Assembly: GCA_017448985.1 (NCBI GenBank) | Contig: JAFSKL010000010.1 | Span: forward strand, 20,250 to 84,249 | Origin: Paludibacteraceae bacterium | GTDB taxonomy: Bacteria > Bacteroidota > Bacteroidia > Bacteroidales > Paludibacteraceae | Direction: 5' to 3' | DNA length: 64,000 bases | In this document: positions 1 to 64,000 of the stretch, in pieces | Position numbering within the stretch: position 1 is the stretch's first letter | Layout of the letters: each line of letters opens with the position of its first letter | Notes under the pieces: generated by a model | What the model saw: only the letters and a program-made list of their open reading frames with translations | Told to the model about the DNA's origin: nothing | Databases searched by the model: none | Position numbers and translations under genes: made by a program

Positions 1-198
1 CTTGGCTGCAGCCAGGAACACATACTCCGGTTTCTCCGCCGCAAAGAATGCTTCCACAGCCTCTTGCCGGCACAGGTCCAGTTCCTTATGCGTCCGCGTC
101 ACGATATTCGTATATCCCTGCCGCTGTAATTCCCGTACTATTGCGCTGCCTACCATTCCGCGGTGGCCTGCAACATATATCTTACTGTCTTTTTCCAT
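1..198 (-). CDS. fcl: GDP-L-fucose synthase, N-terminal part (gene runs off the window start)
   Basis: Not in the ORF track (open at the edge). Minus-strand ATG at 198 gives [66 protein letters not shown], with a Rossmann GHRGMVGS motif. It lies directly downstream of gmd. Confidence 0.8.
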
Positions 199-224
199 CA
201 TATTTCCACCAGGTTTCCACCTGT

Positions 225-274
225 CTTCATCGGATACTCATCGGGTGCTCATCGGATGCTTATCGGATGCTCAT
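225..274. repeat. 11-bp tandem array x4 in the gmd-fcl spacer
   Basis: CGGATACTCAT CGGGTGCTCAT CGGATGCTTAT CGGATGCTCAT. Confidence 0.85.
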
Positions 275-298
275 GCCGAGGATACCCTAATCACACCA

Positions 299-1405
299 TT
301 ATTTCACAATACCCTTCTCCAAATATTCGGCAAGGTTAAAGTGTTCTCGTGTCACTTTATGCATATCGTGCTTTACCATCAACTCGACCAGCTCCTCGAA
401 ACTCGTCTTTTGCGGATTCCAGCCCAGTTCCCGTTTCGCCTTACTCGGATCACCCAACAAGTTCACCACATCCGTCGGCCGGTAGAAATCCGGACTCACA
501 GCAACAACAACATCACCCTCTTTAATTTTTAATTTTGAATTTTGAATTTTTAATTCCTCCACGATTCCTTTCTCTTCCACGCCTTTGCCTTCCCAGCGCA
601 ACTCAATACCGGCATGGTGGAAAGCCAACGTCGCGAACTCACGCACCGTATGCTGCACACCCGTTGCTATGACGAAATCTTCGGGCGTATCATGCTGCAG
701 AATGAGCCACATGCACTCCACATAATCCTTGGCATATCCCCAGTCGCGCAACGAATCCAGATTGCCCAAGTACAGGCACTCCTGCAAGCCTTGCGCAATA
801 CGCGCAGCCGCCAAGGTGATCTTACGCGTCACAAACGTCTCGCCGCGACGCTCCGACTCATGGTTAAAGAGGATACCGGAACAGCAGAACATGTTGTACG
901 CCTCGCGGTACTCCTTGATGATCCAATAGCCGTATAATTTAGCCACCGCATAAGGACTGTACGGGTGGAACGGCGTGGTCTCGCTTTGCGGCACTTCCTC
1001 CACCTTGCCGTAGAGTTCGCTCGTCGAGGCCTGGTAGATCTTGCATGTTTTCTCCAGATGATTCGTCCGAACCGCCTCCAGCACACGCAGCACACCTACC
1101 GCATCCACATCGGCCGTGAACTCCGGCGCATCGAAACTGACCTGCACATGACTCTGCGCCGCCAGATTGTATATCTCATCCGGTTGCACCTGTCCTACCA
1201 ACTTAACCAGCGACATCGAGTCGCTCATGTCCGCGTAATGCAAATGAAAATGCGGTTTTCCCTCCAAATGGGCGATCCGCTCGCGAAAATCCACCGAACT
1301 ACGGCGAATAATGCCGTGGACTTCATAACCTTTTTCCAACAAAAACTCCGCCAAATAGGAGCCATCCTGACCCGTAATTCCGGTGATTAGTGCTTTTTTA
1401 GCCAT
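299..1405 (-). CDS. gmd: GDP-mannose 4,6-dehydratase
   Basis: 368 aa. [37 protein letters not shown] and the YAVAKLY catalytic motif. Contains an in-frame heptamer array at 522-556. Confidence 0.95.
522..556. repeat. Heptamer array x5 inside gmd
   Basis: TTAATTT TTAATTT TGAATTT TGAATTT TTAATTC. Encodes [12 protein letters not shown] on the minus strand. Confidence 0.9.
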
Positions 1406-1424
1406 AAAAATTCAAATTAGCGTG

Positions 1425-1456
1425 CAAAGATACAATATTTTTTTCATATGTGCAAG
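1425..1456 (-). promoter_or_regulatory. Bacteroidota-type promoter for gmd-fcl
   Basis: On the minus strand: CTTG, 20 nt spacer, TATCTTTG. Confidence 0.6.
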
Positions 1457-1509
1457 TGCGCGCGTACTTTTTTTAAAAAAAGTGTACATTTTGCCCCATA
1501 AACATAAAA

Positions 1510-1537
1510 TTTTCCATTTTCCATTTTCAATTTTCAA
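1510..1537. repeat. Heptamer array x4, intergenic
   Basis: TTTTCCA TTTTCCA TTTTCAA TTTTCAA. Confidence 0.9.
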
Positions 1538-1547
1538 TTAAAATGAC

Positions 1548-1555
1548 TACCTTTG
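1548..1555 (+). promoter_or_regulatory. -7 box TACCTTTG upstream of the 2-hydroxyacid dehydrogenase gene
   Basis: TAnnTTTG match 28 nt before ATG 1583. No clear -33 TTTG. Confidence 0.5.
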
Positions 1556-1582
1556 CACTCGCAAATTATGTGCTTACGCGAA

Positions 1583-2494
1583 ATGAAGGTCGCTTTTACG
1601 ACACAATTACCCCATGAAGGCTTCCGACGACTCTCGGAACACACGCTCTACGCCTCTTTGCCGGAAGCGGATATTCTCGTCAGCACTTTCGACAAACCCG
1701 TGCCGCGTTCAATGATCGAATCGATGCCGCATCTCAAGCTCATCGCCAATTTCGGTGCGGGATTCAACAATATCGACCTGGAAGCTTGCCGTGAGCGGGG
1801 AATCCGTGTCACCAACACGCCTCAACCCGTGGTCGAGCCTACGGCGGAACTCGCTTTTGCGCTCATGATCGATGTGGCCCGTCGTGTCTCGGAGTTCGAT
1901 CGCGCCCTCAGGAACGGCATCTGTCAGCCTATGGCGGTGATGAATAATCTCAGTCACTCCTTATACGGCAAAACACTCGGTATCATCGGTCTCGGACGCA
2001 TCGGCCAGGCTCTCGCCAGACGGGCTGTAGCCAGCGGGATGCGCATCCTTTACCATAATCGCCACCGCCTGCCGGAGGACATGGAGCAACGCTTCGATGC
2101 CACTTATGTGGACTTCCAGACCTTGCTGCAGGACAGCGATTTCGTCAGTCTGAACCTGCCCTACACGCCGGAGGTACACCACCTGATCGGCCAGCCCGAA
2201 CTCGGGATGATGAAGCGTTCAGCGTACCTCATCAACACGGCACGAGGCGCACACATAGACGAACAGGCGCTCGTTGAAGCGCTGCAGAACGGCATCATTG
2301 CCGGCGCCGCACTCGATGTCTATGAGCATGAACCCGCCATTTCATCGGCACTTTTCAGCCTGCCCAATGTCGTTCTTTCGCCCCACACCGGCACAGGAAC
2401 GATGGAAGGACGAATCGCCATGTGCGAGAATGTGACGGACAATATTTTGGCTTTTTGTGCCGGTGAAATCGAACAAATGAACATCGTTTTATAA
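1583..2494 (+). CDS. D-isomer-specific 2-hydroxyacid dehydrogenase (glyoxylate/hydroxypyruvate reductase-like)
   Basis: GIIGLGRIGQALARR NAD-binding motif and a C-terminal LSPHTGTGT motif. Start moved to ATG 1583 because the -7 box TACCTTTG (1548-1555) lies inside the longer track ORF. Confidence 0.8.
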   Translation: MKVAFTTQLPHEGFRRLSEHTLYASLPEADILVSTFDKPVPRSMIESMPHLKLIANFGAGFNNIDLEACRERGIRVTNTPQPVVEPTAELAFALMIDVARRVSEFDRALRNGICQPMAVMNNLSHSLYGKTLGIIGLGRIGQALARRAVASGMRILYHNRHRLPEDMEQRFDATYVDFQTLLQDSDFVSLNLPYTPEVHHLIGQPELGMMKRSAYLINTARGAHIDEQALVEALQNGIIAGAALDVYEHEPAISSALFSLPNVVLSPHTGTGTMEGRIAMCENVTDNILAFCAGEIEQMNIVL

Positions 2495-2514
2495 ACTTTT
2501 AAATACACACTATT

Positions 2515-3063
2515 ATGAAAAAAATGATTATTTTGGTAGCAGCAACCGTAATGCTGGCCAGCTGTGGTTTCACACAGAGTAGTACAACTTCTAACACCTC
2601 CGCTCAGTCGACAGCCAAGACGACGACCTCCTCTTCAACGACCGCCCTCTCCGCAGGTCAGGGTGCCGGAGGTGCGCTGAACGCCCTCTACGCGCAGTAC
2701 AAAGCCGACGGCAACAAGTACGACTACAAGAACATGCAAAATGTGCTCAACACCGTTACCCTGCTCGCTAACTGCGAAGGTCTCAAGACCAATTACAAAG
2801 ACAAATCGTACCTCGGTGAGTTCAGCAAAGGCCTCGTAGCAGGTTCGCTCGGTCTCGTGACACAGAACACCGCACAAACCGTTACCAATAGCCTCGTCAA
2901 CATGGTAACGAGCAGCGTTTCCTCGCAGACCACTTCTGCCAAGACGCAGGAAGTAGCCAGCACCGCTGCAGGCTATGCCGATACCGCTGCCGGATACGCC
3001 AGCACCGCTGCACAGTACGCAGGCGCATTAAGTTCACTCTTAGGTGCCTTCGGTGGCAAATAA
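2515..3063 (+). CDS. Hypothetical Ser/Thr/Ala-rich lipoprotein
   Basis: MKKMIILVAATVMLASCGF signal peptide with a lipobox Cys. Low-complexity T/S/A-rich segments. No recognised domain. Confidence 0.6.
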   Translation: MKKMIILVAATVMLASCGFTQSSTTSNTSAQSTAKTTTSSSTTALSAGQGAGGALNALYAQYKADGNKYDYKNMQNVLNTVTLLANCEGLKTNYKDKSYLGEFSKGLVAGSLGLVTQNTAQTVTNSLVNMVTSSVSSQTTSAKTQEVASTAAGYADTAAGYASTAAQYAGALSSLLGAFGGK

Positions 3064-3066
3064 TCT

Positions 3067-4248
3067 ATGGATATCGTTGAGCGCTTTCTCAAGTATGTCT
3101 CGTTTTGCACAACGAGCGACGAGAATACAAATATGACGCCTTCCACGCCCGGCCAGATGGAGTTCGCGCGTTTCCTTGCCGATGAACTCAAATCGATAGG
3201 TTTGAAGGACGTTTCCCTCGATTCCAACGGGTATATCATGGCCACCTTGCCGGCCAACGACCAACGACAAATGACCAATGGCCAACGGCCTGTCATCGGC
3301 TTCATCGCCCATATGGACACCTCGCCGGATGTGAGCGGTCGCCATGTCAAACCGAGTATCGTCAAGGCCGAAGAGCGCGATTTCATCGATGCGCGTTATG
3401 CGGGGCAGGAGGTCATCGTCACCGACCAGACCACTCTCCTTGGAGCCGACGACAAAGCCGGTATAGCCGAGATCGTCACGGCCATGGAGTACCTTGTGCA
3501 GCATCCGGAGATCGAGCACGGCAAAGTGCGTATCGGCTTCACACCGGACGAGGAGATAGGTCAGGGAGCCGACCATTTTGATGTGAAGGCTTTCGGCTGT
3601 GACTTCGCCTACACCATGGACGGAGGAGCAATTGGTGAGTTGGAGTTCGAGAACTTCAACGCGGCTTCGTGTAAGATTCATGTTCACGGAGTGAATGTTC
3701 ACCCCGGGTCAGCGTATCACAAGATGCAGAACTCGATGCGTATAGCTTACCAGTTAGCCGTTATGCTACCTCGCTGGGAGACGCCGGAGCACACACAGGG
3801 ATACGAAGGTTTCTACCACCTCATCGGCATGAACGGCACCGTGGAAGAGACCACGCTCAGCTATATCATTCGTGACCATGACAAAGCGCGTTTCGAGAGC
3901 CGCAAACGGGAACTGGAGCACCTCGTCCGCAAGGTGAATCGTGAGTACGGAGACGGAACGGCGGAGATCGAGATACGCGATCAATATTATAACATGCGCG
4001 AGAAGATAGAGCCCGTCATGCACATCATCGAACTCGCCAAGAGTGCGATGGAATCGGTGGAAGTGACACCTGTCATCAAGCCTATTCGTGGCGGAACGGA
4101 TGGCGCAAGGCTCTCCTTCGAGGGACTACCCTGCCCCAATATCTTTGCCGGAGGCGAAAACTTCCACAGCCGATACGAGTATCTCCCGATTCCATCGATG
4201 AAAAAAGCCATGGAAGTGATCCTCCAAATCGTTCAAATGGCTAAATGA
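3067..4248 (+). CDS. pepT: Peptidase T (tripeptide aminopeptidase, M20B)
   Basis: 393 aa. N-terminus [21 protein letters not shown], plus IAHMDTSPD and [11 protein letters not shown] metal-ligand motifs typical of PepT. Confidence 0.9.
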
Positions 4249-4260
4249 TTCAATAAATAA

Positions 4261-4290
4261 TAAAATGGTAAATGACCATATGGTAAATCT
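4261..4290. repeat. Degenerate AAATGGT/AAATGAC array at the gcvT start
   Basis: atggtaaatgacCATatggtaaat. A near-identical 24-mer occurs at the patatin gene start (5409-5432). Confidence 0.6.
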
Positions 4291-5380
4291 CAAGACAACT
4301 CCGTTTACGGATATTCACATTGCGTTAGGCGCAAAAATGGCAGAGTTTGCCGGTTTCAATATGCCTATTCAGTACCCTACTGGCATCAATCAGGAGCACA
4401 TGATCGTTCGCGAAGGTGTCGGCGTGTTTGATGTCAGCCACATGGGCGAGTTCTGGGTGAAAGGCGAGAAAGCGCTGGACTTCCTGCAGTATATCACCAC
4501 CAACGACCTGTCGGTCATACCGGCAGGCAAGGCGCAGTACACCTGTATGCCCAACGGCAAAGGCGGTATCGTGGATGATCTGATCATCTATAAATACTCC
4601 ACCACCAAGTACCTCATGGTAGTCAATGCCGGCAATATAGACAAGGACTGGGCGTGGGTCAACCAAATTAAAAATGAAAAATTAAAAATTAAAAATTGGG
4701 GAGATCTCTCTTTGGACAATGCCTCGGACCGTTACGGCCAATTGGCGGTGCAGGGACCGAAGGCGGTGGAACTGCTTCAACTGCTCACCGACCTGGACCT
4801 CAAGTCCATCGACTATTATGCGTTCCGCGAGTGGAGTTTTGCGGGCGTACCGGGTGTCATCCTGTCGAACACCGGTTATACCGGTGCCGGAGGCTTCGAG
4901 CTCTATTTCCCTGCCGACAAAGGGATACAGATCTGGAACGCGCTCTTCGAAGTGGGCAAGCCGTTTGGCCTGGCTCCTATCGGTCTCGGTGCCCGTGACA
5001 GCCTGCGTTTGGAGAAATGGTACTGTCTCTACGGCCACGATATCGACGATACCACCTCACCGCTCGAAGCAGGTCTCGGATGGATCACCAAGCTCGATGC
5101 CAAGGAGTTCATCGACCGCGATTTCCTCAAACAGCAGAAAGCGGAAGGCGTCCAACGCAAACTGGTACACTTCGAGTGCCAGGAGCGTGCTATCCCGCGG
5201 AACGGCTACGACATATGCGATGAATCCGGCAATAATATAGGTCATGTCACCTCCGGCATCATGCTGCCCAACACCAAAACGGGCATCGGAATGGGCTATG
5301 TGCAAACACCCTTTGCCAAGAAAGAGAACATCATCTATATCCGCATCCGCGAGAAACTGATTCCCGCCAAAATTGTCTAA
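4265..5380 (+). CDS. gcvT: Glycine cleavage system aminomethyltransferase T
   Basis: [28 protein letters not shown] and FDVSHMGEF motifs. An alternative start is ATG 4280, because the first 5 codons come from the AAATGGT-type repeat. In-frame heptamer array at 4665-4699. Confidence 0.9.
4665..4699. repeat. Heptamer array x5 inside gcvT
   Basis: AAATTAA AAATGAA AAATTAA AAATTAA AAATTGG. Encodes [11 protein letters not shown]. Confidence 0.9.
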
Positions 5381-5398
5381 ATGCCTCAATGGTTAAAT

Positions 5399-5439
5399 AA
5401 ATGACCAAATGGTAAATGACAAAATGGTAAATAAAAATG
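5399..5439. repeat. Degenerate 7/8-mer AAATGNN array at the patatin gene start
   Basis: AAATGACC AAATGGT AAATGACA AAATGGT AAATAAA AATG. Confidence 0.65.
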
Positions 5440-6359
5440 TAGCGCTTGTACTGGGTTCCGGCGGAGCGCGCGGTTTGGCACATATAGGTGCCATCGAGGC
5501 GCTCGAAGAACGCGGCTATACCATCACGAGTATAGCCGGTTGCTCGATGGGTTCTATCATCGCGGGCATGTATGCCGCAGGACAGTTGAAGCAAGCCAAG
5601 GAGTGGTTCCTGCGTGTCGATAAGCAGCTCATTCTCCGCATGCTGGATGTCAACCTGCTCAGCGGCAACTCGCTGGTCAAGGGGCAGCGTATCATCCGAG
5701 AGCTGGAGAAAGTGGTGCCTGACCGTCCGATGGAGCACCTCAACATACCGTGTACCATCGTGGCTTCGGATATGATCCGCACCGAGGAAGTGGTGTTCCG
5801 TTCAGGCAGCCTCTTTGAGGCTGTACGCGCGTCTATCAGTATCCCGCTGTTCTTTCAGCCCGTTCAGATAGGCCAACGCCTGCTCATCGACGGAGGCATC
5901 CTCAATCCCCTACCCTTACACGCCGTTCAACGTACCGAAGGCGACATATTGGTAGCCATGGACATCAGCGGAAAGGATACCATGCCCGTAGAGAACAAAA
6001 TCCCCGAATCCATCGATGTGGAAGGCAAGTTGGCTTACCTCAAAAAGACGGGGATTCCGGTGCCCAAATCATGGGAGAAACAGATTCGTCAATTCGGAAA
6101 AAGTCTCGATGAATACAGGGTAAAACGGGCAAACGACCTGGGTCGTAATGTCAATTTCTTCGGTTTGCTCGACCGGATGAGCGATATGCAGATCCAGCAG
6201 AACACCCTGCTCGCTCTGCGGCTCACGCCTCCGGATGTACACGCGGTGATGCGCCAGTACGCGTACAATACCTTTGATTTCGATAAGGCCGAAGAGATCA
6301 TCGAACAAGGGTATCGAATCATGAATGAGGCGCTCGAGAAATACGAAATTTCGCAATAA
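5409..6359 (+). CDS. Patatin-like phospholipase
   Basis: LVLGSGGARGLAHIGAIEALEE (GGxRG), GCSMGS (GxSxG) and DGG motifs. Alternative start at ATG 5424. Confidence 0.85.
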   Translation: MVNDKMVNKNVALVLGSGGARGLAHIGAIEALEERGYTITSIAGCSMGSIIAGMYAAGQLKQAKEWFLRVDKQLILRMLDVNLLSGNSLVKGQRIIRELEKVVPDRPMEHLNIPCTIVASDMIRTEEVVFRSGSLFEAVRASISIPLFFQPVQIGQRLLIDGGILNPLPLHAVQRTEGDILVAMDISGKDTMPVENKIPESIDVEGKLAYLKKTGIPVPKSWEKQIRQFGKSLDEYRVKRANDLGRNVNFFGLLDRMSDMQIQQNTLLALRLTPPDVHAVMRQYAYNTFDFDKAEEIIEQGYRIMNEALEKYEISQ

Positions 6360-6414
6360 AATGTTTCAAATGGCGTAAAAAGGCACAAAAAATGATAAAA
6401 AAATGCTTTTTTGC

Positions 6415-6445
6415 TTTGTTATATGAAATAATTTTTGTACTTTTG
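6415..6445 (+). promoter_or_regulatory. Promoter of the acyl-CoA ligase gene
   Basis: TTTG, 19 nt spacer, TACTTTTG. Confidence 0.6.
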
Positions 6446-6470
6446 CACTCGATTTTGGTTTAATTGTATT

Positions 6471-8120
6471 ATGGCAACAAAACATTATTTATCGTACCTG
6501 GAGGAAACGATCGCGAAGCGTTGGGACAGTCTGGCAATGGCGGACTATGACGGTGAAAATCGATATACCTATGCCGATTTGGCGGCACAGATTGCCAAAC
6601 TGCATGTCACTTGGCAGCAAGTGGGCATCAAGGAGGGTGACAAGATAGCTCTCTGCGGGCGTAACTGCGCCAACTGGGGTCTGCTCTTTCTGGCTGCCGC
6701 GAGCTACAAGGCGGTGGTAGTCAGTATCCTGCCCGACTTCACGGCGGACGGTATCTACTCGCTCGTGGACCACTCCGATGCCTTGCTGCTCTATGTGGGT
6801 CCGAATGTGAAGAAGAAGATCGACCCCTCGCAGATGAAAAGCCTCCGCGCCATCATTTTTATGGACGACATGTCCATCGTGGCATCGGACGACAAGTTCC
6901 GCAAGGCCTACGAAGGCGTGGACAAAGCGTTCCTGAAGGCCTATCCGGATGGTGTCAAGGCCTCCGACCTGCATTTCCCCACCGATAACTACGACGATAT
7001 AGCCGTTATCAACTATACCTCCGGCTCTACGGGCAATCCGAAAGGCGTGATGCTGACCCACCTCAACCTGAGCGGCAATGTGGAGTTCGGTCAGTCCCGT
7101 ATCCCGCACGGCAAGGGAGACAAGGTGCTGTCCATGCTGCCGATAGCGCATATGTTCGGACTCATGTTCGAGTTCCTGTATCAGGTGTGCGACGGTGCCG
7201 AGGTCTATTTCCTCACGCAGGCGCCTACCCCCACCGTGCTGATGAAAGCGTTCGCGCAGGTGAAGCCGTTCATGATCCTGACGGTGCCTCTCGTGATCGA
7301 GAAGATCATCAAGAAAGGTGTGCTGCCCAAGATCAGCAGCCCTGCCATGCGCATCATGTGGCGTACCCCGTTCCTCAAGAATGTGATCCGCCGCAAGGTG
7401 AAAGAGGGTCTGGACAAGACCTTCGGCGGTCAGTTGCGCTTCCTCATCATCGGCGGTGCAGCCCTCAACGGCGAGGTGGAGCAAGTGCTTCACGACATCA
7501 AGTTCCCCTATTGCGTGGGCTACGGTATGACCGAGTGCGGACCGCTCATCAGTTACGAGGACTGGTACCGCTATGCGTTCCACAGCTGCGGTAAAGAGCT
7601 GCCGCAATGCCATGTGCGCATCGACTCCGAAGACCCCACCGGCAAGGACGGCGAGATACAGGTGAAGGGTATCAATGTGATGAAAGGCTATTACAAGAAC
7701 GACGAGGCGACCAAGGCTGCGTTCACACCGGACGGTTGGATGCGTACCGGCGACCTCGGCGTGCTCGACAAAGAGGGCAATATATACATTCATGGTCGCT
7801 CGAAGAACATGATCCTCGGTCCTTCGGGACAGAACATCTACCCCGAGGAATTGGAGGACAAGCTCAACTCGATGCCTTGCGTCATTGAGTCGATCGTGGT
7901 GGATCGTGACCATAAGCTCGTGGCGCTCGTCTTCCCTGATACGACCGCGGACGGCAAGAAGGCCCTGGGCAACAAGACCCTCACCCAGCAAATGGAAGAG
8001 AATCGTGCGGCGGTGAACAAAGAGCTGCCGCAATATAGCCAAATCAGTGCAATCGAATTAGTGGCTTCGGAGTTCGAGAAGACCCCGAAACGCTCCATCA
8101 AGCGGTATTTGTACCAATAA
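6471..8120 (+). CDS. AMP-dependent synthetase / long-chain-fatty-acid--CoA ligase
   Basis: YTSGSTGNPKGVMLTH AMP-binding motif and GWMRTGDLG motif. Start set at ATG 6471, downstream of promoter box 6438-6445. Confidence 0.85.
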   Translation: MATKHYLSYLEETIAKRWDSLAMADYDGENRYTYADLAAQIAKLHVTWQQVGIKEGDKIALCGRNCANWGLLFLAAASYKAVVVSILPDFTADGIYSLVDHSDALLLYVGPNVKKKIDPSQMKSLRAIIFMDDMSIVASDDKFRKAYEGVDKAFLKAYPDGVKASDLHFPTDNYDDIAVINYTSGSTGNPKGVMLTHLNLSGNVEFGQSRIPHGKGDKVLSMLPIAHMFGLMFEFLYQVCDGAEVYFLTQAPTPTVLMKAFAQVKPFMILTVPLVIEKIIKKGVLPKISSPAMRIMWRTPFLKNVIRRKVKEGLDKTFGGQLRFLIIGGAALNGEVEQVLHDIKFPYCVGYGMTECGPLISYEDWYRYAFHSCGKELPQCHVRIDSEDPTGKDGEIQVKGINVMKGYYKNDEATKAAFTPDGWMRTGDLGVLDKEGNIYIHGRSKNMILGPSGQNIYPEELEDKLNSMPCVIESIVVDRDHKLVALVFPDTTADGKKALGNKTLTQQMEENRAAVNKELPQYSQISAIELVASEFEKTPKRSIKRYLYQ

Positions 8121-8131
8121 TACCGCACCCC

Positions 8132-8158
8132 ACGCTATGGTGTGAGTTTCCATAGCGT
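8132..8158 (+). terminator. Hairpin after the acyl-CoA ligase gene
   Basis: ACGCTATGG, 9-nt loop, CCATAGCGT (9-bp perfect stem). Weak T tract. Confidence 0.45.
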
Positions 8159-8278
8159 TCTGTAAATAATTAAGTGAGTAAGTAGATGGATTCCTTTACT
8201 GGAATCAAAGCCTGCGCGTGACTGGGAAGCCCCGCGCTCGTTTTTTTATTATAAAAATCTCTCTTTTTTGCAGAAATA

Positions 8279-8310
8279 TTTGCACATATCAAATAATTGT
8301 TGTACCTTTG
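8279..8310 (+). promoter_or_regulatory. Promoter of the small-ORF pair
   Basis: TTTGCACATAT..., 20 nt spacer, TACCTTTG. Confidence 0.6.
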
Positions 8311-8343
8311 CACCCGCAAAGGTTTGCAAATAACATAAAACAT

Positions 8344-8478
8344 ATGGAAGCAGCATTAAAACAACCTGTTCTGCATAGTGCAGGAACTATCTCTGAAGAG
8401 AAATGGGATAGCCTTCATACCATCGAAGAACTAGATGCATCTTTGAAAAGTATTATCCATAATCATTTTCATGGATGA
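8344..8478 (+). CDS. Small hypothetical protein (possible antitoxin partner)
   Basis: 44 codons starting just after a consensus promoter (8279-8310). Its stop overlaps the next ATG by 4 nt (ATGA). No recognisable domain. Confidence 0.3.
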   Translation: MEAALKQPVLHSAGTISEEKWDSLHTIEELDASLKSIIHNHFHG

Positions 8479-8795
8479 AAGAATTAGAAGTACGTATAGA
8501 TGATGCCGTATTCTTTGATTTGACTGAATTTTATAAATTCAGCCTCAAGAAACATCCTACCTTAGATGAAGCGACAGTTCTAAAGAAAGAGCAACGTCTT
8601 ATTCGTTCTTTGAAGGCTTTGGGCAAATATGCTCTAACTGACCACACCGAGATACGGCATATACCTTGGATACGAAAGGGATATAAGGACTATTATGCGG
8701 ATGGTTTCCATTTTGGTTACAAAATAGAAGCATTGCCTTCTGGTGAAAATGTCGTTGTGGTTTACGAAGCCCTTCACGAATTGCTATTTGATTAA
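8475..8795 (+). CDS. Hypothetical 106-aa protein, weakly RelE/ParE-toxin-like in size and layout
   Basis: Translationally coupled to the upstream small ORF, in an AT-rich context. The ending ...VVVVYEALHELLFD resembles ParE/RelE C-termini only loosely. Confidence 0.45.
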   Translation: MKELEVRIDDAVFFDLTEFYKFSLKKHPTLDEATVLKKEQRLIRSLKALGKYALTDHTEIRHIPWIRKGYKDYYADGFHFGYKIEALPSGENVVVVYEALHELLFD

Positions 8796-8913
8796 ACTAT
8801 ATAATCGTCCCTGCTCCGCGACGCTAAACCCGGAGCAATCTATCGGTCAAAGACCGATCACTCTAAGCGCAAAGCGTTGCGCACAATATATTAACAAGCA
8901 TTACTATTATTTC

Positions 8914-9107
8914 GCGCTAATCTAAAGCCCAGCAAACTTTACGGATATAAGTGCACAGAAGTAATATGTGGCAGCGTACCTTGGGGTATGCCTTGTCATT
9001 CCATAATAGATGCTCGCATTTAGTGTGAGTTTCTTAGGAATGACTAAGGCTTCCGTGCTGGGCTGCCTTGATTAGCGCAATAAGAACACTCACACTTTTT
9101 ATTGCGC
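8914..9107 (+). other. Structured noncoding element upstream of the acyltransferase gene (long-range stems with a competing hairpin)
   Basis: GCGCTAATC (8914-22) pairs with GATTAGCGC (9070-78). AGCCCAGC (8926-33) pairs with GCTGGGCT (9057-64). There is an inner GTCATTCC/GGAATGAC stem. A competing hairpin GCGCAATAA (9075-83)/TTATTGCGC (9099-9107) re-uses the same GCGC. Confidence 0.35.
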
Positions 9108-9143
9108 GGCGAGTTGATAGTAAGCAAATTTAGATTACTGTCA

Positions 9144-10217
9144 ATGAGTTCAGATAAATTATATTTGCCGGGATTAAATGGAATACGAGCAGTAGCGGCA
9201 TTAACCGTATTGTTCGGCCATATGTGGACTCCGTTCGGCAATTGGGGCGTTTCGCCTTCATGGCATATTCCTTGGCCATCGGGACCGGTAACGACATTCT
9301 TCGTCATAAGCGGCTTCCTTATTACCTATCTCTTAATGAACGAGATTGGCAAAACGGACGATGTCAGTATTCCGAAGTTCTACATGCGTCGAATCCTACG
9401 AATTTGGCCGCTTTATTATGTTTATTTGGCTCTTGCCCTATTAGCTGTTTGGCTCTTTCGTGACGAAATTAACAATGCCGCGTGGTTTTATGCGTTTTTC
9501 TCCGGTAACATATCGCACGCTTTAGGAATCGGAATTATTCCGCTATTCCATTTCTGGAGTTTAGGCGTTGAAGAGCAGTATTACCTGTGGTATCCTTGGA
9601 TGGTAAAGTACAACAAGAAACGCGTGCTTACCTTTGTGTCTGTGTTGCTTGTATGTTGGTTCGGCGCAAAATTAGCCGCATATTTCTTTCTCGGCAAAGG
9701 TCTTATGTATCGTATCTTAGGCGTTACACAGTTTGATTGTATGATGTTAGGAGCGATAGGCGCAATTATGTACTACCGCAAAACAGAATGGTTTGTCAAA
9801 CTTTGTTCCAGTAGATTCGTGGCTATTGTGGCTTGGATTCTATTCTTCACATCCGGTCTGTACGCGAATTATATCCCGTCTCCGATACGCAACGAATATA
9901 TCGCGTTTGTTTCGTTATTTGTAATTATGTCTGGTCTGTTGCGCAAGCCGCTTTTAGAGAACCGGGTAATGAACTACTTAGGACAAATCTCATATGGCAT
10001 TTATGTAATCCATCCTTTGTTATTGTACATCCTTACGCGTCTCATACATCCGGCTGAATTCATGCAGAATGATGTGGCGTCTGTTGTGATTTTTGTTGCC
10101 ATAACTGCTCTCACAATAGGAATCGCGTCGCTATCGTACAAATACTTTGAAATGCCCTTCTTGCGAATAAAAGGCAAGTTTAGCGTAGTGCAGAGTACAA
10201 ATGCGAATGACAGATAA
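9144..10217 (+). CDS. Acyltransferase family 3 (integral-membrane O-acyltransferase)
   Basis: LPGLNGIRAVAALTVLFGH N-terminal motif and about 10 hydrophobic helices. Start set at ATG 9144. Confidence 0.8.
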   Translation: MSSDKLYLPGLNGIRAVAALTVLFGHMWTPFGNWGVSPSWHIPWPSGPVTTFFVISGFLITYLLMNEIGKTDDVSIPKFYMRRILRIWPLYYVYLALALLAVWLFRDEINNAAWFYAFFSGNISHALGIGIIPLFHFWSLGVEEQYYLWYPWMVKYNKKRVLTFVSVLLVCWFGAKLAAYFFLGKGLMYRILGVTQFDCMMLGAIGAIMYYRKTEWFVKLCSSRFVAIVAWILFFTSGLYANYIPSPIRNEYIAFVSLFVIMSGLLRKPLLENRVMNYLGQISYGIYVIHPLLLYILTRLIHPAEFMQNDVASVVIFVAITALTIGIASLSYKYFEMPFLRIKGKFSVVQSTNANDR

Positions 10218-10554
10218 ATCCCGCACCCGTCTGTTCACTCCTCGGTGCTATCCCACCGAGTATCTTTCTTCCTTTCCGCGGAATTGAATCCCGCTATTCT
10301 TCGTCTATTACGTCCAAATTGTATTTGGACATTTTCAGTGTCCCGTGCTCGCGATTTCTATGAGCGAGTCTCCCTGTGCCTGCATAGCTCCCTTTCGGGA
10401 TACCGGTGTCCCGCTATTCCGGGATCCCGCTTGTCTTCGTCTATTTCTCCGGCATTGAATGCCGGTCTCTTTCTATGTCCATTGTGTCGGATGCTATCCG
10501 ACATCAGCAATTTTTGCATTTTTTGCATTTTTCTTACATTTTTGCGCCCCAAAA

Positions 10555-10586
10555 TTTGCATATCTCAACATTTTTTTGTATCTTTG
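10555..10586 (+). promoter_or_regulatory. Orphan consensus promoter inside a 760-bp noncoding region
   Basis: TTTGCATATC, 20 nt spacer, TATCTTTG. No credible ORF follows for ~390 nt. Confidence 0.5.
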
Positions 10587-10668
10587 CACTCGATTTCAGA
10601 CAGAACCCCTCAACATCCATGTATTATATACAAAGTATATAATACTAACAAAAACGAAAGCAAAATTT

Positions 10669-10723
10669 AGTGCGTGATAAGTGCGTCGTAAGTGCGCGGT
10701 AAGTGCGCGGTAAGTACGAGATA
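10669..10723. repeat. 11-bp tandem array x5
   Basis: AGTGCGTGATA AGTGCGTCGTA AGTGCGCGGTA AGTGCGCGGTA AGTACGAGATA. Confidence 0.9.
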
Positions 10724-10734
10724 ATAGGGGTTGT

Positions 10735-10767
10735 CAGATACGCGTCAGGTATGCGTTAGGTACGCGT
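10735..10767. repeat. 11-bp tandem array x3
   Basis: CAGATACGCGT CAGGTATGCGT TAGGTACGCGT. Confidence 0.85.
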
Positions 10768-10918
10768 CTAGAACCCTTCAATATGCAAACATCAAAATTC
10801 CCGTTTCTATGCCCAACTCAAAGGCAAACCCAATCCTATCGCACCCAAAGACAAAGACGACAACTTCATCCGCGCCGCTTGATATTTTTAGATAATTTTG
10901 CGCTTTTTTCTCTTTTTA

Positions 10919-10950
10919 TTTGCATATATGCAAAATTTGTTGTAACTTTG
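10919..10950 (+). promoter_or_regulatory. lepA promoter
   Basis: TTTGCATATATGCAAA palindrome supplies the -33. 20 nt spacer, TAACTTTG. Confidence 0.65.
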
Positions 10951-10981
10951 TGCCCGATTTTAGTTTGGGTAAGTAGGACCT

Positions 10982-12793
10982 ATGAAGAATATACGGAATT
11001 TTTGTATCATTGCGCATATAGACCACGGCAAGAGTACGCTGGCGGACAGGATGTTAGAGTTGACGGGTACCGTCGATGTTCGCAGCATGGAAGCACAGGT
11101 GCTCGACGACATGGACCTGGAGAAAGAACGGGGCATCACGATAAAGAGCCATGCGATACAGATGAATTATAAGTATAGGGGTGACGGGTTACCGGTTACG
11201 GGTGACGGGATGTTCACTCTTAATCTCATCGATACTCCGGGGCATGTGGATTTCAGTTATGAAGTGAGCCGGAGTATAGCGGCTTGCGAGGGAGCGGTGT
11301 TAGTTGTAGATGCGACGCAAGGCGTTCAGGCGCAGACGATATCGAACCTGTACATGGCCATCGAGCACGACCTCGAGATCATTCCCGTGATCAACAAATG
11401 CGACATGGACAATGCGATGCCGGAGCGTGTGGAGGACGAGATAATAGACCTGTTGGGTTGCAAGCGCGAGGAGATACTGCGTTGTTCGGCGAAGACGGGC
11501 GAGGGCGTGACGGAGATATTAGATGCCATCGTGGAGCGTATCCCGGCACCGGTGGGCGACCCCGACGCACCGCTGCAATGCCTCGTCTTCGACTCTGTAT
11601 TCAACTCGTTCCGCGGTATCATAGCCTACTTCAAAGTGGTGAACGGGACGATGCACACGGGTGACCGCGTGCGGTTTGTGAACACGGGCAAGGAGTACGA
11701 CGCGGACGAGATAGGTATCCTCAAATTAGACATGAGCCCTCGCAAGGAGATAAGCGCCGGCAATGTGGGGTACATCATCTCGGGCATCAAGACCTCGACC
11801 GAGGTCAAAGTGGGCGACACGATCACGCATGTGGCGCGACCGTGCGAGGCGGCGATAGACGGTTTCGAAGAAGCCAAGCCGATGGTGTTCGCGGGCGTCT
11901 ATCCGATAGAGACGGAAGACTACGAGGACCTGCGGGCATCGTTAGAAAAGCTGCAGCTGAACGACGCGAGTCTGACGTTCCAGCCGGAGAGTTCGATGGC
12001 GTTGGGCTTCGGTTTCCGCTGCGGGTTCCTCGGGTTACTGCACATGGAGATAGTGCAGGAGCGTCTGGACCGCGAGTTCGACATGGACGTTATCACCACG
12101 GTGCCGAATGTGTCGTACAATGTCTATACCAAAGACGGCAACATGGTGGAGGTACACAACCCCGCGGGAATGCCGGACCTGACGGAGATAGACCGCATTG
12201 AGGAGCCGTACATCCGCGCGAGCGTCATCACCGTGGCCGATTACATAGGGCCGATCATGACGCTGTGTTTGGGCAAGCGCGGCGAACTGGTCAAGCAGGA
12301 GTACATCAGCGGTAACCGTATGGAGCTGCTGTTCGACATGCCGTTAGGCGAGATAGTGATCGATTTCTACGACAAGCTCAAGTCGATCAGCAAGGGCTAC
12401 GCGTCGTTCGACTGGCACATGAACGGCTTCCGTCCGTCCAACCTCGTCAAGCTGGACATCCTGCTGAACGGCGAGCAAGTGGACGCACTCTCTACCCTCA
12501 CCCATCGCGACAATGCTACGGACTTCGGCCGGCGCATGTGCGAGAAACTCAAAGAGTTGCTACCTCGCCAACAGTTCGACATAGCGATACAGGCGGCGAT
12601 AGGTGCGAAGATCATTGCGCGGGAGACCGTGAAGCAGGTGCGCAAGGATGTGTTGGCCAAGTGTTACGGCGGTGATGTGAGCCGTAAGCGCAAGCTGCTC
12701 GAGAAGCAGAAACGCGGCAAGAAGCGGATGAAACAAATAGGCAATGTGGAAGTGCCGCAAAAAGCCTTCCTCGCTGTTTTGAAACTGGATTAG
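10982..12793 (+). CDS. lepA: Translation elongation factor 4
   Basis: [33 protein letters not shown], and C-terminal [23 protein letters not shown]. In-frame heptamer array at 11179-11209. Confidence 0.95.
11179..11209. repeat. Heptamer array x4 inside lepA
   Basis: GGGTGAC GGGTTAC CGGTTAC GGGTGAC GGG. Encodes [10 protein letters not shown]. Confidence 0.85.
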
Positions 12794-12802
12794 TTTCAAA
12801 AC

Positions 12803-12830
12803 AATGAATAATGATTAATGAATAATGAAT
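12803..12830. repeat. AATGAAT-family heptamer array x4 (left flank of the four-helix-bundle gene)
   Basis: AATGAAT AATGATT AATGAAT AATGAAT. Confidence 0.9.
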
Positions 12831-12847
12831 ATCTCGCTGAATGTAAC

Positions 12848-13237
12848 ATGGAAGAAACTAAAATATACAATTTAGGCATATTAGAAGATAAAACATATTC
12901 GTTTGCGCTACGAATCATCAAAGCACATAAATATCTAACAGACAAGAATGAATATATTCTCTCAAAACAACTCCTTCGTTCAGGAACTTCCATTGGGGCA
13001 AACTGTCGAGAGGCCACATTCGCTCAAAGTAAGCAAGACTTTGTTAACAAATTAAGTATAGCTTTAAAAGAGACAAACGAAAGTATCTATTGGATAGAAC
13101 TATTGCATGATTCCGGATTTATTACCGATGATAGCTTTGATTCCATTCATGCTGATGGCACAGAAATATTAAAACTATTAATCGCTATCATTAAAACATC
13201 AAAAAGTAATATCCAAAAAATTAAAGATATTCATTAA
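12848..13237 (+). CDS. Four-helix-bundle protein (23S rRNA intervening-sequence protein family)
   Basis: SIGANCREATFAQSKQDFVNKLSIALKETNESIYWIELL is the family signature. Very AT-rich. Flanked by inverted heptamer arrays. The longer start at 12818 lies inside the repeat. Confidence 0.8.
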   Translation: MEETKIYNLGILEDKTYSFALRIIKAHKYLTDKNEYILSKQLLRSGTSIGANCREATFAQSKQDFVNKLSIALKETNESIYWIELLHDSGFITDDSFDSIHADGTEILKLLIAIIKTSKSNIQKIKDIH

Positions 13238-13266
13238 TCATTATTAATTATTAATTATTCATTAAT
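13229..13266. repeat. Inverted AATGAAT-family array x5 (right flank of the four-helix-bundle gene)
   Basis: ATTCATT AATCATT ATTAATT ATTAATT ATTCATT AAT. This is the reverse complement of the left-flank family. Confidence 0.9.
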
Positions 13267-14574
13267 ATGTTAGAACATTTGATTCCGGCGTGGATGCTAA
13301 TCCCGTTTGTAGTGATGCTGCTATGCATCGCAGTGCTTCCGCTGATTCCTCATGTGGGCGAGTGGTGGGAGCATAATGTACACAAGCTGTATGTTTCGCT
13401 GATCCTCGGCGTGCCCGTAGGTTTCTGGCTGTGCGCACACGGCATGAGTCACGAGCTGATTCACCAGATGATCTTCGACTATGTGCCTTTCATCCTGCTG
13501 CTGATGGCGCTGTTTGTAACGACCGGCGGTATCTGTATCCGAGGTGACTTGAAAGCGACACCGCAGACTAACACGATCATCTTAGCTATCGGCTGGGTGC
13601 TGGCTTCGTTCATGGGAACGACCGGTGCAGCGATGCTGCTCATCCGTCTGCTGTTGGCAACCATCTCGCAACGCAAGTACAAAGTGCACACGGTCCTTTT
13701 CTTCATCGCCATCGTGGCTAACTGCGGCGGTCTGCTGTCTCCGCTCGGCGATCCTCCTTTGTTCCTGCTGTTCCAGAAAGGTACGCCGTTCATGTGGTGG
13801 CTTCAGAACATGCTTCCCGAATGGGCGCTGACAGGAGCTCTGCTTCTCGGTATCTACTTTGTGATCGATGTCTATTTCTACAAGAAAGAGCCGGTGGAGA
13901 ACATCATGGCCGATGTGCGCGAGAGCACCAAGATGCAGGCGACGGGTCTGATCAATATCTTCTGGCTGCTGTGCGTGGTGGCGAGCACGATGTTCATCAA
14001 CTCGACTTATATCCCTGCGATGGGTGGCGAACATGCACCATGGTACCTCAAACTGCTGCGCGAGTGGGTCTTCATCGCCATCATCGCCGGTTCGTGGCTG
14101 ACGACGAAGAAGGAAGTGCGGGTGAAGAACAACTACAGCTGGACGCCTATCCTCGAAGTAGCATGTGTCTTCTTAGGAATTTTCGCCACGATGACTCCTG
14201 CTCTGATGTTCCTGCAGCAGAACCCGCTGCCCGTCACGGCTCCGTGGCAGTTCGTCTATTGTACGGGTGCCCTCTCGGCGTTCCTGGACAATGCGCCTAC
14301 GGCCATGGTCTTCCATGCTACGGCTACCACTATCCCGTTAGCTGAAGGCGTAGAAGCGGTGGCAGGTATCGCACCGGAGTTCATGAAGGCTATCTCGATG
14401 GGTGCCGTGTTCTTCGGAGCGCTCACCTATATCGGTAACGGACCTAACTTCATGGTCAAGTCCATCGCCGAGCAGGAAGGAATCGATATGCCGTCGTTCT
14501 TCGGCTATATGATTAAGTTCAGCTTGATCATTCTCCTGCCTGTTTATATCATCGTTCAAATAATATTTATTTGA
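13267..14574 (+). CDS. Ion transporter of the ArsB/NhaD (citrate transporter-like) permease superfamily
   Basis: 435 aa, polytopic. GGLLSPLGDPPLFL and FLDNAPTA motifs are typical of NhaD-type Na+/H+ antiporters. Confidence 0.7.
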   Translation: MLEHLIPAWMLIPFVVMLLCIAVLPLIPHVGEWWEHNVHKLYVSLILGVPVGFWLCAHGMSHELIHQMIFDYVPFILLLMALFVTTGGICIRGDLKATPQTNTIILAIGWVLASFMGTTGAAMLLIRLLLATISQRKYKVHTVLFFIAIVANCGGLLSPLGDPPLFLLFQKGTPFMWWLQNMLPEWALTGALLLGIYFVIDVYFYKKEPVENIMADVRESTKMQATGLINIFWLLCVVASTMFINSTYIPAMGGEHAPWYLKLLREWVFIAIIAGSWLTTKKEVRVKNNYSWTPILEVACVFLGIFATMTPALMFLQQNPLPVTAPWQFVYCTGALSAFLDNAPTAMVFHATATTIPLAEGVEAVAGIAPEFMKAISMGAVFFGALTYIGNGPNFMVKSIAEQEGIDMPSFFGYMIKFSLIILLPVYIIVQIIFI

Positions 14575-14578
14575 AAAA

Positions 14579-14606
14579 GGACAATGGAAAATGGATAATG
14601 TACAAT
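14579..14606. repeat. Heptamer array x4 (left arm)
   Basis: GGACAAT GGAAAAT GGATAAT GTACAAT. Confidence 0.9.
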
Positions 14607-14613
14607 TAATATT

Positions 14614-14641
14614 TCATTTTCAATTTTCAATTTTCAATTTG
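14614..14641. repeat. Heptamer array x4 in opposite orientation (right arm)
   Basis: TCATTTT CAATTTT CAATTTT CAATTTG. Confidence 0.9.
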
Positions 14642-14642
14642 T

Positions 14643-15293
14643 ATGAGTTTCATAGATAACATCATCACGTGGTACTCGGCGCATATGAGCTATGCGTCGA
14701 TTACTGCTTTGATGGCTGTGGAAAGTTCGTTCATTCCTTTCCCGAGCGAAGTGGTGATTCCTCCTGCAGCGTTCGTAGCGGGTCAGCCGGAGAGCGTGCT
14801 GTGCACAACGGGCAACTACCCTATTGATGTGCTGCTGATCGTGCTCTTCGGCACGCTTGGTGCGATAATAGGCGCCGTGATCAACTACGGCCTGAGTGTA
14901 TGGCTCGGACGAATCATCATCTATAAGTTCGCGGATTCACGCCTTGGGCACCTGTGCCTGCTCTCGAGCGAGAAGATAGAGAAAGCGGAGGCGTACTTCC
15001 GTGAGAAAGGCAATGTATCGACCTTCATCGGACGATTCATCCCGGGAATCCGGCAGCTCATATCTATCCCTGCGGGCCTGAGCCGTATGAACTTCGGCGC
15101 GTTCCTCTGGTGGACCTTCCTCGGAGCGTTCATCTGGAATTGCATCCTGGCGGCGCTGGGCTACTTAGCTGCCGGACAAATGGACCTGATAAAAGAATAT
15201 AGCCACGAACTATCCGTAGCTATACTCGTCATTCTCGGCTTGGCAATCGTGTTCTTCGTTGTCAAGCGCTTGCTAAAAGCTAAAAAAGATTAG
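14643..15293 (+). CDS. DedA family membrane protein
   Basis: ESSFIPFPSEVVIPPA and FIGRFIPGIRQLISIPAG DedA/SNARE-associated motifs. Confidence 0.8.
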   Translation: MSFIDNIITWYSAHMSYASITALMAVESSFIPFPSEVVIPPAAFVAGQPESVLCTTGNYPIDVLLIVLFGTLGAIIGAVINYGLSVWLGRIIIYKFADSRLGHLCLLSSEKIEKAEAYFREKGNVSTFIGRFIPGIRQLISIPAGLSRMNFGAFLWWTFLGAFIWNCILAALGYLAAGQMDLIKEYSHELSVAILVILGLAIVFFVVKRLLKAKKD

Positions 15294-16240
15294 GCTTTGA
15301 GCCAGGCGATGATTGCTTTGCGTTTGTCGATCACTTCGGCGAGGAGGCATCCAGCCACCCAACCGAGCAGGAAGAGCAACGCTACACACTGACGACGACC
15401 GTTCACGGGTTTGGGGTCTGCCACAAAGTGGTTCTCCAGCACTACGGGAGCGGTCGCTAATTGTAAGCGGTAGTCGCCTTGCTGCAGGTGTTGCTGCTGC
15501 TTGTATATCTCCTCGAGGAAGAGATGGATTCGACGGTCACCGTAGAAATTAACGCCGTTCCCGCTGTAAGCAGCAGGCTGAACGGGCACTGTTCCTGCAA
15601 AATAGTACGCGCTGGTGAGGCTGTCGAGCTTGAGCGCCTGCGCATGGTTGAAAGCGACTTCGGCCTCCAGGTTGCGGCGATAGGTGCCGAACGACTGCTG
15701 CAATGCCTCGTTGGCATTGAGGAAATCGAGCAAGGCCTGCTCCACCTCCGGCAGTTTTTTCAAGTCACGCGACTTGATGCGGAACTGCAGGCACAGACGG
15801 TCCTGCATCTGTACATTGAGCGTGTCCTTGGGCGAGGACTTGCGCTTGAAATCGACAAAGTCCGCCACGCCGTCATGGCGACAGTCCACTACGCGGAAAG
15901 TCTGAAAAGCCTGTACCTGATGCTCCTTGATGAACGGCAGTATAGCGGCATCGTCAGGTATCGAACGACTTGAACGGAGCGGCGCAAAAGCCTGCTCGAA
16001 CTGCGGCAGCGAAGCACCGTTGATGAAAGCCACCGCGTTCATCTTGAAGGTAATGTTCGCTTCACGCGTATGGTAGAGAGCCACTGCCACCGCCAAGAAA
16101 ACAAGGGCCAACACCAGCCACCAGTAGCGCCACGAGAGGCGTAACATATGCGCCAACAGGCGCCATAAAGCGGCACAGCCGCGACCTATAGCACGGCCAC
16201 ACACCACGCAAAGGTCCCAAAAATTCATTTCTCGTTCCAT
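15290..16240 (-). CDS. Hypothetical membrane protein (N- and C-terminal TM helices)
   Basis: 316-aa ORF immediately downstream of ftsZ. Topology is TM helix, large soluble region, TM helix. No domain recognised. Its stop overlaps the dedA stop convergently. Confidence 0.55.
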   Translation of the reverse strand: MEREMNFWDLCVVCGRAIGRGCAALWRLLAHMLRLSWRYWWLVLALVFLAVAVALYHTREANITFKMNAVAFINGASLPQFEQAFAPLRSSRSIPDDAAILPFIKEHQVQAFQTFRVVDCRHDGVADFVDFKRKSSPKDTLNVQMQDRLCLQFRIKSRDLKKLPEVEQALLDFLNANEALQQSFGTYRRNLEAEVAFNHAQALKLDSLTSAYYFAGTVPVQPAAYSGNGVNFYGDRRIHLFLEEIYKQQQHLQQGDYRLQLATAPVVLENHFVADPKPVNGRRQCVALLFLLGWVAGCLLAEVIDKRKAIIAWLKA

Positions 16241-16243
16241 TTT

Positions 16244-16271
16244 AATGAATAATTAATAATGAATAATGAAT
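16244..16271. repeat. AATGAAT-family array x4
   Basis: AATGAAT AATTAAT AATGAAT AATGAAT. Nearly identical to 12803-12830, including the following ATCT. Confidence 0.9.
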
Positions 16272-16307
16272 ATCTTTTTATGTGAATATGCTTTCGTCTC
16301 ACGAGAT

Positions 16308-16335
16308 AATCATTAATCATTAACCATTGATAATT
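16308..16335. repeat. Inverted AATGAAT-family array x4, overlapping the ftsZ stop
   Basis: AATCATT AATCATT AACCATT GATAATT. Confidence 0.85.
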
Positions 16336-17587
16336 ACTTTCTTCTAATCCATCCGAACGGTCGGTGAGCAGGTTGCTCCGGCTGTTCCTCCGCTTTGGGT
16401 TCGTCCTCGACGGTAATGACCACCTCTTCGGCAGAGGTCGATTCGGGCCGTTCCTTCGTCTGACGAGGCAGCGTGTCACCCCCTTCGGCAAACAGCGTCT
16501 CGCTCAGGTCGATCAGCTGTGCCTTCTCGTCCTCTAAGGGTTTGGGCACCTGCGGCGGGTAGTTGGCATCGATAGCCTCGGCTATCGTTTTCTTGCCTTC
16601 CACCTCTTCCTCGGATGGCAGCCCGTCGACCTTGTATCCCGTGGCAATGACCGTGACGCGCACTTCCTCGCCCAGCGTCTCGTCGATGGAAGCGCCCCAC
16701 TGCACTTCGATGTCCTCGCCCACTTCCTGGACGAAATCGTTGATCTGGTCGATCTCCTCCATGACGATGGCGTGCTCGGTGGAGCAGTAGAACTGCAGCA
16801 GGATTCGTTCGGCGCCGTGCACATCGTTGGTGTTGACCAGCGGCGAGTTGAGGGCATCGTTGATGGCATTGGTGATACGCCGTTCGCCGGAAGCCCGACC
16901 GATGTTCATGATGGCTACTCCACCCTTGCGGAGTGTGTTGCGCACATCGGCAAAGTCCGTATTGATGTACCCGGGCACCGTGATGATCTCCGCAATCGCT
17001 CTGGCTGCGTTGGCCACCACATCGTCCGACTTGCTGAACGCATTGAGCAGGTTGAGTTCCGGGTAGATCTGTTTGAGTTTCTCATTATTAATAATGAGAA
17101 GCGCGTCCACATGCTTGGCCAGACGAGCCACGCCTGTCATTGCTTTCTCTATCTTCTTCTTGCCCTCGAACGCAAACGGGATCGTGACGATACCAACGGT
17201 CAGTATGCCCATTTCCTGCGCCACCTCCGCCACGACGGCCGAAGCACCGGTACCCGTACCGCCACCCATTCCGGCGGTGATGAACAGCATCTGCGTGCCA
17301 TCATTGAGCGCCTCGCGTATATGCTCGCGGCTCTCCTCGGCGTACTGACGCGCGGTCTCGGGATCGCCGCCGGCACCCAGACCCGGACCCAATTGCAGCT
17401 TACTCGGTACCGACGATTTGATGAGCACCTGGCGATCGGTGTTGCAAACGAGGAAGGTCACATCTTTCAGACCCTGACGGTGCATGTAGTTGACCGCATT
17501 GCAGCCGCCTCCACCTACGCCGATCACTTTGATGATACTATCCTCTGTCAAGCCTTCCAAAGGCAGTGTAATTAAATTATCTTCCAT
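16334..17587 (-). CDS. ftsZ: Cell division protein FtsZ
   Basis: GVGGGGCNAVN and GMGGGTGTGA tubulin signature motifs. Confidence 0.97.
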   Translation of the reverse strand: MEDNLITLPLEGLTEDSIIKVIGVGGGGCNAVNYMHRQGLKDVTFLVCNTDRQVLIKSSVPSKLQLGPGLGAGGDPETARQYAEESREHIREALNDGTQMLFITAGMGGGTGTGASAVVAEVAQEMGILTVGIVTIPFAFEGKKKIEKAMTGVARLAKHVDALLIINNEKLKQIYPELNLLNAFSKSDDVVANAARAIAEIITVPGYINTDFADVRNTLRKGGVAIMNIGRASGERRITNAINDALNSPLVNTNDVHGAERILLQFYCSTEHAIVMEEIDQINDFVQEVGEDIEVQWGASIDETLGEEVRVTVIATGYKVDGLPSEEEVEGKKTIAEAIDANYPPQVPKPLEDEKAQLIDLSETLFAEGGDTLPRQTKERPESTSAEEVVITVEDEPKAEEQPEQPAHRPFGWIRRK

Positions 17588-17591
17588 AACG

Positions 17592-17627
17592 ATTCAATTT
17601 TCCATTTTTCCATTTTCCATTTTCCTA
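17592..17627. repeat. Heptamer array x5 filling the ftsA-ftsZ spacer
   Basis: ATTCAAT TTTCCAT TTTTCCAT TTTCCAT TTTCCTA. The last unit holds the ftsA stop. Confidence 0.85.
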
Positions 17628-18908
17628 CTCGCTGTCAATAAACATATCGAGTGTCGATTCTTTCACTCGGTCGAGGAACCCGGGCTTGCGCACCAGTTGG
17701 TTCTTATGATTATCGCGGTAGTCCTGTCCGAGCAGTATCGTTCCGACGAGCGCGGTGTACTGCGGGGAGAGGTATCGGTCCTCGGTGTCTCGGTGCAGGA
17801 GCAGGTTGTGTGCGCCGTACTGCACATGAACGGGCGTGAGGCTCTGGATATAATCCTCCATTCCTTGCAGCATGCTGCCTCCGCCGGTGATATAGAGCGT
17901 CGAGATGCGGCTCTCCACCTTACGCAGTTCGTCCATCAGCGGCGCGAGGATCTCTTTCATTTTGAGCTCTATCGCTTCCGCCAGCTCCATAGTGGAGATG
18001 ATCATGTCTCCGCCTATCTCGGGGCCGGCAGGTACCCGCAGCCGCAGATTCTTCTGCACCAAGTCGGGCGAAGCGCAGCCGAACTTCTTCTTCAGCACCT
18101 CTGCCGTGGCAAAGCTCATACCTTGCTGCTCGAGCATTCGCGTGATGTGATAGCCGCCTTTTGGCACCACTTTGTTGATGAGGTACTGGCCGCTCTTGTA
18201 GGCGGTGAGACTCGTGGTCTGTGCGCCGAAGTCGAGCACAGCACAGCCGTTCATCAGCACATGGTTTCCGTCGCAGGTAGCGAACGTGGACAGCAGGCAC
18301 TCGGGTCGCACGAACGCGTGCTCAATGCTACGCGCCGCTTGCGAGAATGATTTCTGCAGCATGGTATCGATCACTTTGCGGCCGTAGAAAGCGATGTAAT
18401 GAGCCTCGACCAGCGCCGCGCGTTGTTCAGGAGAAGGCATCTCGTCCTGCTCCACGCCGTCTAACTTGAAGTACGACGGCACCAGCCCCAAAACGGCTAC
18501 ATCGGGATTGCGCATCTCGATTTTCTGCTTGCACTCGAGTTCCATCTCGTCAAGGAGGGTCTGACTGATCTCTTTCTTTCGCGCCTGGTCCCGCCTGGAA
18601 TGGACCGCTACGATCTGCATCGACTGTCCGCCGACGGAGATAAACGCCGTAGGCAGTTCGTCCAAACCGATGCGGTTCGCTAACAGTTTGAGTACTTCGG
18701 CTATCACATAGCCGGCACTGCTGGACTGCGTGATGATACCTTGCTCCACGCATAAGTTGCCTAATTTCTGCGGCCGTTCCTCCACACCAAGAATGCGGAA
18801 CAAATCCGGCGCAATGCGTTGCGCGGCCATAGCCCGCACGCTGTCACTGCCCAGGTCCAATGCCACCAACGGGAGTGAGTCTGCTGTTTGTGTTTGTCTT
18901 CTTGCCAT
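17625..18908 (-). CDS. ftsA: Cell division protein FtsA
   Basis: Actin-like ATPase: VALDLGSDSVRAM and ITGGGSMLQG motifs. Position is between ftsQ and ftsZ. Confidence 0.9.
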   Translation of the reverse strand: MARRQTQTADSLPLVALDLGSDSVRAMAAQRIAPDLFRILGVEERPQKLGNLCVEQGIITQSSSAGYVIAEVLKLLANRIGLDELPTAFISVGGQSMQIVAVHSRRDQARKKEISQTLLDEMELECKQKIEMRNPDVAVLGLVPSYFKLDGVEQDEMPSPEQRAALVEAHYIAFYGRKVIDTMLQKSFSQAARSIEHAFVRPECLLSTFATCDGNHVLMNGCAVLDFGAQTTSLTAYKSGQYLINKVVPKGGYHITRMLEQQGMSFATAEVLKKKFGCASPDLVQKNLRLRVPAGPEIGGDMIISTMELAEAIELKMKEILAPLMDELRKVESRISTLYITGGGSMLQGMEDYIQSLTPVHVQYGAHNLLLHRDTEDRYLSPQYTALVGTILLGQDYRDNHKNQLVRKPGFLDRVKESTLDMFIDSE

Positions 18909-18927
18909 TGTTTTGTAGGGTTTAAGT

Positions 18928-19683
18928 TTAATATCTTCCTATTACCTGTCCTTTGAATCGGACATCGAGTTCATAATAATGCTTGTCCTTGGTAGCCTCT
19001 GCGCTGTTCTCGAGGAAGGTCCTCAGCTTGGCGAGTTTGGCTTCGTATCCGCGCATCGGGCCTACCAACACGCGTTCCTCTTTCACTTTACCGTTCTCGT
19101 CATTGAGATAGAGCAGCACGCGTTGCGGGGACTGCACATTGAGGTGATGAATACGTTTGCGCCAATAGGCGTTGTCCTGCAACCATTCGGCAAAATCCGC
19201 CATCTGCGTAGCCGCCATCTGCGGTCCTATGTTCCCCGTTACGACGAGCACGCTGTCCCTGACCAGCGCTCGCACCTGCATCACACGGCGGTCGGTGTCT
19301 ATCAGATAAGTCTCCGTCGGCGTCTTTACCCGCACCAGCGGCACACGCTGCGTCAGGCGTATCTTCATCTCGTTGCGCGGCGTGAGGTAGCACTCCGCTG
19401 TCCGCACCATCGGATGATGCTGAATCGTGTTCTCAATGCGCTGCAGCGAAACGGCGTTTATCGGACGCCCCACAGGGTATAAGTCCTCCGCGCGCAACAG
19501 CTGATTCAACTCATTTTCAGTCAGGTACATACGTTCGGCGCGGTCCTTGATGATATAGGTCAGCGACACGCACGAGTCGGTCTTGGGCTTCATCCTGTAG
19601 CCCCACAACACTGCCGCGATCAGCAACGACGCCATGATGCCGATACCAATGCTTTGCCATACTATTTTTGCGGTTCTACTCAT
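18928..19683 (-). CDS. ftsQ: Cell division protein FtsQ
   Basis: Single N-terminal TM helix followed by a POTRA-like region. Located between murC and ftsA. Confidence 0.8.
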   Translation of the reverse strand: MSRTAKIVWQSIGIGIMASLLIAAVLWGYRMKPKTDSCVSLTYIIKDRAERMYLTENELNQLLRAEDLYPVGRPINAVSLQRIENTIQHHPMVRTAECYLTPRNEMKIRLTQRVPLVRVKTPTETYLIDTDRRVMQVRALVRDSVLVVTGNIGPQMAATQMADFAEWLQDNAYWRKRIHHLNVQSPQRVLLYLNDENGKVKEERVLVGPMRGYEAKLAKLRTFLENSAEATKDKHYYELDVRFKGQVIGRY

Positions 19684-19691
19684 GCGAAGCG

Positions 19692-19719
19692 TTCAGTATT
19701 CAGTATTCAGCATTCAGAC
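19692..19719. repeat. Heptamer array x4 spanning the murC stop and the murC-ftsQ spacer
   Basis: TTCAGTA TTCAGTA TTCAGCA TTCAGAC. Encodes the MurC tail SLNAEY-stop. Confidence 0.9.
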
Positions 19720-21100
19720 TTTTAGTTATCTCGGGCACGAGGCGGTCGATGTCGCCGGCGCCTACAGTCAGTATGACCACGGGCTGCTGACTAAGCGCTA
19801 TGCGTCTCTTCAGCTCCGGCACCAGGTCCTGCTTCTCCACTAATTTCCCATTGTCCATTGTCCATTGTCCATTCGCAAGCAGTATCTCGCTGGTGACACC
19901 CGGTATCGGCTCTTCCCGCGCCGGATAGATAGGCAGCAAGAGGCACTCGTCCAGCGTTGCCAACACACGCGTGAATCCTTCTTTGAAGTCGCGTGTACGC
20001 GTGTAGAGGTGTGGTTGGAAGACTCCTATCAGTCGTCGTTCGGGGAACAGCTTGCGGATCGAATCGATGGCCGTGGCTATCTCTTGCGGGTGATGGGCAT
20101 AATCGTCTATGTACACGATCTTCGGCGTGTGCACATGGATGTTAAACCGGCGCTGGACACCCTTAAAAGTTGAGAGTTGAGAGTTGAAAGTGGAAAGATT
20201 CTTTCCCACCAGATAAGCCACCGCCATGGCTGCCACTGCATTCTCTATGTTCACCCATACGGGCACGCCGAGACGGATGTCTTTCACCGTCTCACGCGGT
20301 GTGACGAAGTCAAACACAATCGTTCCTTCACCCACCCGGATGTTCGTGGCATAGAAATCCGGGCCATTTTCCATTTTCCCTTGTCCATTGTCCATTCCGT
20401 AAGTATAGCACTTCACTCCCGGCTGCAGCCTGGGCACCAGCGCAATGCCGTGCTTCATCACCAGCGCACCGGTGATGAGACTCGTATAATGGGCAAACGC
20501 TTCGCGATAGGCTTCCGGCGTGCCGTAGATATCCAAATGGTCTGGATCGACGGCCGTGACCACGGAGATATACGGTGTCAGCTGATGGAACGAGCGGTCG
20601 TACTCGTCGGCCTCCACCACCACAAACGGACTCTCAGGCTCAATGAGCACATTCGTGCCGTAGTTCATGCTGATGCCGCCGAGGAACGCGTTGACGGGCT
20701 GCAACAGATGAGCAATCATCGTGCTCGTCGTTGTCTTGCCGTGTGTCCCCGCCACGCAGAGCGCCTGCTTCCGGCGAGTCACATCACCCAACACCTCGGC
20801 ACGCTTCTTGATCTGAAATCCGTGCTCGCGAAAATACCGATACAAAAGACTATCCTCCGGCACAGCCGGTGTACGGACCACAAGCGTATTGTCTGAATGA
20901 AAAATGGACAATGGACAATGGAAAATGGAGGGATCGTCCTCATAGGTGATCTCAATGCCCTCCGCCTCCAGCTCCCCGGTCAGTTCCGACGGCGTGCGGT
21001 CATAACCCGACACATGATAGCCCTGACGCTGAAAATACCGCGCCAAGGCACTCATTCCGATGCCACCGATGCCCAAGAAAAAGATATTTTTCGCCTTCAT
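19700..21100 (-). CDS. murC: UDP-N-acetylmuramate--L-alanine ligase
   Basis: MKAKNIFFLGIGGIGMSALA and GTHGKTTTSTM motifs. Start set at ATG 21100 because the -7 box (21116-21123) lies in the longer ORF. Carries four in-frame heptamer arrays. Confidence 0.92.
   Translation of the reverse strand: MKAKNIFFLGIGGIGMSALARYFQRQGYHVSGYDRTPSELTGELEAEGIEITYEDDPSIFHCPLSIFHSDNTLVVRTPAVPEDSLLYRYFREHGFQIKKRAEVLGDVTRRKQALCVAGTHGKTTTSTMIAHLLQPVNAFLGGISMNYGTNVLIEPESPFVVVEADEYDRSFHQLTPYISVVTAVDPDHLDIYGTPEAYREAFAHYTSLITGALVMKHGIALVPRLQPGVKCYTYGMDNGQGKMENGPDFYATNIRVGEGTIVFDFVTPRETVKDIRLGVPVWVNIENAVAAMAVAYLVGKNLSTFNSQLSTFKGVQRRFNIHVHTPKIVYIDDYAHHPQEIATAIDSIRKLFPERRLIGVFQPHLYTRTRDFKEGFTRVLATLDECLLLPIYPAREEPIPGVTSEILLANGQWTMDNGKLVEKQDLVPELKRRIALSQQPVVILTVGAGDIDRLVPEITKSLNAEY
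19844..19871. repeat. Heptamer array x4 inside murC
   Basis: TTTCCCA TTGTCCA TTGTCCA TTGTCCA. Encodes NGQWTMDNGK. Confidence 0.9.
20169..20196. repeat. Heptamer array x4 inside murC
   Basis: GTTGAGA GTTGAGA GTTGAAA GTGGAAA. Encodes LSTFNSQLST. Confidence 0.9.
20366..20397. repeat. Heptamer array x4-5 inside murC
   Basis: ATTTTCC ATTTTCC CTTGTCC ATTGTCC ATTCC. Encodes MDNGQGKMENG. Confidence 0.9.
20899..20926. repeat. Heptamer array x4 inside murC, opposite orientation
   Basis: GAAAAAT GGACAAT GGACAAT GGAAAAT. Encodes FHCPLSIFH on the minus strand. Confidence 0.9.
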
Positions 21101-21115
21101 TTCACAAAAATCGCG

Positions 21116-21146
21116 CAAAGTTACAAAAAAAATTGCATATATCAAA
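21116..21146 (-). promoter_or_regulatory. murC-ftsQAZ promoter (half of a divergent cassette)
   Basis: Minus strand TAACTTTG with TTTG about 20 nt upstream. Confidence 0.6.
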
Positions 21147-21163
21147 ATATTTTTGTAATTTTG
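21132..21163 (+). promoter_or_regulatory. Promoter of the PagL-like gene (half of a divergent cassette)
   Basis: ATTG, 20 nt spacer, TAATTTTG. Confidence 0.55.
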
Positions 21164-21172
21164 TGCCCTGAA

Positions 21173-22486
21173 ATGAAAAAAATCGTTTTGTTGATAGGAT
21201 TATTGGCCTGTTTGCAGGTATTTGCCGAACCTCGGCGCCATTACGAGCTGACTTATCGTGTAAGCGCATACGGCGGCGCGATGCTGCCAGATGGCAAGGT
21301 GGATCAGTGGATCGAGCGTCCCGTGTTGGGCGGTTCGTTTTCGGTGGAGTTCCTGCCTACGGGTCGTTGGAAATGCCTGCAGCAATGGAACAACGCGTCG
21401 ATAGGTGTCGGCGTGAGCTATCTCAACTTGGGTAATGACAATTTCTTGGGCTCGGCTTTTGCGGCCTACGGCTATATGAATCAGCCTTTCTACAACGGCA
21501 CCCATTTCCGCATCGGCGTGCGTCCGGCTGTAGGTATAGCCGCGGTGACAAAGACCTATGCCAACACGCTGCCTGCTGAATACAAGTCCTACTCCATTGC
21601 GCAGAAAGATGGCAAGCTGGTCGCCAACTGGTCGATGGGCTCCATCCTCAATGCCTATCTGGCGATGGAAATGTACATGGACTTCCCCATCAAAAGCGGT
21701 TGGGAGATCACGCTCAACGGAGGCTGGCGGCATATCAGTAACGGCTCTTTCATGCACCCGAACGCGGGTTACAACATTTTCGGTGCGGAGTTGGGCGTCC
21801 GCTATCATCCGACCGATGCGGAGCCTCTTCGTCCCTCAGCCCCTCGGACGCGTGTGCCACGCAAGCTGTATGACGATGTGATCAAGAAATGGGCGATCGA
21901 GCTCAGCGCTACAGGCGGCGCCAAGCAGAACTACTACAAGGATAACATCAACGGCCATCTCTTCTTCGGTGCCGCTTCGGTCAAGTTGGCTGCCTATTGG
22001 GTGCCGATCTCCATCTTCCGCGTCGGTGCCGGTTTGGACGCTTTCTACGACGGCTATTATGCGGCGGTGAACGACGAGTACAAGGACGAGAACCCCGAAG
22101 GCACGCCCATCACCTATTTCGGCAAGACCTATCTGCGGACGAGCGAGGTGAAGAACTGCTTCCGCGTAGGTTTCAGTCTGCAGCCGGAGTTCATCATCGG
22201 CAAACTGACCGCAGGTATTCATGTGGGCGTTTATCTGTTTGACCCCGTCAAGAACCTCGAGCCGTACAACGAAGCCAAAGCGGCTTACGAAGAAGGCAAG
22301 TCGCTGGACAGAGGTGTTTTCTATAGTTACGATTTTACGAAAGCGAGCAATTATCAGGACGGCTGGTGCTATATGCAGTTCGTGCTCAAGTACCGTGTGC
22401 TGCAGCACCTGTTCGTACAGTTGGGTCTGAAGACCCACGGCGTCCGTGCCGAGTTCATCGATGCCGGCTTCGGTGTGGCTTTCTAA
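21173..22486 (+). CDS. Outer-membrane acyloxyacyl hydrolase (PagL-like lipid A deacylase family) with extended C-terminal beta region
   Basis: MKKIVLLIGLLACLQVFA signal peptide. GGWRHISNGSFMHPNAGYNIFGAELGVRYH matches the PagL-type H/S/N motif as I recall it. Ends in the beta-barrel-like GFGVAF. Confidence 0.6.
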   Translation: MKKIVLLIGLLACLQVFAEPRRHYELTYRVSAYGGAMLPDGKVDQWIERPVLGGSFSVEFLPTGRWKCLQQWNNASIGVGVSYLNLGNDNFLGSAFAAYGYMNQPFYNGTHFRIGVRPAVGIAAVTKTYANTLPAEYKSYSIAQKDGKLVANWSMGSILNAYLAMEMYMDFPIKSGWEITLNGGWRHISNGSFMHPNAGYNIFGAELGVRYHPTDAEPLRPSAPRTRVPRKLYDDVIKKWAIELSATGGAKQNYYKDNINGHLFFGAASVKLAAYWVPISIFRVGAGLDAFYDGYYAAVNDEYKDENPEGTPITYFGKTYLRTSEVKNCFRVGFSLQPEFIIGKLTAGIHVGVYLFDPVKNLEPYNEAKAAYEEGKSLDRGVFYSYDFTKASNYQDGWCYMQFVLKYRVLQHLFVQLGLKTHGVRAEFIDAGFGVAF

Positions 22487-22490
22487 CCCT

Positions 22491-23717
22491 TCACCCTTTA
22501 TTCTCCAGCATCCTATCCTCTATCAGGTATATCTGCTCGAGCGGTATTCCGTGATCGACCAATGCCCTTCTGTCCGGCCGGAAGAGGTTGAAGAAGTCTT
22601 TTGGGGTATTGCATAGCTGCCGCGCCTGACGGTAGTACTCGAATGCCATCATCCGGTCGCCGGTGAGCAGCAGGCAATGCGCATAATTGATGTAATCATG
22701 TACGTTCGCGTTGTCGCCTCGCAGCCGGTCCACGAGCCACCTGATCGCCTCGTCGATGTTCTCCCACATCAGGTCCATGCGTCCCAGCGCGAGGTACAGT
22801 CTGGCCAACGACTGTTCGCGTTCTTCATTCTCCGCCACCAACACATCGTACAGCCATGTGTCAGGCAGCAGTTCCACCAAGCCTTGCATGTACTCGAGTT
22901 CCGACTTCGGCAGTATTGTCGTCAAATTGTGCAGATCGTTGAGGCCGGAGTGCTGCAAGAGGTGTTTCAGTTCGTTCGGCAGCGAATGGGACATATCGTC
23001 TTCCGAATCGGCGATGGTCTGGGGCCGCACCATCTGTATCATGGCGCACAGCACCTCGAATGCATGTTCGCCTTCGTCCCCCATCTCGTTCAGCGCATCG
23101 AGGAAAGCGCGTTGCAGCTGCTCGAAGAAGTCGATGCGGATATCGTATTGGATCAGCAGTTGGAAGACGCCTGCCAGACACTGGTCGCCCACTAACGCAT
23201 TCTCGGCGTCGATACATTCGATCATCGCCAACAAAGCATCGAGGTTGAAGCACTCGCGCATGTTCCTCGATAGTGCACCTACCGCCATGATGGCTGTTCC
23301 GGCTTTGCTGCTGTCATGAGCCGCGTGGATCATCCATTCGTAGTCCTCCGGACGCAAACGCACATTGCTCGCGAAATAGTTCATCACCGATTGCGGCAGA
23401 TCTGGATTGAAACCATGCATCTCCGGCGACAAGCCCCGATAGACACGTATCGACGCATACACGGCATCTACCAGCTGGTACATATCGCCCGTCAGGCGGT
23501 TTAGCCGCATGTCCGTATCCTCGTTGCCAATGCTCAGCCATTCGTTGAACAGCTCGTTGTAGTCCTTGCGGATACGCTGCGCCGCCTCTTCGTAAGGATT
23601 GTTCTCGCCCAATTCGTTCAGCCACGAACGTACCACGACCAAAGCGTGCTCGATCATCCGTTCACCCAGAGCACGCTCTATCGTCATTATTTGTTCGTCC
23701 AATCGCTGGCTCATCAA
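22491..23717 (-). CDS. Hypothetical protein with C-terminal TPR-like helices
   Basis: 408 aa, all-helical. Its start overlaps the stop of the GT2 gene by 4 nt. Confidence 0.6.
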   Translation of the reverse strand: MMSQRLDEQIMTIERALGERMIEHALVVVRSWLNELGENNPYEEAAQRIRKDYNELFNEWLSIGNEDTDMRLNRLTGDMYQLVDAVYASIRVYRGLSPEMHGFNPDLPQSVMNYFASNVRLRPEDYEWMIHAAHDSSKAGTAIMAVGALSRNMRECFNLDALLAMIECIDAENALVGDQCLAGVFQLLIQYDIRIDFFEQLQRAFLDALNEMGDEGEHAFEVLCAMIQMVRPQTIADSEDDMSHSLPNELKHLLQHSGLNDLHNLTTILPKSELEYMQGLVELLPDTWLYDVLVAENEEREQSLARLYLALGRMDLMWENIDEAIRWLVDRLRGDNANVHDYINYAHCLLLTGDRMMAFEYYRQARQLCNTPKDFFNLFRPDRRALVDHGIPLEQIYLIEDRMLENKG

Positions 23718-24664
23718 ATCTGCTCTTTAATCAAGTAGTCGTTGCGGGAAGGCGAGTTGCGGATCACTATCTCTGCCAGGAATCCGGCGAGGAACAGCAT
23801 GCAGCCGAGTATCATCATCAAGATGGCGATATGGAAATACGGATTCACGCCCACGAGCATGGCCGGCACATGATTCGACAGCGCATAGAGCTTCATGCTC
23901 CCGACCACTATCACCGCCACCAATCCGATGAAGAACATCAGGCTGCCGACGAGCCCGAAGAAGTGCATCGGCTGTTTACCAAACTTGTTCAGAAACCACA
24001 GCGTCAGCAGGTCGAGATAGCCGTTCACGAAACGGTTGAGACCGAACTTCGAGCTACCGAATTCGCGCTTGCGGTGCTGCACCACTTTCTCCCCAATTTT
24101 GGTGAAACCGGCATTCTTGGCCAGGTACGGTATATACCGGTGCATCTCGCTGAACACCTCTATGTTCTTCACCACCTCATTGCGGTATGCTTTGAGACCG
24201 CAGTTCATGTCGTGCAGCCGGATGCCTGTCACGCGGCGGGCTGTAGCGTTGAACAGCTTCGACGGCAGGTTCTTGGTCAGCGCATTGTCATAGCGTTTCT
24301 GCTTCCAACCGCTGACCAGGTCGAAGCCTTCCTCCGTGATCATGCGGTACAGCTCGGGTATCTCGTCCGGACTGTCCTGCAGGTCGGCATCCATCGTGAT
24401 CACCACATCGCCTTGCGCCGCCTGAAAACCGCAGTGCAAGGCCGCACTCTTGCCGTAGTTCCGCCTAAAGCAGATTCCGTGTACAAGACCGCCTTCGGCT
24501 GTTAGACTTTTGATCACCTCCCACGAATTGTCGTTCGAGCCGTCATTGACAAAAATGACCTCATAGGAGAACTTGTTCTCCTTCATCACGCGCGCTATCC
24601 ACTCGTAGAGCTTCGGCAGCGACTCCGCCTCGTTATACAGCGGCACTATAACTGAAATATCCAT
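23714..24664 (-). CDS. Family 2 glycosyltransferase (polyprenyl-phosphate sugar transferase, ArnC/DPM1-like)
   Basis: ISVIVPLYNE, VNDGSNDNS and MDADLQD motifs, plus two C-terminal TM helices. Confidence 0.85.
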   Translation of the reverse strand: MDISVIVPLYNEAESLPKLYEWIARVMKENKFSYEVIFVNDGSNDNSWEVIKSLTAEGGLVHGICFRRNYGKSAALHCGFQAAQGDVVITMDADLQDSPDEIPELYRMITEEGFDLVSGWKQKRYDNALTKNLPSKLFNATARRVTGIRLHDMNCGLKAYRNEVVKNIEVFSEMHRYIPYLAKNAGFTKIGEKVVQHRKREFGSSKFGLNRFVNGYLDLLTLWFLNKFGKQPMHFFGLVGSLMFFIGLVAVIVVGSMKLYALSNHVPAMLVGVNPYFHIAILMMILGCMLFLAGFLAEIVIRNSPSRNDYLIKEQI

Positions 24665-24734
24665 CCGTAAAAAGAATAAGTAACTTTTTCACTGTATCTT
24701 GCTGTTTAAATGATTATTCACACAAATTTGGGCG

Positions 24735-24766
24735 CAAAGGTACAAAAATTTTCTCATATACGCAAG
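24735..24766 (-). promoter_or_regulatory. Promoter of the GT2/TPR operon
   Basis: Minus strand: CTTG, 20 nt spacer, TACCTTTG. About 50 nt are similar to the gmd promoter. Confidence 0.6.
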
Positions 24767-24800
24767 TGTGCGCGCATTTTTTTGAGAAAATGTGTCAAAA

Positions 24801-24832
24801 ATTTGCATATATGCAAAATTTGTTGTAACTTT
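24801..24832 (+). promoter_or_regulatory. waaA promoter
   Basis: TTTGCATATATGCAAA, then TAACTTTG after a 20-nt spacer. Confidence 0.65.
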
Positions 24833-24866
24833 GCACGCTTTTTGTTGGAAACAAAAAATCGGGAGC

Positions 24867-26156
24867 ATGTTTTTGTATTTTCTATTGATACGAATCGCGG
24901 CGCTGTTCGGGCACAAGAAAGCCCGTGCGTTGGTGGAAGGCCAGAAGTCAGCATTCAGCTTTGAGCCGTCAGTATTCAGCGGCTGCATATGGATTCATGC
25001 GGCTTCGGCAGGCGAGTTCGAGCAGTCGAGGACGCTGATTGAGAGGATAAAGGACGCTTCGCTACAGGACGGCGCAAGCGCCTACAAAGAAAAGGTTGTT
25101 GTCACATTCTTTAGTCCGTCGGGATACAAGGCACATAAGGGGAACGAATTGTTGGACGGCGTGCTGTACCTGCCCTTTGCCACGCGGCGCAATGCGCGCA
25201 AGTTCATCGAGGCCCTGCAACCGAAAATGGCCATCTTCGTCAAATACGAGTTCTGGCCCGCCTATATACGCGAACTGAAGAAACGCGATATCCCCATTTA
25301 CAGCATCTCGGCTATCTTCCGTCCGAAGCAGTATTTCTTCCGGTGGTGGGGCAAAGGTCAACTGCGCATACTGCGTGCTTTCACGCATATCTTCGTGCAG
25401 GACGAGGCCTCGCGACGGCTGTTGGCGGAGCACGGCGTGCATAACGCAAGCGTGGCAGGAGACACGCGATTTGACAGAGTCAAACAGACCGCTTGCGCTG
25501 TAAGACCGGCTTCGCCTGTAGGATTGCAGCCCATAGCAGAGTTTGCGGAAGGGTGCAAGAGGGTGTTGGTGGCAGGAAGCACATGGCCGGAGGATGAGGC
25601 GCTATTAGCGCAATTAAAAATTAAAAATGAAGAATTAAAAATTATTCTTGTGCCGCACGAGATAAACGAGGCACATCTGCATTTCATTTTCAATCTGTTC
25701 AAGGGACGGATGGTGAAGTACAGTTCAATTGAAAATGGACAAAGGAAAATGGAAAATGGGATTGTTAGCCGGCGGAACATACTGCGGCACGCGGAGGTGA
25801 TGGTGGTGGATACGATCGGTCTGTTGAGTTCGATCTATCAGTTCGGGCAGGTGGCTTATGTAGGCGGCGGCTTCGGCGAAGGGATTCACAACACCATCGA
25901 AGCGGCGGTGTATGGTGTGCCGGTGATTTTCGGGCCTAACTACCAACGATTTCGCGAGGCACAAGGACTGATTGATGCCGGTGCAGGCAAGAGCGTGCGC
26001 AAATACAATGAGTTTGAAGAGGCGGTGGAGACAGCTTTTGCGCAGCATGAAGACTTAGGCGCCAAAGCGGCGGAGTATGTGGAGAGCGAGTTGGGAGCGA
26101 CTGCAAAAATCTGCGAGCAGATTTTTGCAAATGGAAAATGGAAAATGGAAAATTGA
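24867..26156 (+). CDS. waaA: 3-deoxy-D-manno-octulosonic acid (Kdo) transferase
   Basis: IWIHAASAGEFEQSRTLIERI and a C-terminal GGGFGEGIHNTIEAAVYGVPVIFGP motif. Start set downstream of promoter 24801-24832. Three heptamer arrays, the last of which provides the C-terminus and stop. Confidence 0.85.
   Translation: MFLYFLLIRIAALFGHKKARALVEGQKSAFSFEPSVFSGCIWIHAASAGEFEQSRTLIERIKDASLQDGASAYKEKVVVTFFSPSGYKAHKGNELLDGVLYLPFATRRNARKFIEALQPKMAIFVKYEFWPAYIRELKKRDIPIYSISAIFRPKQYFFRWWGKGQLRILRAFTHIFVQDEASRRLLAEHGVHNASVAGDTRFDRVKQTACAVRPASPVGLQPIAEFAEGCKRVLVAGSTWPEDEALLAQLKIKNEELKIILVPHEINEAHLHFIFNLFKGRMVKYSSIENGQRKMENGIVSRRNILRHAEVMVVDTIGLLSSIYQFGQVAYVGGGFGEGIHNTIEAAVYGVPVIFGPNYQRFREAQGLIDAGAGKSVRKYNEFEEAVETAFAQHEDLGAKAAEYVESELGATAKICEQIFANGKWKMEN
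25612..25646. repeat. Heptamer array x5 inside waaA
   Basis: AATTAAA AATTAAA AATGAAG AATTAAA AATTATT. Encodes LKIKNEELKII. Confidence 0.9.
25723..25760. repeat. Heptamer array x4-5 inside waaA
   Basis: TGAAAAT GGACAAA GGAAAAT GGAAAAT GGG. Encodes IENGQRKMENG. Confidence 0.85.
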
Positions 26157-26175
26157 AAATTGAAAATTTAGAATT
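26126..26175. repeat. Heptamer array x7 forming the waaA C-terminus, its stop and the whole waaA-hisS spacer
   Basis: GGAAAAT x3, TGAAAAT x2, TTAGAAT. The stop TGA arises at the first TGAAAAT unit. The hisS ATG follows 1 nt after the array. Confidence 0.95.
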
Positions 26176-27495
26176 ATGGCACAGAAACCAAGTATACCCA
26201 AAGGGACGCGCGATTTCGGGCAAGTGGAAATGGCTCGGCGCAATTATATCTTTGACACCATCAAAGGGGTGTTTCAGTTGTACGGCTTTCAGCAGATCGA
26301 GACGCCTGCGATGGAGAACCTGAGCACGCTGATGGGCAAGTACGGCGAGGAAGGCGACAAGTTACTTTTCCGTATCCAGAACAGCGGCGAGAAAGCGAAC
26401 CTGACGCCGGAGAAAGGTCTGCGTTATGACCTGACCGTTCCGTTTGCGCGCTATGTGGTGCAGCACCGCGAGGAGATCAGTTTTCCCTTCAAGCGCTTCC
26501 AGATTCAGCCCGTTTGGCGTGCCGACCGACCGCAGAAAGGCCGTTACCGCGAATTCTACCAGTGCGATGTGGATGTGATCGGTTCCAATTCGCTGGTCGG
26601 AGAGTTGGAGCTGGTGCAGATAGTAGAGGAGGTGTACCGCCGTTTGGGCATCAATGTGTGTCTGCACATCAACAATCGCAAGATTTTAGCAGGTATAGCC
26701 GAAGTGATCGGTGAGCCCGACAAGATCATCGACATCACCGTAGCCATCGACAAACTGGACAAGATAGGCGTCGATGCCGTGAATGCGGAATTGGCGGAAC
26801 GGGGACTGAGCGAGAAAGCTACTGAGGCACTGCAGCCGATATTGAATCAGGAGTCAGGAATCAAGATTCAAGACAAAATAGTTCAATTGAAGTCGTTCTT
26901 GGCGACGAGCGAAGTGGGACTGAAAGGCATTGAGGAACTGGAGACCTTGTTCGGACTGATAGAGGCGACAAGTGTGAAGTTGAACATTGAATTGGACCTG
27001 TGCCTTGCGCGCGGACTCAATTATTACACGGGCGCGATATTCGAGGTCAAGGCCTTGGACGCACAGATCGGTTCGATCACCGGTGGCGGTCGTTACGACA
27101 ACTTGACGGGTATCTTCGGCTTGCCGGAAGTGTCGGGCGTCGGCATCTCGTTCGGTGCTGACCGCATCTACGATGTGCTGACCGAGTTGGACCTGTTCCC
27201 CAAAGAGCTGCAATCGGCCACACAAGTGCTCTTTGCCGCGTTCGGACAGGACGAGTTGCACTATGCGCTGCGTTGGGCCAACGGGCTGCGGGCAGCAGGG
27301 ATAGCCGTGGAGGTCTATCCCGAAGCGACGAAGATGAAGAAGCAGATGGGTTATGCCGACGCCAAGCAGATTCCGTTCGTGGCCATCGTAGGCGGCGACG
27401 AGATGGCGCAAGGCAAAGTGATGCTCAAAAATATGAGTTCCGGCGAACAAAAACTCGTCGGACCCGACGAACTGATAGAAATGGCAAAATCTTAA
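26176..27495 (+). CDS. hisS: Histidine--tRNA ligase
   Basis: [15 protein letters not shown]..., [25 protein letters not shown] and GGGRYDNL class II motifs. In-frame heptamer array at 26844-26885. Confidence 0.95.
26844..26885. repeat. Degenerate heptamer array x6 inside hisS
   Basis: GAATCAG GAGTCAG GAATCAA GATTCAA GACAAAA TAGTTCA. Encodes [13 protein letters not shown]. Confidence 0.8.
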
Positions 27496-27604
27496 TAATC
27501 GTACATTTTTTCAGGTAGCCTTTAACCACGGTTTACCCACGGTTTAACCACGGTATTACCCCTTGTAGTGCATAGAGGGGCAAAATCTTAAAAATAGTAA
27601 ACTT
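27487..27604 (+). repeat. ~118-bp dispersed intergenic element, copy A (hisS / DUF1599 spacer)
   Basis: Shares three blocks with the reverse complement of 50521-50637: 24/24, about 45/45 and 25/25 identical nt, separated by two short divergent patches. Contains the 11-mer array TTAACCACGGT TTACCCACGGT TTAACCACGGT (27522-27554). Confidence 0.9.
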
Positions 27605-27611
27605 TTGAATC

Positions 27612-28148
27612 ATGGCAGATACGAACAAACAATTTGATTTGGTAACGGCCAAGTGCCGGCAGATTTTTGTGGACAAGATGCAGGACTACGGAGCTTCGTG
27701 GCGTATCTTCCGCCTGCACGGTATCACCGACCAGCTCTACATCAAAGCCTGCAACATCCGCCAACTGCAAACGACGGGCGTCAGTCTGGTGGGCGACGAC
27801 ATAGAGGGCAATCTGCGCGCGATCATCAACTACGGCATCACCGCCATCATCCAGGAGCGGAACGGCTACGCCGATTCGATAGACATGAGCAACGAGGAGG
27901 CGATGCGGCACTACGACGAGGTGCTGCACGAGGCCAAAGAGCTGATGGTGCGCAAGAACCATGACTACGGCGAGGCTTGGCGCGAGATGAGCAAAGAGGG
28001 CATCGTCGATATGATACTCGCCAAGATAATTCGCATCAAGACCATCATTGCCAACGGCGGCAAGACGATTGCGTCCGAAGGCATCGAAGGCAACTACTTC
28101 GATATCATCAACTACGCCATTTTCGATCTTATACATTATGAGAATTGA
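27612..28148 (+). CDS. DUF1599 domain protein
   Basis: KCRQIFVDKMQDYGASWRIFR and KNHDYGEAWREM match my recollection of DUF1599. Its usual Bacteroidota neighbour (BT_3928-like) follows. Confidence 0.7.
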   Translation: MADTNKQFDLVTAKCRQIFVDKMQDYGASWRIFRLHGITDQLYIKACNIRQLQTTGVSLVGDDIEGNLRAIINYGITAIIQERNGYADSIDMSNEEAMRHYDEVLHEAKELMVRKNHDYGEAWREMSKEGIVDMILAKIIRIKTIIANGGKTIASEGIEGNYFDIINYAIFDLIHYEN

Positions 28149-28201
28149 CAATGGAAAATGGAAAATGGAAAATTGACAATGGAAAATGGAAAATGTAAAA
28201 T
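28146..28201. repeat. Heptamer array x8 forming the whole spacer, from the DUF1599 stop to the next ATG
   Basis: TGACAAT GGAAAAT x3 TGACAAT GGAAAAT x2 GTAAAAT. The first unit holds the TGA stop and the last holds ATG 28200. Confidence 0.95.
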
Positions 28202-29321
28202 GAAAGAGAGAACCGTCAAACATATCCTCGGAAGCGTAGCCCGCACGTTGCTGGCACTGACCTTCCTGTTCTCGGGTTTTGTGAAAGCCGTGGATCCGTT
28301 AGGTACCGTCTATAAGATAGAGGACTACCTGAAGGCCTTCGGCGGATTCTTCACCGACCTGCTGCCCTTAGCCGGCACCGCAGCGGTGCTGCTTATAGCG
28401 GTAGAGTTCGTGCTCGGATTCTGCATGCTGTTCAATGTGCGGACCAACTGGACGAGCTGGCTGTCGTTAGTGTTTTACCTGGTGATGACGCCGTTGACGC
28501 TGTGGATAGCGCTGACCAATCCCGTGACCGACTGCGGCTGTTTCGGCGATGCGCTGGTGTTGACCAATTGGCAGACCTTCTGGAAGAACGTCATCCTGCT
28601 GAGTCTCGTGGTCGTACTGCTGATCTGCCTCAAGGCCGTTCCGCCGCTGTTCAGCTGGTGGATGGAGCTCGTGATAACGCTCGTCGGATTGGGCATAGCC
28701 GGCGGCATAATGGGCTATTCCTATACCCACCTGCCTCCGATGGACTTCCGGCCGTACAAAGTGGGCAACCATATCCCCACCCTGATGGAGATACCTGATG
28801 ACGCAGAACCGGACATCTACGAGACGACGCTCATCTATGCCAAAGACGGCGTAGAGCAGGAGTTCACTCTGGCCGACTACCCCAAAGGCGACAGCACATG
28901 GACCTTCGTCGATCAGAAATCCGTGCTCATCAAGAAAGGCTACGAGCCGCCGATTCACGACTTTGAGATCATGACGCTCGATTTCTACGACATCACCTAC
29001 GACATCCTTGAAGCCGACGAGCCAATCACGCTCGTCACGATGTACGACCTGAACAAGACCGACCGCAAGCAGATAGACAAAGTGCTGCAGCTGATGCGAG
29101 ACTGCCGGCGGGACGACAAGATACTCTATATCCTGACCGGAAGCGGCGAGGACGACATCTTTGCTTTCGCCGACGAGATAGGCCTGGACGAAGAGGTGGC
29201 GGAGCATGTGTTCTGCACCATCGATCCCGTGACGCTCAAGACTATTGTCAGGGCTAATCCGGGCATGTTCGTCGTGCAGGACGGTGTGATCATCGAGAAA
29301 CATAATTTTCGACAATTGTAG
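28200..29321 (+). CDS. BT_3928-like membrane protein (DoxX-like N-terminus, thioredoxin-fold-like C-terminus)
   Basis: Four N-terminal TM helices with FSGFVKAVDP and TDCGCFGD motifs. Start set at ATG 28200, because the 14 upstream codons of the track ORF are pure heptamer repeat. Confidence 0.65.
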   Translation: MKERTVKHILGSVARTLLALTFLFSGFVKAVDPLGTVYKIEDYLKAFGGFFTDLLPLAGTAAVLLIAVEFVLGFCMLFNVRTNWTSWLSLVFYLVMTPLTLWIALTNPVTDCGCFGDALVLTNWQTFWKNVILLSLVVVLLICLKAVPPLFSWWMELVITLVGLGIAGGIMGYSYTHLPPMDFRPYKVGNHIPTLMEIPDDAEPDIYETTLIYAKDGVEQEFTLADYPKGDSTWTFVDQKSVLIKKGYEPPIHDFEIMTLDFYDITYDILEADEPITLVTMYDLNKTDRKQIDKVLQLMRDCRRDDKILYILTGSGEDDIFAFADEIGLDEEVAEHVFCTIDPVTLKTIVRANPGMFVVQDGVIIEKHNFRQL

Positions 29322-29345
29322 ATTGTAGATTGTAAATTGTAAATT
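29311..29345. repeat. Heptamer array x5 upstream of tpiA
   Basis: GACAATT GTAGATT GTAGATT GTAAATT GTAAATT. Includes the TAG stop of the upstream gene. Confidence 0.9.
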
Positions 29346-29354
29346 TTATATACT

Positions 29355-30107
29355 ATGGCAAGAATTAAAATGGTGGCAGGTAACTGGAAAATGAACAAGA
29401 ACCTGCAGGAAGGTGTAGCATTGGCTACCGAGTTGAAAGAGGCTGTGAAAGCCCCGAAGTGTGCCGTTGTTATCGGTACTCCTTTTATCCACTTGGCTAC
29501 CGTAGCCGAGTTGCTCAAAGGCTCGCCGATTAAGGTGGCGGCTGAGAACTGCGCGGACCACGAGAAAGGTGCGTACACCGGTGAGGTGAGTGCCGAGATG
29601 GTGAAATCGACCGGCGCCGAGTACGTCATCTTGGGTCACTCGGAGCGTCGTCAATACTACGCCGAGAGCTACGAGATGCTGGCTCAGAAAGTGCGTCTGG
29701 CTTTGGCTAACGGGCTGAAGGTGATTTTCTGCATCGGCGAGGTGAAAGAGGAGCGCGAGGCTGGTCGTCAGAACGAAGTGGTGAAAGCCCAACTCGAAGG
29801 TTCGGTCTTCGGTCTGAGCGCCGATGAGTGGAAGCAGATCGTGCTGGCTTACGAACCCGTTTGGGCAATCGGTACAGGTCTGACCGCTACGCCGGAGCAG
29901 GCACAGGAGATACACGCGTTCATCCGTTCGCTCGTGGCTGAGAAATTCGGCAAAGAGGCAGCGGAGGACACCACTATTCTCTACGGCGGCAGCTGCAACG
30001 AGAAGAACGCAGCCGAACTGTTCGCTTGTCCGGACATCGACGGCGGCCTGATCGGTGGTGCCGCACTCGTGGCAGAGAAGTTCTTAGCTATCATCGCTGC
30101 GCGATAA
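29355..30107 (+). CDS. tpiA: Triosephosphate isomerase
   Basis: [27 protein letters not shown] and YGGS motifs. Confidence 0.97.
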
Positions 30108-30145
30108 CTAGTCTACTAGTCAACTAGTCTACTAGTCAACTAGAA
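30106..30145. repeat. 8-mer array x5 after tpiA
   Basis: AACTAGTC TACTAGTC AACTAGTC TACTAGTC AACTAGAA. ACTAGT palindromes recur every 8 nt. Confidence 0.9.
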
Positions 30146-30152
30146 GAAAACT

Positions 30153-30677
30153 ATGGCACTAATCAGAACGATCAATAGAGACGGCGAGATCCTAACCCCG
30201 CATATCGCTGACGACGTGTTCATGGCGGAAAACGCGACCGTGGTCGGCGATGTGACGGTGGGCGAAGGAACGAGCTTGTGGTTTAATGCGGTGCTGCGAG
30301 GCGATGTGAACACAATCGTCATCGGCCGTCATTGCAACATCCAGGACGGCGCTGTGCTGCACACCCTCTACCGGAAATCGACCATCCGTCTGGGCGACTA
30401 TGTGTCGGTAGGACACAACGTAACTATTCACGGTGCGGATGTGGACGACTACGCGCTTATCGGAATGGGCGCTACCCTGCTCGACGATGCCCATGTGGGA
30501 GAAGGTGCGATCGTGGCTGCCAATGCACTGGTGCTCAAAGGCACGCAGATAGGGCCTCACGAGATATGGGGCGGCGTGCCGGCGAAATTCATCAAGAAAG
30601 CCGATCCCGCACAGACCGAAGAGATAAACAAGAAAATAGCCAATAACTACGCAATGTACGCTTCGTGGTACCAATAG
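30153..30677 (+). CDS. Gamma carbonic anhydrase family protein (left-handed beta-helix, hexapeptide repeats)
   Basis: VGDVTVGEGTSLWFNAVLRGD..IGRHCNIQDGAVLH..VGHNVTIHG pattern. Confidence 0.85.
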   Translation: MALIRTINRDGEILTPHIADDVFMAENATVVGDVTVGEGTSLWFNAVLRGDVNTIVIGRHCNIQDGAVLHTLYRKSTIRLGDYVSVGHNVTIHGADVDDYALIGMGATLLDDAHVGEGAIVAANALVLKGTQIGPHEIWGGVPAKFIKKADPAQTEEINKKIANNYAMYASWYQ

Positions 30678-30691
30678 GTGACTTCGTCACG

Positions 30692-30716
30692 TTAAATGGT
30701 TAAATAGTTAAAATGG
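30692..30716. repeat. Degenerate 8-mer array x3 upstream of pyrH
   Basis: TTAAATGG TTAAATAG TTAAAATGG. Confidence 0.6.
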
Positions 30717-30748
30717 TTTTTATTACATAAAAACGTTAAATTGTTACT

Positions 30749-31453
30749 ATGTACAAACGCATTCTTTTGAAACTTTCCGGCGAGAGCCTTGCCGGAGAAA
30801 GCAAGCAAGGTATCGACACCGACCGTTTGGCGCAATATGCCGAGCAGGTGAAACGTATCGCGCAACGCGGTGTGCAGATAGGTATCGTCATCGGCGGCGG
30901 AAATATCTTCCGTGGTCTGAGCGGTGCCCAACGGGGTTTCGACCGCGTCAAAGGTGACCAGATGGGGATGTTAGCCACCGTCATCAACGCCTTGGCCTTA
31001 CAGTCGGCGCTGGAGGCTATCGGTCAGCCTGTCCGTGTTCTGACCTCCATCCGTATGGAGCCTGTCGGCGATTTCTACAGTCCTGCCAAAGCCATACGGC
31101 TGTTGGAGCGAGGCAATGTGGTCATTCTCGCCGGCGGCACGGGTGCACCCTACTTCACCACGGACACCGGTAGCAGTCTGCGGGCACTCGAGATCAAAGC
31201 CGACATCATGCTCAAAGGTACGCGCGTCGACGGCATCTACACCGCTGATCCGGAGAAGGACCCGACAGCCACCAAGTTCGACGAGATCACCTACGACGAG
31301 ATCATCCGCCGCGGACTCAAAGTGATGGATCAGACAGCTACCGTCATGTGCAAAGAGAACAAGATGCCCATCTATGTCTTCAACATGGACCAACTCGGCA
31401 ACCTCGAAAAAGTGATTAACGGAGAGAAAATCGGAACTCTCGTAAAACCCTGA
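30749..31453 (+). CDS. pyrH: UMP kinase
   Basis: [15 protein letters not shown] and GGGNIFRG motifs. Confidence 0.95.
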
Positions 31454-31457
31454 TATT

Positions 31458-32021
31458 ATGGAAGATGAATTAAGTTTGTATGAAGCTGCAGCCGAAGAGC
31501 AAATGCAGAACTCAGTCGCTCACCTGGACGACACGCTCCAGCACATCCGTGCCGGCAAGGCCAATCCGCGTCTCTTAGACCCCATCAAGATCGACTACTA
31601 CGGCACCCTGTCTCCGCTGAGCAGTTGTGCTACCGTGGTCACTCCCGATGCGCGGACTATCGCTATCACGCCTTGGGAGAAAAAACTGATCGGTGACATC
31701 GAGCGCGCCATCATCAATTCGAACATCGGTCTCACCCCGTCCAATAACGGCGAGACGATTCGTCTCATCCTGCCACCTCTGACCGAGGAACGCCGTCGCG
31801 ACCTCTGCAAGCAATGCAAGGTGGAGCTGGAGGAAGCTAAGATGTCGATCCGCAATGCCCGCCGCGAGGCTATCGAGGAGTTCAAGAAACTCATCAAGAA
31901 AGGTCTGAGCGAGGACATCGAGAAAGATGCCGAAGAGGAGATCCAAAAGGTGCACGACAAGTACATCGCCAAAGTGGACTCCCTCTACGCAGCCAAGGAA
32001 AAAGAGATAATGACGGTATAA
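31458..32021 (+). CDS. frr: Ribosome recycling factor
   Basis: [12 protein letters not shown] and [12 protein letters not shown] motifs. Follows pyrH. Confidence 0.95.
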
Positions 32022-32025
32022 CCGT

Positions 32026-32060
32026 CATTGGTAATTGGTGATTGGTAATTGGTGATTGGT
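32026..32060. repeat. Heptamer array x5 in the frr-rsgA spacer, including the rsgA start
   Basis: CATTGGT AATTGGT GATTGGT AATTGGT GATTGGT. Confidence 0.9.
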
Positions 32061-33009
32061 GAGAGGCTTAGTCATTAGGTCAACGGGAAGCAGTTACATC
32101 GTTCGTATGGACGATGGTTCGGATGTGGAGTGCCGGATCAAAGGCAATTTCCGCATCCGAGGTATCCGTACGACCAATCCTGTGGCTGTCGGCGACTATG
32201 TGGAGGTTAACACTAAGGACCCTAACGACCATAAGGATCTTAAGGACACTTTCTGGATCACCGATGTCGAGGAGCGGCGCAACTATATCATCCGTCGGGC
32301 CACGAATCTAAGTAAGGAGAGTCATATCTTAGCGGCCAACATCGATCAGGTGGCGCTTATCGTGACCATCAATCATCCTCAGACCAGTACTACGTTCATT
32401 GACCGCTTTCTGGCGACCTGCGAGGCCTACCGCGTGCGCGCGTTCCTTATATTTAATAAGATCGACCTGCTCACGGACGAAGAATTAGAGCAGCTTGCTT
32501 CACTACGCGCACTCTACGAATCGCTCGGCTACGAGACCGCAGCTATCTGCGCCAAGGATCTATCCCCTATCAACAATAACTTATCCCCTTTATTGGCAGG
32601 TCGGACCACGCTGATGAGCGGCAATTCGGGCGTCGGCAAGAGCACGCTGCTCAATACGCTCTTCGGTCGCGAGATGACACGAACGGGCAAGATATCCGAT
32701 GCCCACGACAAAGGAATGCACACCACAACCTTCTCGGAAATGTATTTCCTCGAAATGGACAATGGGCGCATCATTGACACGCCGGGCATCAAGGGTTTTG
32801 GTAGTGTAGATATGCAGAAAGAGGAAGTGAGCCATTATTTCCGGGAGCTGTTCCGCATCTCGAAGGACTGCCGTTTCGGTGACTGCAGTCACACGGGTGA
32901 ACCCGGATGTGCCGTGCAGGAAGCCGTGGTGCGAGGCGACATAGCGCTCAGCCGATACGAATCGTACTTGTCTCTGTTAGGAGACTGTACCGAAAGCAAA
33001 TACCGATAA
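32056..33009 (+). CDS. rsgA: Ribosome small-subunit-dependent GTPase A
   Basis: FNKIDLL, GNSGVGKSTLLN and the zinc-finger CRFGDCSHTGEPGCAV. TTG 32056 or GTG 32059 start lies inside the TGGTAAT array. In-frame 9-mer array at 32213-32248. Confidence 0.9.
   Translation: MVRGLVIRSTGSSYIVRMDDGSDVECRIKGNFRIRGIRTTNPVAVGDYVEVNTKDPNDHKDLKDTFWITDVEERRNYIIRRATNLSKESHILAANIDQVALIVTINHPQTSTTFIDRFLATCEAYRVRAFLIFNKIDLLTDEELEQLASLRALYESLGYETAAICAKDLSPINNNLSPLLAGRTTLMSGNSGVGKSTLLNTLFGREMTRTGKISDAHDKGMHTTTFSEMYFLEMDNGRIIDTPGIKGFGSVDMQKEEVSHYFRELFRISKDCRFGDCSHTGEPGCAVQEAVVRGDIALSRYESYLSLLGDCTESKYR
32213..32248. repeat. 9-mer array x4 inside rsgA
   Basis: ACTAAGGAC CCTAACGAC CATAAGGAT CTTAAGGAC. Encodes TKDPNDHKDLKD. 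Confidence 0.75.
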
Positions 33010-33038
33010 AAAAGCGACTCATAGGTCGCTTCTTTTTT
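33008..33038. terminator. Bidirectional intrinsic terminator between convergent rsgA and korB
   Basis: AAAAAA-AGCGAC-TCATAG-GTCGCT-TCTTTTTT. Confidence 0.7.
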
Positions 33039-34068
33039 ACATTGTCCAGGTCTCCAAAGTGGCAGTCAGTTCGTCGAAGGTCTTGGCTTTCGACTTGGCG
33101 CGCACATCGGCTATCTGGTCATTTACGGCTTCGTCGTAAGTCTCGGCTTCCACGCTGCGGATCACGCCCAAGGCCACAGGCAGGTCGTCCGTCACTTCGG
33201 CATTGACACTCACAAACCGGTGCTGTCCCATCAGCGCCAAGAAGCGGTGCAGCGTCGGATCCGGCTGATGGGCATCATGTACTAACACACGCGGATCGTC
33301 GGTAGGAACGACGATCATCTTGGGTACAAACGTGACGGGATCGATCTCGACTGCCAGACCTTTGTCGCGGTCCTTGCCGAAGATCATCTTCTCGCCGTGC
33401 TTGAGGATGATGGCGTGCTCGGCGCGCTGCTCACGATCGGCTATCCACGCGTGGGTTCCGTTATTGAAAATGACACAGTTGACGAGGCACTCCACGATGG
33501 AGCAACCCTTGTGCTGCTGGGCCGCCACGAGACAGTCCACGGTCGTCGGCACATCTACATCCAAGGTGCGGGCAAAGAAAGTGCCGCCGGCTCCGAGCAC
33601 GAGCTGGGCAGGGATAAACGGACGCTCCACGGTACCGAACGGACTCGACTTGGACACGAATCCTTTCGCGCTCGTCGGCGAGTACTGACCTTTGGTCAGA
33701 CCGTAGATGCGATTGTTGAACATGCAGACATTGAGGTCCACATTACGGCGTATCTCGTGAATGAAATGGTTTCCTCCGATAGCCAGACAGTCTCCGTCGC
33801 CGGACATCTGCCAAACGGTCAGTTCGGGATGCGAGGTCTTGACGCCGGTCGCCACTGCGCCGCCACGGCCGTGAATGGTGTTGAAGCCGTAGGTATTGAG
33901 GTAGTGCGGCATACGGCTCGAGCAGCCGATACCGGAGATTACTGCCACCTGATGAGGCGCTATTCCTATTTGCGCCATGGCTTTTTGCAGGGCCATGCAG
34001 ATAGCGTGGTCACCGCAGCCCGGGCAGAACCGTACATATTGATCCGATTTAAATTGAGAAGCTTCCAT
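33037..34068 (-). CDS. korB: 2-oxoglutarate/2-oxoacid:ferredoxin oxidoreductase, beta (TPP-binding) subunit
   Basis: FCPGCGDH and SGDGD..IGGNH TPP motifs. Confidence 0.9.
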   Translation of the reverse strand: MEASQFKSDQYVRFCPGCGDHAICMALQKAMAQIGIAPHQVAVISGIGCSSRMPHYLNTYGFNTIHGRGGAVATGVKTSHPELTVWQMSGDGDCLAIGGNHFIHEIRRNVDLNVCMFNNRIYGLTKGQYSPTSAKGFVSKSSPFGTVERPFIPAQLVLGAGGTFFARTLDVDVPTTVDCLVAAQQHKGCSIVECLVNCVIFNNGTHAWIADREQRAEHAIILKHGEKMIFGKDRDKGLAVEIDPVTFVPKMIVVPTDDPRVLVHDAHQPDPTLHRFLALMGQHRFVSVNAEVTDDLPVALGVIRSVEAETYDEAVNDQIADVRAKSKAKTFDELTATLETWTM

Positions 34069-34076
34069 AATATGTT

Positions 34077-34116
34077 ACTAGTTGACTAGCGGACTAGTTG
34101 ACTAGCCGACTAAAGA
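34077..34116. repeat. 8-mer array x5 in the korA-korB spacer and korA 3' end
   Basis: ACTAGTTG ACTAGCGG ACTAGTTG ACTAGCCG ACTAAAGA. Same ACTAG core as 30106-30145. Confidence 0.9.
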
Positions 34117-35958
34117 TTTAACAAAATTAACAATTCGTTCAACGGCAAAAGGTTGGCCTTGAATCTCGTTATACTGCTCAATGGGCAGGTCCGGGAAATT
34201 GGCGCGTAGATAAGCCGCAAACTGACCTGTATTGAGTTCGCAAACAACGATACGCTTGTACTGGCGAAGCACCTCGTGCGTGTTCTTCGGCAGCGGATGA
34301 ATATAATTGAACTGCACGAGATCGCATCCCAGTTCATTGGCCGCCGCATGCAAATGGCCTTCGGTACTACCCCAGCCCACTAATAGAACTTCGTTCTGAC
34401 CGTTAGCGCAAATCACTTTCAGCTCTGGGAGCCGGTCGGCCACCTGTGCTATCTTGCGTTGACGGGCACGAACCATCTGCTCGTGGTTTTCGGGATTGGT
34501 CGAGATAGTGCCCCGTTCGGCGTCACGCTCCAGACCTATGTTGCGGTGCTGATAGCCCTCCATACCCGGATACGCCCAATAGCGCACGCCGCGTTCATCC
34601 CGCAGCGCCGGATTATAGCGGTCCTTCAGTTCTTCGGGCACGGTCTGCGGATGAATCTCCGGCAGTTCGGCCAGCTGAGGGATACGCCAGAGAGCCGTTC
34701 CGTTAGCCAGATAGGTGTCGGTCAGCAGAATGACCGGCGTCATGTTCTCCAGCGCCAAACGGCAGGCTTCGTAGGCATAATCGAAGCAGTTGGCGGAAGT
34801 GGACGCGGCAATGACGACCGCCGGACACTCGCCGTTACGGCCGTAGAGCGCCTGCAGCAAGTCCGTCTGTTCGGTCTTGGTCGGCAGTCCCGTCGAAGGG
34901 CCTCCACGCTGCACATCGATCACCACTAACGGCAGTTCGGCCATCACCGCCAAGCCTACCGCCTCGGACTTGAGGCTCAGACCCGGACCGGAAGTGGAGG
35001 TACAAGCCAGGTCGCCGGCAAAAGCCGCACCGATCGCCGTACACACGCCCGCTATCTCGTCTTCGGCCTGCACGACCATCACATTCATATCCTTGCGCGC
35101 CGCCAGCTCATGCATGATATCCGTCGCAGGCGTGATGGGATACGACCCGAGGAAGAGGTGCTTGCCGCTCTTCTCCGCCGCCGCTATCAGGCCCCACGCA
35201 GTCGCTTTGTTGCCCGCGATAGAGGTATAGGTGCCGTGCGCCTCGTTCGGGTGACCGTCAAAATGAATCTGACTGACCGACAGGGCGAGGTTCTGGCCGT
35301 AGTTATAGCCATCAACCATCACCTTCGTGTTCGGAGCGATGAGCGCCGGTTTCTTCTTGAATTTGTCCTCCAACAGATGAATAGCCTCGTCCATAGGCTC
35401 GTCGAACAGCCAGCAGATGAGTCCGAGCGCAAACATATTGCGCGATTTGAGCATCGCTTTGTTGTCCAGCCCCGAGTCCTTGAGCGCCTCTTTGGTCAAG
35501 GTGGTCAGCGCTACCGGCACTATCTGTACCGACTCCGGGATACCCAGCTCCGTGAAGGGATTTTCGGTATGATACTGCGCTTTCTCCAGGTCCTTGTCGT
35601 TCAGCGAGTCGGTATCGACAATGACGATGGCGTGCCGGTGATAGAGCGCAAACTCGTCGTCAAAATGCGCTTGCGGATGATTGAAATGCGAGCCCAAGGT
35701 ACACACTTTGAGCGCCGCCGCATTCATCGCTACAATGACATCCGCCTTGTCGCCCGGTGTATAGACTTCGCTTCCCAACTCCACTTGGAAACCACTCACG
35801 CCGCCCAAAGTACCCTGCGGCGCACGAATCTCTGCCGGAAAATCCGGCAAGGTGGAGATCTCGTGACCTAAAATAGCACTCAGCGACGAGAACAAGTTTC
35901 CCGTGAGCTGCATGCCATCACCCGAGTCCCCACAAAATCGAACTACGATATTTTTCAT
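34102..35958 (-). CDS. korA: 2-oxoglutarate/2-oxoacid:ferredoxin oxidoreductase, alpha subunit
   Basis: MKNIVVRFCGDSGDGMQLTG start (ATG 35958, downstream of -7 box 35981-35988) and a pyruvate:ferredoxin-oxidoreductase core. Confidence 0.9.
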   Translation of the reverse strand: MKNIVVRFCGDSGDGMQLTGNLFSSLSAILGHEISTLPDFPAEIRAPQGTLGGVSGFQVELGSEVYTPGDKADVIVAMNAAALKVCTLGSHFNHPQAHFDDEFALYHRHAIVIVDTDSLNDKDLEKAQYHTENPFTELGIPESVQIVPVALTTLTKEALKDSGLDNKAMLKSRNMFALGLICWLFDEPMDEAIHLLEDKFKKKPALIAPNTKVMVDGYNYGQNLALSVSQIHFDGHPNEAHGTYTSIAGNKATAWGLIAAAEKSGKHLFLGSYPITPATDIMHELAARKDMNVMVVQAEDEIAGVCTAIGAAFAGDLACTSTSGPGLSLKSEAVGLAVMAELPLVVIDVQRGGPSTGLPTKTEQTDLLQALYGRNGECPAVVIAASTSANCFDYAYEACRLALENMTPVILLTDTYLANGTALWRIPQLAELPEIHPQTVPEELKDRYNPALRDERGVRYWAYPGMEGYQHRNIGLERDAERGTISTNPENHEQMVRARQRKIAQVADRLPELKVICANGQNEVLLVGWGSTEGHLHAAANELGCDLVQFNYIHPLPKNTHEVLRQYKRIVVCELNTGQFAAYLRANFPDLPIEQYNEIQGQPFAVERIVNFVKSLVG

Positions 35959-35980
35959 GTTAAATTTACAATTGTGGGCA

Positions 35981-36012
35981 CAAAGGTACAAAAAAATTTG
36001 CATATGTGCAAA
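35981..36012 (-). promoter_or_regulatory. korAB promoter (half of a divergent cassette)
   Basis: Minus strand: TTTG (36009-12), 20 nt spacer, TACCTTTG (35981-88). Confidence 0.65.
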
Positions 36013-36028
36013 AAAAATTGTAATTTTG
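35997..36028 (+). promoter_or_regulatory. Promoter of the unknown two-gene operon (half of a divergent cassette)
   Basis: TTTG (35997-36000), 20 nt spacer, TAATTTTG (36021-28). Confidence 0.65.
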
Positions 36029-36038
36029 CAGCCAAATT

Positions 36039-37409
36039 ATGAAAAAAGGACAATTATTAGCAATTTTATTGCTACTATTCGGGTTTAGCTGTATGGCGGA
36101 CGACAGTATTCCGCGCAGTTTTGTGCCGGAAGACCATCTGGCGTGGTTTGGTCTGCGAGGACCTGTCCAAGAGGTGCGTGAGTACGACTACGGCGACTAC
36201 GGCAAGACCGTTTGGCGCTTCGACAAGCAAGGCCGCCTCTTAGAGTATATCGCCTACGGCGTGCCGTTCACTACGGCCGGAGGCTGCGTCTTCGGGCTTT
36301 TCGACCATTACCGCTACGCCTACGACGAGAGCGGCAAGATTCAGTTCCTCGAGACCTACAATGCAGACAACAATGTCGTGGACGAATATGCGGACTTGAC
36401 GCTGGAGCTGTTCCCACCGCAATGCAAGGACGCGGACCTGTTCGGCAAGGCGGAGCCGGAGTTCGGCGACACCACTTCGTGTCTCGGCGTTTGGAAGGAC
36501 GACAAGGACGCACAACGGTACTACGGCCATCATTTTGACCTTTACGGCAATTGGATAGAACGGGTCAGCGCCGTGTTAGGCGATTCGATGCGCGCGGATG
36601 TGCGGGTACGCGAGATCGCGTATTATAAGGAGGTGGAAACGATTGGTCAGGAGGTTGGTGTGCGCAATGTGACCAACCAATGGGACGCGGACGGACGCCA
36701 TTGGGGCAACAGCTATGAGTTTGACCGCGAAGGCAACCTGACGCATTTCCGGAGCTGGGTCGATGAGGAAGAGTTGTATGTCTGGGAGCGCGGCGAAGCG
36801 GTTCCGAAAGACGGAGTGCCGGTCATGGGATACGAGCTCATCTCATGGGACTCCAACCCGAACGGCAAGCAGGAAGTGACCTACTGGGAAGAGCCGGTGA
36901 TGAGCCTCGAGCAGTTACCGGAAGGCTGCAACGAGAAGACGGCGTTCGGGCTTATCTTTGACTACAAAGGCTATGCGTTCGAAGGCCTGCTCTACCCGCT
37001 GCACGACGGCAAATGGATTGTGCTGTCGTACTGGTGCCTGGACGAGATGGACGGCATTTATATCGGCGAAGACGAAAACGGCGAGCCTATTCCTGCGGCT
37101 TCGCAATACAAAGACCCGTTTAAAGGCGTCAAATACCCGGTGATACAAACCGACTCCGTTTCTTGCGCCACGCGCAACTACGCCCGACAAACGATCAAAC
37201 TGTACAAGAACTCGAAAAGCAATATCGTCTATGACAAGCTCAGAGTTGAATGCAACGTCGATGTGCTGGACGCTGACCCTAAGACGCGACGAGTGCTCGT
37301 CCGCACTAATCCTAACGACTGGAGATGGCAGGAACAGCCATACGTCTCCGTCTATGGTTGGATGGACGAAGAGTGGATCTGCGCGAACCTAATGACCACC
37401 TGCCCATGA
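36039..37409 (+). CDS. Hypothetical lipoprotein with YD-repeat-like motifs
   Basis: MKKGQLLAILLLLFGFSCM lipobox. Recurring FDKQGRLLEY, YDESGKIQFLETY and FDREGNLTHF motifs. No confident family. Confidence 0.6.
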   Translation: MKKGQLLAILLLLFGFSCMADDSIPRSFVPEDHLAWFGLRGPVQEVREYDYGDYGKTVWRFDKQGRLLEYIAYGVPFTTAGGCVFGLFDHYRYAYDESGKIQFLETYNADNNVVDEYADLTLELFPPQCKDADLFGKAEPEFGDTTSCLGVWKDDKDAQRYYGHHFDLYGNWIERVSAVLGDSMRADVRVREIAYYKEVETIGQEVGVRNVTNQWDADGRHWGNSYEFDREGNLTHFRSWVDEEELYVWERGEAVPKDGVPVMGYELISWDSNPNGKQEVTYWEEPVMSLEQLPEGCNEKTAFGLIFDYKGYAFEGLLYPLHDGKWIVLSYWCLDEMDGIYIGEDENGEPIPAASQYKDPFKGVKYPVIQTDSVSCATRNYARQTIKLYKNSKSNIVYDKLRVECNVDVLDADPKTRRVLVRTNPNDWRWQEQPYVSVYGWMDEEWICANLMTTCP

Positions 37410-39016
37410 TCACCATCCTCTTCATCATAGTGTGCGTGGCGGCTATTCTCCTCTACGGCGAGAAGCAAAAAGAGAAAAAGCAGCAAAAGCCTGAGCCTCC
37501 GAAAACTCTTGAACAGCCGAAAACTCCGAAAATGCCCTCCAATGTGATCTGGGAGGATTCGTCTCGTCGGCTCTCTTTTGAGCCGGACGGACTGACCTTG
37601 CGCTACCACGGAAGCACCTACCGTTTCTCGGGAGACGGACATGAACCCATGGTAATCATTCTGAAGGCAGGCGAGGCGGTGGCCTATATCCATAACGCGT
37701 TTGATATGGAGTATGAATGCGGGCAGTTCCGCAAGAACCCGAACTATAAGTGCACAACGATCACCGGCAGAAACCACGATGCCAAGCATTTCTGCCTGTT
37801 GCTGACAACAGCTATCGACGACGGCTACGAATGGCAGATTGACGACTTGGAGCGCGTAGTGGACGAGAAGACGCGCTTTGCGACGCGCGAGGTATGGTAC
37901 CGTAAAGACGGCATTGAGTTCGGCCGTTACGGCGACGAGGAAGGCGGTCAGGAGCAGTACCACTACGAGCACGAGATCTTGTACATCATCGTAGATGGGC
38001 ATAAATACATCCTCAACGACAATGTGAATGAGCCGAACGCCTTGTATCTGTTCTACCCGGGCGGCTACGGTCGCAGACACGCAGTCTTGCGTATCCACGG
38101 AACGAATGGCGCGGTATTGGCGGCATATGCCGACGACTGGAAAAGCGGAAAGCCGTTTACTCCGTTCGGTTTTCCTTGCGACACCAGGACTTTCTGCGAG
38201 ATGCTCGCTTACGCCCTCCGTTCCGGCAAAAAAGATTTCAACCTCCGCGAACTGGAAAAAGCTTTCACACACAAAGACGAACCCCGAAAGGACAAGGGAA
38301 TAACTATCTACGAAGATGATGAAGCCCGCCTCTATTTAGAAGATGAGATAGCGCGGCTAAGATATAAGGGCAGGGTGTATGATTTCGGTTATGACGGACG
38401 GGAACCGTTTGCTACGATCGACAGTTACAGCCTCCATGTCGTCATCCGGCAGGGGGAGAATGTGGATGCAGCGTGCCGCTATTTCCAAAAGAATCCGAAG
38501 GGTACAATCCAAACAATTACGGGACGCGAATTGGATGCAGCGCATTTCTGCAAACTGCTTTGTGCAGCTGTTGCGCACGACCACGGGCAGGACAGCGATA
38601 TGGAGTTTTATATAGATGAACTTGAGCGCAAAGCTTTTGAATTGGAAGACTATCAAGTCCGCCGTAAGAAGATGGATGAGGAGTCTGCCCGAAAGGAAGG
38701 CGAAACCCTTCATATGGTTTATACGCGCGGAAGTGTCTGTGCTGCAGACGATTATATCAACAAGGAGCTACGGATCGATTGGGCAGATTATGCCACATTG
38801 GAGGACCTCATCCGTTATATCTGCAACTATAATGAAGATGGCGGTTTTGCCGCTATCCCTTACACCGGCGGCGATGCTCGATGGACCATTATGGCCGATG
38901 ACAAAGAGTTGGCGGAAGTGGGTGACAATGGTCGTATTATCTCCTTCTGCGGCAACGACCCGCGCACACCGTTACGAGACCTAAAAATCAGCAAACTGCA
39001 CGGAAAAAGACAATAA
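37406..39016 (+). CDS. Hypothetical membrane-anchored protein with an internally duplicated ~105-aa domain
   Basis: Start ATG 37406 overlaps the previous stop (ATGA). One N-terminal TM helix, then a Lys/Pro-rich linker. The pattern LRY.G..Y.F..DG.EP...F.KNP....TITGR..DA.HFC.LL...IDxLER occurs twice. Confidence 0.6.
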   Translation: MITILFIIVCVAAILLYGEKQKEKKQQKPEPPKTLEQPKTPKMPSNVIWEDSSRRLSFEPDGLTLRYHGSTYRFSGDGHEPMVIILKAGEAVAYIHNAFDMEYECGQFRKNPNYKCTTITGRNHDAKHFCLLLTTAIDDGYEWQIDDLERVVDEKTRFATREVWYRKDGIEFGRYGDEEGGQEQYHYEHEILYIIVDGHKYILNDNVNEPNALYLFYPGGYGRRHAVLRIHGTNGAVLAAYADDWKSGKPFTPFGFPCDTRTFCEMLAYALRSGKKDFNLRELEKAFTHKDEPRKDKGITIYEDDEARLYLEDEIARLRYKGRVYDFGYDGREPFATIDSYSLHVVIRQGENVDAACRYFQKNPKGTIQTITGRELDAAHFCKLLCAAVAHDHGQDSDMEFYIDELERKAFELEDYQVRRKKMDEESARKEGETLHMVYTRGSVCAADDYINKELRIDWADYATLEDLIRYICNYNEDGGFAAIPYTGGDARWTIMADDKELAEVGDNGRIISFCGNDPRTPLRDLKISKLHGKRQ

Positions 39017-39017
39017 A

Positions 39018-39049
39018 TTTGCACATATCGATTTTTTTTTGTAATTTTG
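39018..39049 (+). promoter_or_regulatory. pheT promoter
   Basis: TTTGCACATAT, 20 nt spacer, TAATTTTG. Followed by a ~210-nt leader. Confidence 0.6.
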
Positions 39050-39194
39050 CACGCGATTTTGAAATTGAGGATCCCGCAAGGGTTTAAAGGTAATTAAAAG
39101 GCACTCTTTTCGAGGTTTAATGCTGTTCAGAATTTAATTGAGCCCATATGCAACATCCTAACTTGTAGGAAAAAGCGGAGAAAAGACGTTACAG

Positions 39195-39238
39195 TGATGT
39201 CCGTAATGGTCGCGAGATGGTCGCGACAATGACCGCTA
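39195..39238. repeat. 11-mer array x4 in the pheT leader
   Basis: TGATGTCCGTA ATGGTCGCGAG ATGGTCGCGAC AATGACCGCTA. Confidence 0.7.
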
Positions 39239-39263
39239 AAAGAAAACAATAACAAAGAACACA

Positions 39264-41747
39264 ATGAATATATCGTACAATTGGTTAAAACGCTATATCG
39301 CTTTGCCCGATGAAGCAGAGCAAGTAGCAAAAATTCTTACTTCCATCGGTTTGGAAGTAGGCACAGTGGAAACCGTAGAGTCGATCCGCGGCGGGTTGAA
39401 AGGCCTCGTAGTAGGCGAAGTGCTGACCTGTGTACCCCACCCTAATTCGGACCACTTACATCTGACGACCGTTAACATCGGTGAGCCAAAGCCCATCCAG
39501 ATCGTTTGCGGAGCACCCAATGTGGCAGCAGGACAGAAAGTGATTGTGGCTACTATCGGAACCGTACTCTATGACGGCGACCAGTCGTTTACCATCAAGA
39601 AAGGCAAGCTGCGCGGCGAGGACAGCTGCGGAATGATCTGCGCAGAAGACGAGATAAGCGTCGGCACGGACCATGCGGGTATCATCGTACTGCCTGCCGA
39701 CACGCCCGTCGGAATGAAAGCTGCCGACTATTACCACATAGAGAACGACACGATCATCGAGGTCGATATCACGCCCAACCGCTCGGATGCCGCTTCGCAC
39801 TATGGCGTAGCGCGCGACCTGTACGCCTATTATCAGGTACACGGGCAGAAAGTGGCATTGACCAAACCTTCGGTCGAAGCCTTCCAAATCGACAGCAACG
39901 ACCTGCCGATTAGCGTCTCGATCGATGCGCCGGAAGCGTGTCCGCGTTATACGGGCGTGAGCATCCAAGGCGTAGAGATCAAAGAGTCGCCGGAGTGGCT
40001 CAAGAACAGCCTCACGGCCATTGGTCTGCGGCCCATCAACAATGTGGTCGATGTGACGAACTTCGTACTGCACGAGTGCGGACAAGCCCTGCACGCTTTT
40101 GATGCCGACAAGATAAAAGGCCACGAGATACATGTGCGTTTGGCCCACAAGGGCGAGAAATTCGTCACCTTGGACGGCGTAGAACGCGAGATGAACGAAC
40201 GCGACCTGATGATAGCCAATGCCGACGAAGCCATGTGTATAGCCGGTGTCTTCGGCGGTCTGGAGAGCGGCGTGACCGAGAACACAAAGAATGTGTTCCT
40301 CGAGAGTGCCTATTTCGATCCTGTCTTCATCCGCAAGACCAGCCGTCGGCATCAGTTACAGACCGATGCATCGTTCCGTTTCGAGCGTGGTACGGATCCC
40401 AACAACACACCCTATGTGCTCAAACGCGCAGCCCTGCTCATTCAGGAAGTGGCAGGAGGAAAAGTCAGCATGGACATCACCGACCAGGGACAGACATCCT
40501 TCGCCCCCTGGCCTGTGACCATCGACATCCAGCGCGTCAACTCGCTGATAGGTAAAGCCATTGGTGAAGATACGATAGAGACCATTCTCACCGCTCTTGA
40601 GATCAAGATCGTTGAGAAATTGGAAAATGGACAATGGAAAATTGAAGTACCCCGTTACCGCGTGGATGTACAGCGTGAGTGCGATGTGGTAGAGGACATC
40701 CTGCGGCTCTACGGCTACGACAATGTGGAGTTCCCTGAGAAACTGAACACGAGTCTTGCCTACGGCATCAAGCCCAATCCCGAACAGTTGCGTCGCCGCA
40801 TAGCCGAACAACTGACGGCACAGGGCTTCAACGAGATACTCAACAACTCGCTGACCAAAGTGTCGTACTACGAGCCGCTCCAACAACTGCCCCTGGCCAA
40901 CTGCGTTCGGATCATGAATCCGCTCAGTCAGGACCTCGGCGTGATGCGTCAGACATTGCTTTTCGGCGGACTCGAATCGATAGCCCGTAACGCCAACCGC
41001 AAGAACAGCGACCTCAAGTTCTACGAGTTCGGAAACTGCTATCACTATGATAAGTTGAAAGTTGAAAGTTTAAAGTTGAAAGGACTCGATGCCGATCCGT
41101 TGGCTGCATACTCCGAAGAGCCGCATTTCGGCTTGTGGCTGACCGGTAACAAGACCGCACAGAGTTGGGTACTGCGCGAAGAGAAGACGACCTTCTACCA
41201 ACTGCGCGCATATGTGAACAATGTGCTCGCTCGCTTGGGCGTGAACCTCGACAAAGTGACCGTAGAGCGTCTGGAGAACGAGTTGTTCTCGGATGGTCTG
41301 GTACTCAAAGCCGCTAACGGCAAAGCGCTCGGCTACATCGGCATCGTGGCGCGCAATGTGCTCAAGACATTCGACATCGACCAGGAGGTCTATTACGCCG
41401 ACCTCGACTGGAACCAGCTACTCAAGCAGAACAAACAGTTCAAGGCCGTCATCAGCGACCTGCCCAAGTATCCGGAAGTGAAGCGAGACTTTGCGCTGCT
41501 CGTCGACAAGAGCATCGAGTTCGCGGACCTCGCGCGCGCTGCTTTCGAGACCGAACGCAAACTGCTCAAGAATGTCTATCTGTTCGATGTCTATGAGGGC
41601 AAGAACCTCGAGGCTGGCAAGAAGAGCTATGCGTTGTCGTTCATCCTGCAAGATGCGGAGAACACGCTCAAAGACACACAGATAGAGAACATCATGAACC
41701 GCCTGAAGGCGACCTTCGAACAGAAATTCAATGCTACCCTCCGCTGA
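39264..41747 (+). CDS. pheT: Phenylalanine--tRNA ligase beta subunit
   Basis: MNISYNWLKRYI start, tRNA-binding domain, B3/4 and B5 domains, C-terminal FDVYEGK..SYALSF. Two in-frame heptamer arrays. Confidence 0.95.
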   Translation: MNISYNWLKRYIALPDEAEQVAKILTSIGLEVGTVETVESIRGGLKGLVVGEVLTCVPHPNSDHLHLTTVNIGEPKPIQIVCGAPNVAAGQKVIVATIGTVLYDGDQSFTIKKGKLRGEDSCGMICAEDEISVGTDHAGIIVLPADTPVGMKAADYYHIENDTIIEVDITPNRSDAASHYGVARDLYAYYQVHGQKVALTKPSVEAFQIDSNDLPISVSIDAPEACPRYTGVSIQGVEIKESPEWLKNSLTAIGLRPINNVVDVTNFVLHECGQALHAFDADKIKGHEIHVRLAHKGEKFVTLDGVEREMNERDLMIANADEAMCIAGVFGGLESGVTENTKNVFLESAYFDPVFIRKTSRRHQLQTDASFRFERGTDPNNTPYVLKRAALLIQEVAGGKVSMDITDQGQTSFAPWPVTIDIQRVNSLIGKAIGEDTIETILTALEIKIVEKLENGQWKIEVPRYRVDVQRECDVVEDILRLYGYDNVEFPEKLNTSLAYGIKPNPEQLRRRIAEQLTAQGFNEILNNSLTKVSYYEPLQQLPLANCVRIMNPLSQDLGVMRQTLLFGGLESIARNANRKNSDLKFYEFGNCYHYDKLKVESLKLKGLDADPLAAYSEEPHFGLWLTGNKTAQSWVLREEKTTFYQLRAYVNNVLARLGVNLDKVTVERLENELFSDGLVLKAANGKALGYIGIVARNVLKTFDIDQEVYYADLDWNQLLKQNKQFKAVISDLPKYPEVKRDFALLVDKSIEFADLARAAFETERKLLKNVYLFDVYEGKNLEAGKKSYALSFILQDAENTLKDTQIENIMNRLKATFEQKFNATLR
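40612..40647. repeat. Heptamer array inside pheT
   Basis: GAGAAATT GGAAAAT GGACAAT GGAAAAT TGAAGTA. Encodes EKLENGQWKIEV. Confidence 0.85.
41054..41081. repeat. Heptamer array x4 inside pheT
   Basis: GTTGAAA GTTGAAA GTTTAAA GTTGAAA. Encodes KLKVESLKLK. Confidence 0.9.
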
Positions 41748-43227
41748 TCAAAACGAGATATTGCGTCGCCGCACTTTTGCCATCATCTCGCACCCCGATG
41801 CGGGAAAGACAACGCTGACCGAGAAACTGCTGCTGTACGGCGGGGCTATTCATGTGGCAGGCGCCGTCAAATCGAACAAGATACGCAAGACGGCTACCTC
41901 CGACTGGATGGAGATAGAGAAGCAACGCGGTATCTCCGTTGCGACATCCGTCATGGGCTTCGACTACCAAGACTACCACATCAACATCCTCGACACGCCT
42001 GGACACCAGGACTTTGCGGAAGACACTTTCCGTACATTGACGGCTGTCGACAGTGCCATCGTGGTAATCGACTCCGCCAAGGGTGTCGAGACGCAGACAC
42101 GCCGTCTGATGGAAGTCTGCCGGATGCGCAAGACACCCGTCATGGTGTTTATGAACAAGATGGACCGTGAAGGCAAGGACCCGTTCGACCTGATGGACGA
42201 AGCGGAACGCGAACTCGGTATCCATTGTACACCGGTCACATGGGCCAACGGACAGGGACTCAAGTTCGAGTCGGTCTTTGCGCTTAACAACAGGCCTGCC
42301 CAATTGAGCGCCAAGCAGCAAGAGGACCTCGAGATGATAGACGGCGTCTATCCGGAGTTTGACAAAGAGGCGTATTTGCGTGGCGACTTGGCACCCGTGT
42401 TCTTCGGCTCAGCTTACAAGACCATAGGCGTGCAGGAGCTGCTCGACTTCTTCGTCAAGAATGCCCCGAGTCCGCGACCCGTGATGGCCGAAGAGCGCGA
42501 AGTGGAGCCAATGGAGGACAAGTTCAACGCCTTCTGCTTCAAGATTCACGCGAACATGGACCCGAACCACCGGTCGTGTATCGCGTTCTTCAAGATATGC
42601 TCCGGCAAGTTCCTCCGCAACACCTATTATTACCATGTTCGTAAGGACCAGCAGATGCGTTTTGCGGCACCGACTTGCTTCATGGCGCAGAAGAAAGAGA
42701 CCGTCGATGAGGCTTTTGCGGGCGACATAGTGGGTCTGCCCGACACCGGCAACTTCAAGATAGGCGACACGCTGACGAGCGGAGAGAAACTGCATTTCAA
42801 AGGCCTGCCCTCTTTCTCGCCGGAGATGTTCAAATACATCGACAACGCCGATCCCATGAAGCAGAAACAGTTGGAGAAAGGTGTAAACCAACTGATGGAT
42901 GAAGGCGTGGCGCAGCTGTTCGTCAGCCAGATGAACGGACGCAAAATCATCGGTACCGTAGGCCAGCTGCAGTTCGAGGTCATTCAGTACCGCCTCGAAC
43001 ATGAATATCAGGCCAAGTGCAAATGGCAACCTCTGCAGATGTACAAAGCCTGCTGGATAGAGTCCGACGATGCTGCCGAACTGGACACATTCAAGAAGCG
43101 CAAAGCGCAATACATGGCCTTCGACAAAGAGGGACGAGATGTGTTCATGGCCGACAGCGCCTATGTGCTTTCGATGGCCCAGCAGGACTACAAGCATATC
43201 AAATTCCATTTCACGAGTGAATTTTGA
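41731..43227 (+). CDS. prfC: Peptide chain release factor 3
   Basis: RRRTFAIISHPDAGKTTLTEKLLL, DTPGHQDF and NKMD motifs. Overlaps the pheT end by 17 nt. Confidence 0.9.
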   Translation: MLPSADQNEILRRRTFAIISHPDAGKTTLTEKLLLYGGAIHVAGAVKSNKIRKTATSDWMEIEKQRGISVATSVMGFDYQDYHINILDTPGHQDFAEDTFRTLTAVDSAIVVIDSAKGVETQTRRLMEVCRMRKTPVMVFMNKMDREGKDPFDLMDEAERELGIHCTPVTWANGQGLKFESVFALNNRPAQLSAKQQEDLEMIDGVYPEFDKEAYLRGDLAPVFFGSAYKTIGVQELLDFFVKNAPSPRPVMAEEREVEPMEDKFNAFCFKIHANMDPNHRSCIAFFKICSGKFLRNTYYYHVRKDQQMRFAAPTCFMAQKKETVDEAFAGDIVGLPDTGNFKIGDTLTSGEKLHFKGLPSFSPEMFKYIDNADPMKQKQLEKGVNQLMDEGVAQLFVSQMNGRKIIGTVGQLQFEVIQYRLEHEYQAKCKWQPLQMYKACWIESDDAAELDTFKKRKAQYMAFDKEGRDVFMADSAYVLSMAQQDYKHIKFHFTSEF

Positions 43228-43232
43228 CGGGA

Positions 43233-43264
43233 TTCCGGTATCCCGGTATAACGGTAAAACGACA
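43233..43264. repeat. Degenerate 8-mer array x4 after prfC
   Basis: TTCCGGTA TCCCGGTA TAACGGTA AAACGACA. Confidence 0.6.
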
Positions 43265-43281
43265 TTAAAAATATATATATT

Positions 43282-44586
43282 ATGAAAAACAGATCTCTTC
43301 AAATTCGCCTCATTGTGATGAACTTCCTGGAGTTCGCCATTTGGGGCTCGTATCTCATCTGTATGGGCCGCTATCTGGCGGAACACGGAATGGGAACGCA
43401 CATCGGTATTTTCTACTCTATTCAGGGTATTGTGTCCATCTTTATGCCTGCCCTCATGGGTATCGTGGCCGACCGTTGGATTCCGGCGCAAAAGACCCTT
43501 AGTCTGTGCCACTTGATGGCCGGACTGTTCATGGGCGCAGCGGGTATCTATGGTCTGAGTGCCGGCGACGCCGTAGCCTTCGGGCCGTTGTTCTCGCTCT
43601 ACGCGCTTTCAGTAGCGTTCTATATGCCGACAATAGCGTTGACCAACTCCGTGGCCTTCAATGCCTTGGTCAAATCGGGGATGGATACGGTGAAAGACTT
43701 CCCGCCGATTCGCGTATTCGGTACCGTTGGATTCATCGTTATGGAGTGGGCTGTCGACCTGTTGGGATTTCAAGCGACGGCTCACCAGTTCGCCGTCAGC
43801 GGAGGTCTGAGCCTGCTGCTCGCTGCTTATTCGTTGACCTTGCCGAATTGCGACATCACCAAGAAAGAAGGCAAAGTGGATCTCGTGGAAGCACTGGGAC
43901 TCAACGCCTTCAAACTGTTCAAGCAGAAGAAAATGGCGCTGTTCTTCATCTTCTGTATGTGCCTTGGCGTCAGTCTGCAAATCACCAATGGTTTTGCTAC
44001 GCCGTTCCTCGGCAGCTTTGCTGCAGCACCGGAATTTGCAGAGACCTTTGCCGTTAAGCATAGTACTATCCTTGTTTCCATCAGTCAGATTTGCGAGGCT
44101 GTTTGTATTCTGTTGATTCCGTTCTTCCTCAAGCGTTTCGGTATCAAGAATGTGATGCTGCTGGCTATGTTCGCATGGGTACTCCGCTTCGCATTCTTCG
44201 GTATGGGAAATCCGGGAATGCCGGGTGTACTGCTGTTCGTACTCAGTTGTATCGTGTACGGTTTCGCGTTCGACTTCTTCAATATCTCCGGTGCGCTCTA
44301 TGTGGACCAGGAGACCGATCCGTCAATGCGTTCGAGTGCGCAAGGCCTGTTTATGGTAATGACCAATGGTGTCGGCGCTACGGTAGGTACCCTTGCCGCG
44401 CAGGCTGTTGTCAACAAGAATGTATATGCCTTGGGCGAGGCGGCACGGTTTGCCGATGTTTGGGCAGGTTGGAAAGCCTCGTGGTACACCTTCGCTGCCT
44501 TTGCATTGGCCGTAGCGATTCTCTTCTGGATTTTCTTCCCGAAGACAGCGGCCAATAAGAAAATTGAGGTAGACCACAAATTGTAG
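43282..44586 (+). CDS. MFS nucleoside:H+ symporter family permease (NupG/XapB-like)
   Basis: 12-TM MFS protein. N-terminus LQIRLIVMNFLEFAIWGSYL is typical of the nucleoside permease family. Confidence 0.75.
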   Translation: MKNRSLQIRLIVMNFLEFAIWGSYLICMGRYLAEHGMGTHIGIFYSIQGIVSIFMPALMGIVADRWIPAQKTLSLCHLMAGLFMGAAGIYGLSAGDAVAFGPLFSLYALSVAFYMPTIALTNSVAFNALVKSGMDTVKDFPPIRVFGTVGFIVMEWAVDLLGFQATAHQFAVSGGLSLLLAAYSLTLPNCDITKKEGKVDLVEALGLNAFKLFKQKKMALFFIFCMCLGVSLQITNGFATPFLGSFAAAPEFAETFAVKHSTILVSISQICEAVCILLIPFFLKRFGIKNVMLLAMFAWVLRFAFFGMGNPGMPGVLLFVLSCIVYGFAFDFFNISGALYVDQETDPSMRSSAQGLFMVMTNGVGATVGTLAAQAVVNKNVYALGEAARFADVWAGWKASWYTFAAFALAVAILFWIFFPKTAANKKIEVDHKL

Positions 44587-44606
44587 TTTAAAGTTGAAAG
44601 TGTATT
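44586..44606. repeat. Short GTTGAAA-family array at the permease junction
   Basis: GTTTAAA GTTGAAA GTGTATT. Includes the TTG start of the ABC-2 permease. Confidence 0.5.
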
Positions 44607-45265
44607 GGAAGGAACTTCGATATTACTTCTCGACGCCGATAGCCTATATCGTCATTGGCCTGTACCTGCTGGCGATCAGTCTATTCCTTTGGGTCATTCC
44701 GGGTCAGTGGAACATCATTGACTCGGGATATGCCCAAGTGGATGGCCTGTTTCAACTCAGTCCTTGGCTGTTCATGCTCCTTTGTCCGGCGTTGACCATG
44801 CGACTTTTGTCCGAGGAACGGCAGTCAGGAATGTGGAATCTGATTCGGACCAAACCCGTATCGCTCACCCGCATCATGCTCGGCAAGTATTTCGCCGCGT
44901 GGACATTAGTGCTGATTGGCTTGCTGCCTTGCCTTGTCCATTATTTCGTGGTCGCTTACATGGCCGAACCAATGGGCAACTTGGATAGCGGAGCCTTTAC
45001 GGGTTCTTTCATCGGTCTGATACTCCTCAGCGGTTCGTTCATGGCCATAGGCCTTCTGTGCGCTACCCTCAGCAAGAGCCAGATCGTCTGTTTCATCACG
45101 GGCGCATTGAGCTGTTTTGTGCTCTATTGGATCCTGATGCAGGACCACTACTCGTCCCTCTCTCGCGGCGTACTCGACCTCCGGGACATAGTCTTTTTCG
45201 TTTCCATCGCCGTCATCGCGATCGTGGCTGCTATTCTCACCATAGATCGCCTCACGAAGAAATAA
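44594..45265 (+). CDS. ABC-2 type transporter permease (GldF-like)
   Basis: TTG start. FSTPIAYIVIGLYLL...LSEERQSGMWNL motif as in GldF/CcmB-like permeases. No cognate ATPase is adjacent. Confidence 0.6.
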   Translation: MKVYWKELRYYFSTPIAYIVIGLYLLAISLFLWVIPGQWNIIDSGYAQVDGLFQLSPWLFMLLCPALTMRLLSEERQSGMWNLIRTKPVSLTRIMLGKYFAAWTLVLIGLLPCLVHYFVVAYMAEPMGNLDSGAFTGSFIGLILLSGSFMAIGLLCATLSKSQIVCFITGALSCFVLYWILMQDHYSSLSRGVLDLRDIVFFVSIAVIAIVAAILTIDRLTKK

Positions 45266-45288
45266 ATCGTAAATCGTACATCATTATA

Positions 45289-45783
45289 ATGACTCGCATC
45301 GGCATTCTTTCTGATACTCATGGTTTGTTGGACAAACGCGTCTTGGAGCATTTCAAGGATGTGGACGAGATTTGGCACGCCGGCGATATAGGCAGCGAGG
45401 ATGTGTTGCGCCGTTTGCGGGAGTTCAAACCCATGCGCGCGGTGTTCGGCAACATGGATAGCGGCGATGTGCGGTACTCCTTGTCGGAGTTCTATCGTTT
45501 CCGCGTAGAGGAAGTGAATGTGCTCATGACCCATATAGGCGGCTATCCAGGACACTATAACCCTTGGCTCATTCCCTTGTTTCGGAAAGAACCGCCGGAC
45601 TTGTTTGTCTGCGGACACAGCCATATTCTCAAAGTACAGTATGACCCCTTGTTTAAGTTCCTCACCCTCAATCCAGGAGCGGCCGGCAAACAGGGATGGC
45701 AGCCTTGCCAAACACTTTTGAGACTGACTATCGACGGAAGCAAGATTGACAATTTGGAAGTAATTGAGTTGGGAAGGGTGTAA
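45289..45783 (+). CDS. Metallophosphoesterase (YfcE/MJ0936 family)
   Basis: IGILSDTHG, WHAGD and GHSH motifs. ATG 45289 is used instead of the long overlapping track ORF. Confidence 0.85.
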   Translation: MTRIGILSDTHGLLDKRVLEHFKDVDEIWHAGDIGSEDVLRRLREFKPMRAVFGNMDSGDVRYSLSEFYRFRVEEVNVLMTHIGGYPGHYNPWLIPLFRKEPPDLFVCGHSHILKVQYDPLFKFLTLNPGAAGKQGWQPCQTLLRLTIDGSKIDNLEVIELGRV

Positions 45784-45859
45784 AAATTGACGATTTTTGT
45801 AACAAAATGCAAAAAAACACGCATTTTTTCGCAAATATGTTATAAAACACAAAAAAAAA

Positions 45860-45891
45860 TTTGGTCATATCAAAAAATTGTTGTACCTTTG
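45860..45891 (+). promoter_or_regulatory. Orphan promoter of the candidate sRNA
   Basis: TTTGGTCATAT, 20 nt spacer, TACCTTTG. Confidence 0.55.
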
Positions 45892-45897
45892 CAACGG

Positions 45898-46020
45898 ATT
45901 TGAGGATGATAAGTGTAGTTGACAAAATCCAATAAGGCAGACCAATCTTTTTTGTACCTTAAATAAACAGACTAATACCAAAGAAAAACAGGCGTCGCGA
46001 GGACGGCTGTTTTCGCTTTT
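45898..46020 (+). ncRNA. Candidate small RNA (orphan promoter to intrinsic terminator, ~120 nt)
   Basis: A consensus promoter (TTTG 45860-63, TACCTTTG 45884-91) is followed by no ORF longer than 9 codons. There is a 5' hairpin GGATTT...AAATCC. A terminator hairpin AACAG-GCGTC...GACGG-CTGTT precedes TTTCGCTTTT (45987-46020). Confidence 0.3.
45987..46020 (+). terminator. Intrinsic terminator closing the candidate sRNA
   Basis: Interrupted 9-bp stem followed by TTTCGCTTTT. Confidence 0.5.
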
Positions 46021-46075
46021 AATAAGGAAGGCACAAAAAACCGCTTAACTTGAGAATGATCCTACCTTAATAACA

Positions 46076-46105
46076 ATCCCGCCTACTCTTCCGAGAGGGC
46101 GGGAT
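46076..46105. terminator. Hairpin downstream of dcp
   Basis: ATCCCGCC, 14-nt loop with inner CTC/GAG pairs, GGCGGGAT. Lies 30 nt after the dcp stop. Confidence 0.6.
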
Positions 46106-46135
46106 TTACTTTGAACAAGGGAGACCTAAGCAGAC

Positions 46136-48283
46136 CTATTTAATCTCCTGCGCTTTGATACCGTCACGCTCGAGCAGGGCATTGATGGTTGGCTCGCCTC
46201 CGCGGAAACGCTTGTACAGATCCATAGGCTTCTCGGTACCGCCTTTCTCCAGTATGTTCTCACGGAAGCGCTTGGCAGCTTTCTTGTCGAAGATAGTGCC
46301 GCTGGTCTTTTTCGCCTCCTTGAATACCGAAAAAGCGTCCGCATCGAGCAGTTCGGACCATTTATAGCTGTAATAGCCCGCAGCGTAGCCGCCGGAGAAG
46401 ATGTGCGTGAAGGCGGTTGCCATCTGCGTTCCGGGCACATTGGGCAGCACTTTGACCTGCTCCATCGCCTCGTCGCTGAAGCGTACTACCGACTCGATAG
46501 TACCAATCGACTCGTTCACCTCAAACGGTTTCTCCAAGCTGTGCCAAGCCATGTCGAGATAGCCGAAACTGAGTTGGCGCGCACACGCATAAGCGGCGTG
46601 GAAAGTCTGGGAAGCATGCATCTTGTCCAGCAGTTCCTGCGGCAAAGCCTCGCCGGTCTTGTAGTGTTTGGCGAATGTATCGAGGAATTCTTTCTCGTCG
46701 ATGAAGTTCTCGTTGAACTGACTCGGCAGCTCGACGAAATCGCGCGGCACGTTCGTTCCGCTCTGCGCCGAATACTGACAGCGGGTCAGCATACCATGAA
46801 GCGCATGGCCAAACTCATGCAGGAAAGTGCGCACTTCGTCATAGGTGAACAATGCCGGCTTCTCGGCCGTCGGACGGGTGAAGTTCATCACATTCACGAT
46901 ATGCGGACGATGGTCCTTCTTGCCTTTGATGAACTGCGGTTGGAAATCATTCATCCATGCGCCGCCGCGTTTGCCGTCCCGCGGATGGAAGTCCGCATAG
47001 TAAACGGCGAGGAACTTGCCTTTCTCGTCAAACACCTCATAAGCCGTCACTTCCGGATTATACACCTGAATATTCTTGTTCTCTTTGAATTTCAGCCCGT
47101 AGAGGCGCTCTGCCAAGCCGAACACACCTTTCTTAACGCTCTCCAGCTCAAAATACGGACGCAGGTCGTCATCCGAAATGGAGAATTTCTCCTGTTTGAG
47201 CTTCTTGCTGTAATAACTGAAATCCCACGGCTGCAGATGTGCCGCATAGAACCCGTGCGCATGGGCATAATCCTCCACCTCTTTCACTTCCTCCAGAGCC
47301 GTCGGCATATACGCATCACGTAGTTCGTCGAGCAGTTTATACACATTCTCCGGCGTTTCGGCCATCGTCTTGTAGAGCGACTTGTCGGCATATGTCTTCT
47401 TGTCAAACAGCTTGGCCAAAGCGAGACGCGTGTTCACAATCTCGACGATGATACCCGTGTTGTCAAACTCGCCGCCGATACACTTGCCCACATTGGCCAT
47501 GTACAGTTCACGGCGTATATCGCGGTTGTCGAGGTCCTTCATCACAGGAATCGTGGTCGTCGGTTTGAGGTTCAGCAGCCATCCGTCCAGGCCTTTCTTC
47601 TCGGCATTGGCGCGTAGCATACCTTTGGTATCCTCGTTCAGACCAGCCAAAAGGCTCTCGTCGGTCAGCAGCATCGTCCAGGCGTTCGTCGCTTTAAGCA
47701 CATTCTGGCCGAACTGCAGCGTCAGCTGGCTCAGCTTGGCGGTCAGCTCACGATACACCTGCTTGTCTTCGGGACTGAGGTTGGCGCCGTTGTTGGCGAA
47801 ACTCTCGTAAATGTCCTCCAACAGTTTCATCTGTGCCTTGTTCAGTTTGAGTTTGTCACGCTGGTCATAGACAGCCTTGATGCGCTTGAACAGACCTTCG
47901 TTCAGACGAATTGTGGAAGCGTATTCGGACATCTTCGGACTGAGTTCCATCTCAATCTGCTGCAGCGAGTCATTGGTCTCAGCGCTCGTCAGGTTGTAGA
48001 AACAGCCGGCCACAATGCCTAACATCTCGCCGGAAGCCTCATAGGCCTCGATCGTGTTCTTGAAGGTCGGCGCAGCGGGGTTGTTGACGATGTCGTCTAT
48101 CTCCTTCAGACCTTGCTTGAATGCCTCCTCGAAAGCAGGCATATAATGCTCCGCGTGAATCTCGTTAAACGGATAAGTGCCATGCGGCGTTTTCCAGTTC
48201 TTGTAGTCAAAGAACGGGTTCGTAGCAGCACTCGCTGCCAATACGGTACCGGCTAATGCCATAGTGAGAATAGATTTTTTCAT
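46136..48283 (-). CDS. dcp: Peptidyl-dipeptidase Dcp (M3 family zinc metallopeptidase)
   Basis: HEFGHALHG zinc motif, signal peptide, 715 aa. Confidence 0.9.
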   Translation of the reverse strand: MKKSILTMALAGTVLAASAATNPFFDYKNWKTPHGTYPFNEIHAEHYMPAFEEAFKQGLKEIDDIVNNPAAPTFKNTIEAYEASGEMLGIVAGCFYNLTSAETNDSLQQIEMELSPKMSEYASTIRLNEGLFKRIKAVYDQRDKLKLNKAQMKLLEDIYESFANNGANLSPEDKQVYRELTAKLSQLTLQFGQNVLKATNAWTMLLTDESLLAGLNEDTKGMLRANAEKKGLDGWLLNLKPTTTIPVMKDLDNRDIRRELYMANVGKCIGGEFDNTGIIVEIVNTRLALAKLFDKKTYADKSLYKTMAETPENVYKLLDELRDAYMPTALEEVKEVEDYAHAHGFYAAHLQPWDFSYYSKKLKQEKFSISDDDLRPYFELESVKKGVFGLAERLYGLKFKENKNIQVYNPEVTAYEVFDEKGKFLAVYYADFHPRDGKRGGAWMNDFQPQFIKGKKDHRPHIVNVMNFTRPTAEKPALFTYDEVRTFLHEFGHALHGMLTRCQYSAQSGTNVPRDFVELPSQFNENFIDEKEFLDTFAKHYKTGEALPQELLDKMHASQTFHAAYACARQLSFGYLDMAWHSLEKPFEVNESIGTIESVVRFSDEAMEQVKVLPNVPGTQMATAFTHIFSGGYAAGYYSYKWSELLDADAFSVFKEAKKTSGTIFDKKAAKRFRENILEKGGTEKPMDLYKRFRGGEPTINALLERDGIKAQEIK

Positions 48284-49602
48284 TATTTTTTACCTCTTAT
48301 TAGATTAATATCTCCTGACATCTGATAGACGCCTATCAGCGACTCGTCAGCTTTCAGTTTGCGTTTCTTGTACGATGCTTTCAGGCCCACATACTGCGCA
48401 TTCTTGGCGGCATCGGTTCCCAAAGCGCGAATAACATAGAAATACGCGCCTTCGGCAGCAGGACGGCCTCCTATGTTGCCGTCCCATCCTTTGGCGGGAT
48501 CGGTCCATTCATACACAAGGTGTCCCCAACGGTTGTAAACCCAGCAATGGAACTCGCGCAACGAACGATACGCCACGCGGAACTCATCGTTGATACCGTC
48601 GCCGTTCGGCGTGAACACATTCGGCACTCGCAGGTACGACTCCGAGATAGAGATCACCTGCTCCATCGAATCCGACTCGCAGTACTGGTTGTTCACGCGG
48701 CATACCACGCGATATGAACCGGGTTCCGAGAACGCATAGCGGATCTCTTTGTCGGCACGCGTAGCTATTTTGTCCGTGGACTTATAGATGGTCCATTGGT
48801 AGAACTGCGCCGCAGGCGTGGGATTAGAATAGAAAGCCGCCTCCAACACACCGCTGTAGCTCTTGCCGTCCTCAATGGTCTGTTCTACCAAACGCTCCAG
48901 CTCGTTGTTGCCTGCCGGATCATTCTCTTTGGCGGTACCAAGCGTCACTAACTGCAGATTGACCGCGCGTATCTCTTCCTCTTTGACATCAACCTCCACG
49001 CACGCCGGCGCCAAGTCCAATGTATCACGCAGACCGGCATCGTAGCACAGTTTCATCGGCGTCTTGCCGTACAGAGCAAACGGCAGGTTGATCTGGCTCG
49101 ACAGTTTCGGTTTCACCTGTGCTGCCGAATCCACCCACTCTTCCGTATTCCACGCCAGCGCATTATAATCTAAGGTACACGCGCGCGCATACGAACCGGT
49201 CGTGCCGTTCCGGCGGGTGTAGGTATAGGGCGCCACATCGCCCGTCAGACGAAGGATCGTGTTGTCGCAGTTAGGCTCCACCGTCATGTCGATGTCCGCC
49301 GGCTTGACCGTGAACACATAGAACGGCGTGTACTCCGTATCTCCCTTCACGATGAAATAACCACCGTCCTCCGGATAGAAATAGTCGTCATTCGATTGTA
49401 CGACAGCGCCGGTCTCCGTCGAGTACCAGTCCACTTTGTCGATTAGCGAATGAAGCGCTATCTTGTTCTGGAAGAAGAAGATCGTGTCCGTGCCGTTCAC
49501 GCGCATGGTGGCTTTCTCTGTACTGACGCACTCCACATTGATCGGCAACGCATACAGCATCACCGGCAAAACCAAAAGCACTATGGATAAGAGCCGTTTC
49601 AT
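48283..49602 (-). CDS. T9SS type B sorting (gliding-motility C-terminal) domain protein
   Basis: C-terminal VPNVFTPNGDGINDEF...WVYNRWGHLVYEW...GWDG signature, and an N-terminal signal peptide. Confidence 0.8.
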   Translation of the reverse strand: MKRLLSIVLLVLPVMLYALPINVECVSTEKATMRVNGTDTIFFFQNKIALHSLIDKVDWYSTETGAVVQSNDDYFYPEDGGYFIVKGDTEYTPFYVFTVKPADIDMTVEPNCDNTILRLTGDVAPYTYTRRNGTTGSYARACTLDYNALAWNTEEWVDSAAQVKPKLSSQINLPFALYGKTPMKLCYDAGLRDTLDLAPACVEVDVKEEEIRAVNLQLVTLGTAKENDPAGNNELERLVEQTIEDGKSYSGVLEAAFYSNPTPAAQFYQWTIYKSTDKIATRADKEIRYAFSEPGSYRVVCRVNNQYCESDSMEQVISISESYLRVPNVFTPNGDGINDEFRVAYRSLREFHCWVYNRWGHLVYEWTDPAKGWDGNIGGRPAAEGAYFYVIRALGTDAAKNAQYVGLKASYKKRKLKADESLIGVYQMSGDINLIRGKK

Positions 49603-50519
49603 TTATTAACCTGAAAGCGTGTATTGCCGTTTTCAATAAAATCAACGATCTGCTTGGCGGCAGCTATTCCGGCATTGATGTTGGCCTCGGCCGTTTGTGC
49701 GCCCATCTTCTTCGGCGTTGCGAAGTAACGGCCTTCGAACAAAGTGCGGAACTTCGCGTCTGCAGCCGGCATAATATCCGTCATGTACTTCAAATCAGGA
49801 CGCTCCTGCATCAGCGTGATCAGACCTTCTTCGTCAATCACTTCCTTGCGCGCCGTGTTGACCAGGATACCGCCTTTCGGCAGCAGATTCACCAAATCAT
49901 GGTTAATACTGTTCTTCGTCTCGGGCGTAGCAGGTATATGCAGACTGACGATGTCGCAAGTCCGGTATAGTTCTTCTGCGCTGTGAACGGGTGTCACATG
50001 AGCAGCCGTCATCGCCTCGTCCGGGCAATAGGCATCGTAGGCATATACTTCCATACCGAAGCCTTGCGCAATACGCGCCACATTACGACCCACATTGCCG
50101 AACGCGTGAATACCTAATTTCTTGCCTTTCAGCTCCGTGCCGCTCGTTCCGTTGTACAAATTGCGCACGGCAAAGACCATCAGACCTAACGCCAATTCGG
50201 CTACGGCATTGCTGTTCTGTCCGGGCGTGTTCATCGCTACCACTTTATGGGCGGTTGCAGCCTCGAGGTCGATATTGTCGTATCCTGCACCGGCACGAAC
50301 GACGATCTTCAGCTGTTTGGCAGCATCCAACACCGCGCCATCCACGATGTCCGAACGGATGATCAAGGCATCGGCCTCAGCTACCGCGTCCAACAACTGC
50401 TGCTTGTCTGTATATTTCTCGAGCAGCGCCAACTCATAGCCGGCTTTCTCCACTACCTCGCGGATGACGTCAACGGCCACTTTCGCGAACGGTTTCTCTG
50501 TTGCTACTAATACTTTCAT
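49599..50519 (-). CDS. serA: D-3-phosphoglycerate dehydrogenase (short form)
   Basis: 2-hydroxyacid dehydrogenase fold (GIHAFGNVGRNVA). Lies next to serC. Confidence 0.85.
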   Translation of the reverse strand: MKVLVATEKPFAKVAVDVIREVVEKAGYELALLEKYTDKQQLLDAVAEADALIIRSDIVDGAVLDAAKQLKIVVRAGAGYDNIDLEAATAHKVVAMNTPGQNSNAVAELALGLMVFAVRNLYNGTSGTELKGKKLGIHAFGNVGRNVARIAQGFGMEVYAYDAYCPDEAMTAAHVTPVHSAEELYRTCDIVSLHIPATPETKNSINHDLVNLLPKGGILVNTARKEVIDEEGLITLMQERPDLKYMTDIMPAADAKFRTLFEGRYFATPKKMGAQTAEANINAGIAAAKQIVDFIENGNTRFQVNK

Positions 50520-50520
50520 A

Positions 50521-50637
50521 AAGTTTACTATTTTTAAGATTTTGCCTCTCTAAACGCACAAGGGGTAATACCGTGGTTAAACCGTGGGTAAACCGTGGTT
50601 AAACCGTATGCACAAAAATGTACGATTATTAAGATTT
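50521..50637 (-). repeat. ~118-bp dispersed intergenic element, copy B (serC / serA spacer)
   Basis: Reverse complement matches 27487-27604. It has the same orientation relative to the flanking genes. Confidence 0.9.
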
Positions 50638-51715
50638 AGTGCAATTTCTCATATTCATGGATGCAATCGACGAGCGCCTGCACGCCTTCGAGGTCCATCG
50701 CGTTGTAGCAGCTCGCGCGGAAACCGCCGACGAGACGGTGCCCCTTGATGCCTACCATACCACGCTGGGTAGCAAACTGGAAAAAATCGTCCTGCAAATC
50801 CGCGTACTCGGGTTTGAACACGAAGCAGATGTTCATGCGGCTGCGGTCCTCTTTATCCAGAATCGTCGGTGTGAACAGTTTGGACTCGTCGAGGCACTTG
50901 TAGAGCAGTTCGGCTTTCGCTTTGTTGCGCGCCTCAATCCACTTCACACCGCCGTTCGCTTTCAGCCAGCGAAGAGTCAGCAAGGCCGTATAGATAGGCA
51001 GCACAGGAGGCGTGTTGAACATCGAACCGCCGTCTATATGCGTCTGATAATTGAGCATCGTCGGGATGTAACGGCTCACGCGGCCGAGGCAACTCTCTTT
51101 GATGATGACGAACGTCACACCTGCCGGCGCCAGGTTCTTCTGCGCACCGCCGTAGATGATGTCGTACTGACTCACGTCTATTGGACGACTCAGGATATCA
51201 GAACTCATATCGGCTATCAAAGGCACGTTGACTTTCTTCGCATAGATCTGCTGCAGCTTGGCGTCGCTGATCTCCGTTCCGAAAATGGTGTTGTTGGTCG
51301 TGATGTGGAAATAGTCCGCGTCTTGCGGTATCTCGTAGTCCGCAGGAATGGAGTTCGTGCTCTCCGCCACTTGTACCACTTCGCCGAAACCTTTCGCCTC
51401 TTTGATGGCTTTCTTCGACCAAACGCCGGTGTTCAGATAAGCCGCCTTGTGCTCTAACATGTTGAACGGTACCATGCAGAATTGCAGACTGGCACCGCCG
51501 CCGAGGAACAGCACACGATACCCTTCCGGCACATTGAGCAACTCTTTGAACAGCGCTTCCGCCTCGTCCACTACCGGCTGGAAATACTTGGCACGGTGCG
51601 AAATCTCCAATACAGACAGACCCTCTCCCTGAAAATCCAGCACAGCTTCCGCCGTTTGTTTGATCACTTCTTGTGGCAGGATACTCGGTCCCGCATTAAA
51701 GTTATATTTCTTCAT
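50636..51715 (-). CDS. serC: Phosphoserine aminotransferase
   Basis: [28 protein letters not shown] and FRASCYNA motifs. Confidence 0.95.
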
Positions 51716-51739
51716 GATATATAAATTTTTAATTCTTAA

Positions 51740-53383
51740 TTACTTCAAAGTGTAGTGTTTATGATTCCAAGCTGTTGATTTGATTCTGGGCAGCGTGATG
51801 ATACCCTCTTTGGGTTTCTTGCCGGCCAAGAACAATGCATATGCCACCGCCGCCATATCGTCAGATTTAGCAGCCGCAGGCTGAGCATTTTCAATTTTCA
51901 ATTTTCCATTTTCCATTTCAAGCCCCTTGCGCTTCGCAAGGTCTTGATTGAACTGCTCCTTCGCCAAGCCGCTCTTGTACTCGCGGTACTGCTTGTCATG
52001 CATCGCGAACTCGAACAGCTCTTCGTCATCCTGACCGCGATCCCAACCGAGTTCTTTCATCTCTTTAATGTACTGCGGCAGTACATCCGGATAGAGTTTC
52101 TGCGGGTCGTCGGTATAGAACTCGAAGCCTTTCTCTTTGGCCAACTCGACGATTTCGGGAGCCAGCTCTCCGGGCAGTTTGCCGGCCTTGCCGAGGATCA
52201 TGCCCCACATAGCCGGATCCATACGCGTGAACGGTTTCTCGCCCATCGAACGGCTGAACAGGTTCATCAGCGCCGCGTTCTTCACATATTGGCTGAACGG
52301 CGTCACCAGACACGGCGTGCCGAGCATCGGCCATATACGCTGTACCTCGTCGAACAACTGCACGAGCAACTCATCCTCGCTCAGTTCCTTCTCGCCTTTC
52401 TTCTTCAGGTTCGCATTGATGGCAGCATGCATACCTTTGAGGTCTGCCATCAGACTACCCATCATGCCGCCGGGAAGACCGCAGCCGACTAACAGCGAAC
52501 TCATCAGCGCGTTCTTCGGGTCAATCCAATAGCCGAGGAAATCGTCGATAAACTCCTGCGTCAGGCTCCGCGCCTCCATGTAGGCTTTCATGTTGATGTC
52601 CTTCACCAGGAATCCCGCGTCGCGCAGCATCGCCTGAATAGTGATCACATCCGGATGTACCTTGCCCCAACTGAGCGGCTCCATCGCCACATCCAGTACA
52701 TCGCCGCCGGCTTTGGCCACTTCGAGCATCGAAGCCACGCTGAAACCGGGACCGCAATGTCCGTGGTACTGAATGATGATATCCGGATGTTTCTCCTTGA
52801 TGGCTGCCACAATCACGCCTAACATATGCGGACGACCGATACCGGCCATGTCCTTGAGGCATATCTCTTGCGCACCGCCTGCAATCAGCTGTTCCGCTAA
52901 GTTGATATAGTATTCCGCCGTATGCACTTTCGAATAGGTGATACACATCGTCGCTTGTGCGGTCATACCTGCCTCTTTCGCCCACTTGATGGACGGGATA
53001 ATGTTCCGCGGGTCATTCAGACCGCAGAAAATACGGGTGATGTTCGTACCCTGCGCATGCTTCACTTTGTACATCAGTTTGCGTACATCTGCGGGCACAG
53101 GGTTCATGCGTAGCGCATTTAGACCGCGATCCAGCATATGCGTTTGGATACCAGCCTCGTTGAACGGCTTGCAGAAGGTACGAACCGCCTGATTGGGGTT
53201 CTCGCCGTACAACAGGTTCACCTGCTCACTCGCGCCGCCGTTCGTCTCCACGCGGTCAAAACAACCCATGTCAATAATCACAGGCGCTACACGCGCCAAC
53301 TGATCTTTCCGCGGCACGTACTTACCACTACTCTGCCACATGTCGCGGTAAACAAGACTAAATTGAATCTCTTTCTTTCCCAT
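51740..53383 (-). CDS. Carboxyltransferase subunit of the oxaloacetate decarboxylase / transcarboxylase 5S type (no biotinyl domain visible)
   Basis: HMGL-like TIM barrel (RDMWQS, LKDMAGIG, QYHGHCGPG) followed by a PYC_OADA-like region. No AMKM biotinylation motif. In-frame heptamer array at 51896-51930. Confidence 0.75.
   Translation of the reverse strand: MGKKEIQFSLVYRDMWQSSGKYVPRKDQLARVAPVIIDMGCFDRVETNGGASEQVNLLYGENPNQAVRTFCKPFNEAGIQTHMLDRGLNALRMNPVPADVRKLMYKVKHAQGTNITRIFCGLNDPRNIIPSIKWAKEAGMTAQATMCITYSKVHTAEYYINLAEQLIAGGAQEICLKDMAGIGRPHMLGVIVAAIKEKHPDIIIQYHGHCGPGFSVASMLEVAKAGGDVLDVAMEPLSWGKVHPDVITIQAMLRDAGFLVKDINMKAYMEARSLTQEFIDDFLGYWIDPKNALMSSLLVGCGLPGGMMGSLMADLKGMHAAINANLKKKGEKELSEDELLVQLFDEVQRIWPMLGTPCLVTPFSQYVKNAALMNLFSRSMGEKPFTRMDPAMWGMILGKAGKLPGELAPEIVELAKEKGFEFYTDDPQKLYPDVLPQYIKEMKELGWDRGQDDEELFEFAMHDKQYREYKSGLAKEQFNQDLAKRKGLEMENGKLKIENAQPAAAKSDDMAAVAYALFLAGKKPKEGIITLPRIKSTAWNHKHYTLK
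51896..51930. repeat. Heptamer array x5 inside the carboxyltransferase gene
   Basis: CATTTTC AATTTTC AATTTTC CATTTTC CATTTCA. Encodes [12 protein letters not shown] on the minus strand. Confidence 0.9.
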
Positions 53384-53421
53384 TATCGTTGATTTTTGTT
53401 TCGTTCAAACCTTTGCGCCTG

Positions 53422-53453
53422 CAAAGGTACAACAAATATTTGGAATATACAAG
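53422..53453 (-). promoter_or_regulatory. Promoter of the carboxyltransferase gene
   Basis: Minus strand: CTTG, 20 nt spacer, TACCTTTG. Confidence 0.55.
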
Positions 53454-53469
53454 GATTTTGTACAAAAAG

Positions 53470-54654
53470 TCAAAATTTTTGTTTTTTTACATACTCGAAA
53501 AGGCGGGTGAGGGCTTGGGAAAGGATGTCTCGAGAGGTGGCGAGGTTGATGCGGATATAATGTTCCGCGCCGTACATCTCGGAGGGATTGAAGAGGACGT
53601 GCGCATCACGAGCCAAGTCATGACAGAAGGTCTCGGCAGAAACGTTGAGCGCCGATATATTGACCCAGGCGAGGTAGGTGCCTTCCGTCTCATGGAGCTG
53701 CAACATAGGCAAATGCTCATGGAGAAAATCACGGAGGAAACAGAAATTGGCATAGATATACTCGTTCAGTTCGTCGAGCCAAGCCTCCGACTCGTTATAC
53801 GCAGCGACCTGTGCAACTAAACCAAACGGATTGAGTCCGTTCACTTCGTGAATCTCCAGCGCGTGGTTGATCTGTTCGAAAAGTTCCTTGTTAGGCACGA
53901 AGATATTCGCACAGAGCAGTCCGGCCAAGTTAAAAGACTTGCTCGCCGATGTGCAAACACAGAAATCCGTATCGTTGATGACGATATTGGCGAAAGGTGT
54001 GTAAGGGTGTCCGGGGAAAGCAAACTCGCAATGAATCTCGTCGGAGAGAACAAAGAGATGTTCACGCCGCATGATATCCGCCAGCCGTTCCAGCTCGTCC
54101 CTATTCCATACGCGACCTGTGGGGTTATGAGGGTTGCAGAGGAGAAAGACATCCGCCTGCTTTGCCTTGCGCTCCACATCATCGAAGTCGATCTCAAAGC
54201 GGTTGTTGCGCAACACCAGCGCCGAAGGAACAAGTTCACAGCCCATATTCTCAATACACGAGAAGAAGCAGTTGTAGGCGGGAGTGAAGGTCAGGACACG
54301 CAATTGGCTGTTACAGGTCTGACCTAGCTCCTGGCTCTTGGCTTTTCGTTCCTTCAAAGCAGCCAAGATGGCAGAAATGGCAGGCACGACGGCAGTCGTA
54401 TAGAGAAGATTGTCACAACGGATTCCCTTCCATCCGTGCCGGCGTTCGAACCACGAAGCTACCGCATCGTAATTGGCCTGCGGCACGATCGAATAGCCGA
54501 AAACACCGTGATCCAAACGGCGTTGCATCGCGTCACGAATAGGTTGCGCCGCAGCAAAATCCATATCTGCCACCCACAAAGGCAAACAGCCTTGTGCCTC
54601 GTCCGAATCCCATTTATAGCAGTCGGAACCGCTGCGATTGACAAATTCCAGCAT
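53470..54654 (-). CDS. PLP-dependent aminotransferase class I/II, PatB/MalY-type cystathionine beta-lyase
   Basis: VADMDF, NPHNPTGRVW and SASKSFNLAG (PLP lysine) motifs. Confidence 0.8.
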   Translation of the reverse strand: MLEFVNRSGSDCYKWDSDEAQGCLPLWVADMDFAAAQPIRDAMQRRLDHGVFGYSIVPQANYDAVASWFERRHGWKGIRCDNLLYTTAVVPAISAILAALKERKAKSQELGQTCNSQLRVLTFTPAYNCFFSCIENMGCELVPSALVLRNNRFEIDFDDVERKAKQADVFLLCNPHNPTGRVWNRDELERLADIMRREHLFVLSDEIHCEFAFPGHPYTPFANIVINDTDFCVCTSASKSFNLAGLLCANIFVPNKELFEQINHALEIHEVNGLNPFGLVAQVAAYNESEAWLDELNEYIYANFCFLRDFLHEHLPMLQLHETEGTYLAWVNISALNVSAETFCHDLARDAHVLFNPSEMYGAEHYIRINLATSRDILSQALTRLFEYVKKQKF

Positions 54655-54658
54655 GCAA

Positions 54659-54679
54659 TTTTCTGTTTTCAGTTTTTAG
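54659..54679. repeat. Heptamer array x3 filling the ddh-patB spacer
   Basis: TTTTCTG TTTTCAG TTTTTAG. Includes the ddh stop. Confidence 0.7.
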
Positions 54680-55536
54680 ACTAAAGCGCGAACCAGTTGT
54701 TCCGTGGAACCCGGAAGGAGATCGATGGGACGAAGTTCGATCATGGTCCTGGCGCCAAACTCGCCACGCGTTTTCATCCGAAGGGCGGCACGGGCACAAC
54801 TGACCATGACCTGACCTGTCAGCGCCGGATTGTTAATGGCCATATTGAACTCAAAACGTTGATTGTGAGTCGTTCCAGACACGCCGTTCCGCACGAGATT
54901 GACACCGTGAGCGACATTATTGAGAGCCTCGACACTTTCGACGGGAATGACATGCGTCTCGTCATGCGCGAAATAGTCATCCGCCAAGAGTGCTGCTTCT
55001 ACGGTCTTGAAATCCGCTCCGGGTTCGAGTTCGACATACACCATCCGACGATGGATACCCGTGCCCAACGGGATAGTCATGGATAGTGCGTTCTTAACGC
55101 CCTTGATGGCTTTGGCTGCAACCGTATGACCCATCGAACGACCCGGACCAAAATTTGTGTAGGTCAATCCGTTAGGCGCCAGTGCCTGCAACAGAGCACG
55201 AATCATACTGTCGCTTCCCGGGTCCCAACCGGCGGAGAGGATGCTGACCGCCTGATGCGCCTGACATACGGCATCGAGATTGGTCCTTAAATCCCAAATC
55301 TGACCGTGAATATCGAAACTGTCCACAGTACAGATTCCTCGCGCAGCAAGGAGCGTGGCGAACTTCTGCACTTCGCGCGTCGGCGTACAAACGAGTACGG
55401 CGTCGGCATCGATGCAGTCCAAACAATCATTATGATGGAATACTCCTGCGAGTTCCATATCAGGAGCGGCTTTGACCGCCTCTTCTGCGGCACGGCCTAT
55501 ATTGCCATAACCTAAAATAGCTATTTTCATATGCAA
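54676..55536 (-). CDS. ddh: meso-diaminopimelate D-dehydrogenase
   Basis: KIAILGYGNIGR Rossmann motif and WDPGSDS and GPGRSMGH motifs as recalled for Ddh. Confidence 0.8.
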   Translation of the reverse strand: MHMKIAILGYGNIGRAAEEAVKAAPDMELAGVFHHNDCLDCIDADAVLVCTPTREVQKFATLLAARGICTVDSFDIHGQIWDLRTNLDAVCQAHQAVSILSAGWDPGSDSMIRALLQALAPNGLTYTNFGPGRSMGHTVAAKAIKGVKNALSMTIPLGTGIHRRMVYVELEPGADFKTVEAALLADDYFAHDETHVIPVESVEALNNVAHGVNLVRNGVSGTTHNQRFEFNMAINNPALTGQVMVSCARAALRMKTRGEFGARTMIELRPIDLLPGSTEQLVRALV

Positions 55537-55542
55537 TAAGTT

Positions 55543-55563
55543 TTCAGTATTCAGTTATCAGAG
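55543..55563. repeat. TTCAGTA-family array x3 in the MBL-ddh spacer
   Basis: TTCAGTA TTCAGTT ATCAGAG. Same family as 19692-19719. Includes the stop of the MBL gene. Confidence 0.7.
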
Positions 55564-57054
55564 TTCTACTGTTTCGCCTTTTTCGGGGATTGATATATTG
55601 CGGAAACCGGCATCGTGCAGATGTCCTTTGTAGGCCTCGGTAGCAGCTTCGTCACCATGGACCACGAAGGTCCGTTTGACACCTTCCACCTGCAGGCTGC
55701 GCGTCAGGTAGTCGATCATCTCCTTGTAGTCGCCGTGGCCGGAGAAGCCTTCTATCTTCGTTATCTGCGCTTTGATGCGGCGGTCCAAACCGAAGATGGA
55801 TATCCATTGGAGTCCTGGCTGTTGGATACGCGCACCTAAAGTGGTCGGTTCGCAATATCCCACGATAAGAATCGTACACCTTGGGTCGGATATATGGTTC
55901 GCCACATGATGCTTGATGCGTCCGGCTTCCAACATGCCCGAAGCAGAGATGATAATGCAGGGTTCGTCCTTATGATTGAGGGCTTTCGACTCGCGTATGT
56001 CGGTAATGTACCGGAGCGTATTGAAACCGAAGGGATCCGGATCGAACTGCATCGTGTCGCGCACTTCGTCGGACAGTATATCCGGATACATGCGGAAGAT
56101 CTGCGTGGCGTTAGTGGACATAGGCGAGTCCACATAAACGGGTATCTGCGGCAGTCGTCCGTCGTTGTAGAGTTGGTTGAGCACATAGACTATCTCTTGC
56201 GTTCTGCCGACAGAGAAAGAAGGTATCAGCAACTGTCCTTTGCGATAGACGCAGGTGTCCTCCACAACGCCGAGCAGCATTTCTTCCGTCACGAGTTCTT
56301 CGTCGTGGAGCCGGTCGCCGTAGGTCGATTCGCAAATGAGATAGTCACATTGTGGGAAGAGTTGCGGCGAAGGCAGTATATGACTGTGCGGACGGCCTAT
56401 ATCTCCCGTGTAGGTCACGCGTTTCCACACTTTAGCCTCTCCTTCCTCCTCCCCTAAAGGGAAATTTTTCTCCCCTCCTTTTAGGGAGGGGTTGGGGGTG
56501 GGCTTCTCATATATCTCCAGCGAGCAGATGGCTCCGCCGAGCATATGGCCGGAATTGGTGAAAGTGAGCAGCACATCGTCGAAGAGGCGGAAACGGCGGT
56601 CATAACTATATGTGACGAAATGCTTCATCGCCCGATTGACATCGTTCTGGTTGTACAGCGGCTCCACGAAATACTTCTTGCCTTTCTCTTTATGCGGATT
56701 CTGCCGATCGATCTTCTTATTGTACATACGCACGTCCTGCTCTTGAATGAAGGCCGTGTCTGTAAGCATGAGAGCACACAGGTCACGCGTAGCAGGCGTA
56801 CAATATATATCGCCCGTGAAACCCATCTTGACGATATAAGGGATCAGGCCTGAATGGTCGATATGCGCATGGCTCAACACCACACAATCTAGCGTTTTTG
56901 GGTCGAAACCCAAGTCGCGGTTCGCCGCATCCGTCTCCATGCCTTTACCTTGATACATACCGCAATCCAAGAGGATCGTATGCCCCGAATCGGTTGTGAT
57001 CAGATGCTTGCTGCCTGTCACTTCACGCGTCGCTCCTAAGAATTGAATTTTCAT
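55558..57054 (-). CDS. MBL-fold metallo-hydrolase with beta-CASP / RNA-metabolising domain
   Basis: LDCGMYQG, LSHAHIDHSG and C-terminal GFSGHGD motifs. Carries an unusual ~25-30-aa insertion encoded at 56435-56510. Confidence 0.85.
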   Translation of the reverse strand: MKIQFLGATREVTGSKHLITTDSGHTILLDCGMYQGKGMETDAANRDLGFDPKTLDCVVLSHAHIDHSGLIPYIVKMGFTGDIYCTPATRDLCALMLTDTAFIQEQDVRMYNKKIDRQNPHKEKGKKYFVEPLYNQNDVNRAMKHFVTYSYDRRFRLFDDVLLTFTNSGHMLGGAICSLEIYEKPTPNPSLKGGEKNFPLGEEEGEAKVWKRVTYTGDIGRPHSHILPSPQLFPQCDYLICESTYGDRLHDEELVTEEMLLGVVEDTCVYRKGQLLIPSFSVGRTQEIVYVLNQLYNDGRLPQIPVYVDSPMSTNATQIFRMYPDILSDEVRDTMQFDPDPFGFNTLRYITDIRESKALNHKDEPCIIISASGMLEAGRIKHHVANHISDPRCTILIVGYCEPTTLGARIQQPGLQWISIFGLDRRIKAQITKIEGFSGHGDYKEMIDYLTRSLQVEGVKRTFVVHGDEAATEAYKGHLHDAGFRNISIPEKGETVEL

Positions 57055-57073
57055 GATACTTTCAAATTTGGCA

Positions 57074-57105
57074 CAAAATTACAAAAATATTTGCATATAT
57101 GCAAA
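57074..57105 (-). promoter_or_regulatory. Promoter of the MBL/beta-CASP gene (half of a divergent cassette)
   Basis: Minus strand: TTTG (57102-05), 20 nt spacer, TAATTTTG (57074-81). Confidence 0.65.
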
Positions 57106-57121
57106 AAAAAGTGTAAATTTG
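57090..57121 (+). promoter_or_regulatory. Promoter of the S9 peptidase gene (half of a divergent cassette)
   Basis: TTTG (57090-93), 20 nt spacer, TAAATTTG (57114-21). Confidence 0.65.
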
Positions 57122-57141
57122 CACGATTTTTCTTAAAGACA

Positions 57142-59292
57142 ATGAAACAAATACGATTTTTTATCATGGCACTACTGGCTTTAGTTGGCGTTAGTTGCCA
57201 AAAAGCAGACGAGGGTAAGGCTCCTGTCACGAAGCCGCAAATCACGATCGAAGGCGGTCGTTTGACGCCGGAAGGACTCTGGGCGATGGGCCGTATCGGT
57301 AGCGTAAAAAGCGACATCGAGACAGGCTTGCTGGCTTACACCGTCAGCTATTACAGCGTAGAAGAAAACCGCTCGACGAGTTGGATTCGTGTGTGCAATC
57401 CTTTTGACGACATGAAGGTCGCTGATGAGTTCGTGGGCTATGAACCGGTGTGGTTCGGCTGTAGTGGCTGGCTGGCGTATATGCGCGGAGGACAGTTGTA
57501 CCTGCGTCGTGACGGCGAGGAAGTGAAAGTGCAAGGCGCAGACGACATCGAAGGTTTCCTACTCTCCCCAATGCGCGACCGGGTGATTTTGATCAAACAG
57601 GTCAAGACCGTTCCTACCACAGCCGACAAGTATCCTGACCTGCCCTTGGCGTCCGGACGCATATGCGAGGACCTGATGTACAAGCATTGGGACGAGTGGA
57701 CCGAGACCGCTCCGCAGCCCTTCGTATGCCCGCTGGAACTGACATGGTACGGCGAAGGCGAGCGTATCAAATCCGCCAAGATCGGCGAAGGCGTGAACAT
57801 ACTGGATGGCACCGCTTTCGAATGTCCGATGAAGCCCTTCGGCGGTATCGAACAGCTGGCATGGAACCCCAACAACGAAGAGATAGCGTACACTTGCCGC
57901 AAGAAAACGGGACTCGAGTATGCCGTTTCGACCAACAGCGATATATATTTATTTAATGTACGCACGCGCGAGCACACGAACATATGCGAGGACATCAAGG
58001 GCTATGACACCAATCCGAGCTATTCGCCTGACGGCAAATGGATAGCATGGCAGTCGATGGAGCGTGATGGCTACGAGAGCGACGAGAACCGCCTGATGGT
58101 GATGAATACAAAGACAGGTGAGAGGCGTTTTGTGAGCAAGGCGCTGGATTCGAATGTCGATGAGTTCGCATGGCTGGATGACGCGTCGCTGGTGTTTACC
58201 GCCTGCTGGCATGCCACGGAGCAGCTCTACCGTGTGGACTTGGAAGGACATATTGCCAAGCTGACTGACGGGCAATGGGATTTGGGTCTTGGCGACATAC
58301 AGGATTACCAGGCGTATCTGCTCGGGCACTCTATGCGCCAGGCGAACGAGATTTATCACCTCGATATCCGTGAATGGCTGCGTAAGAACCAAGAACAATA
58401 CGCCCACACGGAGGTTTATTACGACCAGCCGTTTGACACATTCAATCAGTTGTTAGCCCAACTGACCCACGAGAATGACAATATCTACGACCAGATTGAG
58501 CGTTCCACCGTTGTGCCTCGCTGGCAAAAGACTACCGACGGCAAACAGATGCTGACATGGATCATCTACCCACCGCATTTCGACCCGAACAAAAAATATC
58601 CGGCCATCCTTTATTGCGAAGGTGGTCCGCAAAGTCCCGTGAGTCAATTCTGGTCCTATCGCTGGAACTTCATGATGATGTCTGCCGGCGACTATATCAT
58701 CGTAGCGCCGAATCGTCGTGGTCTGCCCGGTTTCGGCAAGGCATGGAACGAAGAGATTTCCGGCGACTACAGCGGACAATGTATGCGTGACTACCTGACG
58801 GCTATCGATGAGTTCTGCACGGAGCCGTATGTGGACAAAGACCATCTCGGTTGTGTGGGCGCCTCGTTCGGCGGATTCAGCGTCTATTGGCTGGCCGGCA
58901 ACCACAACAAGCGCTTCAAAGCCTTCATCGCGCACGACGGCATCTTCAACCTCGAGATGCAGTACCTCGAGACGGAAGAGAAATGGTTCGCCGAGTGGGA
59001 CTTGGGAGGCAAGTACTGGGATAAGAGCAACGCAGTTGCCCAACGGACATACGCCAACAGCCCGCATAAGTTTGTTGATAAATGGGACACGCCTATTCTG
59101 TGCATCCATGGTGAGCGGGACTATCGTATTCTCGCCAATCAGGGCATGGCTGCCTTTGATGCTGCCAAGATGCGTGGCGTTCCGGCGGAACTGCTTATTT
59201 TCCCGGACGAGAACCACTGGGTACTCAAACCGCAGAACGGCATTCTCTGGCAACGCGAATTCAGGAACTGGTTAGACCGCTGGCTGAAATGA
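57142..59292 (+). CDS. S9 family serine peptidase (prolyl oligopeptidase/dipeptidyl peptidase-like)
   Basis: Lipoprotein signal (LLALVGVSCQ), beta-propeller region, catalytic GASFGG serine motif and C-terminal DENHW. Confidence 0.85.
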   Translation: MKQIRFFIMALLALVGVSCQKADEGKAPVTKPQITIEGGRLTPEGLWAMGRIGSVKSDIETGLLAYTVSYYSVEENRSTSWIRVCNPFDDMKVADEFVGYEPVWFGCSGWLAYMRGGQLYLRRDGEEVKVQGADDIEGFLLSPMRDRVILIKQVKTVPTTADKYPDLPLASGRICEDLMYKHWDEWTETAPQPFVCPLELTWYGEGERIKSAKIGEGVNILDGTAFECPMKPFGGIEQLAWNPNNEEIAYTCRKKTGLEYAVSTNSDIYLFNVRTREHTNICEDIKGYDTNPSYSPDGKWIAWQSMERDGYESDENRLMVMNTKTGERRFVSKALDSNVDEFAWLDDASLVFTACWHATEQLYRVDLEGHIAKLTDGQWDLGLGDIQDYQAYLLGHSMRQANEIYHLDIREWLRKNQEQYAHTEVYYDQPFDTFNQLLAQLTHENDNIYDQIERSTVVPRWQKTTDGKQMLTWIIYPPHFDPNKKYPAILYCEGGPQSPVSQFWSYRWNFMMMSAGDYIIVAPNRRGLPGFGKAWNEEISGDYSGQCMRDYLTAIDEFCTEPYVDKDHLGCVGASFGGFSVYWLAGNHNKRFKAFIAHDGIFNLEMQYLETEEKWFAEWDLGGKYWDKSNAVAQRTYANSPHKFVDKWDTPILCIHGERDYRILANQGMAAFDAAKMRGVPAELLIFPDENHWVLKPQNGILWQREFRNWLDRWLK

Positions 59293-60011
59293 AATACACC
59301 TACGAATATGAGATGAAGTACCAGGAGTCAGATGCGCATAAGAAAGTGCGTTTGTACCACCTGGAAGAATACTTGCTGGAAGTGGCTGGCAAGGCGGCGG
59401 ACGACTTGGGATACGGTATTGCTGCCATGCATCCGAGAGGGCTGGGATGGATACTGACGAGGCTGTCACTCGAGATGTATGAGCTGCCGAGACATAATGA
59501 CCGGATACGGTTCGAGACATGGATAGAATCCAATGCACATATGCTCAGTACGCGTGATTTTCGCCTCTTCCTCGGTGACCGCCTTATCGGGCAATGCAAG
59601 TCCGTTTGGGCAGTTCTCGACTTGCAGAAACGCGAGCTCGTCAATATCTTCGACGAACCGATTTTCGAAGGCTGCGTGGACGGCGAGGTGATCGACATGC
59701 CGCGTGTACGGATGACGACCATTCCCGAACCCACAGGCTGCGTACCGCATAAGATCGTCTATTCGGACATCGACTATAACGGACATTGCAACAGCTGCCG
59801 TTACCTGCAGGCCATGACCGATGCCTTCCTGCCCGACTACTACGGAAAGAAAGTGCGCCTGGATATCAACTATTCAAAGGAAGTGATGCTTGGCGAGGAA
59901 CTGCAGACATTCTATCTCGTTTCGTCCGACGGTGTGCAATACCAACAGAAGAACCAAAGCGGCGAGACCTCGTGCTCAGCCAAGATTTCAATTAGCGAAT
60001 TAGAGAATTAG
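59289..60011 (+). CDS. Acyl-ACP thioesterase
   Basis: Double hot-dog layout. YSDIDYNGHCNSCRYLQ is typical of the FatA/B-like bacterial acyl-ACP thioesterase family. Overlaps the previous stop by 4 nt. Confidence 0.75.
   Translation: MKYTYEYEMKYQESDAHKKVRLYHLEEYLLEVAGKAADDLGYGIAAMHPRGLGWILTRLSLEMYELPRHNDRIRFETWIESNAHMLSTRDFRLFLGDRLIGQCKSVWAVLDLQKRELVNIFDEPIFEGCVDGEVIDMPRVRMTTIPEPTGCVPHKIVYSDIDYNGHCNSCRYLQAMTDAFLPDYYGKKVRLDINYSKEVMLGEELQTFYLVSSDGVQYQQKNQSGETSCSAKISISELEN
59988..60011. repeat. 8-mer array x3 at the thioesterase 3' end
   Basis: TCAATTAG CGAATTAG AGAATTAG. Encodes ISELEN-stop. Confidence 0.7.
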
Positions 60012-60015
60012 AGAT

Positions 60016-60501
60016 ATGGAAATTCAAGAAAACAACACACTATTGAAGCGTCCGGCGGAATTGGAATGTGATGTTGTGCGCTTCCAAAACCAGAAAGACA
60101 AATGGATAGCGTTTGTCGGTTTGAAGGATGGTAGGCCGTACGAGATCTTCACGGGTCTGGCGGATGACGAGATGGGTATCGCGTTGCCCAAGTCCGTGAC
60201 CAAAGGCAAGATTCTCAAAGTGGTACAGGAGGACGGCACGAAGCGGTACGACTTCCAGTTCGTCAACACCCGCGGATTCAAGACTACCGTGGAAGGACTG
60301 AGCTATAAGTTCGACCGTGAGTTCTGGAACTATGCGCGTCTCATTTCCGGTGTGCTGCGCTACGGAATGCCCATCGACCAGGTCGTGCATATGATCAGCG
60401 GTCTGCAGATGGACAACGACTCCATCAACAGTTGGACGACCGGTGTGGCGCGTGTGCTCAAACGCTATATTCCCGGAGTCACCGTGGAAGATGAAGAATA
60501 A
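60016..60501 (+). CDS. Hypothetical 161-aa protein resembling the C-terminal segment of class II (B12-dependent) ribonucleotide reductases
   Basis: KRPAELECDVVRF...WIAFVGLKDGRPYEIFTG...YARLISGVLRYGMPIDQVVHMISGL follows the pattern I recall from the NrdJ C-terminal region (KRP..L.G..Y...T..G..YVT...DG.PFEVF ... RLIS..LR.G.P...). The C-terminal Cys pair is absent. Confidence 0.45.
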   Translation: MEIQENNTLLKRPAELECDVVRFQNQKDKWIAFVGLKDGRPYEIFTGLADDEMGIALPKSVTKGKILKVVQEDGTKRYDFQFVNTRGFKTTVEGLSYKFDREFWNYARLISGVLRYGMPIDQVVHMISGLQMDNDSINSWTTGVARVLKRYIPGVTVEDEE

Positions 60502-60530
60502 AAATAGAGACCCGCAAAGGTCTCTATTTT
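60502..60530. terminator. Bidirectional terminator between the RNR-like ORF and the RNase E/G gene
   Basis: AAATAGAGACC-CGCAAA-GGTCTCTATTT, an 11-bp perfect stem flanked by A/T runs. Confidence 0.75.
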
Positions 60531-60534
60531 CTAC

Positions 60535-62448
60535 TTACGCTTTTTCTTCATTCTTTGGATTGCTCGGAGTCTGTTCCGCAGGCTTGTCCGCTTTTTTTCT
60601 CCGCGTCCGTTTCTTGGCCGTTGCCGGAGCTTTGGTCTCTGCGGGAGATTTCTCTGCCGGTTCTACAGGCGCCGGCTTGGCTGCTTTCTTAGAACTTCGG
60701 CGAGTCGTCTTTTTCTTCGGAGTCTCCGCTTTGGGTTGCTCTGCAGGTTTCTGCTTTTGCTCTACCTGTTTTGGCTTCTGCTTTTGCTCGACGGGTTTGG
60801 GCTTCTCAACCGATTTTGGTTGCGCCACCGGTTTCGGTTGCTCCACCGGTTTCGGTGGTTCTGCCTTCACCTCTTTCTTCGGCTCCGCTTTGGGCTGCTC
60901 GTGCGTTAGCGGCACGATCTGTCCTTTTGCATCATAGAACCGCATTTCCAGCATGCCGAGAGACTGATTCTCAATCACTTTGACGCCGTACTGCCGTTGC
61001 CATTGTGCCTTGAGCGACAGCAGCCATCCTCGGCTGACATAGGCAAACACATACGGATGCAGATGGAGTCTCAAGCCTCGTCCGTGCTCGTTGTACAATC
61101 GCTCGCAAGTCTCCGCCACCTGGTCGGTAAAGAAGATAGACGACTGGATTTTGCCTTTGCCCATACAGGTCGGACAGGTCTCCATCACCTCTATTTCCAC
61201 CGCGGGTCGTACCCGTTGGCGCGTGATTTGCATCAAGCCGAACTTGCTGAGCGGCAGCACGTTATGCTTAGCGCGGTCGTGTTCCATCAACTTGCGTACA
61301 TACTCGTACAACTGCTGCTGGTGGCCTTTGTCATCCATATCGATAAAATCGACGATGATGATGCCGCCTATATCGCGCAGACGCAACTGGTGAACCAATT
61401 CGTCCGCTGCCAGCATGTTGAACTGGAAAGCGTTTTCCTCCTGGTCCTCGTAGATCTTCTTGCTGCCGGAATTGACATCAATGGAGAATAGTGCTTCGGT
61501 TTTGTCGATGATCAGATACCCGCCATGCTTGAAACCGACCGTTCTGCCGAGGCCCGTCTTCATCTGACGGGTGATGTCGAAATGGTCGAAGATAGGTTGT
61601 GAGCCTTGATACAATTGGACAATCTTGGCGCTCTCAGGCGCAATCAGTTCCAGATAATGCCGCACTTCGTCATAGATTTCGCGGTCGTTAATCTGAATGG
61701 TTGTGAAATCGGGGCTGAGCACATCGCGGATGATTCCGAGCGTACGGCCCATCTCTTCGTTCACCAGGCTTACGGGCTCGCGTTGTTGCAGGGTCTTTAC
61801 CGTTTGCTCCCAACGCTCGACCAGTAAGCGCAACTCATTGTCCAGTTCGGCTACGCGTTTGTCTTCTGCTACTGTACGTACGATGATTCCGAAGCCCTGC
61901 GGCTTGATCGAAAGCATCAATTGTTTTAGACGCTGGCGTTCTGCCTCGCGTTTAATCTTCTGGGATACCATCACGCCGTCGGCGAAGGGGATGAGGACGA
62001 TATTACGTCCCGCTATCGATATCTCTGCCGTCAAGCGAGGACCTTTGGTATTAATTGGCTCTTTCGAGACCTGTACCAAGATCGGTTCGCCCACTTTGAG
62101 GACATCGGCTATTTGCCCCTCTTTGCCTACTTCGGGTTGACGCTGGGTCTTCGTGATCGAAGGCACACGGCGCCGGTCCGAAACGGCTTTGGTAACATAC
62201 GTTTGCAGCGTACGAAACTGAGAACCTAAATCCAAATAATGCAGAAAAGCTTCTTTTTCATGACCTACATCTACAAAAACCGCATTCAGCGCCGGCATCA
62301 CCTTTTTGACGCGTCCGTAGTAGATATTGCCTACGGCAAAATTGTCCTGGTCCCGTTTCTCGCGTGCCACTTCCTGCAAGCGATCATTTTCGGTCAGCGC
62401 AATCGCGATCTCTTGTGGCTGTACGTCCACAATCAATTCGCTTTTCAT
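60535..62448 (-). CDS. rng: Ribonuclease E/G family protein with a long Lys/Pro/Glu/Gln-rich C-terminal tail
   Basis: S1 domain (GNIYYGRVKKVMPALNAVFVDVG), IIVDFIDM catalytic site and CPTCMGKG zinc link. The last ~115 aa are low-complexity repeats (KPVEQPKPVAQPKSVEKPKPVEQKQKPKQVEQKQKP). Confidence 0.9.
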   Translation of the reverse strand: MKSELIVDVQPQEIAIALTENDRLQEVAREKRDQDNFAVGNIYYGRVKKVMPALNAVFVDVGHEKEAFLHYLDLGSQFRTLQTYVTKAVSDRRRVPSITKTQRQPEVGKEGQIADVLKVGEPILVQVSKEPINTKGPRLTAEISIAGRNIVLIPFADGVMVSQKIKREAERQRLKQLMLSIKPQGFGIIVRTVAEDKRVAELDNELRLLVERWEQTVKTLQQREPVSLVNEEMGRTLGIIRDVLSPDFTTIQINDREIYDEVRHYLELIAPESAKIVQLYQGSQPIFDHFDITRQMKTGLGRTVGFKHGGYLIIDKTEALFSIDVNSGSKKIYEDQEENAFQFNMLAADELVHQLRLRDIGGIIIVDFIDMDDKGHQQQLYEYVRKLMEHDRAKHNVLPLSKFGLMQITRQRVRPAVEIEVMETCPTCMGKGKIQSSIFFTDQVAETCERLYNEHGRGLRLHLHPYVFAYVSRGWLLSLKAQWQRQYGVKVIENQSLGMLEMRFYDAKGQIVPLTHEQPKAEPKKEVKAEPPKPVEQPKPVAQPKSVEKPKPVEQKQKPKQVEQKQKPAEQPKAETPKKKTTRRSSKKAAKPAPVEPAEKSPAETKAPATAKKRTRRKKADKPAEQTPSNPKNEEKA

Positions 62449-62457
62449 ACTTGCTTT

Positions 62458-62547
62458 TTACTTATGTTTATGACGATTCTTACGCAGACGTTTTTTACGT
62501 TTGTGCGTGGACATCTTATGTCTCTTATGCTTTTTTCCGTTTGGCAT
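62458..62547 (-). CDS. 29-aa extremely basic peptide (bS22 / AURKAIP1-COX24-like small ribosome-associated protein family)
   Basis: Not in the ORF track (too short). Minus strand reads MPNGKKHKRHKMSTHKRKKRLRKNRHKHK-stop, ending 9 nt upstream of the rng ATG. Confidence 0.6.
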   Translation of the reverse strand: MPNGKKHKRHKMSTHKRKKRLRKNRHKHK

Positions 62548-62599
62548 AATTGAAATAATGATTTAATAATTGTTATTGAAATTCAGTTAATTATCGTTT

Positions 62600-62872
62600 T
62601 TAGCGTACCTTTGCCGAAAAATCTTTGGCAGGTTTGAAATGAACGACTCTGTGTGCGGGCACGTCAACGGAGATACAACGGTTGATGTCGCGAGCCGTTT
62701 TGGCGGCACGGTGTTTGCATACAAAACTGCCAAATCCGCGAAGGAATACATCATTGTCTTCTGCCAATTGCTTCTTCACCGTATCCATAAAGCCCTCTAC
62801 AATCACGCTTATCGTACGCTTGTCGTACCCCGTAGAGATTGCCAATTCATTAATGAGTTCAGCTTTTGTCAT
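62600..62872 (-). CDS. hup: HU family DNA-binding protein
   Basis: MTKAELINELA...FLRGFGSF...R.ARNP-like arm...VHFKPAKDF. Start set at ATG 62872, downstream of -7 box 62917-62924. Confidence 0.9.
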   Translation of the reverse strand: MTKAELINELAISTGYDKRTISVIVEGFMDTVKKQLAEDNDVFLRGFGSFVCKHRAAKTARDINRCISVDVPAHRVVHFKPAKDFSAKVR

Positions 62873-62916
62873 ATCTTTTTTTACTGTTTTAGTTAATAAA
62901 AATCGAAAAACGGCTG

Positions 62917-62924
62917 CAAAGTTA
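62917..62924 (-). promoter_or_regulatory. -7 box TAACTTTG for the HU gene
   Basis: TAnnTTTG on the minus strand, 45 nt upstream of ATG 62872. Confidence 0.5.
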
Positions 62925-62963
62925 CTACAAATTATTGAAATACGAAAGTTTTTGGCAAAAAAA

Positions 62964-62995
62964 ATTGCAAATTTGTGTTTTTTTTTGTACTTTTG
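62964..62995 (+). promoter_or_regulatory. mutY promoter
   Basis: ATTG, 20 nt spacer, TACTTTTG. Confidence 0.5.
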
Positions 62996-63037
62996 CACCG
63001 ATTTTTGAGAAATTTAACGCTAAATGGCGCATTTTTT

Positions 63038-64000
63038 ATGCTCAACACGCTATTATATAGTCATTTATACCGATGGTATGAATCCAATCGTCGCATTTTG
63101 CCTTGGCGCGAGACGGAAGACCCGTATCGCATATGGCTGAGTGAGGTCATTTTGCAGCAAACTCGTGTGGCACAGGGTCTTGACTATTACCTTCGTTTCG
63201 TTTCCCGATGGCCGACGGTTGAGGACCTGGCTTCGGCGGACGAAGCGGAAGTGCTGCGTGAATGGCAGGGGCTGGGCTATTACAGCCGGGCACGCAATCT
63301 GCATAAGGCAGCGAGGATGATTGTCGAAAGCAAAGGAGGCTTAAAGGCTGGTCAAACCGTGTTCCCAACTTCGTTTGAAGCGATTCGTGCGTTGCCGGGT
63401 ATAGGCGATTATACGGCAGGAGCCATCGCTTCGTTCGCCTATGACATGCCTTATCCGGCCGTGGACGGCAATGTCTATCGGGTCGTGGCACGGTTGTTGG
63501 ATATAGACGAGCCTTTTGATACGACGGCCGGAAAGAAACTCTTTCGCAAGCATATAGAGCAGTTGCTGGACCGTGAACACCCGCGCCTGTTCAACTCTGC
63601 GATTATGGAGTTCGGAGCCTTGCAATGTACGCCAGTCTTAGGCGACAACTGCCTCAGTTGTCCGCTCCAGGCGCAATGTCTGGCCTATGCGCACGGCACG
63701 GCGGAACTGCTGCCTGTTCGCAAGCCGAGACCAAAAGTGCGTGACCGATGGTTCACTTATCATATCTATCTGACGACAATGGACAATGGACAATGGACAA
63801 TGGATAATGTTTGTACACTTATCCGGCGCCGAGAAGAAAAAGACATCTGGTATCACTTGTATGAGTTTCCGTGTGAGGAATCTAACAGTAGTCTAACAGG
63901 CGAAGCCGGTCCAACAGCAAAGCGGTCCAACAGCAAAGCGATCCTACAGGCACAGCCGGTCTATGCGTTTACGCATATTTTGTCTCACCAACGCATACAC
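63038..64000 (+). CDS. mutY: A/G-specific adenine DNA glycosylase (3' end beyond the window)
   Basis: Not in the ORF track (open at the edge). ILPWRETEDPYRIWLSEVILQQTRV, GLGYYSRARNLH, LPGIGDYTAGAI and the 4Fe-4S motif C..V......C..CPL...C. Contains arrays at 63774-63808 and 63879-63961. Confidence 0.9.
   Translation, partial: MLNTLLYSHLYRWYESNRRILPWRETEDPYRIWLSEVILQQTRVAQGLDYYLRFVSRWPTVEDLASADEAEVLREWQGLGYYSRARNLHKAARMIVESKGGLKAGQTVFPTSFEAIRALPGIGDYTAGAIASFAYDMPYPAVDGNVYRVVARLLDIDEPFDTTAGKKLFRKHIEQLLDREHPRLFNSAIMEFGALQCTPVLGDNCLSCPLQAQCLAYAHGTAELLPVRKPRPKVRDRWFTYHIYLTTMDNGQWTMDNVCTLIRRREEKDIWYHLYEFPCEESNSSLTGEAGPTAKRSNSKAILQAQPVYAFTHILSHQRIH
63774..63808. repeat. Heptamer array x5 inside mutY
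   Basis: CGACAAT GGACAAT GGACAAT GGACAAT GGATAAT. Encodes TMDNGQWTMDN. Confidence 0.9.
63879..63961. repeat. Compound 11-mer and 16/17-mer tandem tract inside mutY
   Basis: AATCTAACAGT AGTCTAACAGG, then GCCGGTCCAACAGCAAA GCGGTCCAACAGCAAA GCGATCCTACAGGCACA GCCGGTC. Confidence 0.75.

Follow-up and report, generated by a model that had tools for sequence, protein, structure and literature searches.

Heptameric short tandemly repeated sequences (STRR) are known from heterocystous cyanobacteria. In Bacteroidetes, heptamer direct repeats with the unit TAACTGA were reported for five organisms, Paludibacter propionicigenes among them, and were proposed to be bound by an RNA-binding regulator (PMC4679880). 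The G-rich heptamers of Xanthomonas and Nostoc showed a four-unit preference, which was explained by G-quadruplexes (PMC4692102). We analysed a stretch of 64,000 nucleotides (the window) from a MAG of a ruminant-gut Paludibacteraceae bacterium, that is, of the rumen Bacteroidales. A sequence-only reading of this DNA was aware of no equivalent in Bacteroidota, a view that is not quite right given the TAACTGA repeats. The TAACTGA report described nothing of the window's density or number of unit families, and the G-quadruplex explanation is inapplicable here because the window units are AT-rich.

Census and density of the arrays

The window had been described as full of short-period arrays with 7-mers dominant. 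This was confirmed by a census with a cut-off of at least 2.5 copies, which gave 48 short tandem arrays: 30 of period 7, five of period 8, four of period 9, six of period 11 and three others. Dinucleotide shuffles gave about 7 arrays, weak ones. TRF returned 85 rows for the window, corresponding to 68 non-redundant arrays, and 2-11 in 20 dinucleotide shuffles. The enrichment was specific to the period. Period-7 arrays with at least three copies numbered 29 in the window and 0-1 in the shuffles, and 35 exact period-7 runs of at least two copies were observed where simulation gave 3.7. No enrichment was seen in the window for periods 5 and 6, with counts at or below expectation.

A typical array covered about 30 bases with 7-base repeats. 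The median length of the heptamer arrays was 4.5 units, 26 of 30 spanned 26-37 nt, and the length mode was equal for intragenic and junction arrays. Stand-alone 2-copy heptamer repeats were at chance level (3 in the window; 3.7 expected). All array positions given in the sequence-only reading were recovered, with 44586 (about 2.5 units) and 39195 (our 39206-39226, 1.9 copies) being weak. Three of its entries were split off: 2956-3012, 37464-37532 and 60749-60856 were ordinary in-frame coding repeats, with periods 21, 9, and 27 and 18, outside the phenomenon.

Unit families recurred at unlinked sites and in both orientations, as had been claimed. Among 435 unit pairs, 102 were at most one mismatch apart (null mean 23, null maximum 56), and the likeness of units at unlinked loci exceeded the prediction from composition. 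The GGAAAAT family lay 10 times in sense and twice in antisense to transcription. GGGTTAC and GTTGAAA arrays were seen again in unrelated genes of related genomes.

A density comparison had been proposed with the original claim. The window carried 47 heptamer arrays per 100 kb, the clade loci L001-L010 carried 24.8 and 70 other Bacteroidota loci carried 3.9. The window was thus about 12-fold above other Bacteroidota loci, and the high density was common to the clade and absent from most other Bacteroidota loci.

Arrays at gene junctions and inside genes

Co-directional junctions shorter than about 100 bp had been said to consist mostly of array. This held for gaps of 23-116 nt, where 17 of 21 junctions were mostly array. 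It did not hold for overlaps and gaps of at most 21 nt, which made up the remainder of the junctions below 100 nt (18 of 33 with an array). Convergent junctions in the window carried no array (0 of 5 overall; 0 of 3 with comparable room, gaps 27, 33 and 352 nt). The arrays at junctions, in intergenic regions and in dispersed elements were as follows.

192-221, minus: 11-mer, 2.7 copies, sense TCTGGTGGAAA; junction of two co-directional epimerase genes, overlapping the downstream gene start
227-274, minus: 11-mer, 4.4 copies, sense GCATCCGATGA; same epimerase-epimerase junction, stops in all three sense frames
1508-1539, unstranded: heptamer, 4.6 copies, AATTTTC/AATTTTCC, GGAAAAT family; divergent intergenic region
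5398-5432, plus: 15-mer, 2.3 copies; GcvT-patatin junction, belonging to a 63-nt direct repeat with its other copy at 4226-4288, the M20-GcvT junction
10507-10532, plus: 9-mer, 2.9 copies, GCATTTTTT; 764-nt intergenic region upstream of lepA
10669-10724, plus: 11-mer, 4.3-5 copies, AGTGCGCGGTA; same 764-nt region, also in L085 with unit variants in another order
10733-10768, plus: 11-mer, 3.3 copies, GTCAGGTACGC; same 764-nt region
12803-12831, plus: heptamer, 4.1 copies, AATGAAT; LepA-IVP junction, left arm of the hairpin module around the PF05635 gene
13228-13267, plus: heptamer, 5.3 copies, ATTCATT/ATTAATT; IVP-CitMHS junction, right arm of the same module
14573-14600, plus: heptamer, 4 copies, GGACAAT/GGAAAAT; overlaps the CitMHS stop, left half of an inverted pair
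14612-14640, plus: heptamer, 4.3 copies, ATTTTCA; inverted partner of the preceding array, ending 3 nt before the VTT start
16243-16272, minus: heptamer, 4.3 copies, plus-strand TAATGAA; hairpin-module arm, FtsZ-hyp316 junction
16307-16336, minus: heptamer, 4.3 copies, plus-strand TAATCAT; other arm of that module, overlapping the ftsZ stop
17593-17625, minus: heptamer, 4.6 copies, sense GGAAAAT; fills the FtsA-FtsZ junction
26125-26168, plus: heptamer, 6.3 copies, GGAAAAT then TGAAAAT; KdtA C-terminus and stop, filling the KdtA-HisS junction
27521-27554, plus: 11-mer, 3.1 copies, TTTAACCACGG; within the ~110-bp dispersed element, 27483-27606
28143-28202, plus: heptamer, 8.5 copies, TGACAAT/GGAAAAT, 28-nt higher-order unit; spans the DUF1599 stop and MauE start
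29314-29345, plus: heptamer, 4.6 copies, AATTGTA; MauE-TpiA junction
30106-30143, plus: 8-mer, 4.8 copies, AACTAGTC/TACTAGTC; TpiA-LbH junction
30691-30718, plus: 8-mer, 3.4 copies, GTTAAATG; LbH-PyrH junction
32027-32062, plus: heptamer, 5.1 copies, ATTGGTG/ATTGGTA; RRF-RsgA junction
34077-34112, minus: 8/16-mer, ACTAG core; between two oxidoreductase subunit genes, an inverted counterpart of the array at 30106
39206-39226, plus: weak 11-mer, 1.9 copies; upstream of pheT
43236-43261, plus: 8-mer, 3.2 copies, CGGTATAA; RF3-MFS junction
44580-44600, plus: weak, about 2.5 units GTTTAAA/GTTGAAA, GTTTAAAGTTGAAAGTG; MFS-ABC2 junction
45263-45282, plus: heptamer, 2.9 copies, TAAATCG; overlaps the ABC2 stop codon
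50563-50607, minus: 11-mer, 3.5 copies, sense TTTAACCACGG; within the other copy of that ~110-bp element, 50520-50640
55539-55561, minus: heptamer, 3.3 copies, sense CTGATAA/CTGAATA/CTGAAAA, TAACTGA-like; overlaps the beta-CASP stop, 9 nt before the DAPDH start
59990-60014, plus: 8-mer, 3.1 copies, AATTAGAG; overlaps the thioesterase stop and ends at the TSCPD start

Half of the junction arrays (13/26) overlapped or abutted the upstream stop codon, and the start codon that followed lay a median of 10 nt from the array end. Sense-strand units mostly included TGA, TAA or TAG. In composition, the junction arrays (A.36, T.32) matched the full set of 52 upstream regions (A.38, T.33). Some arrays were carried by composite dispersed elements of two kinds, the 110-bp element and the hairpin modules of the form (AATGAWT)n-ATCT...AGAT-(AWTCATT)n, which occurred at 2-3 sites per 20 kb.

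In the case of genes, 21 of the 48 arrays were intragenic, and the ORF stayed open through all 21. In-frame arrays were located within the conserved genes for MurC (four arrays), LepA, PheT, KdtA, GcvT and MutY.

521-555, minus: heptamer, 5 copies, sense AATTAAA/AATTCAA; in frame, epimerase gene 299-1405
3254-3287, plus: heptamer, 4.9 copies, CCAACGA; in frame, M20 peptidase gene
4665-4697, plus: heptamer, 4.7 copies, AAATTAA; GcvT, in the sole stop-free frame
11179-11209, plus: heptamer, 4.4 copies, GGGTGAC/GGGTTAC; within lepA
19692-19717, minus: heptamer, 3.7 copies, sense CTGAATA; MurC C-terminus and stop codon
19848-19873, minus: heptamer, 3.7 copies, 100% match, sense GGACAAT; murC site 4
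20166-20197, minus: heptamer, 4.6 copies, sense CTTTCAA; murC site 3
20364-20396, minus: heptamer, 4.7 copies, sense GGACAAT/GGAAAAT; murC site 2, beta-hairpin loop
20903-20929, minus: heptamer, 3.9 copies, sense TCCATTK; murC site 1
25612-25644, plus: heptamer, 4.7 copies, AATTAAA; in frame, KdtA, common to L097
25727-25759, plus: heptamer, 4.7 copies, GGAAAAT family; in frame, KdtA, also in L097 with variant units
26844-26863, plus: weak heptamer, 2.9 copies, GAATCAG; within HisS
32214-32247, plus: 9-mer, 3.8 copies; within RsgA, a borderline member with a period that is a multiple of 3
40616-40646, plus: heptamer, 4.4 copies, GGAAAAT family; in frame, PheT
41052-41082, plus: heptamer, 4.4 copies, AAGTTGA; in frame, PheT, one unit altered from TTGA to TTTA with the reading frame kept stop-free
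51887-51918, minus: heptamer, 4.6 copies, sense GGAAAAT/TGAAAAT; in frame, oxaloacetate-decarboxylase-like gene
63775-63809, plus: heptamer, 5 copies, GACAATG; in frame, MutY
63907-63949, plus: 16-mer, 2.7 copies; within MutY

Gains, seeds and turnover between species and strains

Alignment of orthologues, which had also been proposed, revealed lineage-specific gains. The lepA array was a 36-nt, 12-codon insertion, and murC site 4 was a 27-nt gain; both were present only in the window species and L085. The lengths gained in frame by lepA and the essential murC (36, 27, 21 and 15 nt) did not follow multiples of 21. Local seeds were recognized at several sites. The lepA unit GGGTTAC was the ancestral local heptamer of six array-less relatives, AA[GGGTTAC]ACC. 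The murC site 2 array began at ATGGACAAT, which array-less relatives also have. The site 3 array was a copy of the native ...TCCTTCAAGGG motif; it replaced the native bases upstream of the ...SFKG seed and left the net length unchanged. At the murC 3' end, the CTGAATA around the stop codon was the base on which the array grew. MurC arrays 1, 2 and 4 were in predicted coil, and 48 clade MurC homologues varied at the same 5-6 hot spots.

At orthologous sites, the array was retained and the unit differed between species. The murC site 1 array was found in most of the clade with two allelic unit types, and the units across species were related variants of TC[CA]AT[TC]N. The FtsA-FtsZ junction had TTTAAAG units in L085 and was just 4 nt long in L001 and L004, and the CitMHS-VTT junction was 2 nt in L085 and held a different module in strains L081-84. 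The murC 3' end array had one more unit in L085.

Near-identical strains showed clean 7-nt copy-number changes and length-neutral unit conversions. Exactly one 7-nt unit of 13228-13267 was missing in strain L101, and strains L081-84 carried one extra unit (at 17605) in the FtsA-FtsZ array. At 19848 and 26125, unit-variant positions were shifted among strains without length change. Whole alleles were also replaced. An alternative strain allele of murC site 2 was an 8-mer array, three copies of CTCGAGAC, and was the allele of the sister species L085 and L097. The LbH-PyrH array had CGTAGTTTx units in strains L081-82, within a tract of 6-16% divergence. The sequence surrounding replaced alleles had diverged locally, by 2-16% against a mean of 1.4%. 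The claim of an active process instead of ancient fixed sequence was therefore upheld by the density, the gains, the unit change and the strain polymorphism.

Origin of the arrays and likeness to known repeats

We lean towards a lineage-specific mutational process, the local tandem multiplication of 7-nt, less often 8- or 11-nt, segments, acting genome-wide in the ruminant-gut Paludibacteraceae clade. This is probable, if only somewhat so. We infer slippage or template switching as the mechanism, together with a selective filter. A heptamer already at a site would multiply there through template switching or through slippage during replication or repair, and the array would last only where about 30 added bases are tolerated. 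Tolerant places would be the stop-to-start junctions of co-directional genes and the surface loops and termini of proteins. In proteins, only stop-codon-free insertions of 3n length would survive. At junctions, AT-rich stop-containing units would make the upstream reading frame indifferent to 7-nt steps and would fit the AT-rich, Shine-Dalgarno-less Bacteroidota leader. The arrays may then evolve in concert, through slippage by one unit up or down where they lie outside genes and, wherever they lie, through length-neutral unit conversion, so that the site persists as the unit drifts. Whole alleles would pass between lineages by homologous recombination, in line with the local divergence around replaced alleles and with the murC site 2 allele shared with sister species. 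Several arrays arose from a local heptamer, such as GGGTTAC in lepA, which favours tandem multiplication in place over a mobile element. Of the mechanisms offered by the sequence-only reading, slippage seeded by a motif was best supported, with seeds in lepA, at the 3' end of murC and at murC sites 2 and 3. For the simple arrays, the idea of a mobile mini-element found no support.

Simple stepwise birth-and-death slippage would predict many short precursors. It fails to explain the length peak near 4.5 units without excess of 2-copy precursors, and this counts against our best explanation. Single 7-nt steps in lepA and murC would cross frameshifts, which suggests near-full-length birth or 21-nt steps later trimmed. 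Nor does anything found here account for the period being 7, then 8 and 11, rather than 5, 6 or 10. These features would suit writing in a single burst by a specific activity, such as a repair or priming polymerase reiterating a 7-nt template for about 30 nt per event, and so would the length mode shared by intragenic and junction arrays and the comparable four-unit preference of the G-rich Xanthomonas and Nostoc heptamers, which are unrelated (PMC4692102). We consider such an activity rather unlikely: no candidate enzyme was found within the 64 kb of genome, the clean one-unit polymorphisms indicate that ordinary slippage acts too, and the length peak could come from a slippage threshold with contraction of long arrays, or from length selection. 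In-frame trimming after 21-nt steps could also have given the gains. The AT-rich units, and short Logan contigs that break at arrays, might raise suspicion of an assembly artefact or of chance low-complexity sequence. This reading is refuted by the shuffles and by independent assemblies of several samples, in which the arrays were identical and which make an artefact very unlikely; the ORFs that stay open through the arrays also count against it. We give it practically no credence.

Insertion by a transposase or recombinase followed by divergence, as for MITEs, REPINs or the small dispersed repeats of cyanobacteria, would explain unit families common to unlinked loci and related genomes. Thirty-two nt of array 51887-51918 were identical to 26136-26167. 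The shared units, this identical array and the recurrence in unrelated genes hint at sequence preference or inter-locus copying, a further point against our best explanation. The ~110-bp element had two copies in the window, each with an 11-mer array, the hairpin modules were species-specific with one enclosing the PF05635 gene, and direct copies of junction repeats lay on either side of luxS (L010) and gcvT (window). However, the simple arrays varied in length without fixed ends. Alignments of array copies with flanking sequence had no conserved flanks, the junction sequences inspected showed no evident target duplication, and the window annotations included no transposase gene. Local seeds account for the lepA and several murC arrays, unit change at orthologous arrays was gradual, and the identical PF05635 protein was found in one genomic context only. 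Mobile elements are thus an improbable source. Equally improbable to us is that junction arrays are functional, as frame-independent stop/restart spacers and unstructured A/U-rich leaders for Shine-Dalgarno-less translation, or as sites for an RNA-binding regulator. The same logic was put forward for TAACTGA (PMC4679880), and it fits the preference for roomy co-directional over convergent junctions, the nearby start codons, the leader-like composition, the unstructured simple sense arrays and the stops in at least two frames in 17 of 24 arrays. Against it, the intragenic arrays have the same period and length, array-less relatives work with junctions of -1 to +4 nt at the same sites, and convergent junctions of relatives bear arrays too (hyp316-VTT in L085 and L001). 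The asymmetry in three-frame stops was weak (11 of 24 in sense, 9 of 24 in antisense), and no motif was conserved across species.

The local multiplication that we favour is lineage-specific, still active and of a known kind. Heptanucleotide repeats are already known as STRR, long simple sequence repeats, TAACTGA and GGGNATC, and the window arrays are the same phenomenon. Related processes are known from cyanobacteria, Xanthomonas and Beggiatoa; the window adds another lineage, in which both the density and the frequency of arrays inside genes are unusually high.

Period and lineage specificity of the arrays

Short head-to-tail tandem repeats, mostly with a 7-nt unit, were searched in the 64-kb window with Tandem Repeats Finder. 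The search returned 85 rows, which corresponded to 68 non-redundant arrays, compared with 2-11 in 20 dinucleotide-preserving shuffles. Heptamer arrays with at least 3 copies numbered 29 in the window versus 0-1 in the shuffles, and exact period-7 runs of at least 2 copies numbered 35 versus 3.7 in simulation. A cut-off of at least 2.5 copies gave 48 arrays, with periods of 7 (30 arrays), 8 (5), 9 (4), 11 (6) and others (3). Periods 5 and 6 were at or slightly below expectation in the window. This meant that the signal was specific to 7, and less so to 8 and 11, and was not general low complexity. The sequence-only reading had described a window-wide set of arrays dominated by 7-mers, and this was confirmed by the share of period 7 (30 of 48) and by counts far above those of the shuffles. 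Every array coordinate that it had listed was recovered, with 44586 and 39195 being weak (~2-2.5 copies). Its list held as a class, except that 2956, 37464, and 60749 were ordinary coding repeats with periods that were multiples of three.

The array density was about one per 1.3 kb, which by extrapolation would mean about a thousand arrays, if not more, in the whole genome. The heptamer arrays had a median length of 4.5 units, and 26 of the 30 measured 26-37 nt, with an identical mode for intragenic and junction arrays. Stand-alone two-copy heptamer repeats were found only three times in the window, which was the chance number. The units were more alike than composition predicts, with 102 of 435 unit pairs within one mismatch where the null mean was 23. 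Outside arrays, single copies of the family heptamers were at expectation, and thus an expansion-prone motif gave no signal.

MurC of the window was identical to MBQ6790403.1 of NCBI, whose annotation is a Paludibacteraceae MAG, and metagenome contigs from the ruminant gut, with lengths up to 285 kb, carried it as well. The nearest species representatives, hereafter the clade loci L001-L010, were rumen Paludibacteraceae or Bacteroidales MAGs with MurC identities of 67-77%. The gene content of the window was read from annotations of strain contigs and included the housekeeping genes lepA, citMHS, ftsZ, ftsA, ftsQ, murC, kdtA, hisS, tpiA, pyrH, frr, rsgA, pheT, prfC, an RNase E/G gene, mutY, and others. 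No known RNA was detected in the window by Rfam at gathering thresholds and no tRNA by ARAGORN. No transposase gene, of the RAYT type or otherwise, was present in the part of this genome that was read (the 64 kb and its flanks).

Density of arrays by period (arrays per 100 kb)
Clade loci L001-L010: 7-mer 24.8, 8-mer 6.0, 11-mer 3.0
70 other Bacteroidota loci: 7-mer 3.9, 8-mer 1.4, 11-mer 0.6
Window: 7-mer 47

The excess was specific to the lineage as well as to the period. A density like that of relatives had been named beforehand as evidence against an active process, and the 7-mer values of the window and the clade lay well above that of the other Bacteroidota. Periods 6, 9, and 12 showed no enrichment in L001-L010. 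Isolated array-rich loci outside the clade were L056 and L075.

Arrays at gene junctions and within genes

Arrays in co-directional gene junctions numbered 26. Co-directional junctions with gaps of 23-116 nt were mostly array in 17 of 21 cases, in agreement with the earlier statement that short junctions of this kind consist largely of such repeats. Arrays occurred at 3 of 6 divergent and 0 of 5 convergent junctions. The upstream stop codon was overlapped or abutted by 13 of the 26 junction arrays. Where the array lay over the stop codon, it encoded the last residues of the protein and the stop itself. From the array end to the next start codon, the median distance was 10 nt. The sense strand of the junction arrays was AT-rich (A.36, T.32, G.20, C.11), and this composition equaled that of the 30 nt preceding the start codons of all 52 genes, where no Shine-Dalgarno (SD) motif was found. 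Most junction units carried TGA, TAA, or TAG, with a modest strand asymmetry. The idea that the arrays serve as three-frame stop modules was unconvincing because the asymmetry between sense and antisense was small.

Simple arrays were unstructured by predicted folding (z-scores of -2.1 to +1.3 against shuffles). Folding was only weakly better than that of shuffles for the ACTAG array and for the inverted pair at 14560-14650 (z about -2), and the predicted fold of a 110-bp element and of the 11-mer region was no better. A structured-RNA reading was dropped on these comparisons. It is plausible that junction arrays would aid translation of the downstream cistron as unstructured, A/U-rich, frame-insensitive spacers, as has also been suggested for TAACTGA repeats (PMC4679880). 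Such a function was not needed to account for the arrays, since they were also intragenic, stop and start codons overlapped in relatives, and convergent junctions of relatives also carried arrays. We regard the function as a possible secondary use and not as the cause of the arrays.

In the case of coding regions, 21 of the 48 arrays (44%) were intragenic, and the ORF was open in every case. The hosts were MurC (four arrays), KdtA (two and the C-terminus), PheT (two), MutY (two), LepA, GcvT, HisS, an M20 peptidase, an epimerase, an oxaloacetate-decarboxylase-like gene, and RsgA. The sense strand of these arrays was A-rich (42%). The GGAAAAT family showed an orientation of 10:2 with GGAAAAT on the mRNA strand. 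We compared 48 MurC homologues of the clade (70-84% identical), and they differed mainly at five or six hot spots that carried hypervariable periodic peptides. The peptides at site 2 of murC included GLLNDQMVNGQMVDGPD, GVVESRESRVESLPD, and NANANANAD. Those at site 4 included MERTKEENERMK and LANGQWTMDNGK, and homologues with no insertion had GG. In the AlphaFold model of MurC (pLDDT 85), sites 1, 2, and 4 were coil and site 3 was helix. Arrays survived only in tolerant places and always in frame.

Composite elements were also observed. A dispersed element of ~110 bp was present in two copies that were ~86% identical, at 27483-27606 (+) and 50520-50640 (-). Each copy started at the preceding gene's stop codon, contained (TTTAACCACGG)x3, and was bounded by the direct repeat AAATCTTAA; the element had no Rfam match. 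Hairpin modules of the form (AATGAWT)n-ATCT...AGAT-(AWTCATT)n were species-specific and were found at two window sites, with a third in the near-identical strain contigs L081-84. One of them enclosed a PF05635 gene (139 aa, 12800-13267) between lepA and citMHS, with one inverted arm reading (AATGAAT)n-ATCTCG and the other AAAGAT-(ATTCATT)n. PF05635 is the '23S rRNA intervening sequence protein', an Avd-like four-helix-bundle family. Intervening sequences of rRNA are bounded by inverted repeats, which the arms recall. The sister species L085 did not have the gene and kept one arm. As a mobile partner the gene was rejected because the identical protein was found in one context only. 'Solo' modules with the same arms, the ATCT...AGAT core, and loops of 28 or 47 nt lay at 16238-16340 of the window and 16468-16571 of L081. 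They occurred only in this species, and their predicted RNA fold was not better than shuffles. Such modules could have derived from the PF05635 cassette by loss of the gene, or could be elements of the REPIN kind.

Other observations concerned the neighborhood of the arrays. A 63-nt direct repeat (81% identity) flanked gcvT at 4226-4288 and 5370-5432, and the M20|GcvT and GcvT|patatin junctions were copies of each other, including the first codons downstream (ATGGTAAATGAC, M-V-N-D). The unusually long (764-nt) intergenic region upstream of lepA (10217-10982) contained one 9-mer array and two 11-mer arrays, all three conserved in L085, as well as two promoter-like motifs; no ORF in it was supported by homology, and its fold was no better than shuffles. 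The promoter-like motif AAAAATTTGCATATATGCAAAA..TTGTAACTTTGCAC occurred in ten copies (8274, 10550, 10914, 21127, 24797, 35992, 39013, 45855, 57085, and 62959), unusually well conserved over ~58 nt, and fits the Bacteroidetes -33 TTTG / -7 TAnnTTTG promoter type. In the clade locus L010 (18445-19480), luxS (PF02664) was inserted between citMHS and lepA. It was flanked on both sides by GGTGATTGG-(GAATTGA)x4-TTGGTGA and adjoined a perfect (GAGTCAA)x8.3 array. Arrays may serve as substrates for gene insertion or rearrangement. Two Logan contigs (L100 and L101) began inside the AATGAAT array at ~12810, which suggested that arrays fragment short-read assemblies.

Origin and turnover of the arrays

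Orthologous sites were aligned, as the sequence-only reading had proposed, and presence/absence differences and unit turnover were found at shared sites. In the block murC-ftsQ-ftsA-ftsZ-...-lepA, the same junctions carried arrays that were each species' own. The ftsA|ftsZ junction had GGAAAAT in the window, TTTAAAG in L085, and only TAATATG in L001 and L004, and ftsZ|hyp316 had five different unit families across species. Species with no array had junctions of -1 to +4 nt, such as ATGA or TAATG. At a site in the GT2 gene, GGGTTAC units were present in L001 and L006, GTTGAAA in L085, a 9-mer in L097 (another sister species), and no array in the window. Among eleven sites compared between the window and L085 (87-96% identity), five kept the family, four had another family, and two had no array.

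Some gains were lineage-specific, and several arrays could be traced to local seeds. Six relatives have AAG GGT TAC ACC in lepA, where the window and L085 carry an insertion of 36 nt whose units GGGTGAC/GGGTTAC were copies of the local heptamer GGGTTAC. The array at murC site 2 started with ATGGACAAT, which was also present in array-less relatives. At site 3, the array repeated the native ...TCCTTCAAGGG motif, and 21-28 nt upstream were overwritten with the protein length unchanged. Site 4 showed a 27-nt gain only in the window species and L085, and the array at the murC 3' end was CTGAATA multiplied around the stop codon. These results suggested that the arrays had multiplied in place and had not been inserted as foreign elements. 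Simple arrays had no common flanks and no fixed ends, and target duplication was not seen in the sequences read. However, a 32-nt array was identical at 26136 and 51887, and GGGTTAC and GTTGAAA arrays recurred in unrelated genes. Together with the likeness of units across loci, these recurrences point against a purely local origin.

Differences between strains were concentrated at the arrays. Four strain contigs were 98.6% identical to the window over 20 kb, and 4 of the 5 indel blocks against them were at arrays. A one-unit difference was observed at 17605 in strains L081-84, and at 13245 exactly one 7-nt unit was cleanly lost in L101 with the PF05635 protein identical. Other changes were length-neutral. 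At 19848, strains had GGACAAT x3, x2, or x1, with GGAAAAT in L085, and at 26125 the order GG,GG,GG,TG,TG in one strain stood against GG,GG,TG,TG,TG in another. These moving boundaries between unit variants are concerted evolution in progress.

Three arrays were replaced outright between strains, namely murC site 2, VTT|CitMHS, and LbH|PyrH. Site 2 carried either the heptamer array or an array of the 8-mer CTCGAGAC, and VTT|CitMHS carried two different inverted-pair modules in the strains and was a 2-nt junction in L085. The local divergence around the replaced arrays was 2-5%, 2-5%, and 6-16%, compared with a mean of 1.4%, and the strain allele at murC site 2 was that of the sister species L085 and L097. 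The diverged tracts and the sister-species identity indicated that older alleles were imported by recombination and not rewritten. From the sequence comparison, import appears clear at LbH|PyrH and is modestly supported at murC site 2 and VTT|CitMHS. Recombination tracts were thus a simpler reading than wholesale 'cassette swapping' between 98.6%-identical strains. The arrays are a real, non-artefactual, and evolutionarily active feature. The claim of an active generating process was upheld as far as active evolution is concerned, given the strain polymorphism and lineage-specific gains, and the mobile element offered for it fitted the simple arrays poorly.

We infer that 7-nt segments would be multiplied by slippage in replication or repair, or by template switching, and that the products would then be filtered by purifying selection. 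At junctions, stop-containing AT-rich units could change length harmlessly and would fit the composition of the leader. Failure of mismatch repair on loops of more than 4 nt does not account for the period, since an excess of periods 5 and 6 would then also be expected. The gains in lepA and murC (36, 27, 21, and 15 nt) were unreachable via viable 7-nt steps, and the array length distribution was peaked, with no short precursors. Peaked lengths and gain sizes leave real room for burst-like genesis with ~30 nt per event. They might also arise by 21-nt steps followed by trimming, or by contraction of long arrays to a stable sub-threshold length. We consider it rather unlikely that the clade has a burst-type mutational activity that writes ~30 nt of tandem 7-nt (sometimes 8- or 11-nt) copies of a local template, even in essential genes. 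If so, such bursts would produce hypervariable loops in housekeeping proteins and expanded operon junctions, and the same activity might be behind the four-unit preference of the Xanthomonas and Nostoc heptamers.

Comparison with known repeat systems

[quoted passage not shown] The STRR (short tandemly repeated repetitive sequences) of heterocystous cyanobacteria comprise several heptamer families per genome with lineage-specific abundance. Polymerase slippage was proposed for LSSR and STRR, and non-triplet periods were reportedly disfavoured in coding regions. The arrays of the window resembled both in having several heptamer families per genome and lineage-specific abundance. However, they belonged to another phylum and had other unit sequences, and this Bacteroidales clade was not among the described lineages. 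STRR in the strict sense did not apply, because the host is one of the Paludibacteraceae and not a heterocystous cyanobacterium and the units differed from STRR1-3 (e.g. CCCCAGT).

REP/BIME/REPIN and the small dispersed repeats of cyanobacteria are short, species-specific, and crowd co-directional junctions. The hairpin modules (inverted arms and a loop, 85-110 nt, one enclosing a gene) resembled REPIN anatomy, whereas the simple arrays were tandem and non-palindromic and had no fixed length. MITEs, small dispersed repeats, and REPINs were rejected for the simple arrays, which had no conserved ends or flanks, varied in length, and folded like shuffles; repeat-element anatomy was seen only in the 110-bp element and the hairpin modules. 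CRISPR arrays did not fit, with contiguous units of 7-11 nt, arrays of 20-60 nt, and no unique spacers. Neither did phase-variable contingency loci, as the arrays were in housekeeping genes and in frame in every strain compared. An integron attC analogy, raised by the match of GTTAAAT to GTTRRRY, was rejected because the flanked genes were core housekeeping genes.

For TAACTGA direct repeats, MacGregor (2015, PMC4679880) reported occurrences in marine Beggiatoaceae, in some cyanobacteria, and in five Bacteroidetes, the last including Paludibacter and having a few. The sequence-only reading was aware of no equivalent in Bacteroidota. These repeats are close to one, although PMC4679880 describes nothing of comparable density or number of families; full-text literature searches gave no description of such arrays in Bacteroidales beyond PMC4679880. 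The two systems shared the overlap with upstream stops and the presence of in-ORF sets, which are occasional for TAACTGA. The TAACTGA heptamers lie in forward orientation just upstream of SD-less start codons and stop all three frames, and many junction arrays of the window were of this kind, with weak strand asymmetry and 44% of all arrays intragenic. TAACTGA-like units were CTGATAACTGAATACTGAAAACT at 55539 and CTGAATA at 19692. Assignment to the TAACTGA system was rejected because only these two were alike and most arrays had other units. That system has essentially one unit, with related heptamers rarely repeated, whereas dozens of variants occurred here. Its copy number falls steadily from 2, whereas ours peaked at 4-5, and its in-ORF sets are peripheral, whereas ours lay within internal loops of essential enzymes.

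Rehm et al. (2015, PMC4692102) described the G-rich heptamers GGGNATC and GGGGA(C/T)T in Xanthomonas and Nostoc, which were similar in period 7, genome-wide dispersal, a preference for about four units, variable copy number, and a preferred position between co-directional ORFs, at most 50 nt from or overlapping the stop codon. In contrast to the AT-rich units of many families here, their units form quadruplexes, which were invoked for the four-unit preference. The intragenic share of 44% was a further difference, and the density here would be roughly ten times theirs, provided that the window represents the genome.

Among repeats of 5-11 nt, heptamers predominate in a number of scattered lineages (PMC4679880, PMC4692102). 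As the commonest longer simple repeats in bacteria they have been recorded since 2007, with little detailed work (PMC4692102). The arrays agreed with heptanucleotide simple sequence repeats of the LSSR/STRR type, including GGGNATC, in the dominance of period 7 and the scattered, lineage-specific abundance. They also agreed in placement between co-directional ORFs with ~4 units, the departure being 21 of 48 intragenic, and in copy-number polymorphism between strains (13245 and 17605). The consequences include inflated operon junctions and hypervariable peptides in MurC, LepA, PheT, and others, as well as probable breaks in short-read assemblies and expected confusion of gene callers and of strain typing in rumen metagenomes. 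The clade is favourable for study in its density, many unit families, many metagenomic strains, and sister species, and arrays in universally conserved genes allow the ancestral state, seed, and gain size to be read directly. The peaked length with no excess of 2-copy precursors and the preference for four to five AT-rich units bear on the mechanism. The arrays belong to a known heptanucleotide repeat phenomenon. They differ in the lineage of ruminant-gut Bacteroidales, the density, the many unit families, the large share in conserved genes (murC, lepA, and pheT among them), and a four-to-five-unit preference with AT-rich units that are unable to form G-quadruplexes.

Follow-up and report, generated by a model that had tools for sequence, protein, structure and literature searches.

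Heptamer arrays in gcvT, waaA and gmd

The window, meaning the whole 64-kb stretch of DNA that was analysed, derives from a rumen Paludibacteraceae genome. Three of its genes, gcvT, waaA and gmd, carry arrays of the AAATTAA/AATTAAA type within their coding sequences. The host genes and their arrays are as follows.

4265-5380, plus strand: gcvT (aminomethyltransferase), homologues with PF01571 and PF08669
4665-4699, plus strand: AAATTAA heptamer array in gcvT, 4.7-5 units, 11 residues encoded
24867-26156, plus strand: waaA (Kdo transferase), homologues with PF04413
25612-25646, plus strand: AATTAAA array in waaA, encoding LKIKNEELKII
25727-25759, plus strand: AATGGAA array in waaA
26129-26168, plus strand: AAATGGA/AAATTGA array at the waaA 3' end, with the waaA stop TGA (26154-26156) within one unit
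299-1405, minus strand: gmd (GDP-mannose 4,6-dehydratase), PF16363; PDB 1DB3, E = 8e-147
521-556, minus strand: AATTAAA array in gmd, 11 residues encoded

The gcvT product matches PDB 1YX2 (E = 4e-87), with an 8-residue gap in 1YX2 facing the array. The units of the gcvT array are, in order, AAATTAA, AAATGAA, AAATTAA, AAATTAA and AAATTGG; the codons that would be TAA in frame are GAA (4676-4678) and TGG (4697-4699), and the three out-of-frame TAA triplets are unbroken. The waaA array reads AATTAAA, AATTAAA, AATGAAG, AATTAAA and AATTATT, in which the single in-frame would-be TAA is GAA (25629-25631); GAA also stands in place of AAA at 25632-25634, a substitution unrelated to any stop. The single in-frame would-be TAA of the gmd array is TCA (plus-strand 536-538). 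The initial annotation had stated that TAA is replaced in all three arrays, and the codons GAA/TGG, GAA and TCA agree with this; the CAA that was also listed for gmd (plus-strand 542-544) stands for AAA, not for TAA.

Other arrays in the window

Arrays are also present in other genes and in the gaps between genes.

41052-41082, plus strand: AAGTTGA array in pheT, encoding KLKVESLKLK, in-frame TGA position occupied by TTA (41070-41072)
11179-11209, plus strand: GGGTGAC array in lepA, 10 residues encoded, in-frame TGA position occupied by TTA (11189-11191)
51887-51918, minus strand: AAATGGA/AAATTGA array in a carboxylase-domain gene (51740-53383), both TGA triplets out of frame
19692-20929, minus strand: portion of murC (19700-21145) with five arrays
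12803-12831, no strand assigned: AATGAAT array flanked by lepA and a small PF05635 gene, plus-strand TGA and TAA in each unit
13228-13264, no strand assigned: TATTCAT/TAATTAT array, covering the stop of ORF 12818-13237 and ending 2 nt 5' of the start codon at 13267
16243-16272 and 16307-16336, no strand assigned: two AATGAAT-type arrays, intergenic, with a minus-strand gene on either side

The TGA to TTA cases of pheT and lepA are further examples in the window that were absent from the list in the initial annotation. Among the housekeeping genes, murC contains five arrays, waaA three and pheT two, with more in hisS, lepA, gcvT and gmd. The four interior arrays of murC (19848-19873, 20166-20197, 20364-20396 and 20903-20929) are stop-free on the sense strand in 4/4 cases, and the fifth (19692-19717) includes the murC stop codon.

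The AATGAAT family had been described as intergenic only. All four of its arrays (12803, 13228, 16243 and 16307) do lie outside gene interiors (hypergeometric p = 0.026), but a real small gene, 12818-13237 (PF05635), has its start in one of them and its stop in another, the called ATG (12818) falling inside the 12803-12831 array. The description of GGAAAAT as stop-free on both strands is correct, and this family is the commonest within genes when one-base variants are included.

Distribution of arrays within and outside genes

TRF yields 33 period-7 rows in the window versus 1.0 in 20 dinucleotide shuffles, and periods 8, 9 and 11 are likewise enriched 6-8 times over the shuffles. In a census of the window and 80 loci from related genomes (1.44 Mb), 223 arrays are found, comprising 71 gene-interior, 75 gene-edge and 77 intergenic arrays. 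This classification retains some error: the gene calls were made with our own ORF and Markov caller, which overlooked no fewer than two real genes (murC and ORF 12818-13237), and the omission of murC had placed four arrays in the intergenic class before it was corrected by a Pfam check.

The density of arrays is 0.057 per kb in coding DNA versus 0.40 per kb in non-coding DNA, or 0.79 per kb when the edge arrays are counted, such that arrays are 7-14 times scarcer per kb within genes than outside; 71 interior arrays are observed versus approximately 193 expected under uniform placement. The median length is approximately 4.4 copies in all array classes alike. The stop codon of the gene is contained in 58 of the 75 edge arrays. 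Of the interior arrays, 49 have the A-rich strand as sense strand and 11 the opposite strand, and therefore hydrophilic peptides are encoded, with residues skewed to S, K, Q, N and E.

The unit families are genome-specific, since pairs of the same family make up 22% within a locus versus 6.6% between loci, and the coding and non-coding DNA of a genome contain identical families.

Stop codons and reading frame

Because 7 and 3 have no common factor, each 21 bases of an array puts every triplet of the unit in frame once, and a unit with TAA, TGA or TAG thus cannot be repeated three times intact in an ORF. In an ORF that is known to be open, variants at the in-frame stop positions are therefore certain and not a coincidence; as a logically forced outcome, their location provides no independent support. 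The same applies to the phase-specific depletion of stop-forming units, which had been put forward as a check. In the 18 stop-bearing interior arrays, the would-be stops are unbroken at 0/17 in-frame versus 45/52 out-of-frame positions, but an ORF is by definition without in-frame stops, so that the test cannot fail. This depletion was discarded as evidence, given that ORF calling guarantees the result, and a comparison of units on sense, antisense and non-coding strands was used instead.

Stop-bearing consensus units account for 18/71 (25%) on the sense strand, 30/71 (42%) on the antisense strand and 89/154 (58%) on non-coding strands. The sense strand differs from the non-coding strands with p = 7e-6, a contrast that is explained in part by the A+T content of the units (73% non-coding versus 61% coding in the first classification), and from the letter-shuffle expectation (49%) with p = 7e-5; the deficit of the sense relative to the antisense strand is marginal (p = 0.05). 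Together with the scarcity of arrays within genes, the sense-strand deficit bears out the suggestion of a selective filter. Approximately 75% of the coding arrays have stop-free units, and approximately 25% have a one-base change wherever the stop of the unit would fall in frame. In the 16 indel-free arrays, mismatches to the perfect tile are present at 18/45 in-frame stop-codon positions versus 15/445 positions elsewhere, a comparison in which the TRF score threshold favours stop-bearing coding arrays with few other mismatches. The replacement codons are a single base away from a stop in 13/15 cases. The stop-avoidance pattern is largely forced, yet it is the mark of a real selective filter. 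The intact out-of-frame positions and the sharing of unit families between coding and non-coding DNA also uphold the earlier view that the arrays exist at the DNA level and are not protein repeats.

Homologous sites and strain comparison

Alignments with homologues reveal that the array sites of gcvT, waaA and gmd are all loops of variable length. At these three sites, homologues bear other heptamer-derived peptides, such as NGQWTMDN, KVQSDKVQS and HNSQCTMHN, and the copy number in the homologue loops steps by 7 or 5 residues. The initial annotation treated the arrays as insertions, which is partly the case for gcvT, where the array adds 8 residues relative to outgroup relatives and the solved structure 1YX2, but only 3 relative to the nearest array-free relatives; the waaA linker is no longer than in most homologues, and the gmd loop has approximately the same length as that of E. 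coli GMD. The wording that TAA was replaced is not sustained, in that it presumes that a perfect array came first, whereas array-free GcvT relatives already have Asp/Asn-Glu at the GAA position of the window. Moreover, haploidy leaves no time for the repair of a nonsense allele in a needed gene. The host genes had also been called essential. The genes gcvT and gmd are not known to be generally so, and murC, pheT and hisS are the better cases in the window.

The gcvT array is unchanged in strain L082 and is common to L001 as well. Strains L083-L086 all keep the waaA array, L086 with a single substitution, and both arrays have equal length in all of the strains compared. In gmd, the L081 allele (95% nucleotide identity to the window) has GAA where the window has TCA, at the same in-frame TAA; the gmd alleles differ yet remain in frame.

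Among strains that are 97-98.5% identical, nearly all indels sit at arrays, and some sites hold a different array family. Length differences of 7 or 14 nt are observed at 17605, 19691, 26141 and 32048, and unit-variant shifts at 1508 and 26129. The murC gene of L085 is split at an array through the loss of one 8-nt unit, and a run of N is present at the same array in L086; the loci are metagenome-assembled genomes in which repeat mis-assembly is possible, and the L085 split may be an assembly artefact.

Comparison with known repeat systems

The arrays are heptameric simple-sequence repeats of an already-known kind. As summarized in PMC4679880 and PMC4692102, the prokaryotic LSSRs of Mrazek, Guo and Shah (2007) consist of tandem 5-11 nt units, most commonly of 7 nt; in the same summaries, they have a sporadic phylogenetic distribution and extragenic enrichment, coding DNA disfavours units of a length not divisible by 3, and polymerase slippage is the suggested origin. 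The window arrays share the 7-nt unit, the extragenic excess and the disfavour in coding DNA: their head-to-tail units of 5-11 nt occur far above chance, they are in excess in non-coding DNA and deficient in ORFs, and unit number is polymorphic among close strains. Relative to LSSRs as summarized there, the present case differs in its host, an uncultured rumen/gut Paludibacteraceae clade, in its density of approximately 0.5 array per kb, and in the many arrays within housekeeping genes.

In the literature searched for heptamer repeats in Paludibacter or Bacteroidales, only MacGregor (2015; PMC4679880) was found, and no report on this clade. In that study, TAACTGA direct repeats in sets of 2-6 units are described from marine Beggiatoaceae, cyanobacteria and some Bacteroidetes, including two sets in P. 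propionicigenes. They are mostly intergenic, often a few bases 5' of a start codon or over a stop codon; forward repeats contain stops in all three frames and hence overlap ORF ends only, and reverse repeats within ORFs are found at protein peripheries. That system has one dominant unit, whereas dozens of unit families per clade are present here, and the stop-bearing units that occur here inside ORFs, with a point variant at each in-frame position, are undescribed in PMC4679880.

The heptamers GGGNATC and GGGGA(T/C)T of Xanthomonas and Nostoc (Rehm et al. 2015, PMC4692102) are likewise genome-wide and under-represented in coding regions, often lie within 50 bp of ORF ends and prefer approximately four units, for which their G-rich composition and formation of G-quadruplexes are offered as the reason. 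The units here are A/T-rich without G-tracts; the median is nevertheless approximately 4.4 copies. Tandem TAACTGA is absent from the window and from all 86 loci; tandem CCCCAGT, TTGGTCA and CAACAGT (cyanobacterial STRR1-3), GGGAATC and GGGGA(T/C)T are absent from the window, with one TTGGTCA x2 across all loci. Membership in the named heptamer families (TAACTGA, STRR1-3, GGGNATC) is ruled out by unit sequence.

Phase-variable contingency loci, such as the Haemophilus tetranucleotide repeats (PMC2651432, PMC3315296), also have units within ORFs that are not a multiple of 3, with frame-shifting slippage in long, perfect tracts close to the 5' end of genes for the cell surface or LPS. By contrast, the arrays here have 4-5 imperfect units; their hosts are metabolic and housekeeping enzymes, in which they occupy loops in the middle of the protein, and the reading frame is maintained. 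Neither on/off frameshifts through copy number nor a long perfect 5' tract in a surface or LPS gene was found; the sole frame-breaking case is the murC split of L085.

Origin and maintenance of the arrays

The arrays are probably heptamer repeats that turn over at the DNA level, the stop-avoiding variants in genes being survivors of selection against nonsense alleles and not products of repair. Slipped-strand mispairing would be the most likely generator, aided by recombination between alleles, with each genome having its own favoured unit families. Most arrays persist in intergenic DNA or where genes end, often providing the stop codon there, and a minority persist within genes, in linkers or surface loops in which changes in length are tolerated. 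This account draws on direct observations: arrays are abundant but scarce in genes, few units on the sense strand bear stops, the variants have a defined location, the sites are of variable length, and arrays turn over from strain to strain. We infer slippage as the generator and the order of events, in which the variant may have preceded the expansion or the reverse.

A quite conceivable alternative, though one that we consider less than even, is that the arrays grew in place around older codons, such that the GAA in gcvT is original, perfect units were added or homogenized around it, and nothing was replaced. Array-free GcvT relatives (88-92% identity) read VNKI(K/R)DEKFKDADLK, which aligns residue by residue with the window and conserves the Glu at GAA, and the impossibility of a lasting nonsense intermediate in a haploid genome points the same way. 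In addition, the loop peptides of L015 and L076 are nearly the same, while the lag-7 identity is 0.55 in L015 versus 0.26 in L076, which indicates that a homologous loop can be encoded both by array-like DNA and by DNA without an array. However, the residual period-7 scan of the usual loop form of GcvT relatives gives a lag-7 identity of 0.24-0.32, the same as at other lags, which is compatible with array decay as well as with array formation. TCA versus GAA at one in-frame position of gmd is better suited to repeated resetting than to a single ancestral codon, and the unit families are the same as those of the non-coding arrays.

It is somewhat unlikely that the strain differences are instead alleles imported by homologous recombination from divergent lineages, the stop-free variants being inherited from the donor. 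Positions 250-750, in gmd, have 85-89% identity versus approximately 97% elsewhere, the 100-nt segments adjacent to the swapped hisS array have 11/100 and approximately 50/100 mismatches, and the AAAGTAC-type arrays that the ERZ27298160 strain (L082, L085) has in gmd and hisS are also present in L002, L013, L016 and L023, all of which speaks for import. At the murC site, however, flank divergence is just mildly raised, and copy changes of +/-7 nt and unit-variant shifts occur without flank divergence at 1508, 17605, 19691 and 26141; import also shifts the question to the donor lineage and leaves it unanswered there.

Slippage alone leaves unexplained the genome-specific families, the uniform length of approximately 4.4 copies and the swap of a whole array to another family at one site. 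A genome-specific, sequence-directed process that writes or rewrites the arrays, such as ectopic gene conversion among dispersed arrays or templated synthesis, would explain the families, the length and the exchange of families at the same site in strains that are 97-98.5% identical, but we regard such a process as improbable. If it existed, the loops of essential enzymes such as MurC, WaaA, HisS, PheT and GcvT would be continually re-diversified as cassettes, and selection on each rewrite would have left the stop-avoiding variants as its trace.

Selection at the protein level for a repeated charged peptide such as KLKIKNE, with the DNA periodicity as a by-product, is very improbable. Three units do make 21 bases and hence a 7-residue heptad, the interior arrays are strongly A-rich on the sense strand and hydrophilic, and similar peptides recur in different proteins, as with the KLKVESLKLK of the window pheT, which is also found at the GcvT site of P0023. 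Nevertheless, nucleotide identity between units reaches synonymous and out-of-frame positions, the arrays span only approximately 1.5 heptads, and orthologues lack the peptide or have unrelated ones. A protein-level repeat or coiled coil was rejected given that non-coding DNA and the antisense strand of genes (murC 20903) contain these units as well. Broken host ORFs (pseudogenes or mis-called ORFs) or assembly artefacts can hardly account for the arrays, the murC split of L085 and the N run of L086 notwithstanding, considering that the matches of GcvT, WaaA and Gmd to their families span the full length of the proteins, to the left and right of the array, that identical proteins are encoded on independent contigs (P0121 on 6, P0241 on 9) and that independent assemblies contain the arrays of gcvT and waaA either without change or with one substitution.

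Significance

Since an intact ORF lacks in-frame stops and the three-frame argument for heptamers is already in print (PMC4679880), the finding of stop avoidance itself adds little. What is worth noting is that the window contains approximately one heptamer array per 2 kb, many of them in murC, pheT, hisS, waaA and lepA, and that orthologues, even in close strains, carry different arrays at these core-gene sites. For annotators of metagenome-assembled genomes, such repeats cause split genes, scaffold gaps and doubtful start and stop codons. With this setting, the clade is a natural system for microsatellite-like mutation that feeds length and sequence variation into the loops of conserved enzymes, and for the strength of the nonsense, frameshift and hydrophobicity filters that act on the surviving arrays.

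Codons at in-frame stop positions of coding arrays

A comparison of the coding arrays with perfect tiles (arrays of identical units) reveals that the observation in the initial annotation, that variants in gcvT, waaA and gmd sit where a perfect repeat would create an in-frame stop, is real apart from one error and is partly confirmed. The arrays concerned, including two examples additional to those first noticed (pheT and lepA), are as follows, together with the gcvT gene and the array-rich murC region.

gcvT, ORF 4265-5380, plus strand: PF01571/PF08669 homologues, E = 4e-87 to PDB 1YX2
gcvT array, 4665-4699, plus strand: units AAATTAA, AAATGAA, AAATTAA, AAATTAA and AAATTGG
waaA array, 25612-25646: single in-frame stop position reads GAA (25629-25631)
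gmd array, 521-556, minus strand: single in-frame stop position reads TCA (plus-strand 536-538)
pheT array, 41052-41082: unit AAGTTGA, in-frame TGA replaced by TTA
lepA array, 11179-11209: unit GGGTGAC, in-frame TGA replaced by TTA
murC region, 19692-21145, minus strand: interior arrays at 19848, 20166, 20364 and 20903, with the stop codon inside a fifth, 19692-19717

In the gcvT array, codons 4676-4678 (GAA) and 4697-4699 (TGG) would both be TAA in a perfect tile, and three out-of-frame TAA triplets are unbroken. The waaA array carries a further AAA to GAA change in the codon after 25629-25631, which is not stop-related. The error concerns the CAA of gmd (plus-strand 542-544), which had been read as a stop replacement; the perfect tile has AAA there.

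The heptamer arrays themselves far exceed chance expectation, with 33 period-7 TRF rows in the window versus 1.0 in dinucleotide-preserving shuffles, and periods 8, 9 and 11 are likewise enriched. The position of the variants, in turn, needs no explanation as a coincidence. Because 7 and 3 share no factor, each unit triplet appears once per frame across three consecutive units, and an ORF crossing at least three stop-bearing heptamer units must therefore break a stop triplet in every 21 bases; the pattern has a probability of 1 once the ORF is known to be open. The phase-specific depletion test that had been proposed is thus unsuitable as evidence, because an open ORF already forces broken in-frame stops and the test cannot fail. 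The earlier interpretation is supported in part: selection is real, but the headline coincidence is forced and an order of insertion followed by replacement is not demonstrated.

Distribution of arrays across related loci

TRF was also run on the regions surrounding gcvT at 80 loci of related genomes (approximately 1.38 Mb), which derive largely from rumen and gut metagenomes; the window proteins match uncultured Paludibacteraceae (Bacteroidales). Genes were called with our own ORF and 3-periodic Markov caller, corrected after Pfam checks, which missed ORF 12818-13237. This small ORF belongs to PF05635, the 23S rRNA-intervening-sequence protein family (E = 2e-25), and its start and stop codons each lie within AATGAAT-type arrays.

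At a threshold of at least 2.9 units, the window and the 80 loci contain 223 arrays, with 71 interior to genes, 75 at gene edges and 77 intergenic. The density is 0.057/kb in coding versus 0.40/kb in non-coding DNA (0.79/kb counting edge arrays), and the 71 interior arrays compare with approximately 193 expected under uniform placement. The consensus unit contains a stop on the sense strand in 18/71 interior arrays (25%) and on the antisense strand in 30/71 (42%), compared with 89/154 strands of intergenic arrays (58%) and a letter-shuffled expectation of 49%. The sense-strand deficit is significant against non-coding arrays (p = 7e-6) and the shuffle expectation (p = 7e-5), with p = 0.05 against the antisense strand.

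Among the interior arrays, 18 have a stop-bearing unit, and their out-of-frame stop triplets are mostly unbroken (45/52). Mismatches to the perfect tile, counted in the 16 of these arrays without indels, fall on 18/45 positions in in-frame stop codons versus 15/445 elsewhere. Thirteen of the 15 replacement codons are one base from a stop, with TAA to GAA and TGA to TTA four times each and TAA to TCA twice. An unbroken in-frame stop ends the gene and is tolerated only near the C-terminus: the gene's stop codon lies inside the array in 58 of the 75 edge arrays, as for murC and for waaA (26129-26168). A second filter, for hydrophilic peptides, is the orientation bias, in which the A-rich strand is the sense strand in 49 interior arrays and the opposite holds in 11. 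These patterns very probably reflect which arrays survive selection, chiefly against nonsense and frameshift alleles and less strongly against hydrophobic inserts. The median array length is approximately 4.4 units in coding, edge and intergenic positions alike, and arrays of at least 6 units are rare.

The identity of murC is given by three Mur-ligase Pfam domains, and its four interior arrays occur in both orientations. Its array load is unusually high for an essential cell-wall enzyme.

Unit families

The arrays exist at the level of DNA, and their unit families are specific to each genome. When units with at most one mismatch, in any rotation and on either strand, are assigned to the same family, same-family pairs account for 22% of array pairs inside one locus versus 6.6% across loci, and 19 interior arrays (10.9 expected) share a family with non-coding arrays of their own locus. 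The main window families, AAATGGA, AAATTGA, AAATTAA and CAATGGA, are mutual one-base neighbours.

Other periods are also present. An 11-nt array of TTTAACCACGG (27521-27554, approximately 3 units) recurs as the reverse complement ACCGTGGTTAA (50570-50607, approximately 3.5 units) 23 kb away, forming a second dispersed family in two intergenic gaps. Two further gaps (30106-30143 and 34077-34112) hold arrays of 8- and 16-nt period with ACTAGT-containing units (AACTAGTC TACTAGTC; ACTAGTTGACTAGCCG), each of which includes a palindrome. At the left window edge are 11-nt arrays at 227-274 (TCATCGGATGC x4.4), whose unit variants differ in strain L082, and at 192-221 (TTTCCACCAGA x2.7). The G+C content of the window is approximately 52%, and it falls to approximately 45% at 8000-11000, a stretch that contains an Acyl_transf_3 gene (9102-10217) and two ORFs without a Pfam match and may be horizontally acquired.

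Array sites in homologous proteins

Alignment with homologues shows that the array sites are permissive loops. Among 120 GcvT homologues the site is variable in length, with WVNEHNTFGVSLENAS as the short form; in other lineages the peptides at this site are translations of different heptamers: GACAATG, for example, gives NGQWTMDN, and an AAGTCGA-type unit (AAGTCGA itself in the related locus L053) gives KVESQKSK. The GMD site ranges from EEKGI-DVKTGKVV in 357-residue forms to loops in which HNSQCTM, SHQPSEV or KVQSD is present one to three times, in copy steps of 21 or 15 bases. Both array sites of WaaA are variable linkers. The term "insertion" holds for GcvT relative to 1YX2 of B. subtilis, with 8 additional residues, but the loop exceeds that of the nearest array-less relatives by only 3, the GMD loop roughly matches that of the E. 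coli enzyme in length, and the WaaA linker with the AAATTAA array is no longer than in most homologues. At 25478-25522, waaA also has a non-heptamer repeat, whose units of approximately 17-21 nt end in CTGTAAGACC and have small hairpin-like cores. Strain L085 has this repeat in a form expanded by 39 nt, and in L086 a GAAAGAGT-type array takes its place.

A haploid genome cannot retain a nonsense allele of a gene that it needs, so the stop-free variant must predate or arise with the surrounding perfect units. GcvT relatives without the array retain Asp/Asn-Glu at the GAA position, which favours the possibility that, in gcvT, the variant came first. A near-identical loop is encoded by array-like DNA in locus L015 and by non-array DNA in L076; therefore, one homologous loop can exist in both states.

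Turnover between close strains

L082 is approximately 97% identical to the window over 1-8200 (nucleotide level) and has an identical gcvT array. Its gmd site is occupied by a wholly different array (AAAGTAC, in which 7- and 8-nt units alternate), and unit variants differ at several points in intergenic arrays and in the CCAACGA array within the M20 peptidase gene. In strains L083-L086 (97.4-98.5% identity over 14800-36200), nearly all differences from the window are array indels. Some are changes in unit number amounting to 7 or 14 nt, in intergenic DNA or where genes end; others place an array of another family or period at the corresponding position, namely in murC (20364), hisS (26844) and the intergenic gap at 17593. 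The sites swapped relative to L082-L086 are 20364-20396, 26844-26863, 521-556 and 17593-17625, some with period 8 or 7+8 nt. Flank divergence is raised for gmd and hisS, so part of this turnover is attributable to recombination with divergent alleles; for murC it is barely raised.

The gmd of L081 is 95% identical in nucleotides and 99% in protein and keeps the AAATTAA array, with the same in-frame TAA broken as GAA in L081 and as TCA in the window. These codons are two steps apart, with one of the two paths via TAA, which fits repeated reshaping of the array with a stop-free version selected each time. In L085 (4806-6201), loss of one 8-nt unit at a murC array yields two called ORFs (205 and 255 aa), and in L086 a stretch of N lies near the site homologous to 20335-20365. 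Either slippage has produced genuine heterogeneity here, or the repeat was assembled wrongly.

Judging by how the strains differ and by the established behaviour of simple-sequence repeats, the arrays could be generated by slipped-strand mispairing, unit-level conversion and allele recombination, to which we attach about an even chance. Three features are not obviously accounted for by slippage: unit families particular to each genome, the uniform length and the family swaps at a site.

Relation to known repeats

In many bacteria, long simple-sequence repeats are described as being most often heptamers (Mrazek 2007, cited in both PMC4679880 and PMC4692102), and the present arrays are of this kind. 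TAACTGA repeats occur in Beggiatoaceae, cyanobacteria and some Bacteroidetes, and in forward orientation have stops in all three frames and so overlap only ORF ends (PMC4679880); GGGNATC repeats occur in Xanthomonas and Nostoc (PMC4692102). Cyanobacterial STRRs are the third group of heptamers with detailed studies. No tandems of TAACTGA, GGGNATC or STRR units are present in the window, and the unit sequences rule out membership in these families. A similar four-unit preference was ascribed by Rehm et al. to G-quadruplex formation (PMC4692102), which is inapplicable here because the units are A/T-rich. Unlike phase-variable contingency loci, these arrays are short and imperfect, stay in frame and lie in housekeeping enzymes. 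A literature search found no report of the heptamer-array phenomenon in Paludibacteraceae. Of greater interest are how densely the arrays populate core genes and how, at fixed loop sites, they turn over like cassettes.

What the first reader, a model, noticed from the sequence alone, without database searches (positions are those of the whole stretch)
11179..11209. Heptamer insertion in the LepA G domain just before the DTPGH (G3) motif
Seen in sequence: GGGTGAC GGGTTAC CGGTTAC GGGTGAC encodes ...[26 protein letters not shown].
From memory of E. coli LepA ([30 protein letters not shown]), the segment between ITIK and IDTPGH is 7 residues longer here. That equals 21 nt, or three heptamers. This G/C-rich unit differs from the A/T-rich families elsewhere, so the phenomenon is not restricted to AT-rich units.
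Basis: partly seen in the sequence, partly recalled or inferred. Interest (0 to 1): 0.6.

Follow-up and report, generated by a model that had tools for sequence, protein, structure and literature searches.

The report
Heptamer repeat cassette inside LepA loop
A 30-base run of 7-base repeats sits in frame in the translation factor LepA (EF4) of an uncultured rumen Paludibacteraceae bacterium and adds ten residues at a hairpin tip that tolerates inserts. It is one copy of a repeat family scattered through this genome's housekeeping genes, so it is real and curious but not a new kind of thing.

Summary
Window 11179-11209 is a period-7 array of 4.4 units. Bases 11180-11209 encode G67-G76 ([10 protein letters not shown]) of LepA, at the tip of the beta2-beta3 hairpin just before the DTPGH motif. 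It is also 8 longer than in other Bacteroidales families and 12 longer than the commonest form in its own genus. "Three heptamers" therefore depends on the yardstick chosen.

The unit is not a one-off. GGGTTAC/GGGTGAC arrays occur 19 times in this genome. Thirteen are read as (V)TG[YDN]GL[RQP]V inside LysS, MiaB, RimO, LigA, ValS, RecQ and other proteins. The genome holds 458 period-7 arrays, against 0 in a simulated genome, and their modal length is 30-33 nt.

Across the genus this LepA loop ranges from 16 to 49 residues in at least 12 sequence types, and several are clear heptamer arrays of other families. Loop type disagrees with the tree of the flanking gene, and the mismatches cluster beside the loop, which points to short-patch recombination. 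Within this species the loop does not vary.

Best reading: a translated, tolerated repeat passenger. How the arrays are copied remains unknown.

The parts
10982..12793 (+). lepA (EF4) gene, 603 aa, all G motifs intact
   Evidence: ORF list and translation. 751 bits over the full length to E. coli LepA 3CB4. Precomputed Pfam hits include PF00009, PF03144, PF00679 and PF06421.
11132..11146 (+). GITIK (G2/switch I end), upstream anchor of the variable segment; residues 51-55
   Evidence: Read from the sequence. Invariant in 41 aligned relatives.
11165..11218 (+). variable hairpin segment N62-T79, the only indel site of LepA in the genus
   Evidence: Every LepA length in the genus equals 591 plus the loop extension. 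The AF2 model gives beta2 58-64, coil 65-76, beta3 77-84.
11179..11209 (+). period-7 tandem array as called by TRF (4.4 units)
11180..11209 (+). 30-nt in-frame element GGT GAC GGG TTA CCG GTT ACG GGT GAC GGG, encoding G67-G76 [10 protein letters not shown]; holds an internal 21-nt repeat (GGTGACGGG appears twice)
   Evidence: The same 24-mer occurs in lysS and polA of this genome and at 39 sites in about 20 related MAGs.
11231..11245 (+). DTPGH (G3 motif), residues 84-88, unchanged

Best explanation
The tract is one copy of a dispersed family of short heptanucleotide arrays (unit GGGTTAC, with recurrent GGGTGAC and CGGTTAC variants). It lies in frame in lepA and is translated as a ten-residue Gly/Asp/Pro-rich coil at the tip of the beta2-beta3 hairpin of the G domain. 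By the topology of Ras-like G domains this turn should lie away from the nucleotide pocket (inferred, not modelled here). This genome and its genus carry hundreds of such arrays, typically 30-33 nt long.

Arrays that sit inside genes survive only where three conditions hold: the length keeps the frame, the reading strand is free of stops, and the site is a permissive surface loop. The LepA hairpin tip is such a site. It is the only indel site in LepA across the genus, and it has been filled, refilled and swapped many times.

The allele here is old enough to be shared, at equal length and in the same register, with the sister lineage. It has since changed by point substitutions (Tyr to Asp, Arg to Pro relative to the family consensus GYGLRVT) and probably by in-frame 21-nt slippage or conversion. 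It is most likely a tolerated passenger with no role in EF4 catalysis.

Shown: the repeat, its family, the in-frame reading, the insertion site, the diversity across the genus, and the stability within the species.
Inferred: translation, neutrality, the 21-nt slippage, and the unknown way in which arrays are copied to new sites.
For: Repeat and chance.

Family: 19 arrays with this unit. Of the 15 that lie in ORFs, 13 are read on the same strand as (V)TG[YDN]GL[RQP]V, including [11 protein letters not shown] in LysS.

The exact 24-mer GGGTGACGGGTTACCGGTTACGGG occurs at 39 sites in about 20 Paludibacteraceae/Bacteroidales MAGs. 35 of these lie in ORFs >=120 aa, and 25 of the 39 arrays are about 31 nt.

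Translation: for families with stops on only one strand, in-ORF arrays lie in the stop-free orientation 56 times against 26 (p=0.0012). All 26 long lepA loops keep the frame.

Site: alignment to 3CB4 and the AF2 strand-coil-strand model with pLDDT 73-80 in this region.

Hot spot: genus loops span 16-49 residues in at least 12 types. Pooled lag-7/14/21 self-match in long loops is 0.40/0.39/0.38, against 0.24 elsewhere in the gene. Clean arrays of other families sit at the same site, for example AATGGAA x4 in G172 and AGTCGAA x3.5 in G017.

Age: the sister L072 has a loop of the same length and register, with parallel differences in both 21-nt repeats.

Stability: the loop is identical in 6 protein variants, and the window's own exact protein was seen on 19 contigs.
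Against: The AF2 model is poor overall (mean pLDDT 47), so the loop's position relative to the other domains and the ribosome was not modelled. No sampled pair shows a clean 'empty site plus cassette', so insertion as a single event is inferred. The recurrence of the same variant pattern at many loci could reflect copying of a master element or convergent selection (stop avoidance, Tyr/Arg removal); these were not separated. Neutrality is assumed, not tested.
Confidence: 0.85

Rival explanations
1. The loop is a functional or selected hypervariable region of EF4. Diversifying or balancing selection (for example against a toxin, phage factor or partner that touches this hairpin) keeps many alleles, and the heptamers are only the raw material.
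For: There are at least 12 loop types in one genus. Loop types disagree with the flank tree (AU p=5e-6, 0.003, 0.02), while sister pairs hold in all three gene segments. This pattern resembles trans-species polymorphism.
Against: The same repeat families sit in variable loops of many unrelated housekeeping proteins. LysS has two such loops, so nothing here is specific to EF4. The loop does not vary within this species. The sequences are low-complexity and poorly conserved. Mismatches clustered beside the loop fit plain short-patch recombination.
Confidence: 0.08
2. This is ordinary loop-length variation. The period-7 pattern is a coincidence of Gly/Asp codons and has nothing to do with the genome's repeats.
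For: Hairpin-tip length varies among EF4s in general. In 122 diverse representatives the segment is 16-22 residues in most, but 27-60 in 17.
Against: A simulated genome has 0 period-7 arrays against 458 in the real one. An identical 24-mer occurs in lysS and polA of this genome and at 39 sites elsewhere. Lag-7/14/21 peaks appear across the long loops.
Confidence: 0.02
3. The array is a slippage switch (a contingency locus). Gain or loss of single 7-nt units turns lepA off and on.
For: A 7-nt unit shifts the frame. Heptamer and other simple repeats drive phase variation in some bacteria (background summarised in PMC4692102).
Against: The units are imperfect (83% match). No length variant or frameshifted form appears among the 6 protein variants or the 19 contigs that carry the window's own exact protein. 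Across species only in-frame lengths are seen.
Confidence: 0.03
4. The tract is not part of the mature protein: it is removed from the mRNA or bypassed by the ribosome.
For: Nothing direct. No expression data could be consulted.
Against: If the tract were removed there would be no pressure to stay in frame and free of stops. Yet orientation is biased towards the stop-free strand (56 against 26), stop-bearing units are mutated where they fall in frame (gcvT-like ORF), and all loop lengths are multiples of 3.
Confidence: 0.02

Closest known systems
Heptanucleotide long simple sequence repeats of prokaryotes (Mrazek et al. 2007, as summarised in PMC4679880 and PMC4692102; cyanobacterial STRR, from my own knowledge of Mazel et al. 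1990)
   Same: These are tandem 7-nt units, strongly over-represented in particular lineages, with several unit families per genome and no known mechanism.
   Different: The published cases are mainly intergenic and are described as under-represented in coding regions. Here about 44% of arrays lie inside ORFs, and this one is read inside a universally conserved GTPase.
G-rich heptamer repeats GGGNATC / GGGGA(T/C)T of Xanthomonas and Nostoc (Rehm et al. 2015, PMC4692102)
   Same: The unit is a G3-containing heptamer with a clear preference for about four units. The lepA tract has four GGG runs.
   Different: That paper ties the four-unit preference to G-quadruplex formation. In this genome the same 30-33 nt mode holds for AT-rich families that cannot form G4, and no G4 is predicted for the lepA tract. 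The published repeats are mostly non-coding.
TAACTGA direct repeats of Beggiatoaceae, cyanobacteria and a few Bacteroidetes (MacGregor 2015, PMC4679880)
   Same: Sets of 2-6 heptamer copies are dispersed over the genome. Orientation relative to ORFs is constrained by stop codons in the unit, and a few sets lie inside ORFs.
   Different: There is a single unit, located mostly just upstream of start codons and proposed to be regulatory. Here there are many unit families, and the array is translated in housekeeping genes.
Rickettsia palindromic elements (RPE; Ogata et al. 2000, from my own knowledge; mentioned in PMC1779305 and PMC10969869)
   Same: A dispersed repeat family is inserted in frame into unrelated essential proteins and is tolerated, presumably as extra surface peptides.
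   Different: RPEs are 100-150 bp palindromic elements, not 30-nt tandem heptamers, and they occur in a different phylum.

Membership tests
LepA / EF4 (host gene) | Full-length similarity to solved EF4 structures, including the LepA-specific C-terminal domain | tested here: met
   751 bits, query residues 1-601 against 1-593 of E. coli LepA 3CB4. PF06421 LepA_C is among the precomputed domains.
LepA / EF4 (host gene) | Intact GTPase motifs G1-G5 | tested here: met
   [24 protein letters not shown] and SAK are all present in the translation. The insert lies between G2 and G3 and touches neither.
Heptanucleotide simple-sequence-repeat arrays (LSSR/STRR type) | Head-to-tail copies of a 7-nt unit, far more frequent in the genome than chance allows | tested here: met
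   TRF on the window. 458 arrays in the genome against 0 in an order-5 Markov simulation.
Heptanucleotide simple-sequence-repeat arrays (LSSR/STRR type) | Mainly intergenic, under-represented in coding sequence (as described in PMC4692102 and PMC4679880) | tested here: not met
   This array is in an ORF. 202-226 of the 458 arrays lie inside ORFs >=100 aa. ORFs cover about 88% of the genome on my rough map, so coding sequence is still depleted of arrays, but far less than published.
Heptanucleotide simple-sequence-repeat arrays (LSSR/STRR type) | Copy number varies between strains | tested here: not met
   The loop is identical in all 6 protein variants of the 90% cluster; the window's own exact protein was seen on 19 contigs. 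Variation appears only between species.
Phase-variable contingency locus | Near-perfect repeats whose unit number changes shift the reading frame within populations | tested here: not met
   83% unit match. No frameshifted or length variants within the species. Read-level data were not available.
RPE-like in-frame selfish insertions | A dispersed family of near-identical copies inserted in frame into unrelated housekeeping proteins | tested here: met
   19 copies in this genome, found in LysS, MiaB, RimO, LigA, RecQ-family, Lpd, RluA-family, ValS and PolA. The 24-mer occurs at 39 sites in related MAGs.
RPE-like in-frame selfish insertions | Palindromic element of 100-150 bp | tested here: not met
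   The tract is a 30-nt direct tandem repeat. Folding is not unusual: MFE -17.6 against a shuffle mean of -14.9, sd 3.0.
G-quadruplex-forming heptamer repeats | Four G3 tracts able to fold into a quadruplex | tested here: inconclusive
   The sequence has GGG runs with loops of 4, 11 and 4 nt. ViennaRNA with G4 enabled predicts no quadruplex in the MFE structure.

The most novel reading that the evidence does not exclude
The arrays may not be slippage products. They may be discrete, frame-neutral cassettes of about 30-33 nt, pre-adapted to be read in either orientation ([10 protein letters not shown] one way, [10 protein letters not shown] the other). An unknown mechanism would copy them into permissive loops of essential proteins. 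The EF4 hairpin tip would be a recurrent landing and exchange site, with alleles then passing between species by very short recombination tracts.
Probability: 0.3. Interest if true: 0.8.

Novelty: new variant of a known kind. Interest (0 to 1): 0.5.

Why it matters
EF4 is one of the most conserved bacterial proteins. In one rumen genus, however, a single hairpin tip in its GTPase domain ranges from 16 to 49 residues and is built largely from heptamer repeats.

This gives a clean natural experiment on three questions: where a core translation factor tolerates insertions, how unexplained heptamer repeats colonise coding sequence, and how such loop alleles move between species.

The fixed array size (30-33 nt in all families) and the exact recurrence of one variant pattern at dozens of loci are constraints that any proposed mechanism must explain. 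They also argue against the published G-quadruplex explanation for the four-unit preference. For annotation, such loops are a source of protein length differences that should not be mistaken for assembly errors.

Tried and rejected
2. The AlphaFold2 model built from 41 close homologues was poor overall (mean pLDDT 47). Only the local strand-coil-strand result is used, and the loop was not placed relative to the other domains or the ribosome.
3. G-quadruplex or unusual RNA structure at the tract is not predicted, and the MFE is within one sd of shuffles.
4. I considered that the unit arose locally from the ancestral 'AAG GGT TAC' of the short loop form, which contains GGGTTAC. I dropped this as the main explanation once the same unit and variant pattern turned up at 18 other loci. 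Microhomology at the site remains possible.
5. I looked for a clean empty-versus-filled pair in lepA (L036 against L057, L043 against L032) and in lysS. In every case the loop is replaced rather than simply filled, so no target-site signature could be read.
6. The exact 24-mer recurs in related MAGs. This cannot separate copying from convergent selection, because I searched only for that one pattern.
7. AU tests on loop types used groups named after the tree was seen, so they count as supporting evidence only.
8. My ORF map is a greedy set of ATG-started ORFs >=100 aa, not a gene caller. At least one 'host ORF' (C5:63313-64494) looks spurious.

Full report
OBSERVATION. The lepA ORF runs from 10982 to 12793 on the + strand and encodes 603 aa. 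Tandem Repeats Finder calls 11179-11209 a period-7 array of 4.4 copies, 83% matches, score 41, unit GGGTGAC. Bases 11180-11209 read GGT GAC GGG TTA CCG GTT ACG GGT GAC GGG, which encodes G67-G76 ([10 protein letters not shown]). This lies between GITIK (residues 51-55) and DTPGH (residues 84-88). An order-5 Markov genome of equal size gave no period-7 array at this score, against 458 in the real 2.36-Mb genome. The tract is therefore real and not a chance pattern.

HOW MUCH LONGER, AND AGAINST WHAT. phmmer against PDB chains aligns the protein over its full length to E. coli LepA 3CB4 (751 bits), with 7 extra residues exactly here. The same holds against Thermus EF4.

In ten other families of the order, the segment from GITIK to DTPGH is 30 residues. 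Here it is 38, and in most species of the same genus it is 26 (…[17 protein letters not shown]). The excess is therefore +7, +8 or +12 residues depending on the yardstick, and 'three heptamers' has no special meaning. Among 122 diverse EF4 representatives, the stretch between GITIx and DTPGH is 16-22 residues in 101, but 27-60 in 17. Several of the long ones look like translated heptamers (…LKIENWKL…). The hairpin tip is thus a generally permissive site, and 28 residues puts this protein in the upper tail.

STRUCTURE. The AlphaFold2 model from 41 close homologues is poor overall (mean pLDDT 47), but the G domain is usable. It gives strand 58-64, coil 65-76 and strand 77-84, with block pLDDT of 80 and 73. 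The insert is the turn of the beta2-beta3 hairpin. By the topology of Ras-like G domains (established knowledge) this turn lies at the end of the sheet away from the P-loop and switch regions. I could not place it relative to the ribosome.

THE UNIT IS A FAMILY.
- Rotations and reverse complements of GGGTTAC account for 18 further arrays in this genome, and several share the lepA variants. C36:38758 reads GGTTACGGGTGACGGGTTACCGGTTACGGG.
- Of the 15 arrays inside ORFs, 13 are read on the same strand. They give (V)TG[YDN]GL[RQP]V in LysS (twice), MiaB, RimO, LigA, a RecQ-family helicase, dihydrolipoyl dehydrogenase, an RluA-family synthase, ValS and others. The first seven names are confirmed with NCBIfam.
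- LysS carries [11 protein letters not shown], the same peptide as LepA.
- The exact 24-mer GGGTGACGGGTTACCGGTTACGGG occurs at 39 sites in about 20 genomes, almost all rumen or gut Paludibacteraceae/Bacteroidales MAGs. 35 lie in ORFs >=120 aa: 13 are read as [10 protein letters not shown] and 22 on the other strand as [10 protein letters not shown]. 25 of the 39 arrays are about 31 nt long.
- On the reverse strand the GGGTGAC variant removes the in-frame TAA. On the forward strand it turns Tyr into Asp. The recurrence may therefore be copying of a master element or convergent selection, and I could not separate the two.

GENOME-WIDE CONTEXT.
- Period 7 dominates the repeat spectrum: 458 arrays, plus 156 of period 14 and 43 of period 21.
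- Array length has a mode at 30-34 nt rather than a monotonic decline. The mode holds in every large family, AT-rich ones included. For example, 52 of 68 AAAAATT arrays are 32-35 nt. The G-quadruplex explanation offered for a four-unit preference in Xanthomonas and Nostoc (PMC4692102) cannot account for this.
- About 44-49% of arrays lie inside ORFs >=100 aa on my rough ORF map.
- For families whose unit has stops on only one strand, in-ORF arrays lie in the stop-free orientation 56 times against 26 (p=0.0012).
- Stop-bearing units are mutated exactly where they fall in frame. An example is AAT TAA changed to AAT GAA in the gcvT-like ORF at 4665-4697.
- These points argue that the arrays are translated, not removed.
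- Sampled loci of the genus carry about 1.1 period-7 arrays per 10 kb, against 0.2 in other families of the order and 1.9 in this genome.

THE LepA LOOP ACROSS THE GENUS.
- The genus has more than 200 species genomes, and 183 of 201 searched gave a LepA match. About 21 of the 150 listed matches are longer than the short form.
- Sequences from 59 genomes of the genus plus 120 metagenome proteins show loops of 16-49 residues in at least 12 sequence types.
- Several are clean heptamer arrays of other families: AATGGAA x4 (MENGKWKMEN) in G172, AGTCGAA x3.5 (SRKSKVESQK) in G017 and relatives, ACCAAGG (QGTKDQVP) in G206/G116, and CAGnnnT in the PSA type.
- Pooled over 26 long loops, self-match is 0.40, 0.39 and 0.38 at lags 7, 14 and 21. 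The baseline is about 0.25, and other parts of the same genes give 0.24.
- Every LepA length in the genus equals 591 plus the loop extension, so this is the only indel site in the protein.
- LysS behaves the same way. It has two hypervariable loops, which in this genome are filled by GGGTTAC arrays and in relatives by other sequences or by nothing.

HISTORY OF THIS ALLELE.
- On the tree of the flanks, the sister of the window's gene is a metagenome contig, L072 (support 100/80), followed by G003.
- L072 has a loop of identical length and register: AAT GGC GAA AGG CTA AAG GTT AAT GGC GAA AGG (NGERLKVNGER), 67% identical in nucleotides.
- Both alleles contain an exact internal repeat at a spacing of 21 nt (GGTGACGGG here, AATGGCGAAAGG there). 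The differences between the alleles occur in parallel in both copies. This is the signature of concerted evolution. The likeliest cause is loss and re-duplication, or conversion, of 21-nt (three-unit, seven-residue) blocks, which are the only slippage steps a coding array can take. This is an inference.
- A more distant contig, L071, carries GGT GAG GGG TTA CCG GTT ACG GGT GAC AGG, which is 27/30 identical. A clade of the two is not rejected (AU p=0.24).
- Within the species, the exact protein is found on 19 contigs, and the five other variants of its 90% cluster all have the same loop. The tract is stable, not hypermutable.

LOOP TYPE AGAINST GENE TREE.
- Loop types do not follow the flank tree. 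G116 (28-residue QGTKDQ type) and G107 (35-residue PSAVSHQ type) are sisters (100/100), with flanks 96-100% identical right up to the loop. G172 (AATGGAA array) is sister to short-loop G068. A STDR-type loop sits inside a short-loop clade.
- Holding each type together is rejected for three types (AU p=5e-6, 0.003, 0.02) and not for a fourth (p=0.09). The caveat is that these groups were named after the tree was seen.
- The sister pairs hold in all three thirds of the gene.
- The few flank differences cluster within about 30 nt of the loop. In L042 they include a TCG Ser codon and CTGAATCTGATT, both shared with STDR-type genes rather than with its sisters.
- The simplest reading is short-patch homologous recombination that carries loop alleles between related species, using the highly conserved flanks. 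I put this at about 0.6. Balanced polymorphism is a weaker alternative.

COMPARISON WITH WHAT IS KNOWN. Heptamer repeats are a recognised but unexplained class. Examples are the long simple sequence repeats of Mrazek et al., the cyanobacterial STRR, the TAACTGA repeats (PMC4679880) and the G-rich GGGNATC/GGGGAYT repeats (PMC4692102). All are described as mainly intergenic. In its effect on proteins this case works like the Rickettsia palindromic elements (my own knowledge), but it fails their defining size and palindromy. It fails the tests for a contingency locus.

Earlier notes of this scan report the same in-frame heptamer phenomenon in this and other Paludibacteraceae genomes, and once in lepA of a Uhrbacteria genome. 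I treated these as leads and re-derived the points used here.

VERDICT. The tract is a translated, tolerated copy of a dispersed heptamer-array family at the one permissive loop of EF4. It is a new variant of a known kind and of moderate interest. The open question is how arrays of fixed size and recurrent sequence reach so many loops.

Noticed in passing
window 12794-13266: A 139-aa four-helix-bundle (23S-IVS-protein-like) ORF at 12818..13237 lies between lepA and the CitMHS-type transporter gene. It is bracketed by inverted heptamer arrays (12803-12831 AATGAAT; 13228-13264 TATTCAT). In metagenome contig L072 lepA is followed directly by the transporter gene with a 31-nt spacer, so the small gene is an insertion here.
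   Followed up: partly
window 4665-4697: An AAATTAA array inside a gcvT-like ORF (4265..5380) reads [12 protein letters not shown]. The units that would put TAA in frame are changed to GAA and TGG.
   Followed up: partly
own genome, all contigs: Period-7 arrays have a sharp modal length of 30-34 nt in every unit family, AT-rich ones included (for example 52 of 68 AAAAATT arrays are 32-35 nt). Simple slippage does not predict this, and G-quadruplex formation cannot explain it.
   Followed up: partly
own genome C36:38621-40204 (lysS) and C45:25089-26435 (rimO): LysS carries two GGGTTAC-family arrays ([11 protein letters not shown] and EPVTGEGLPVTG), in two loops that are hypervariable across the genus. 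RimO carries arrays of three different families ([34 protein letters not shown]).
   Followed up: partly
L071:1404-3215: In ENA contig ERZ1667816 scaffold_15411 the lepA gene has an in-frame TAG where this window has GAG (codon 365), which splits the called gene in two. This could be a sequencing error, a pseudogene or a readthrough site; I did not resolve which.
   Followed up: no
L074 7487-7556 vs L075 7422-7482: In two genomes with about 95% identity (G116, G107), the same intergenic spot holds an 8-mer AACTAGTN array in one and a heptamer GCTGAAN array in the other. Arrays are replaced by arrays of another family at the same site, as in the LepA loop.
   Followed up: no
window 10669-10768: Two 11-mer arrays (AGTGCGCGGTA x4.3 and GTCAGGTACGC x3.3) lie just upstream of lepA. 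11-mer and 8/16-mer families (for example 30106-30143 and 34077-34112, AACTAGTC type) recur in the window alongside the heptamers.
   Followed up: no
L024:1414-1466: A genome of another family of the order (G032) has a perfect TTAATTG x7.6 array close to its lepA gene. Heptamer arrays are therefore not strictly confined to the genus.
   Followed up: no
L109:1621-1644: The single hit of the 24-mer outside Bacteroidales is in a Vicinamibacterales MAG, inside a 578-aa open frame on the pattern's strand that I did not check as a gene, read as RVTGYRLRE. It is probably chance or contamination.
   Followed up: no
own genome, unit families: From memory: the family AATGACC (8 arrays) is a rotation or complement of the cyanobacterial STRR2 unit TTGGTCA, and GGTTACAGG variants resemble the fission-yeast telomere repeat. 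These are unchecked coincidences of sequence.
   Followed up: no
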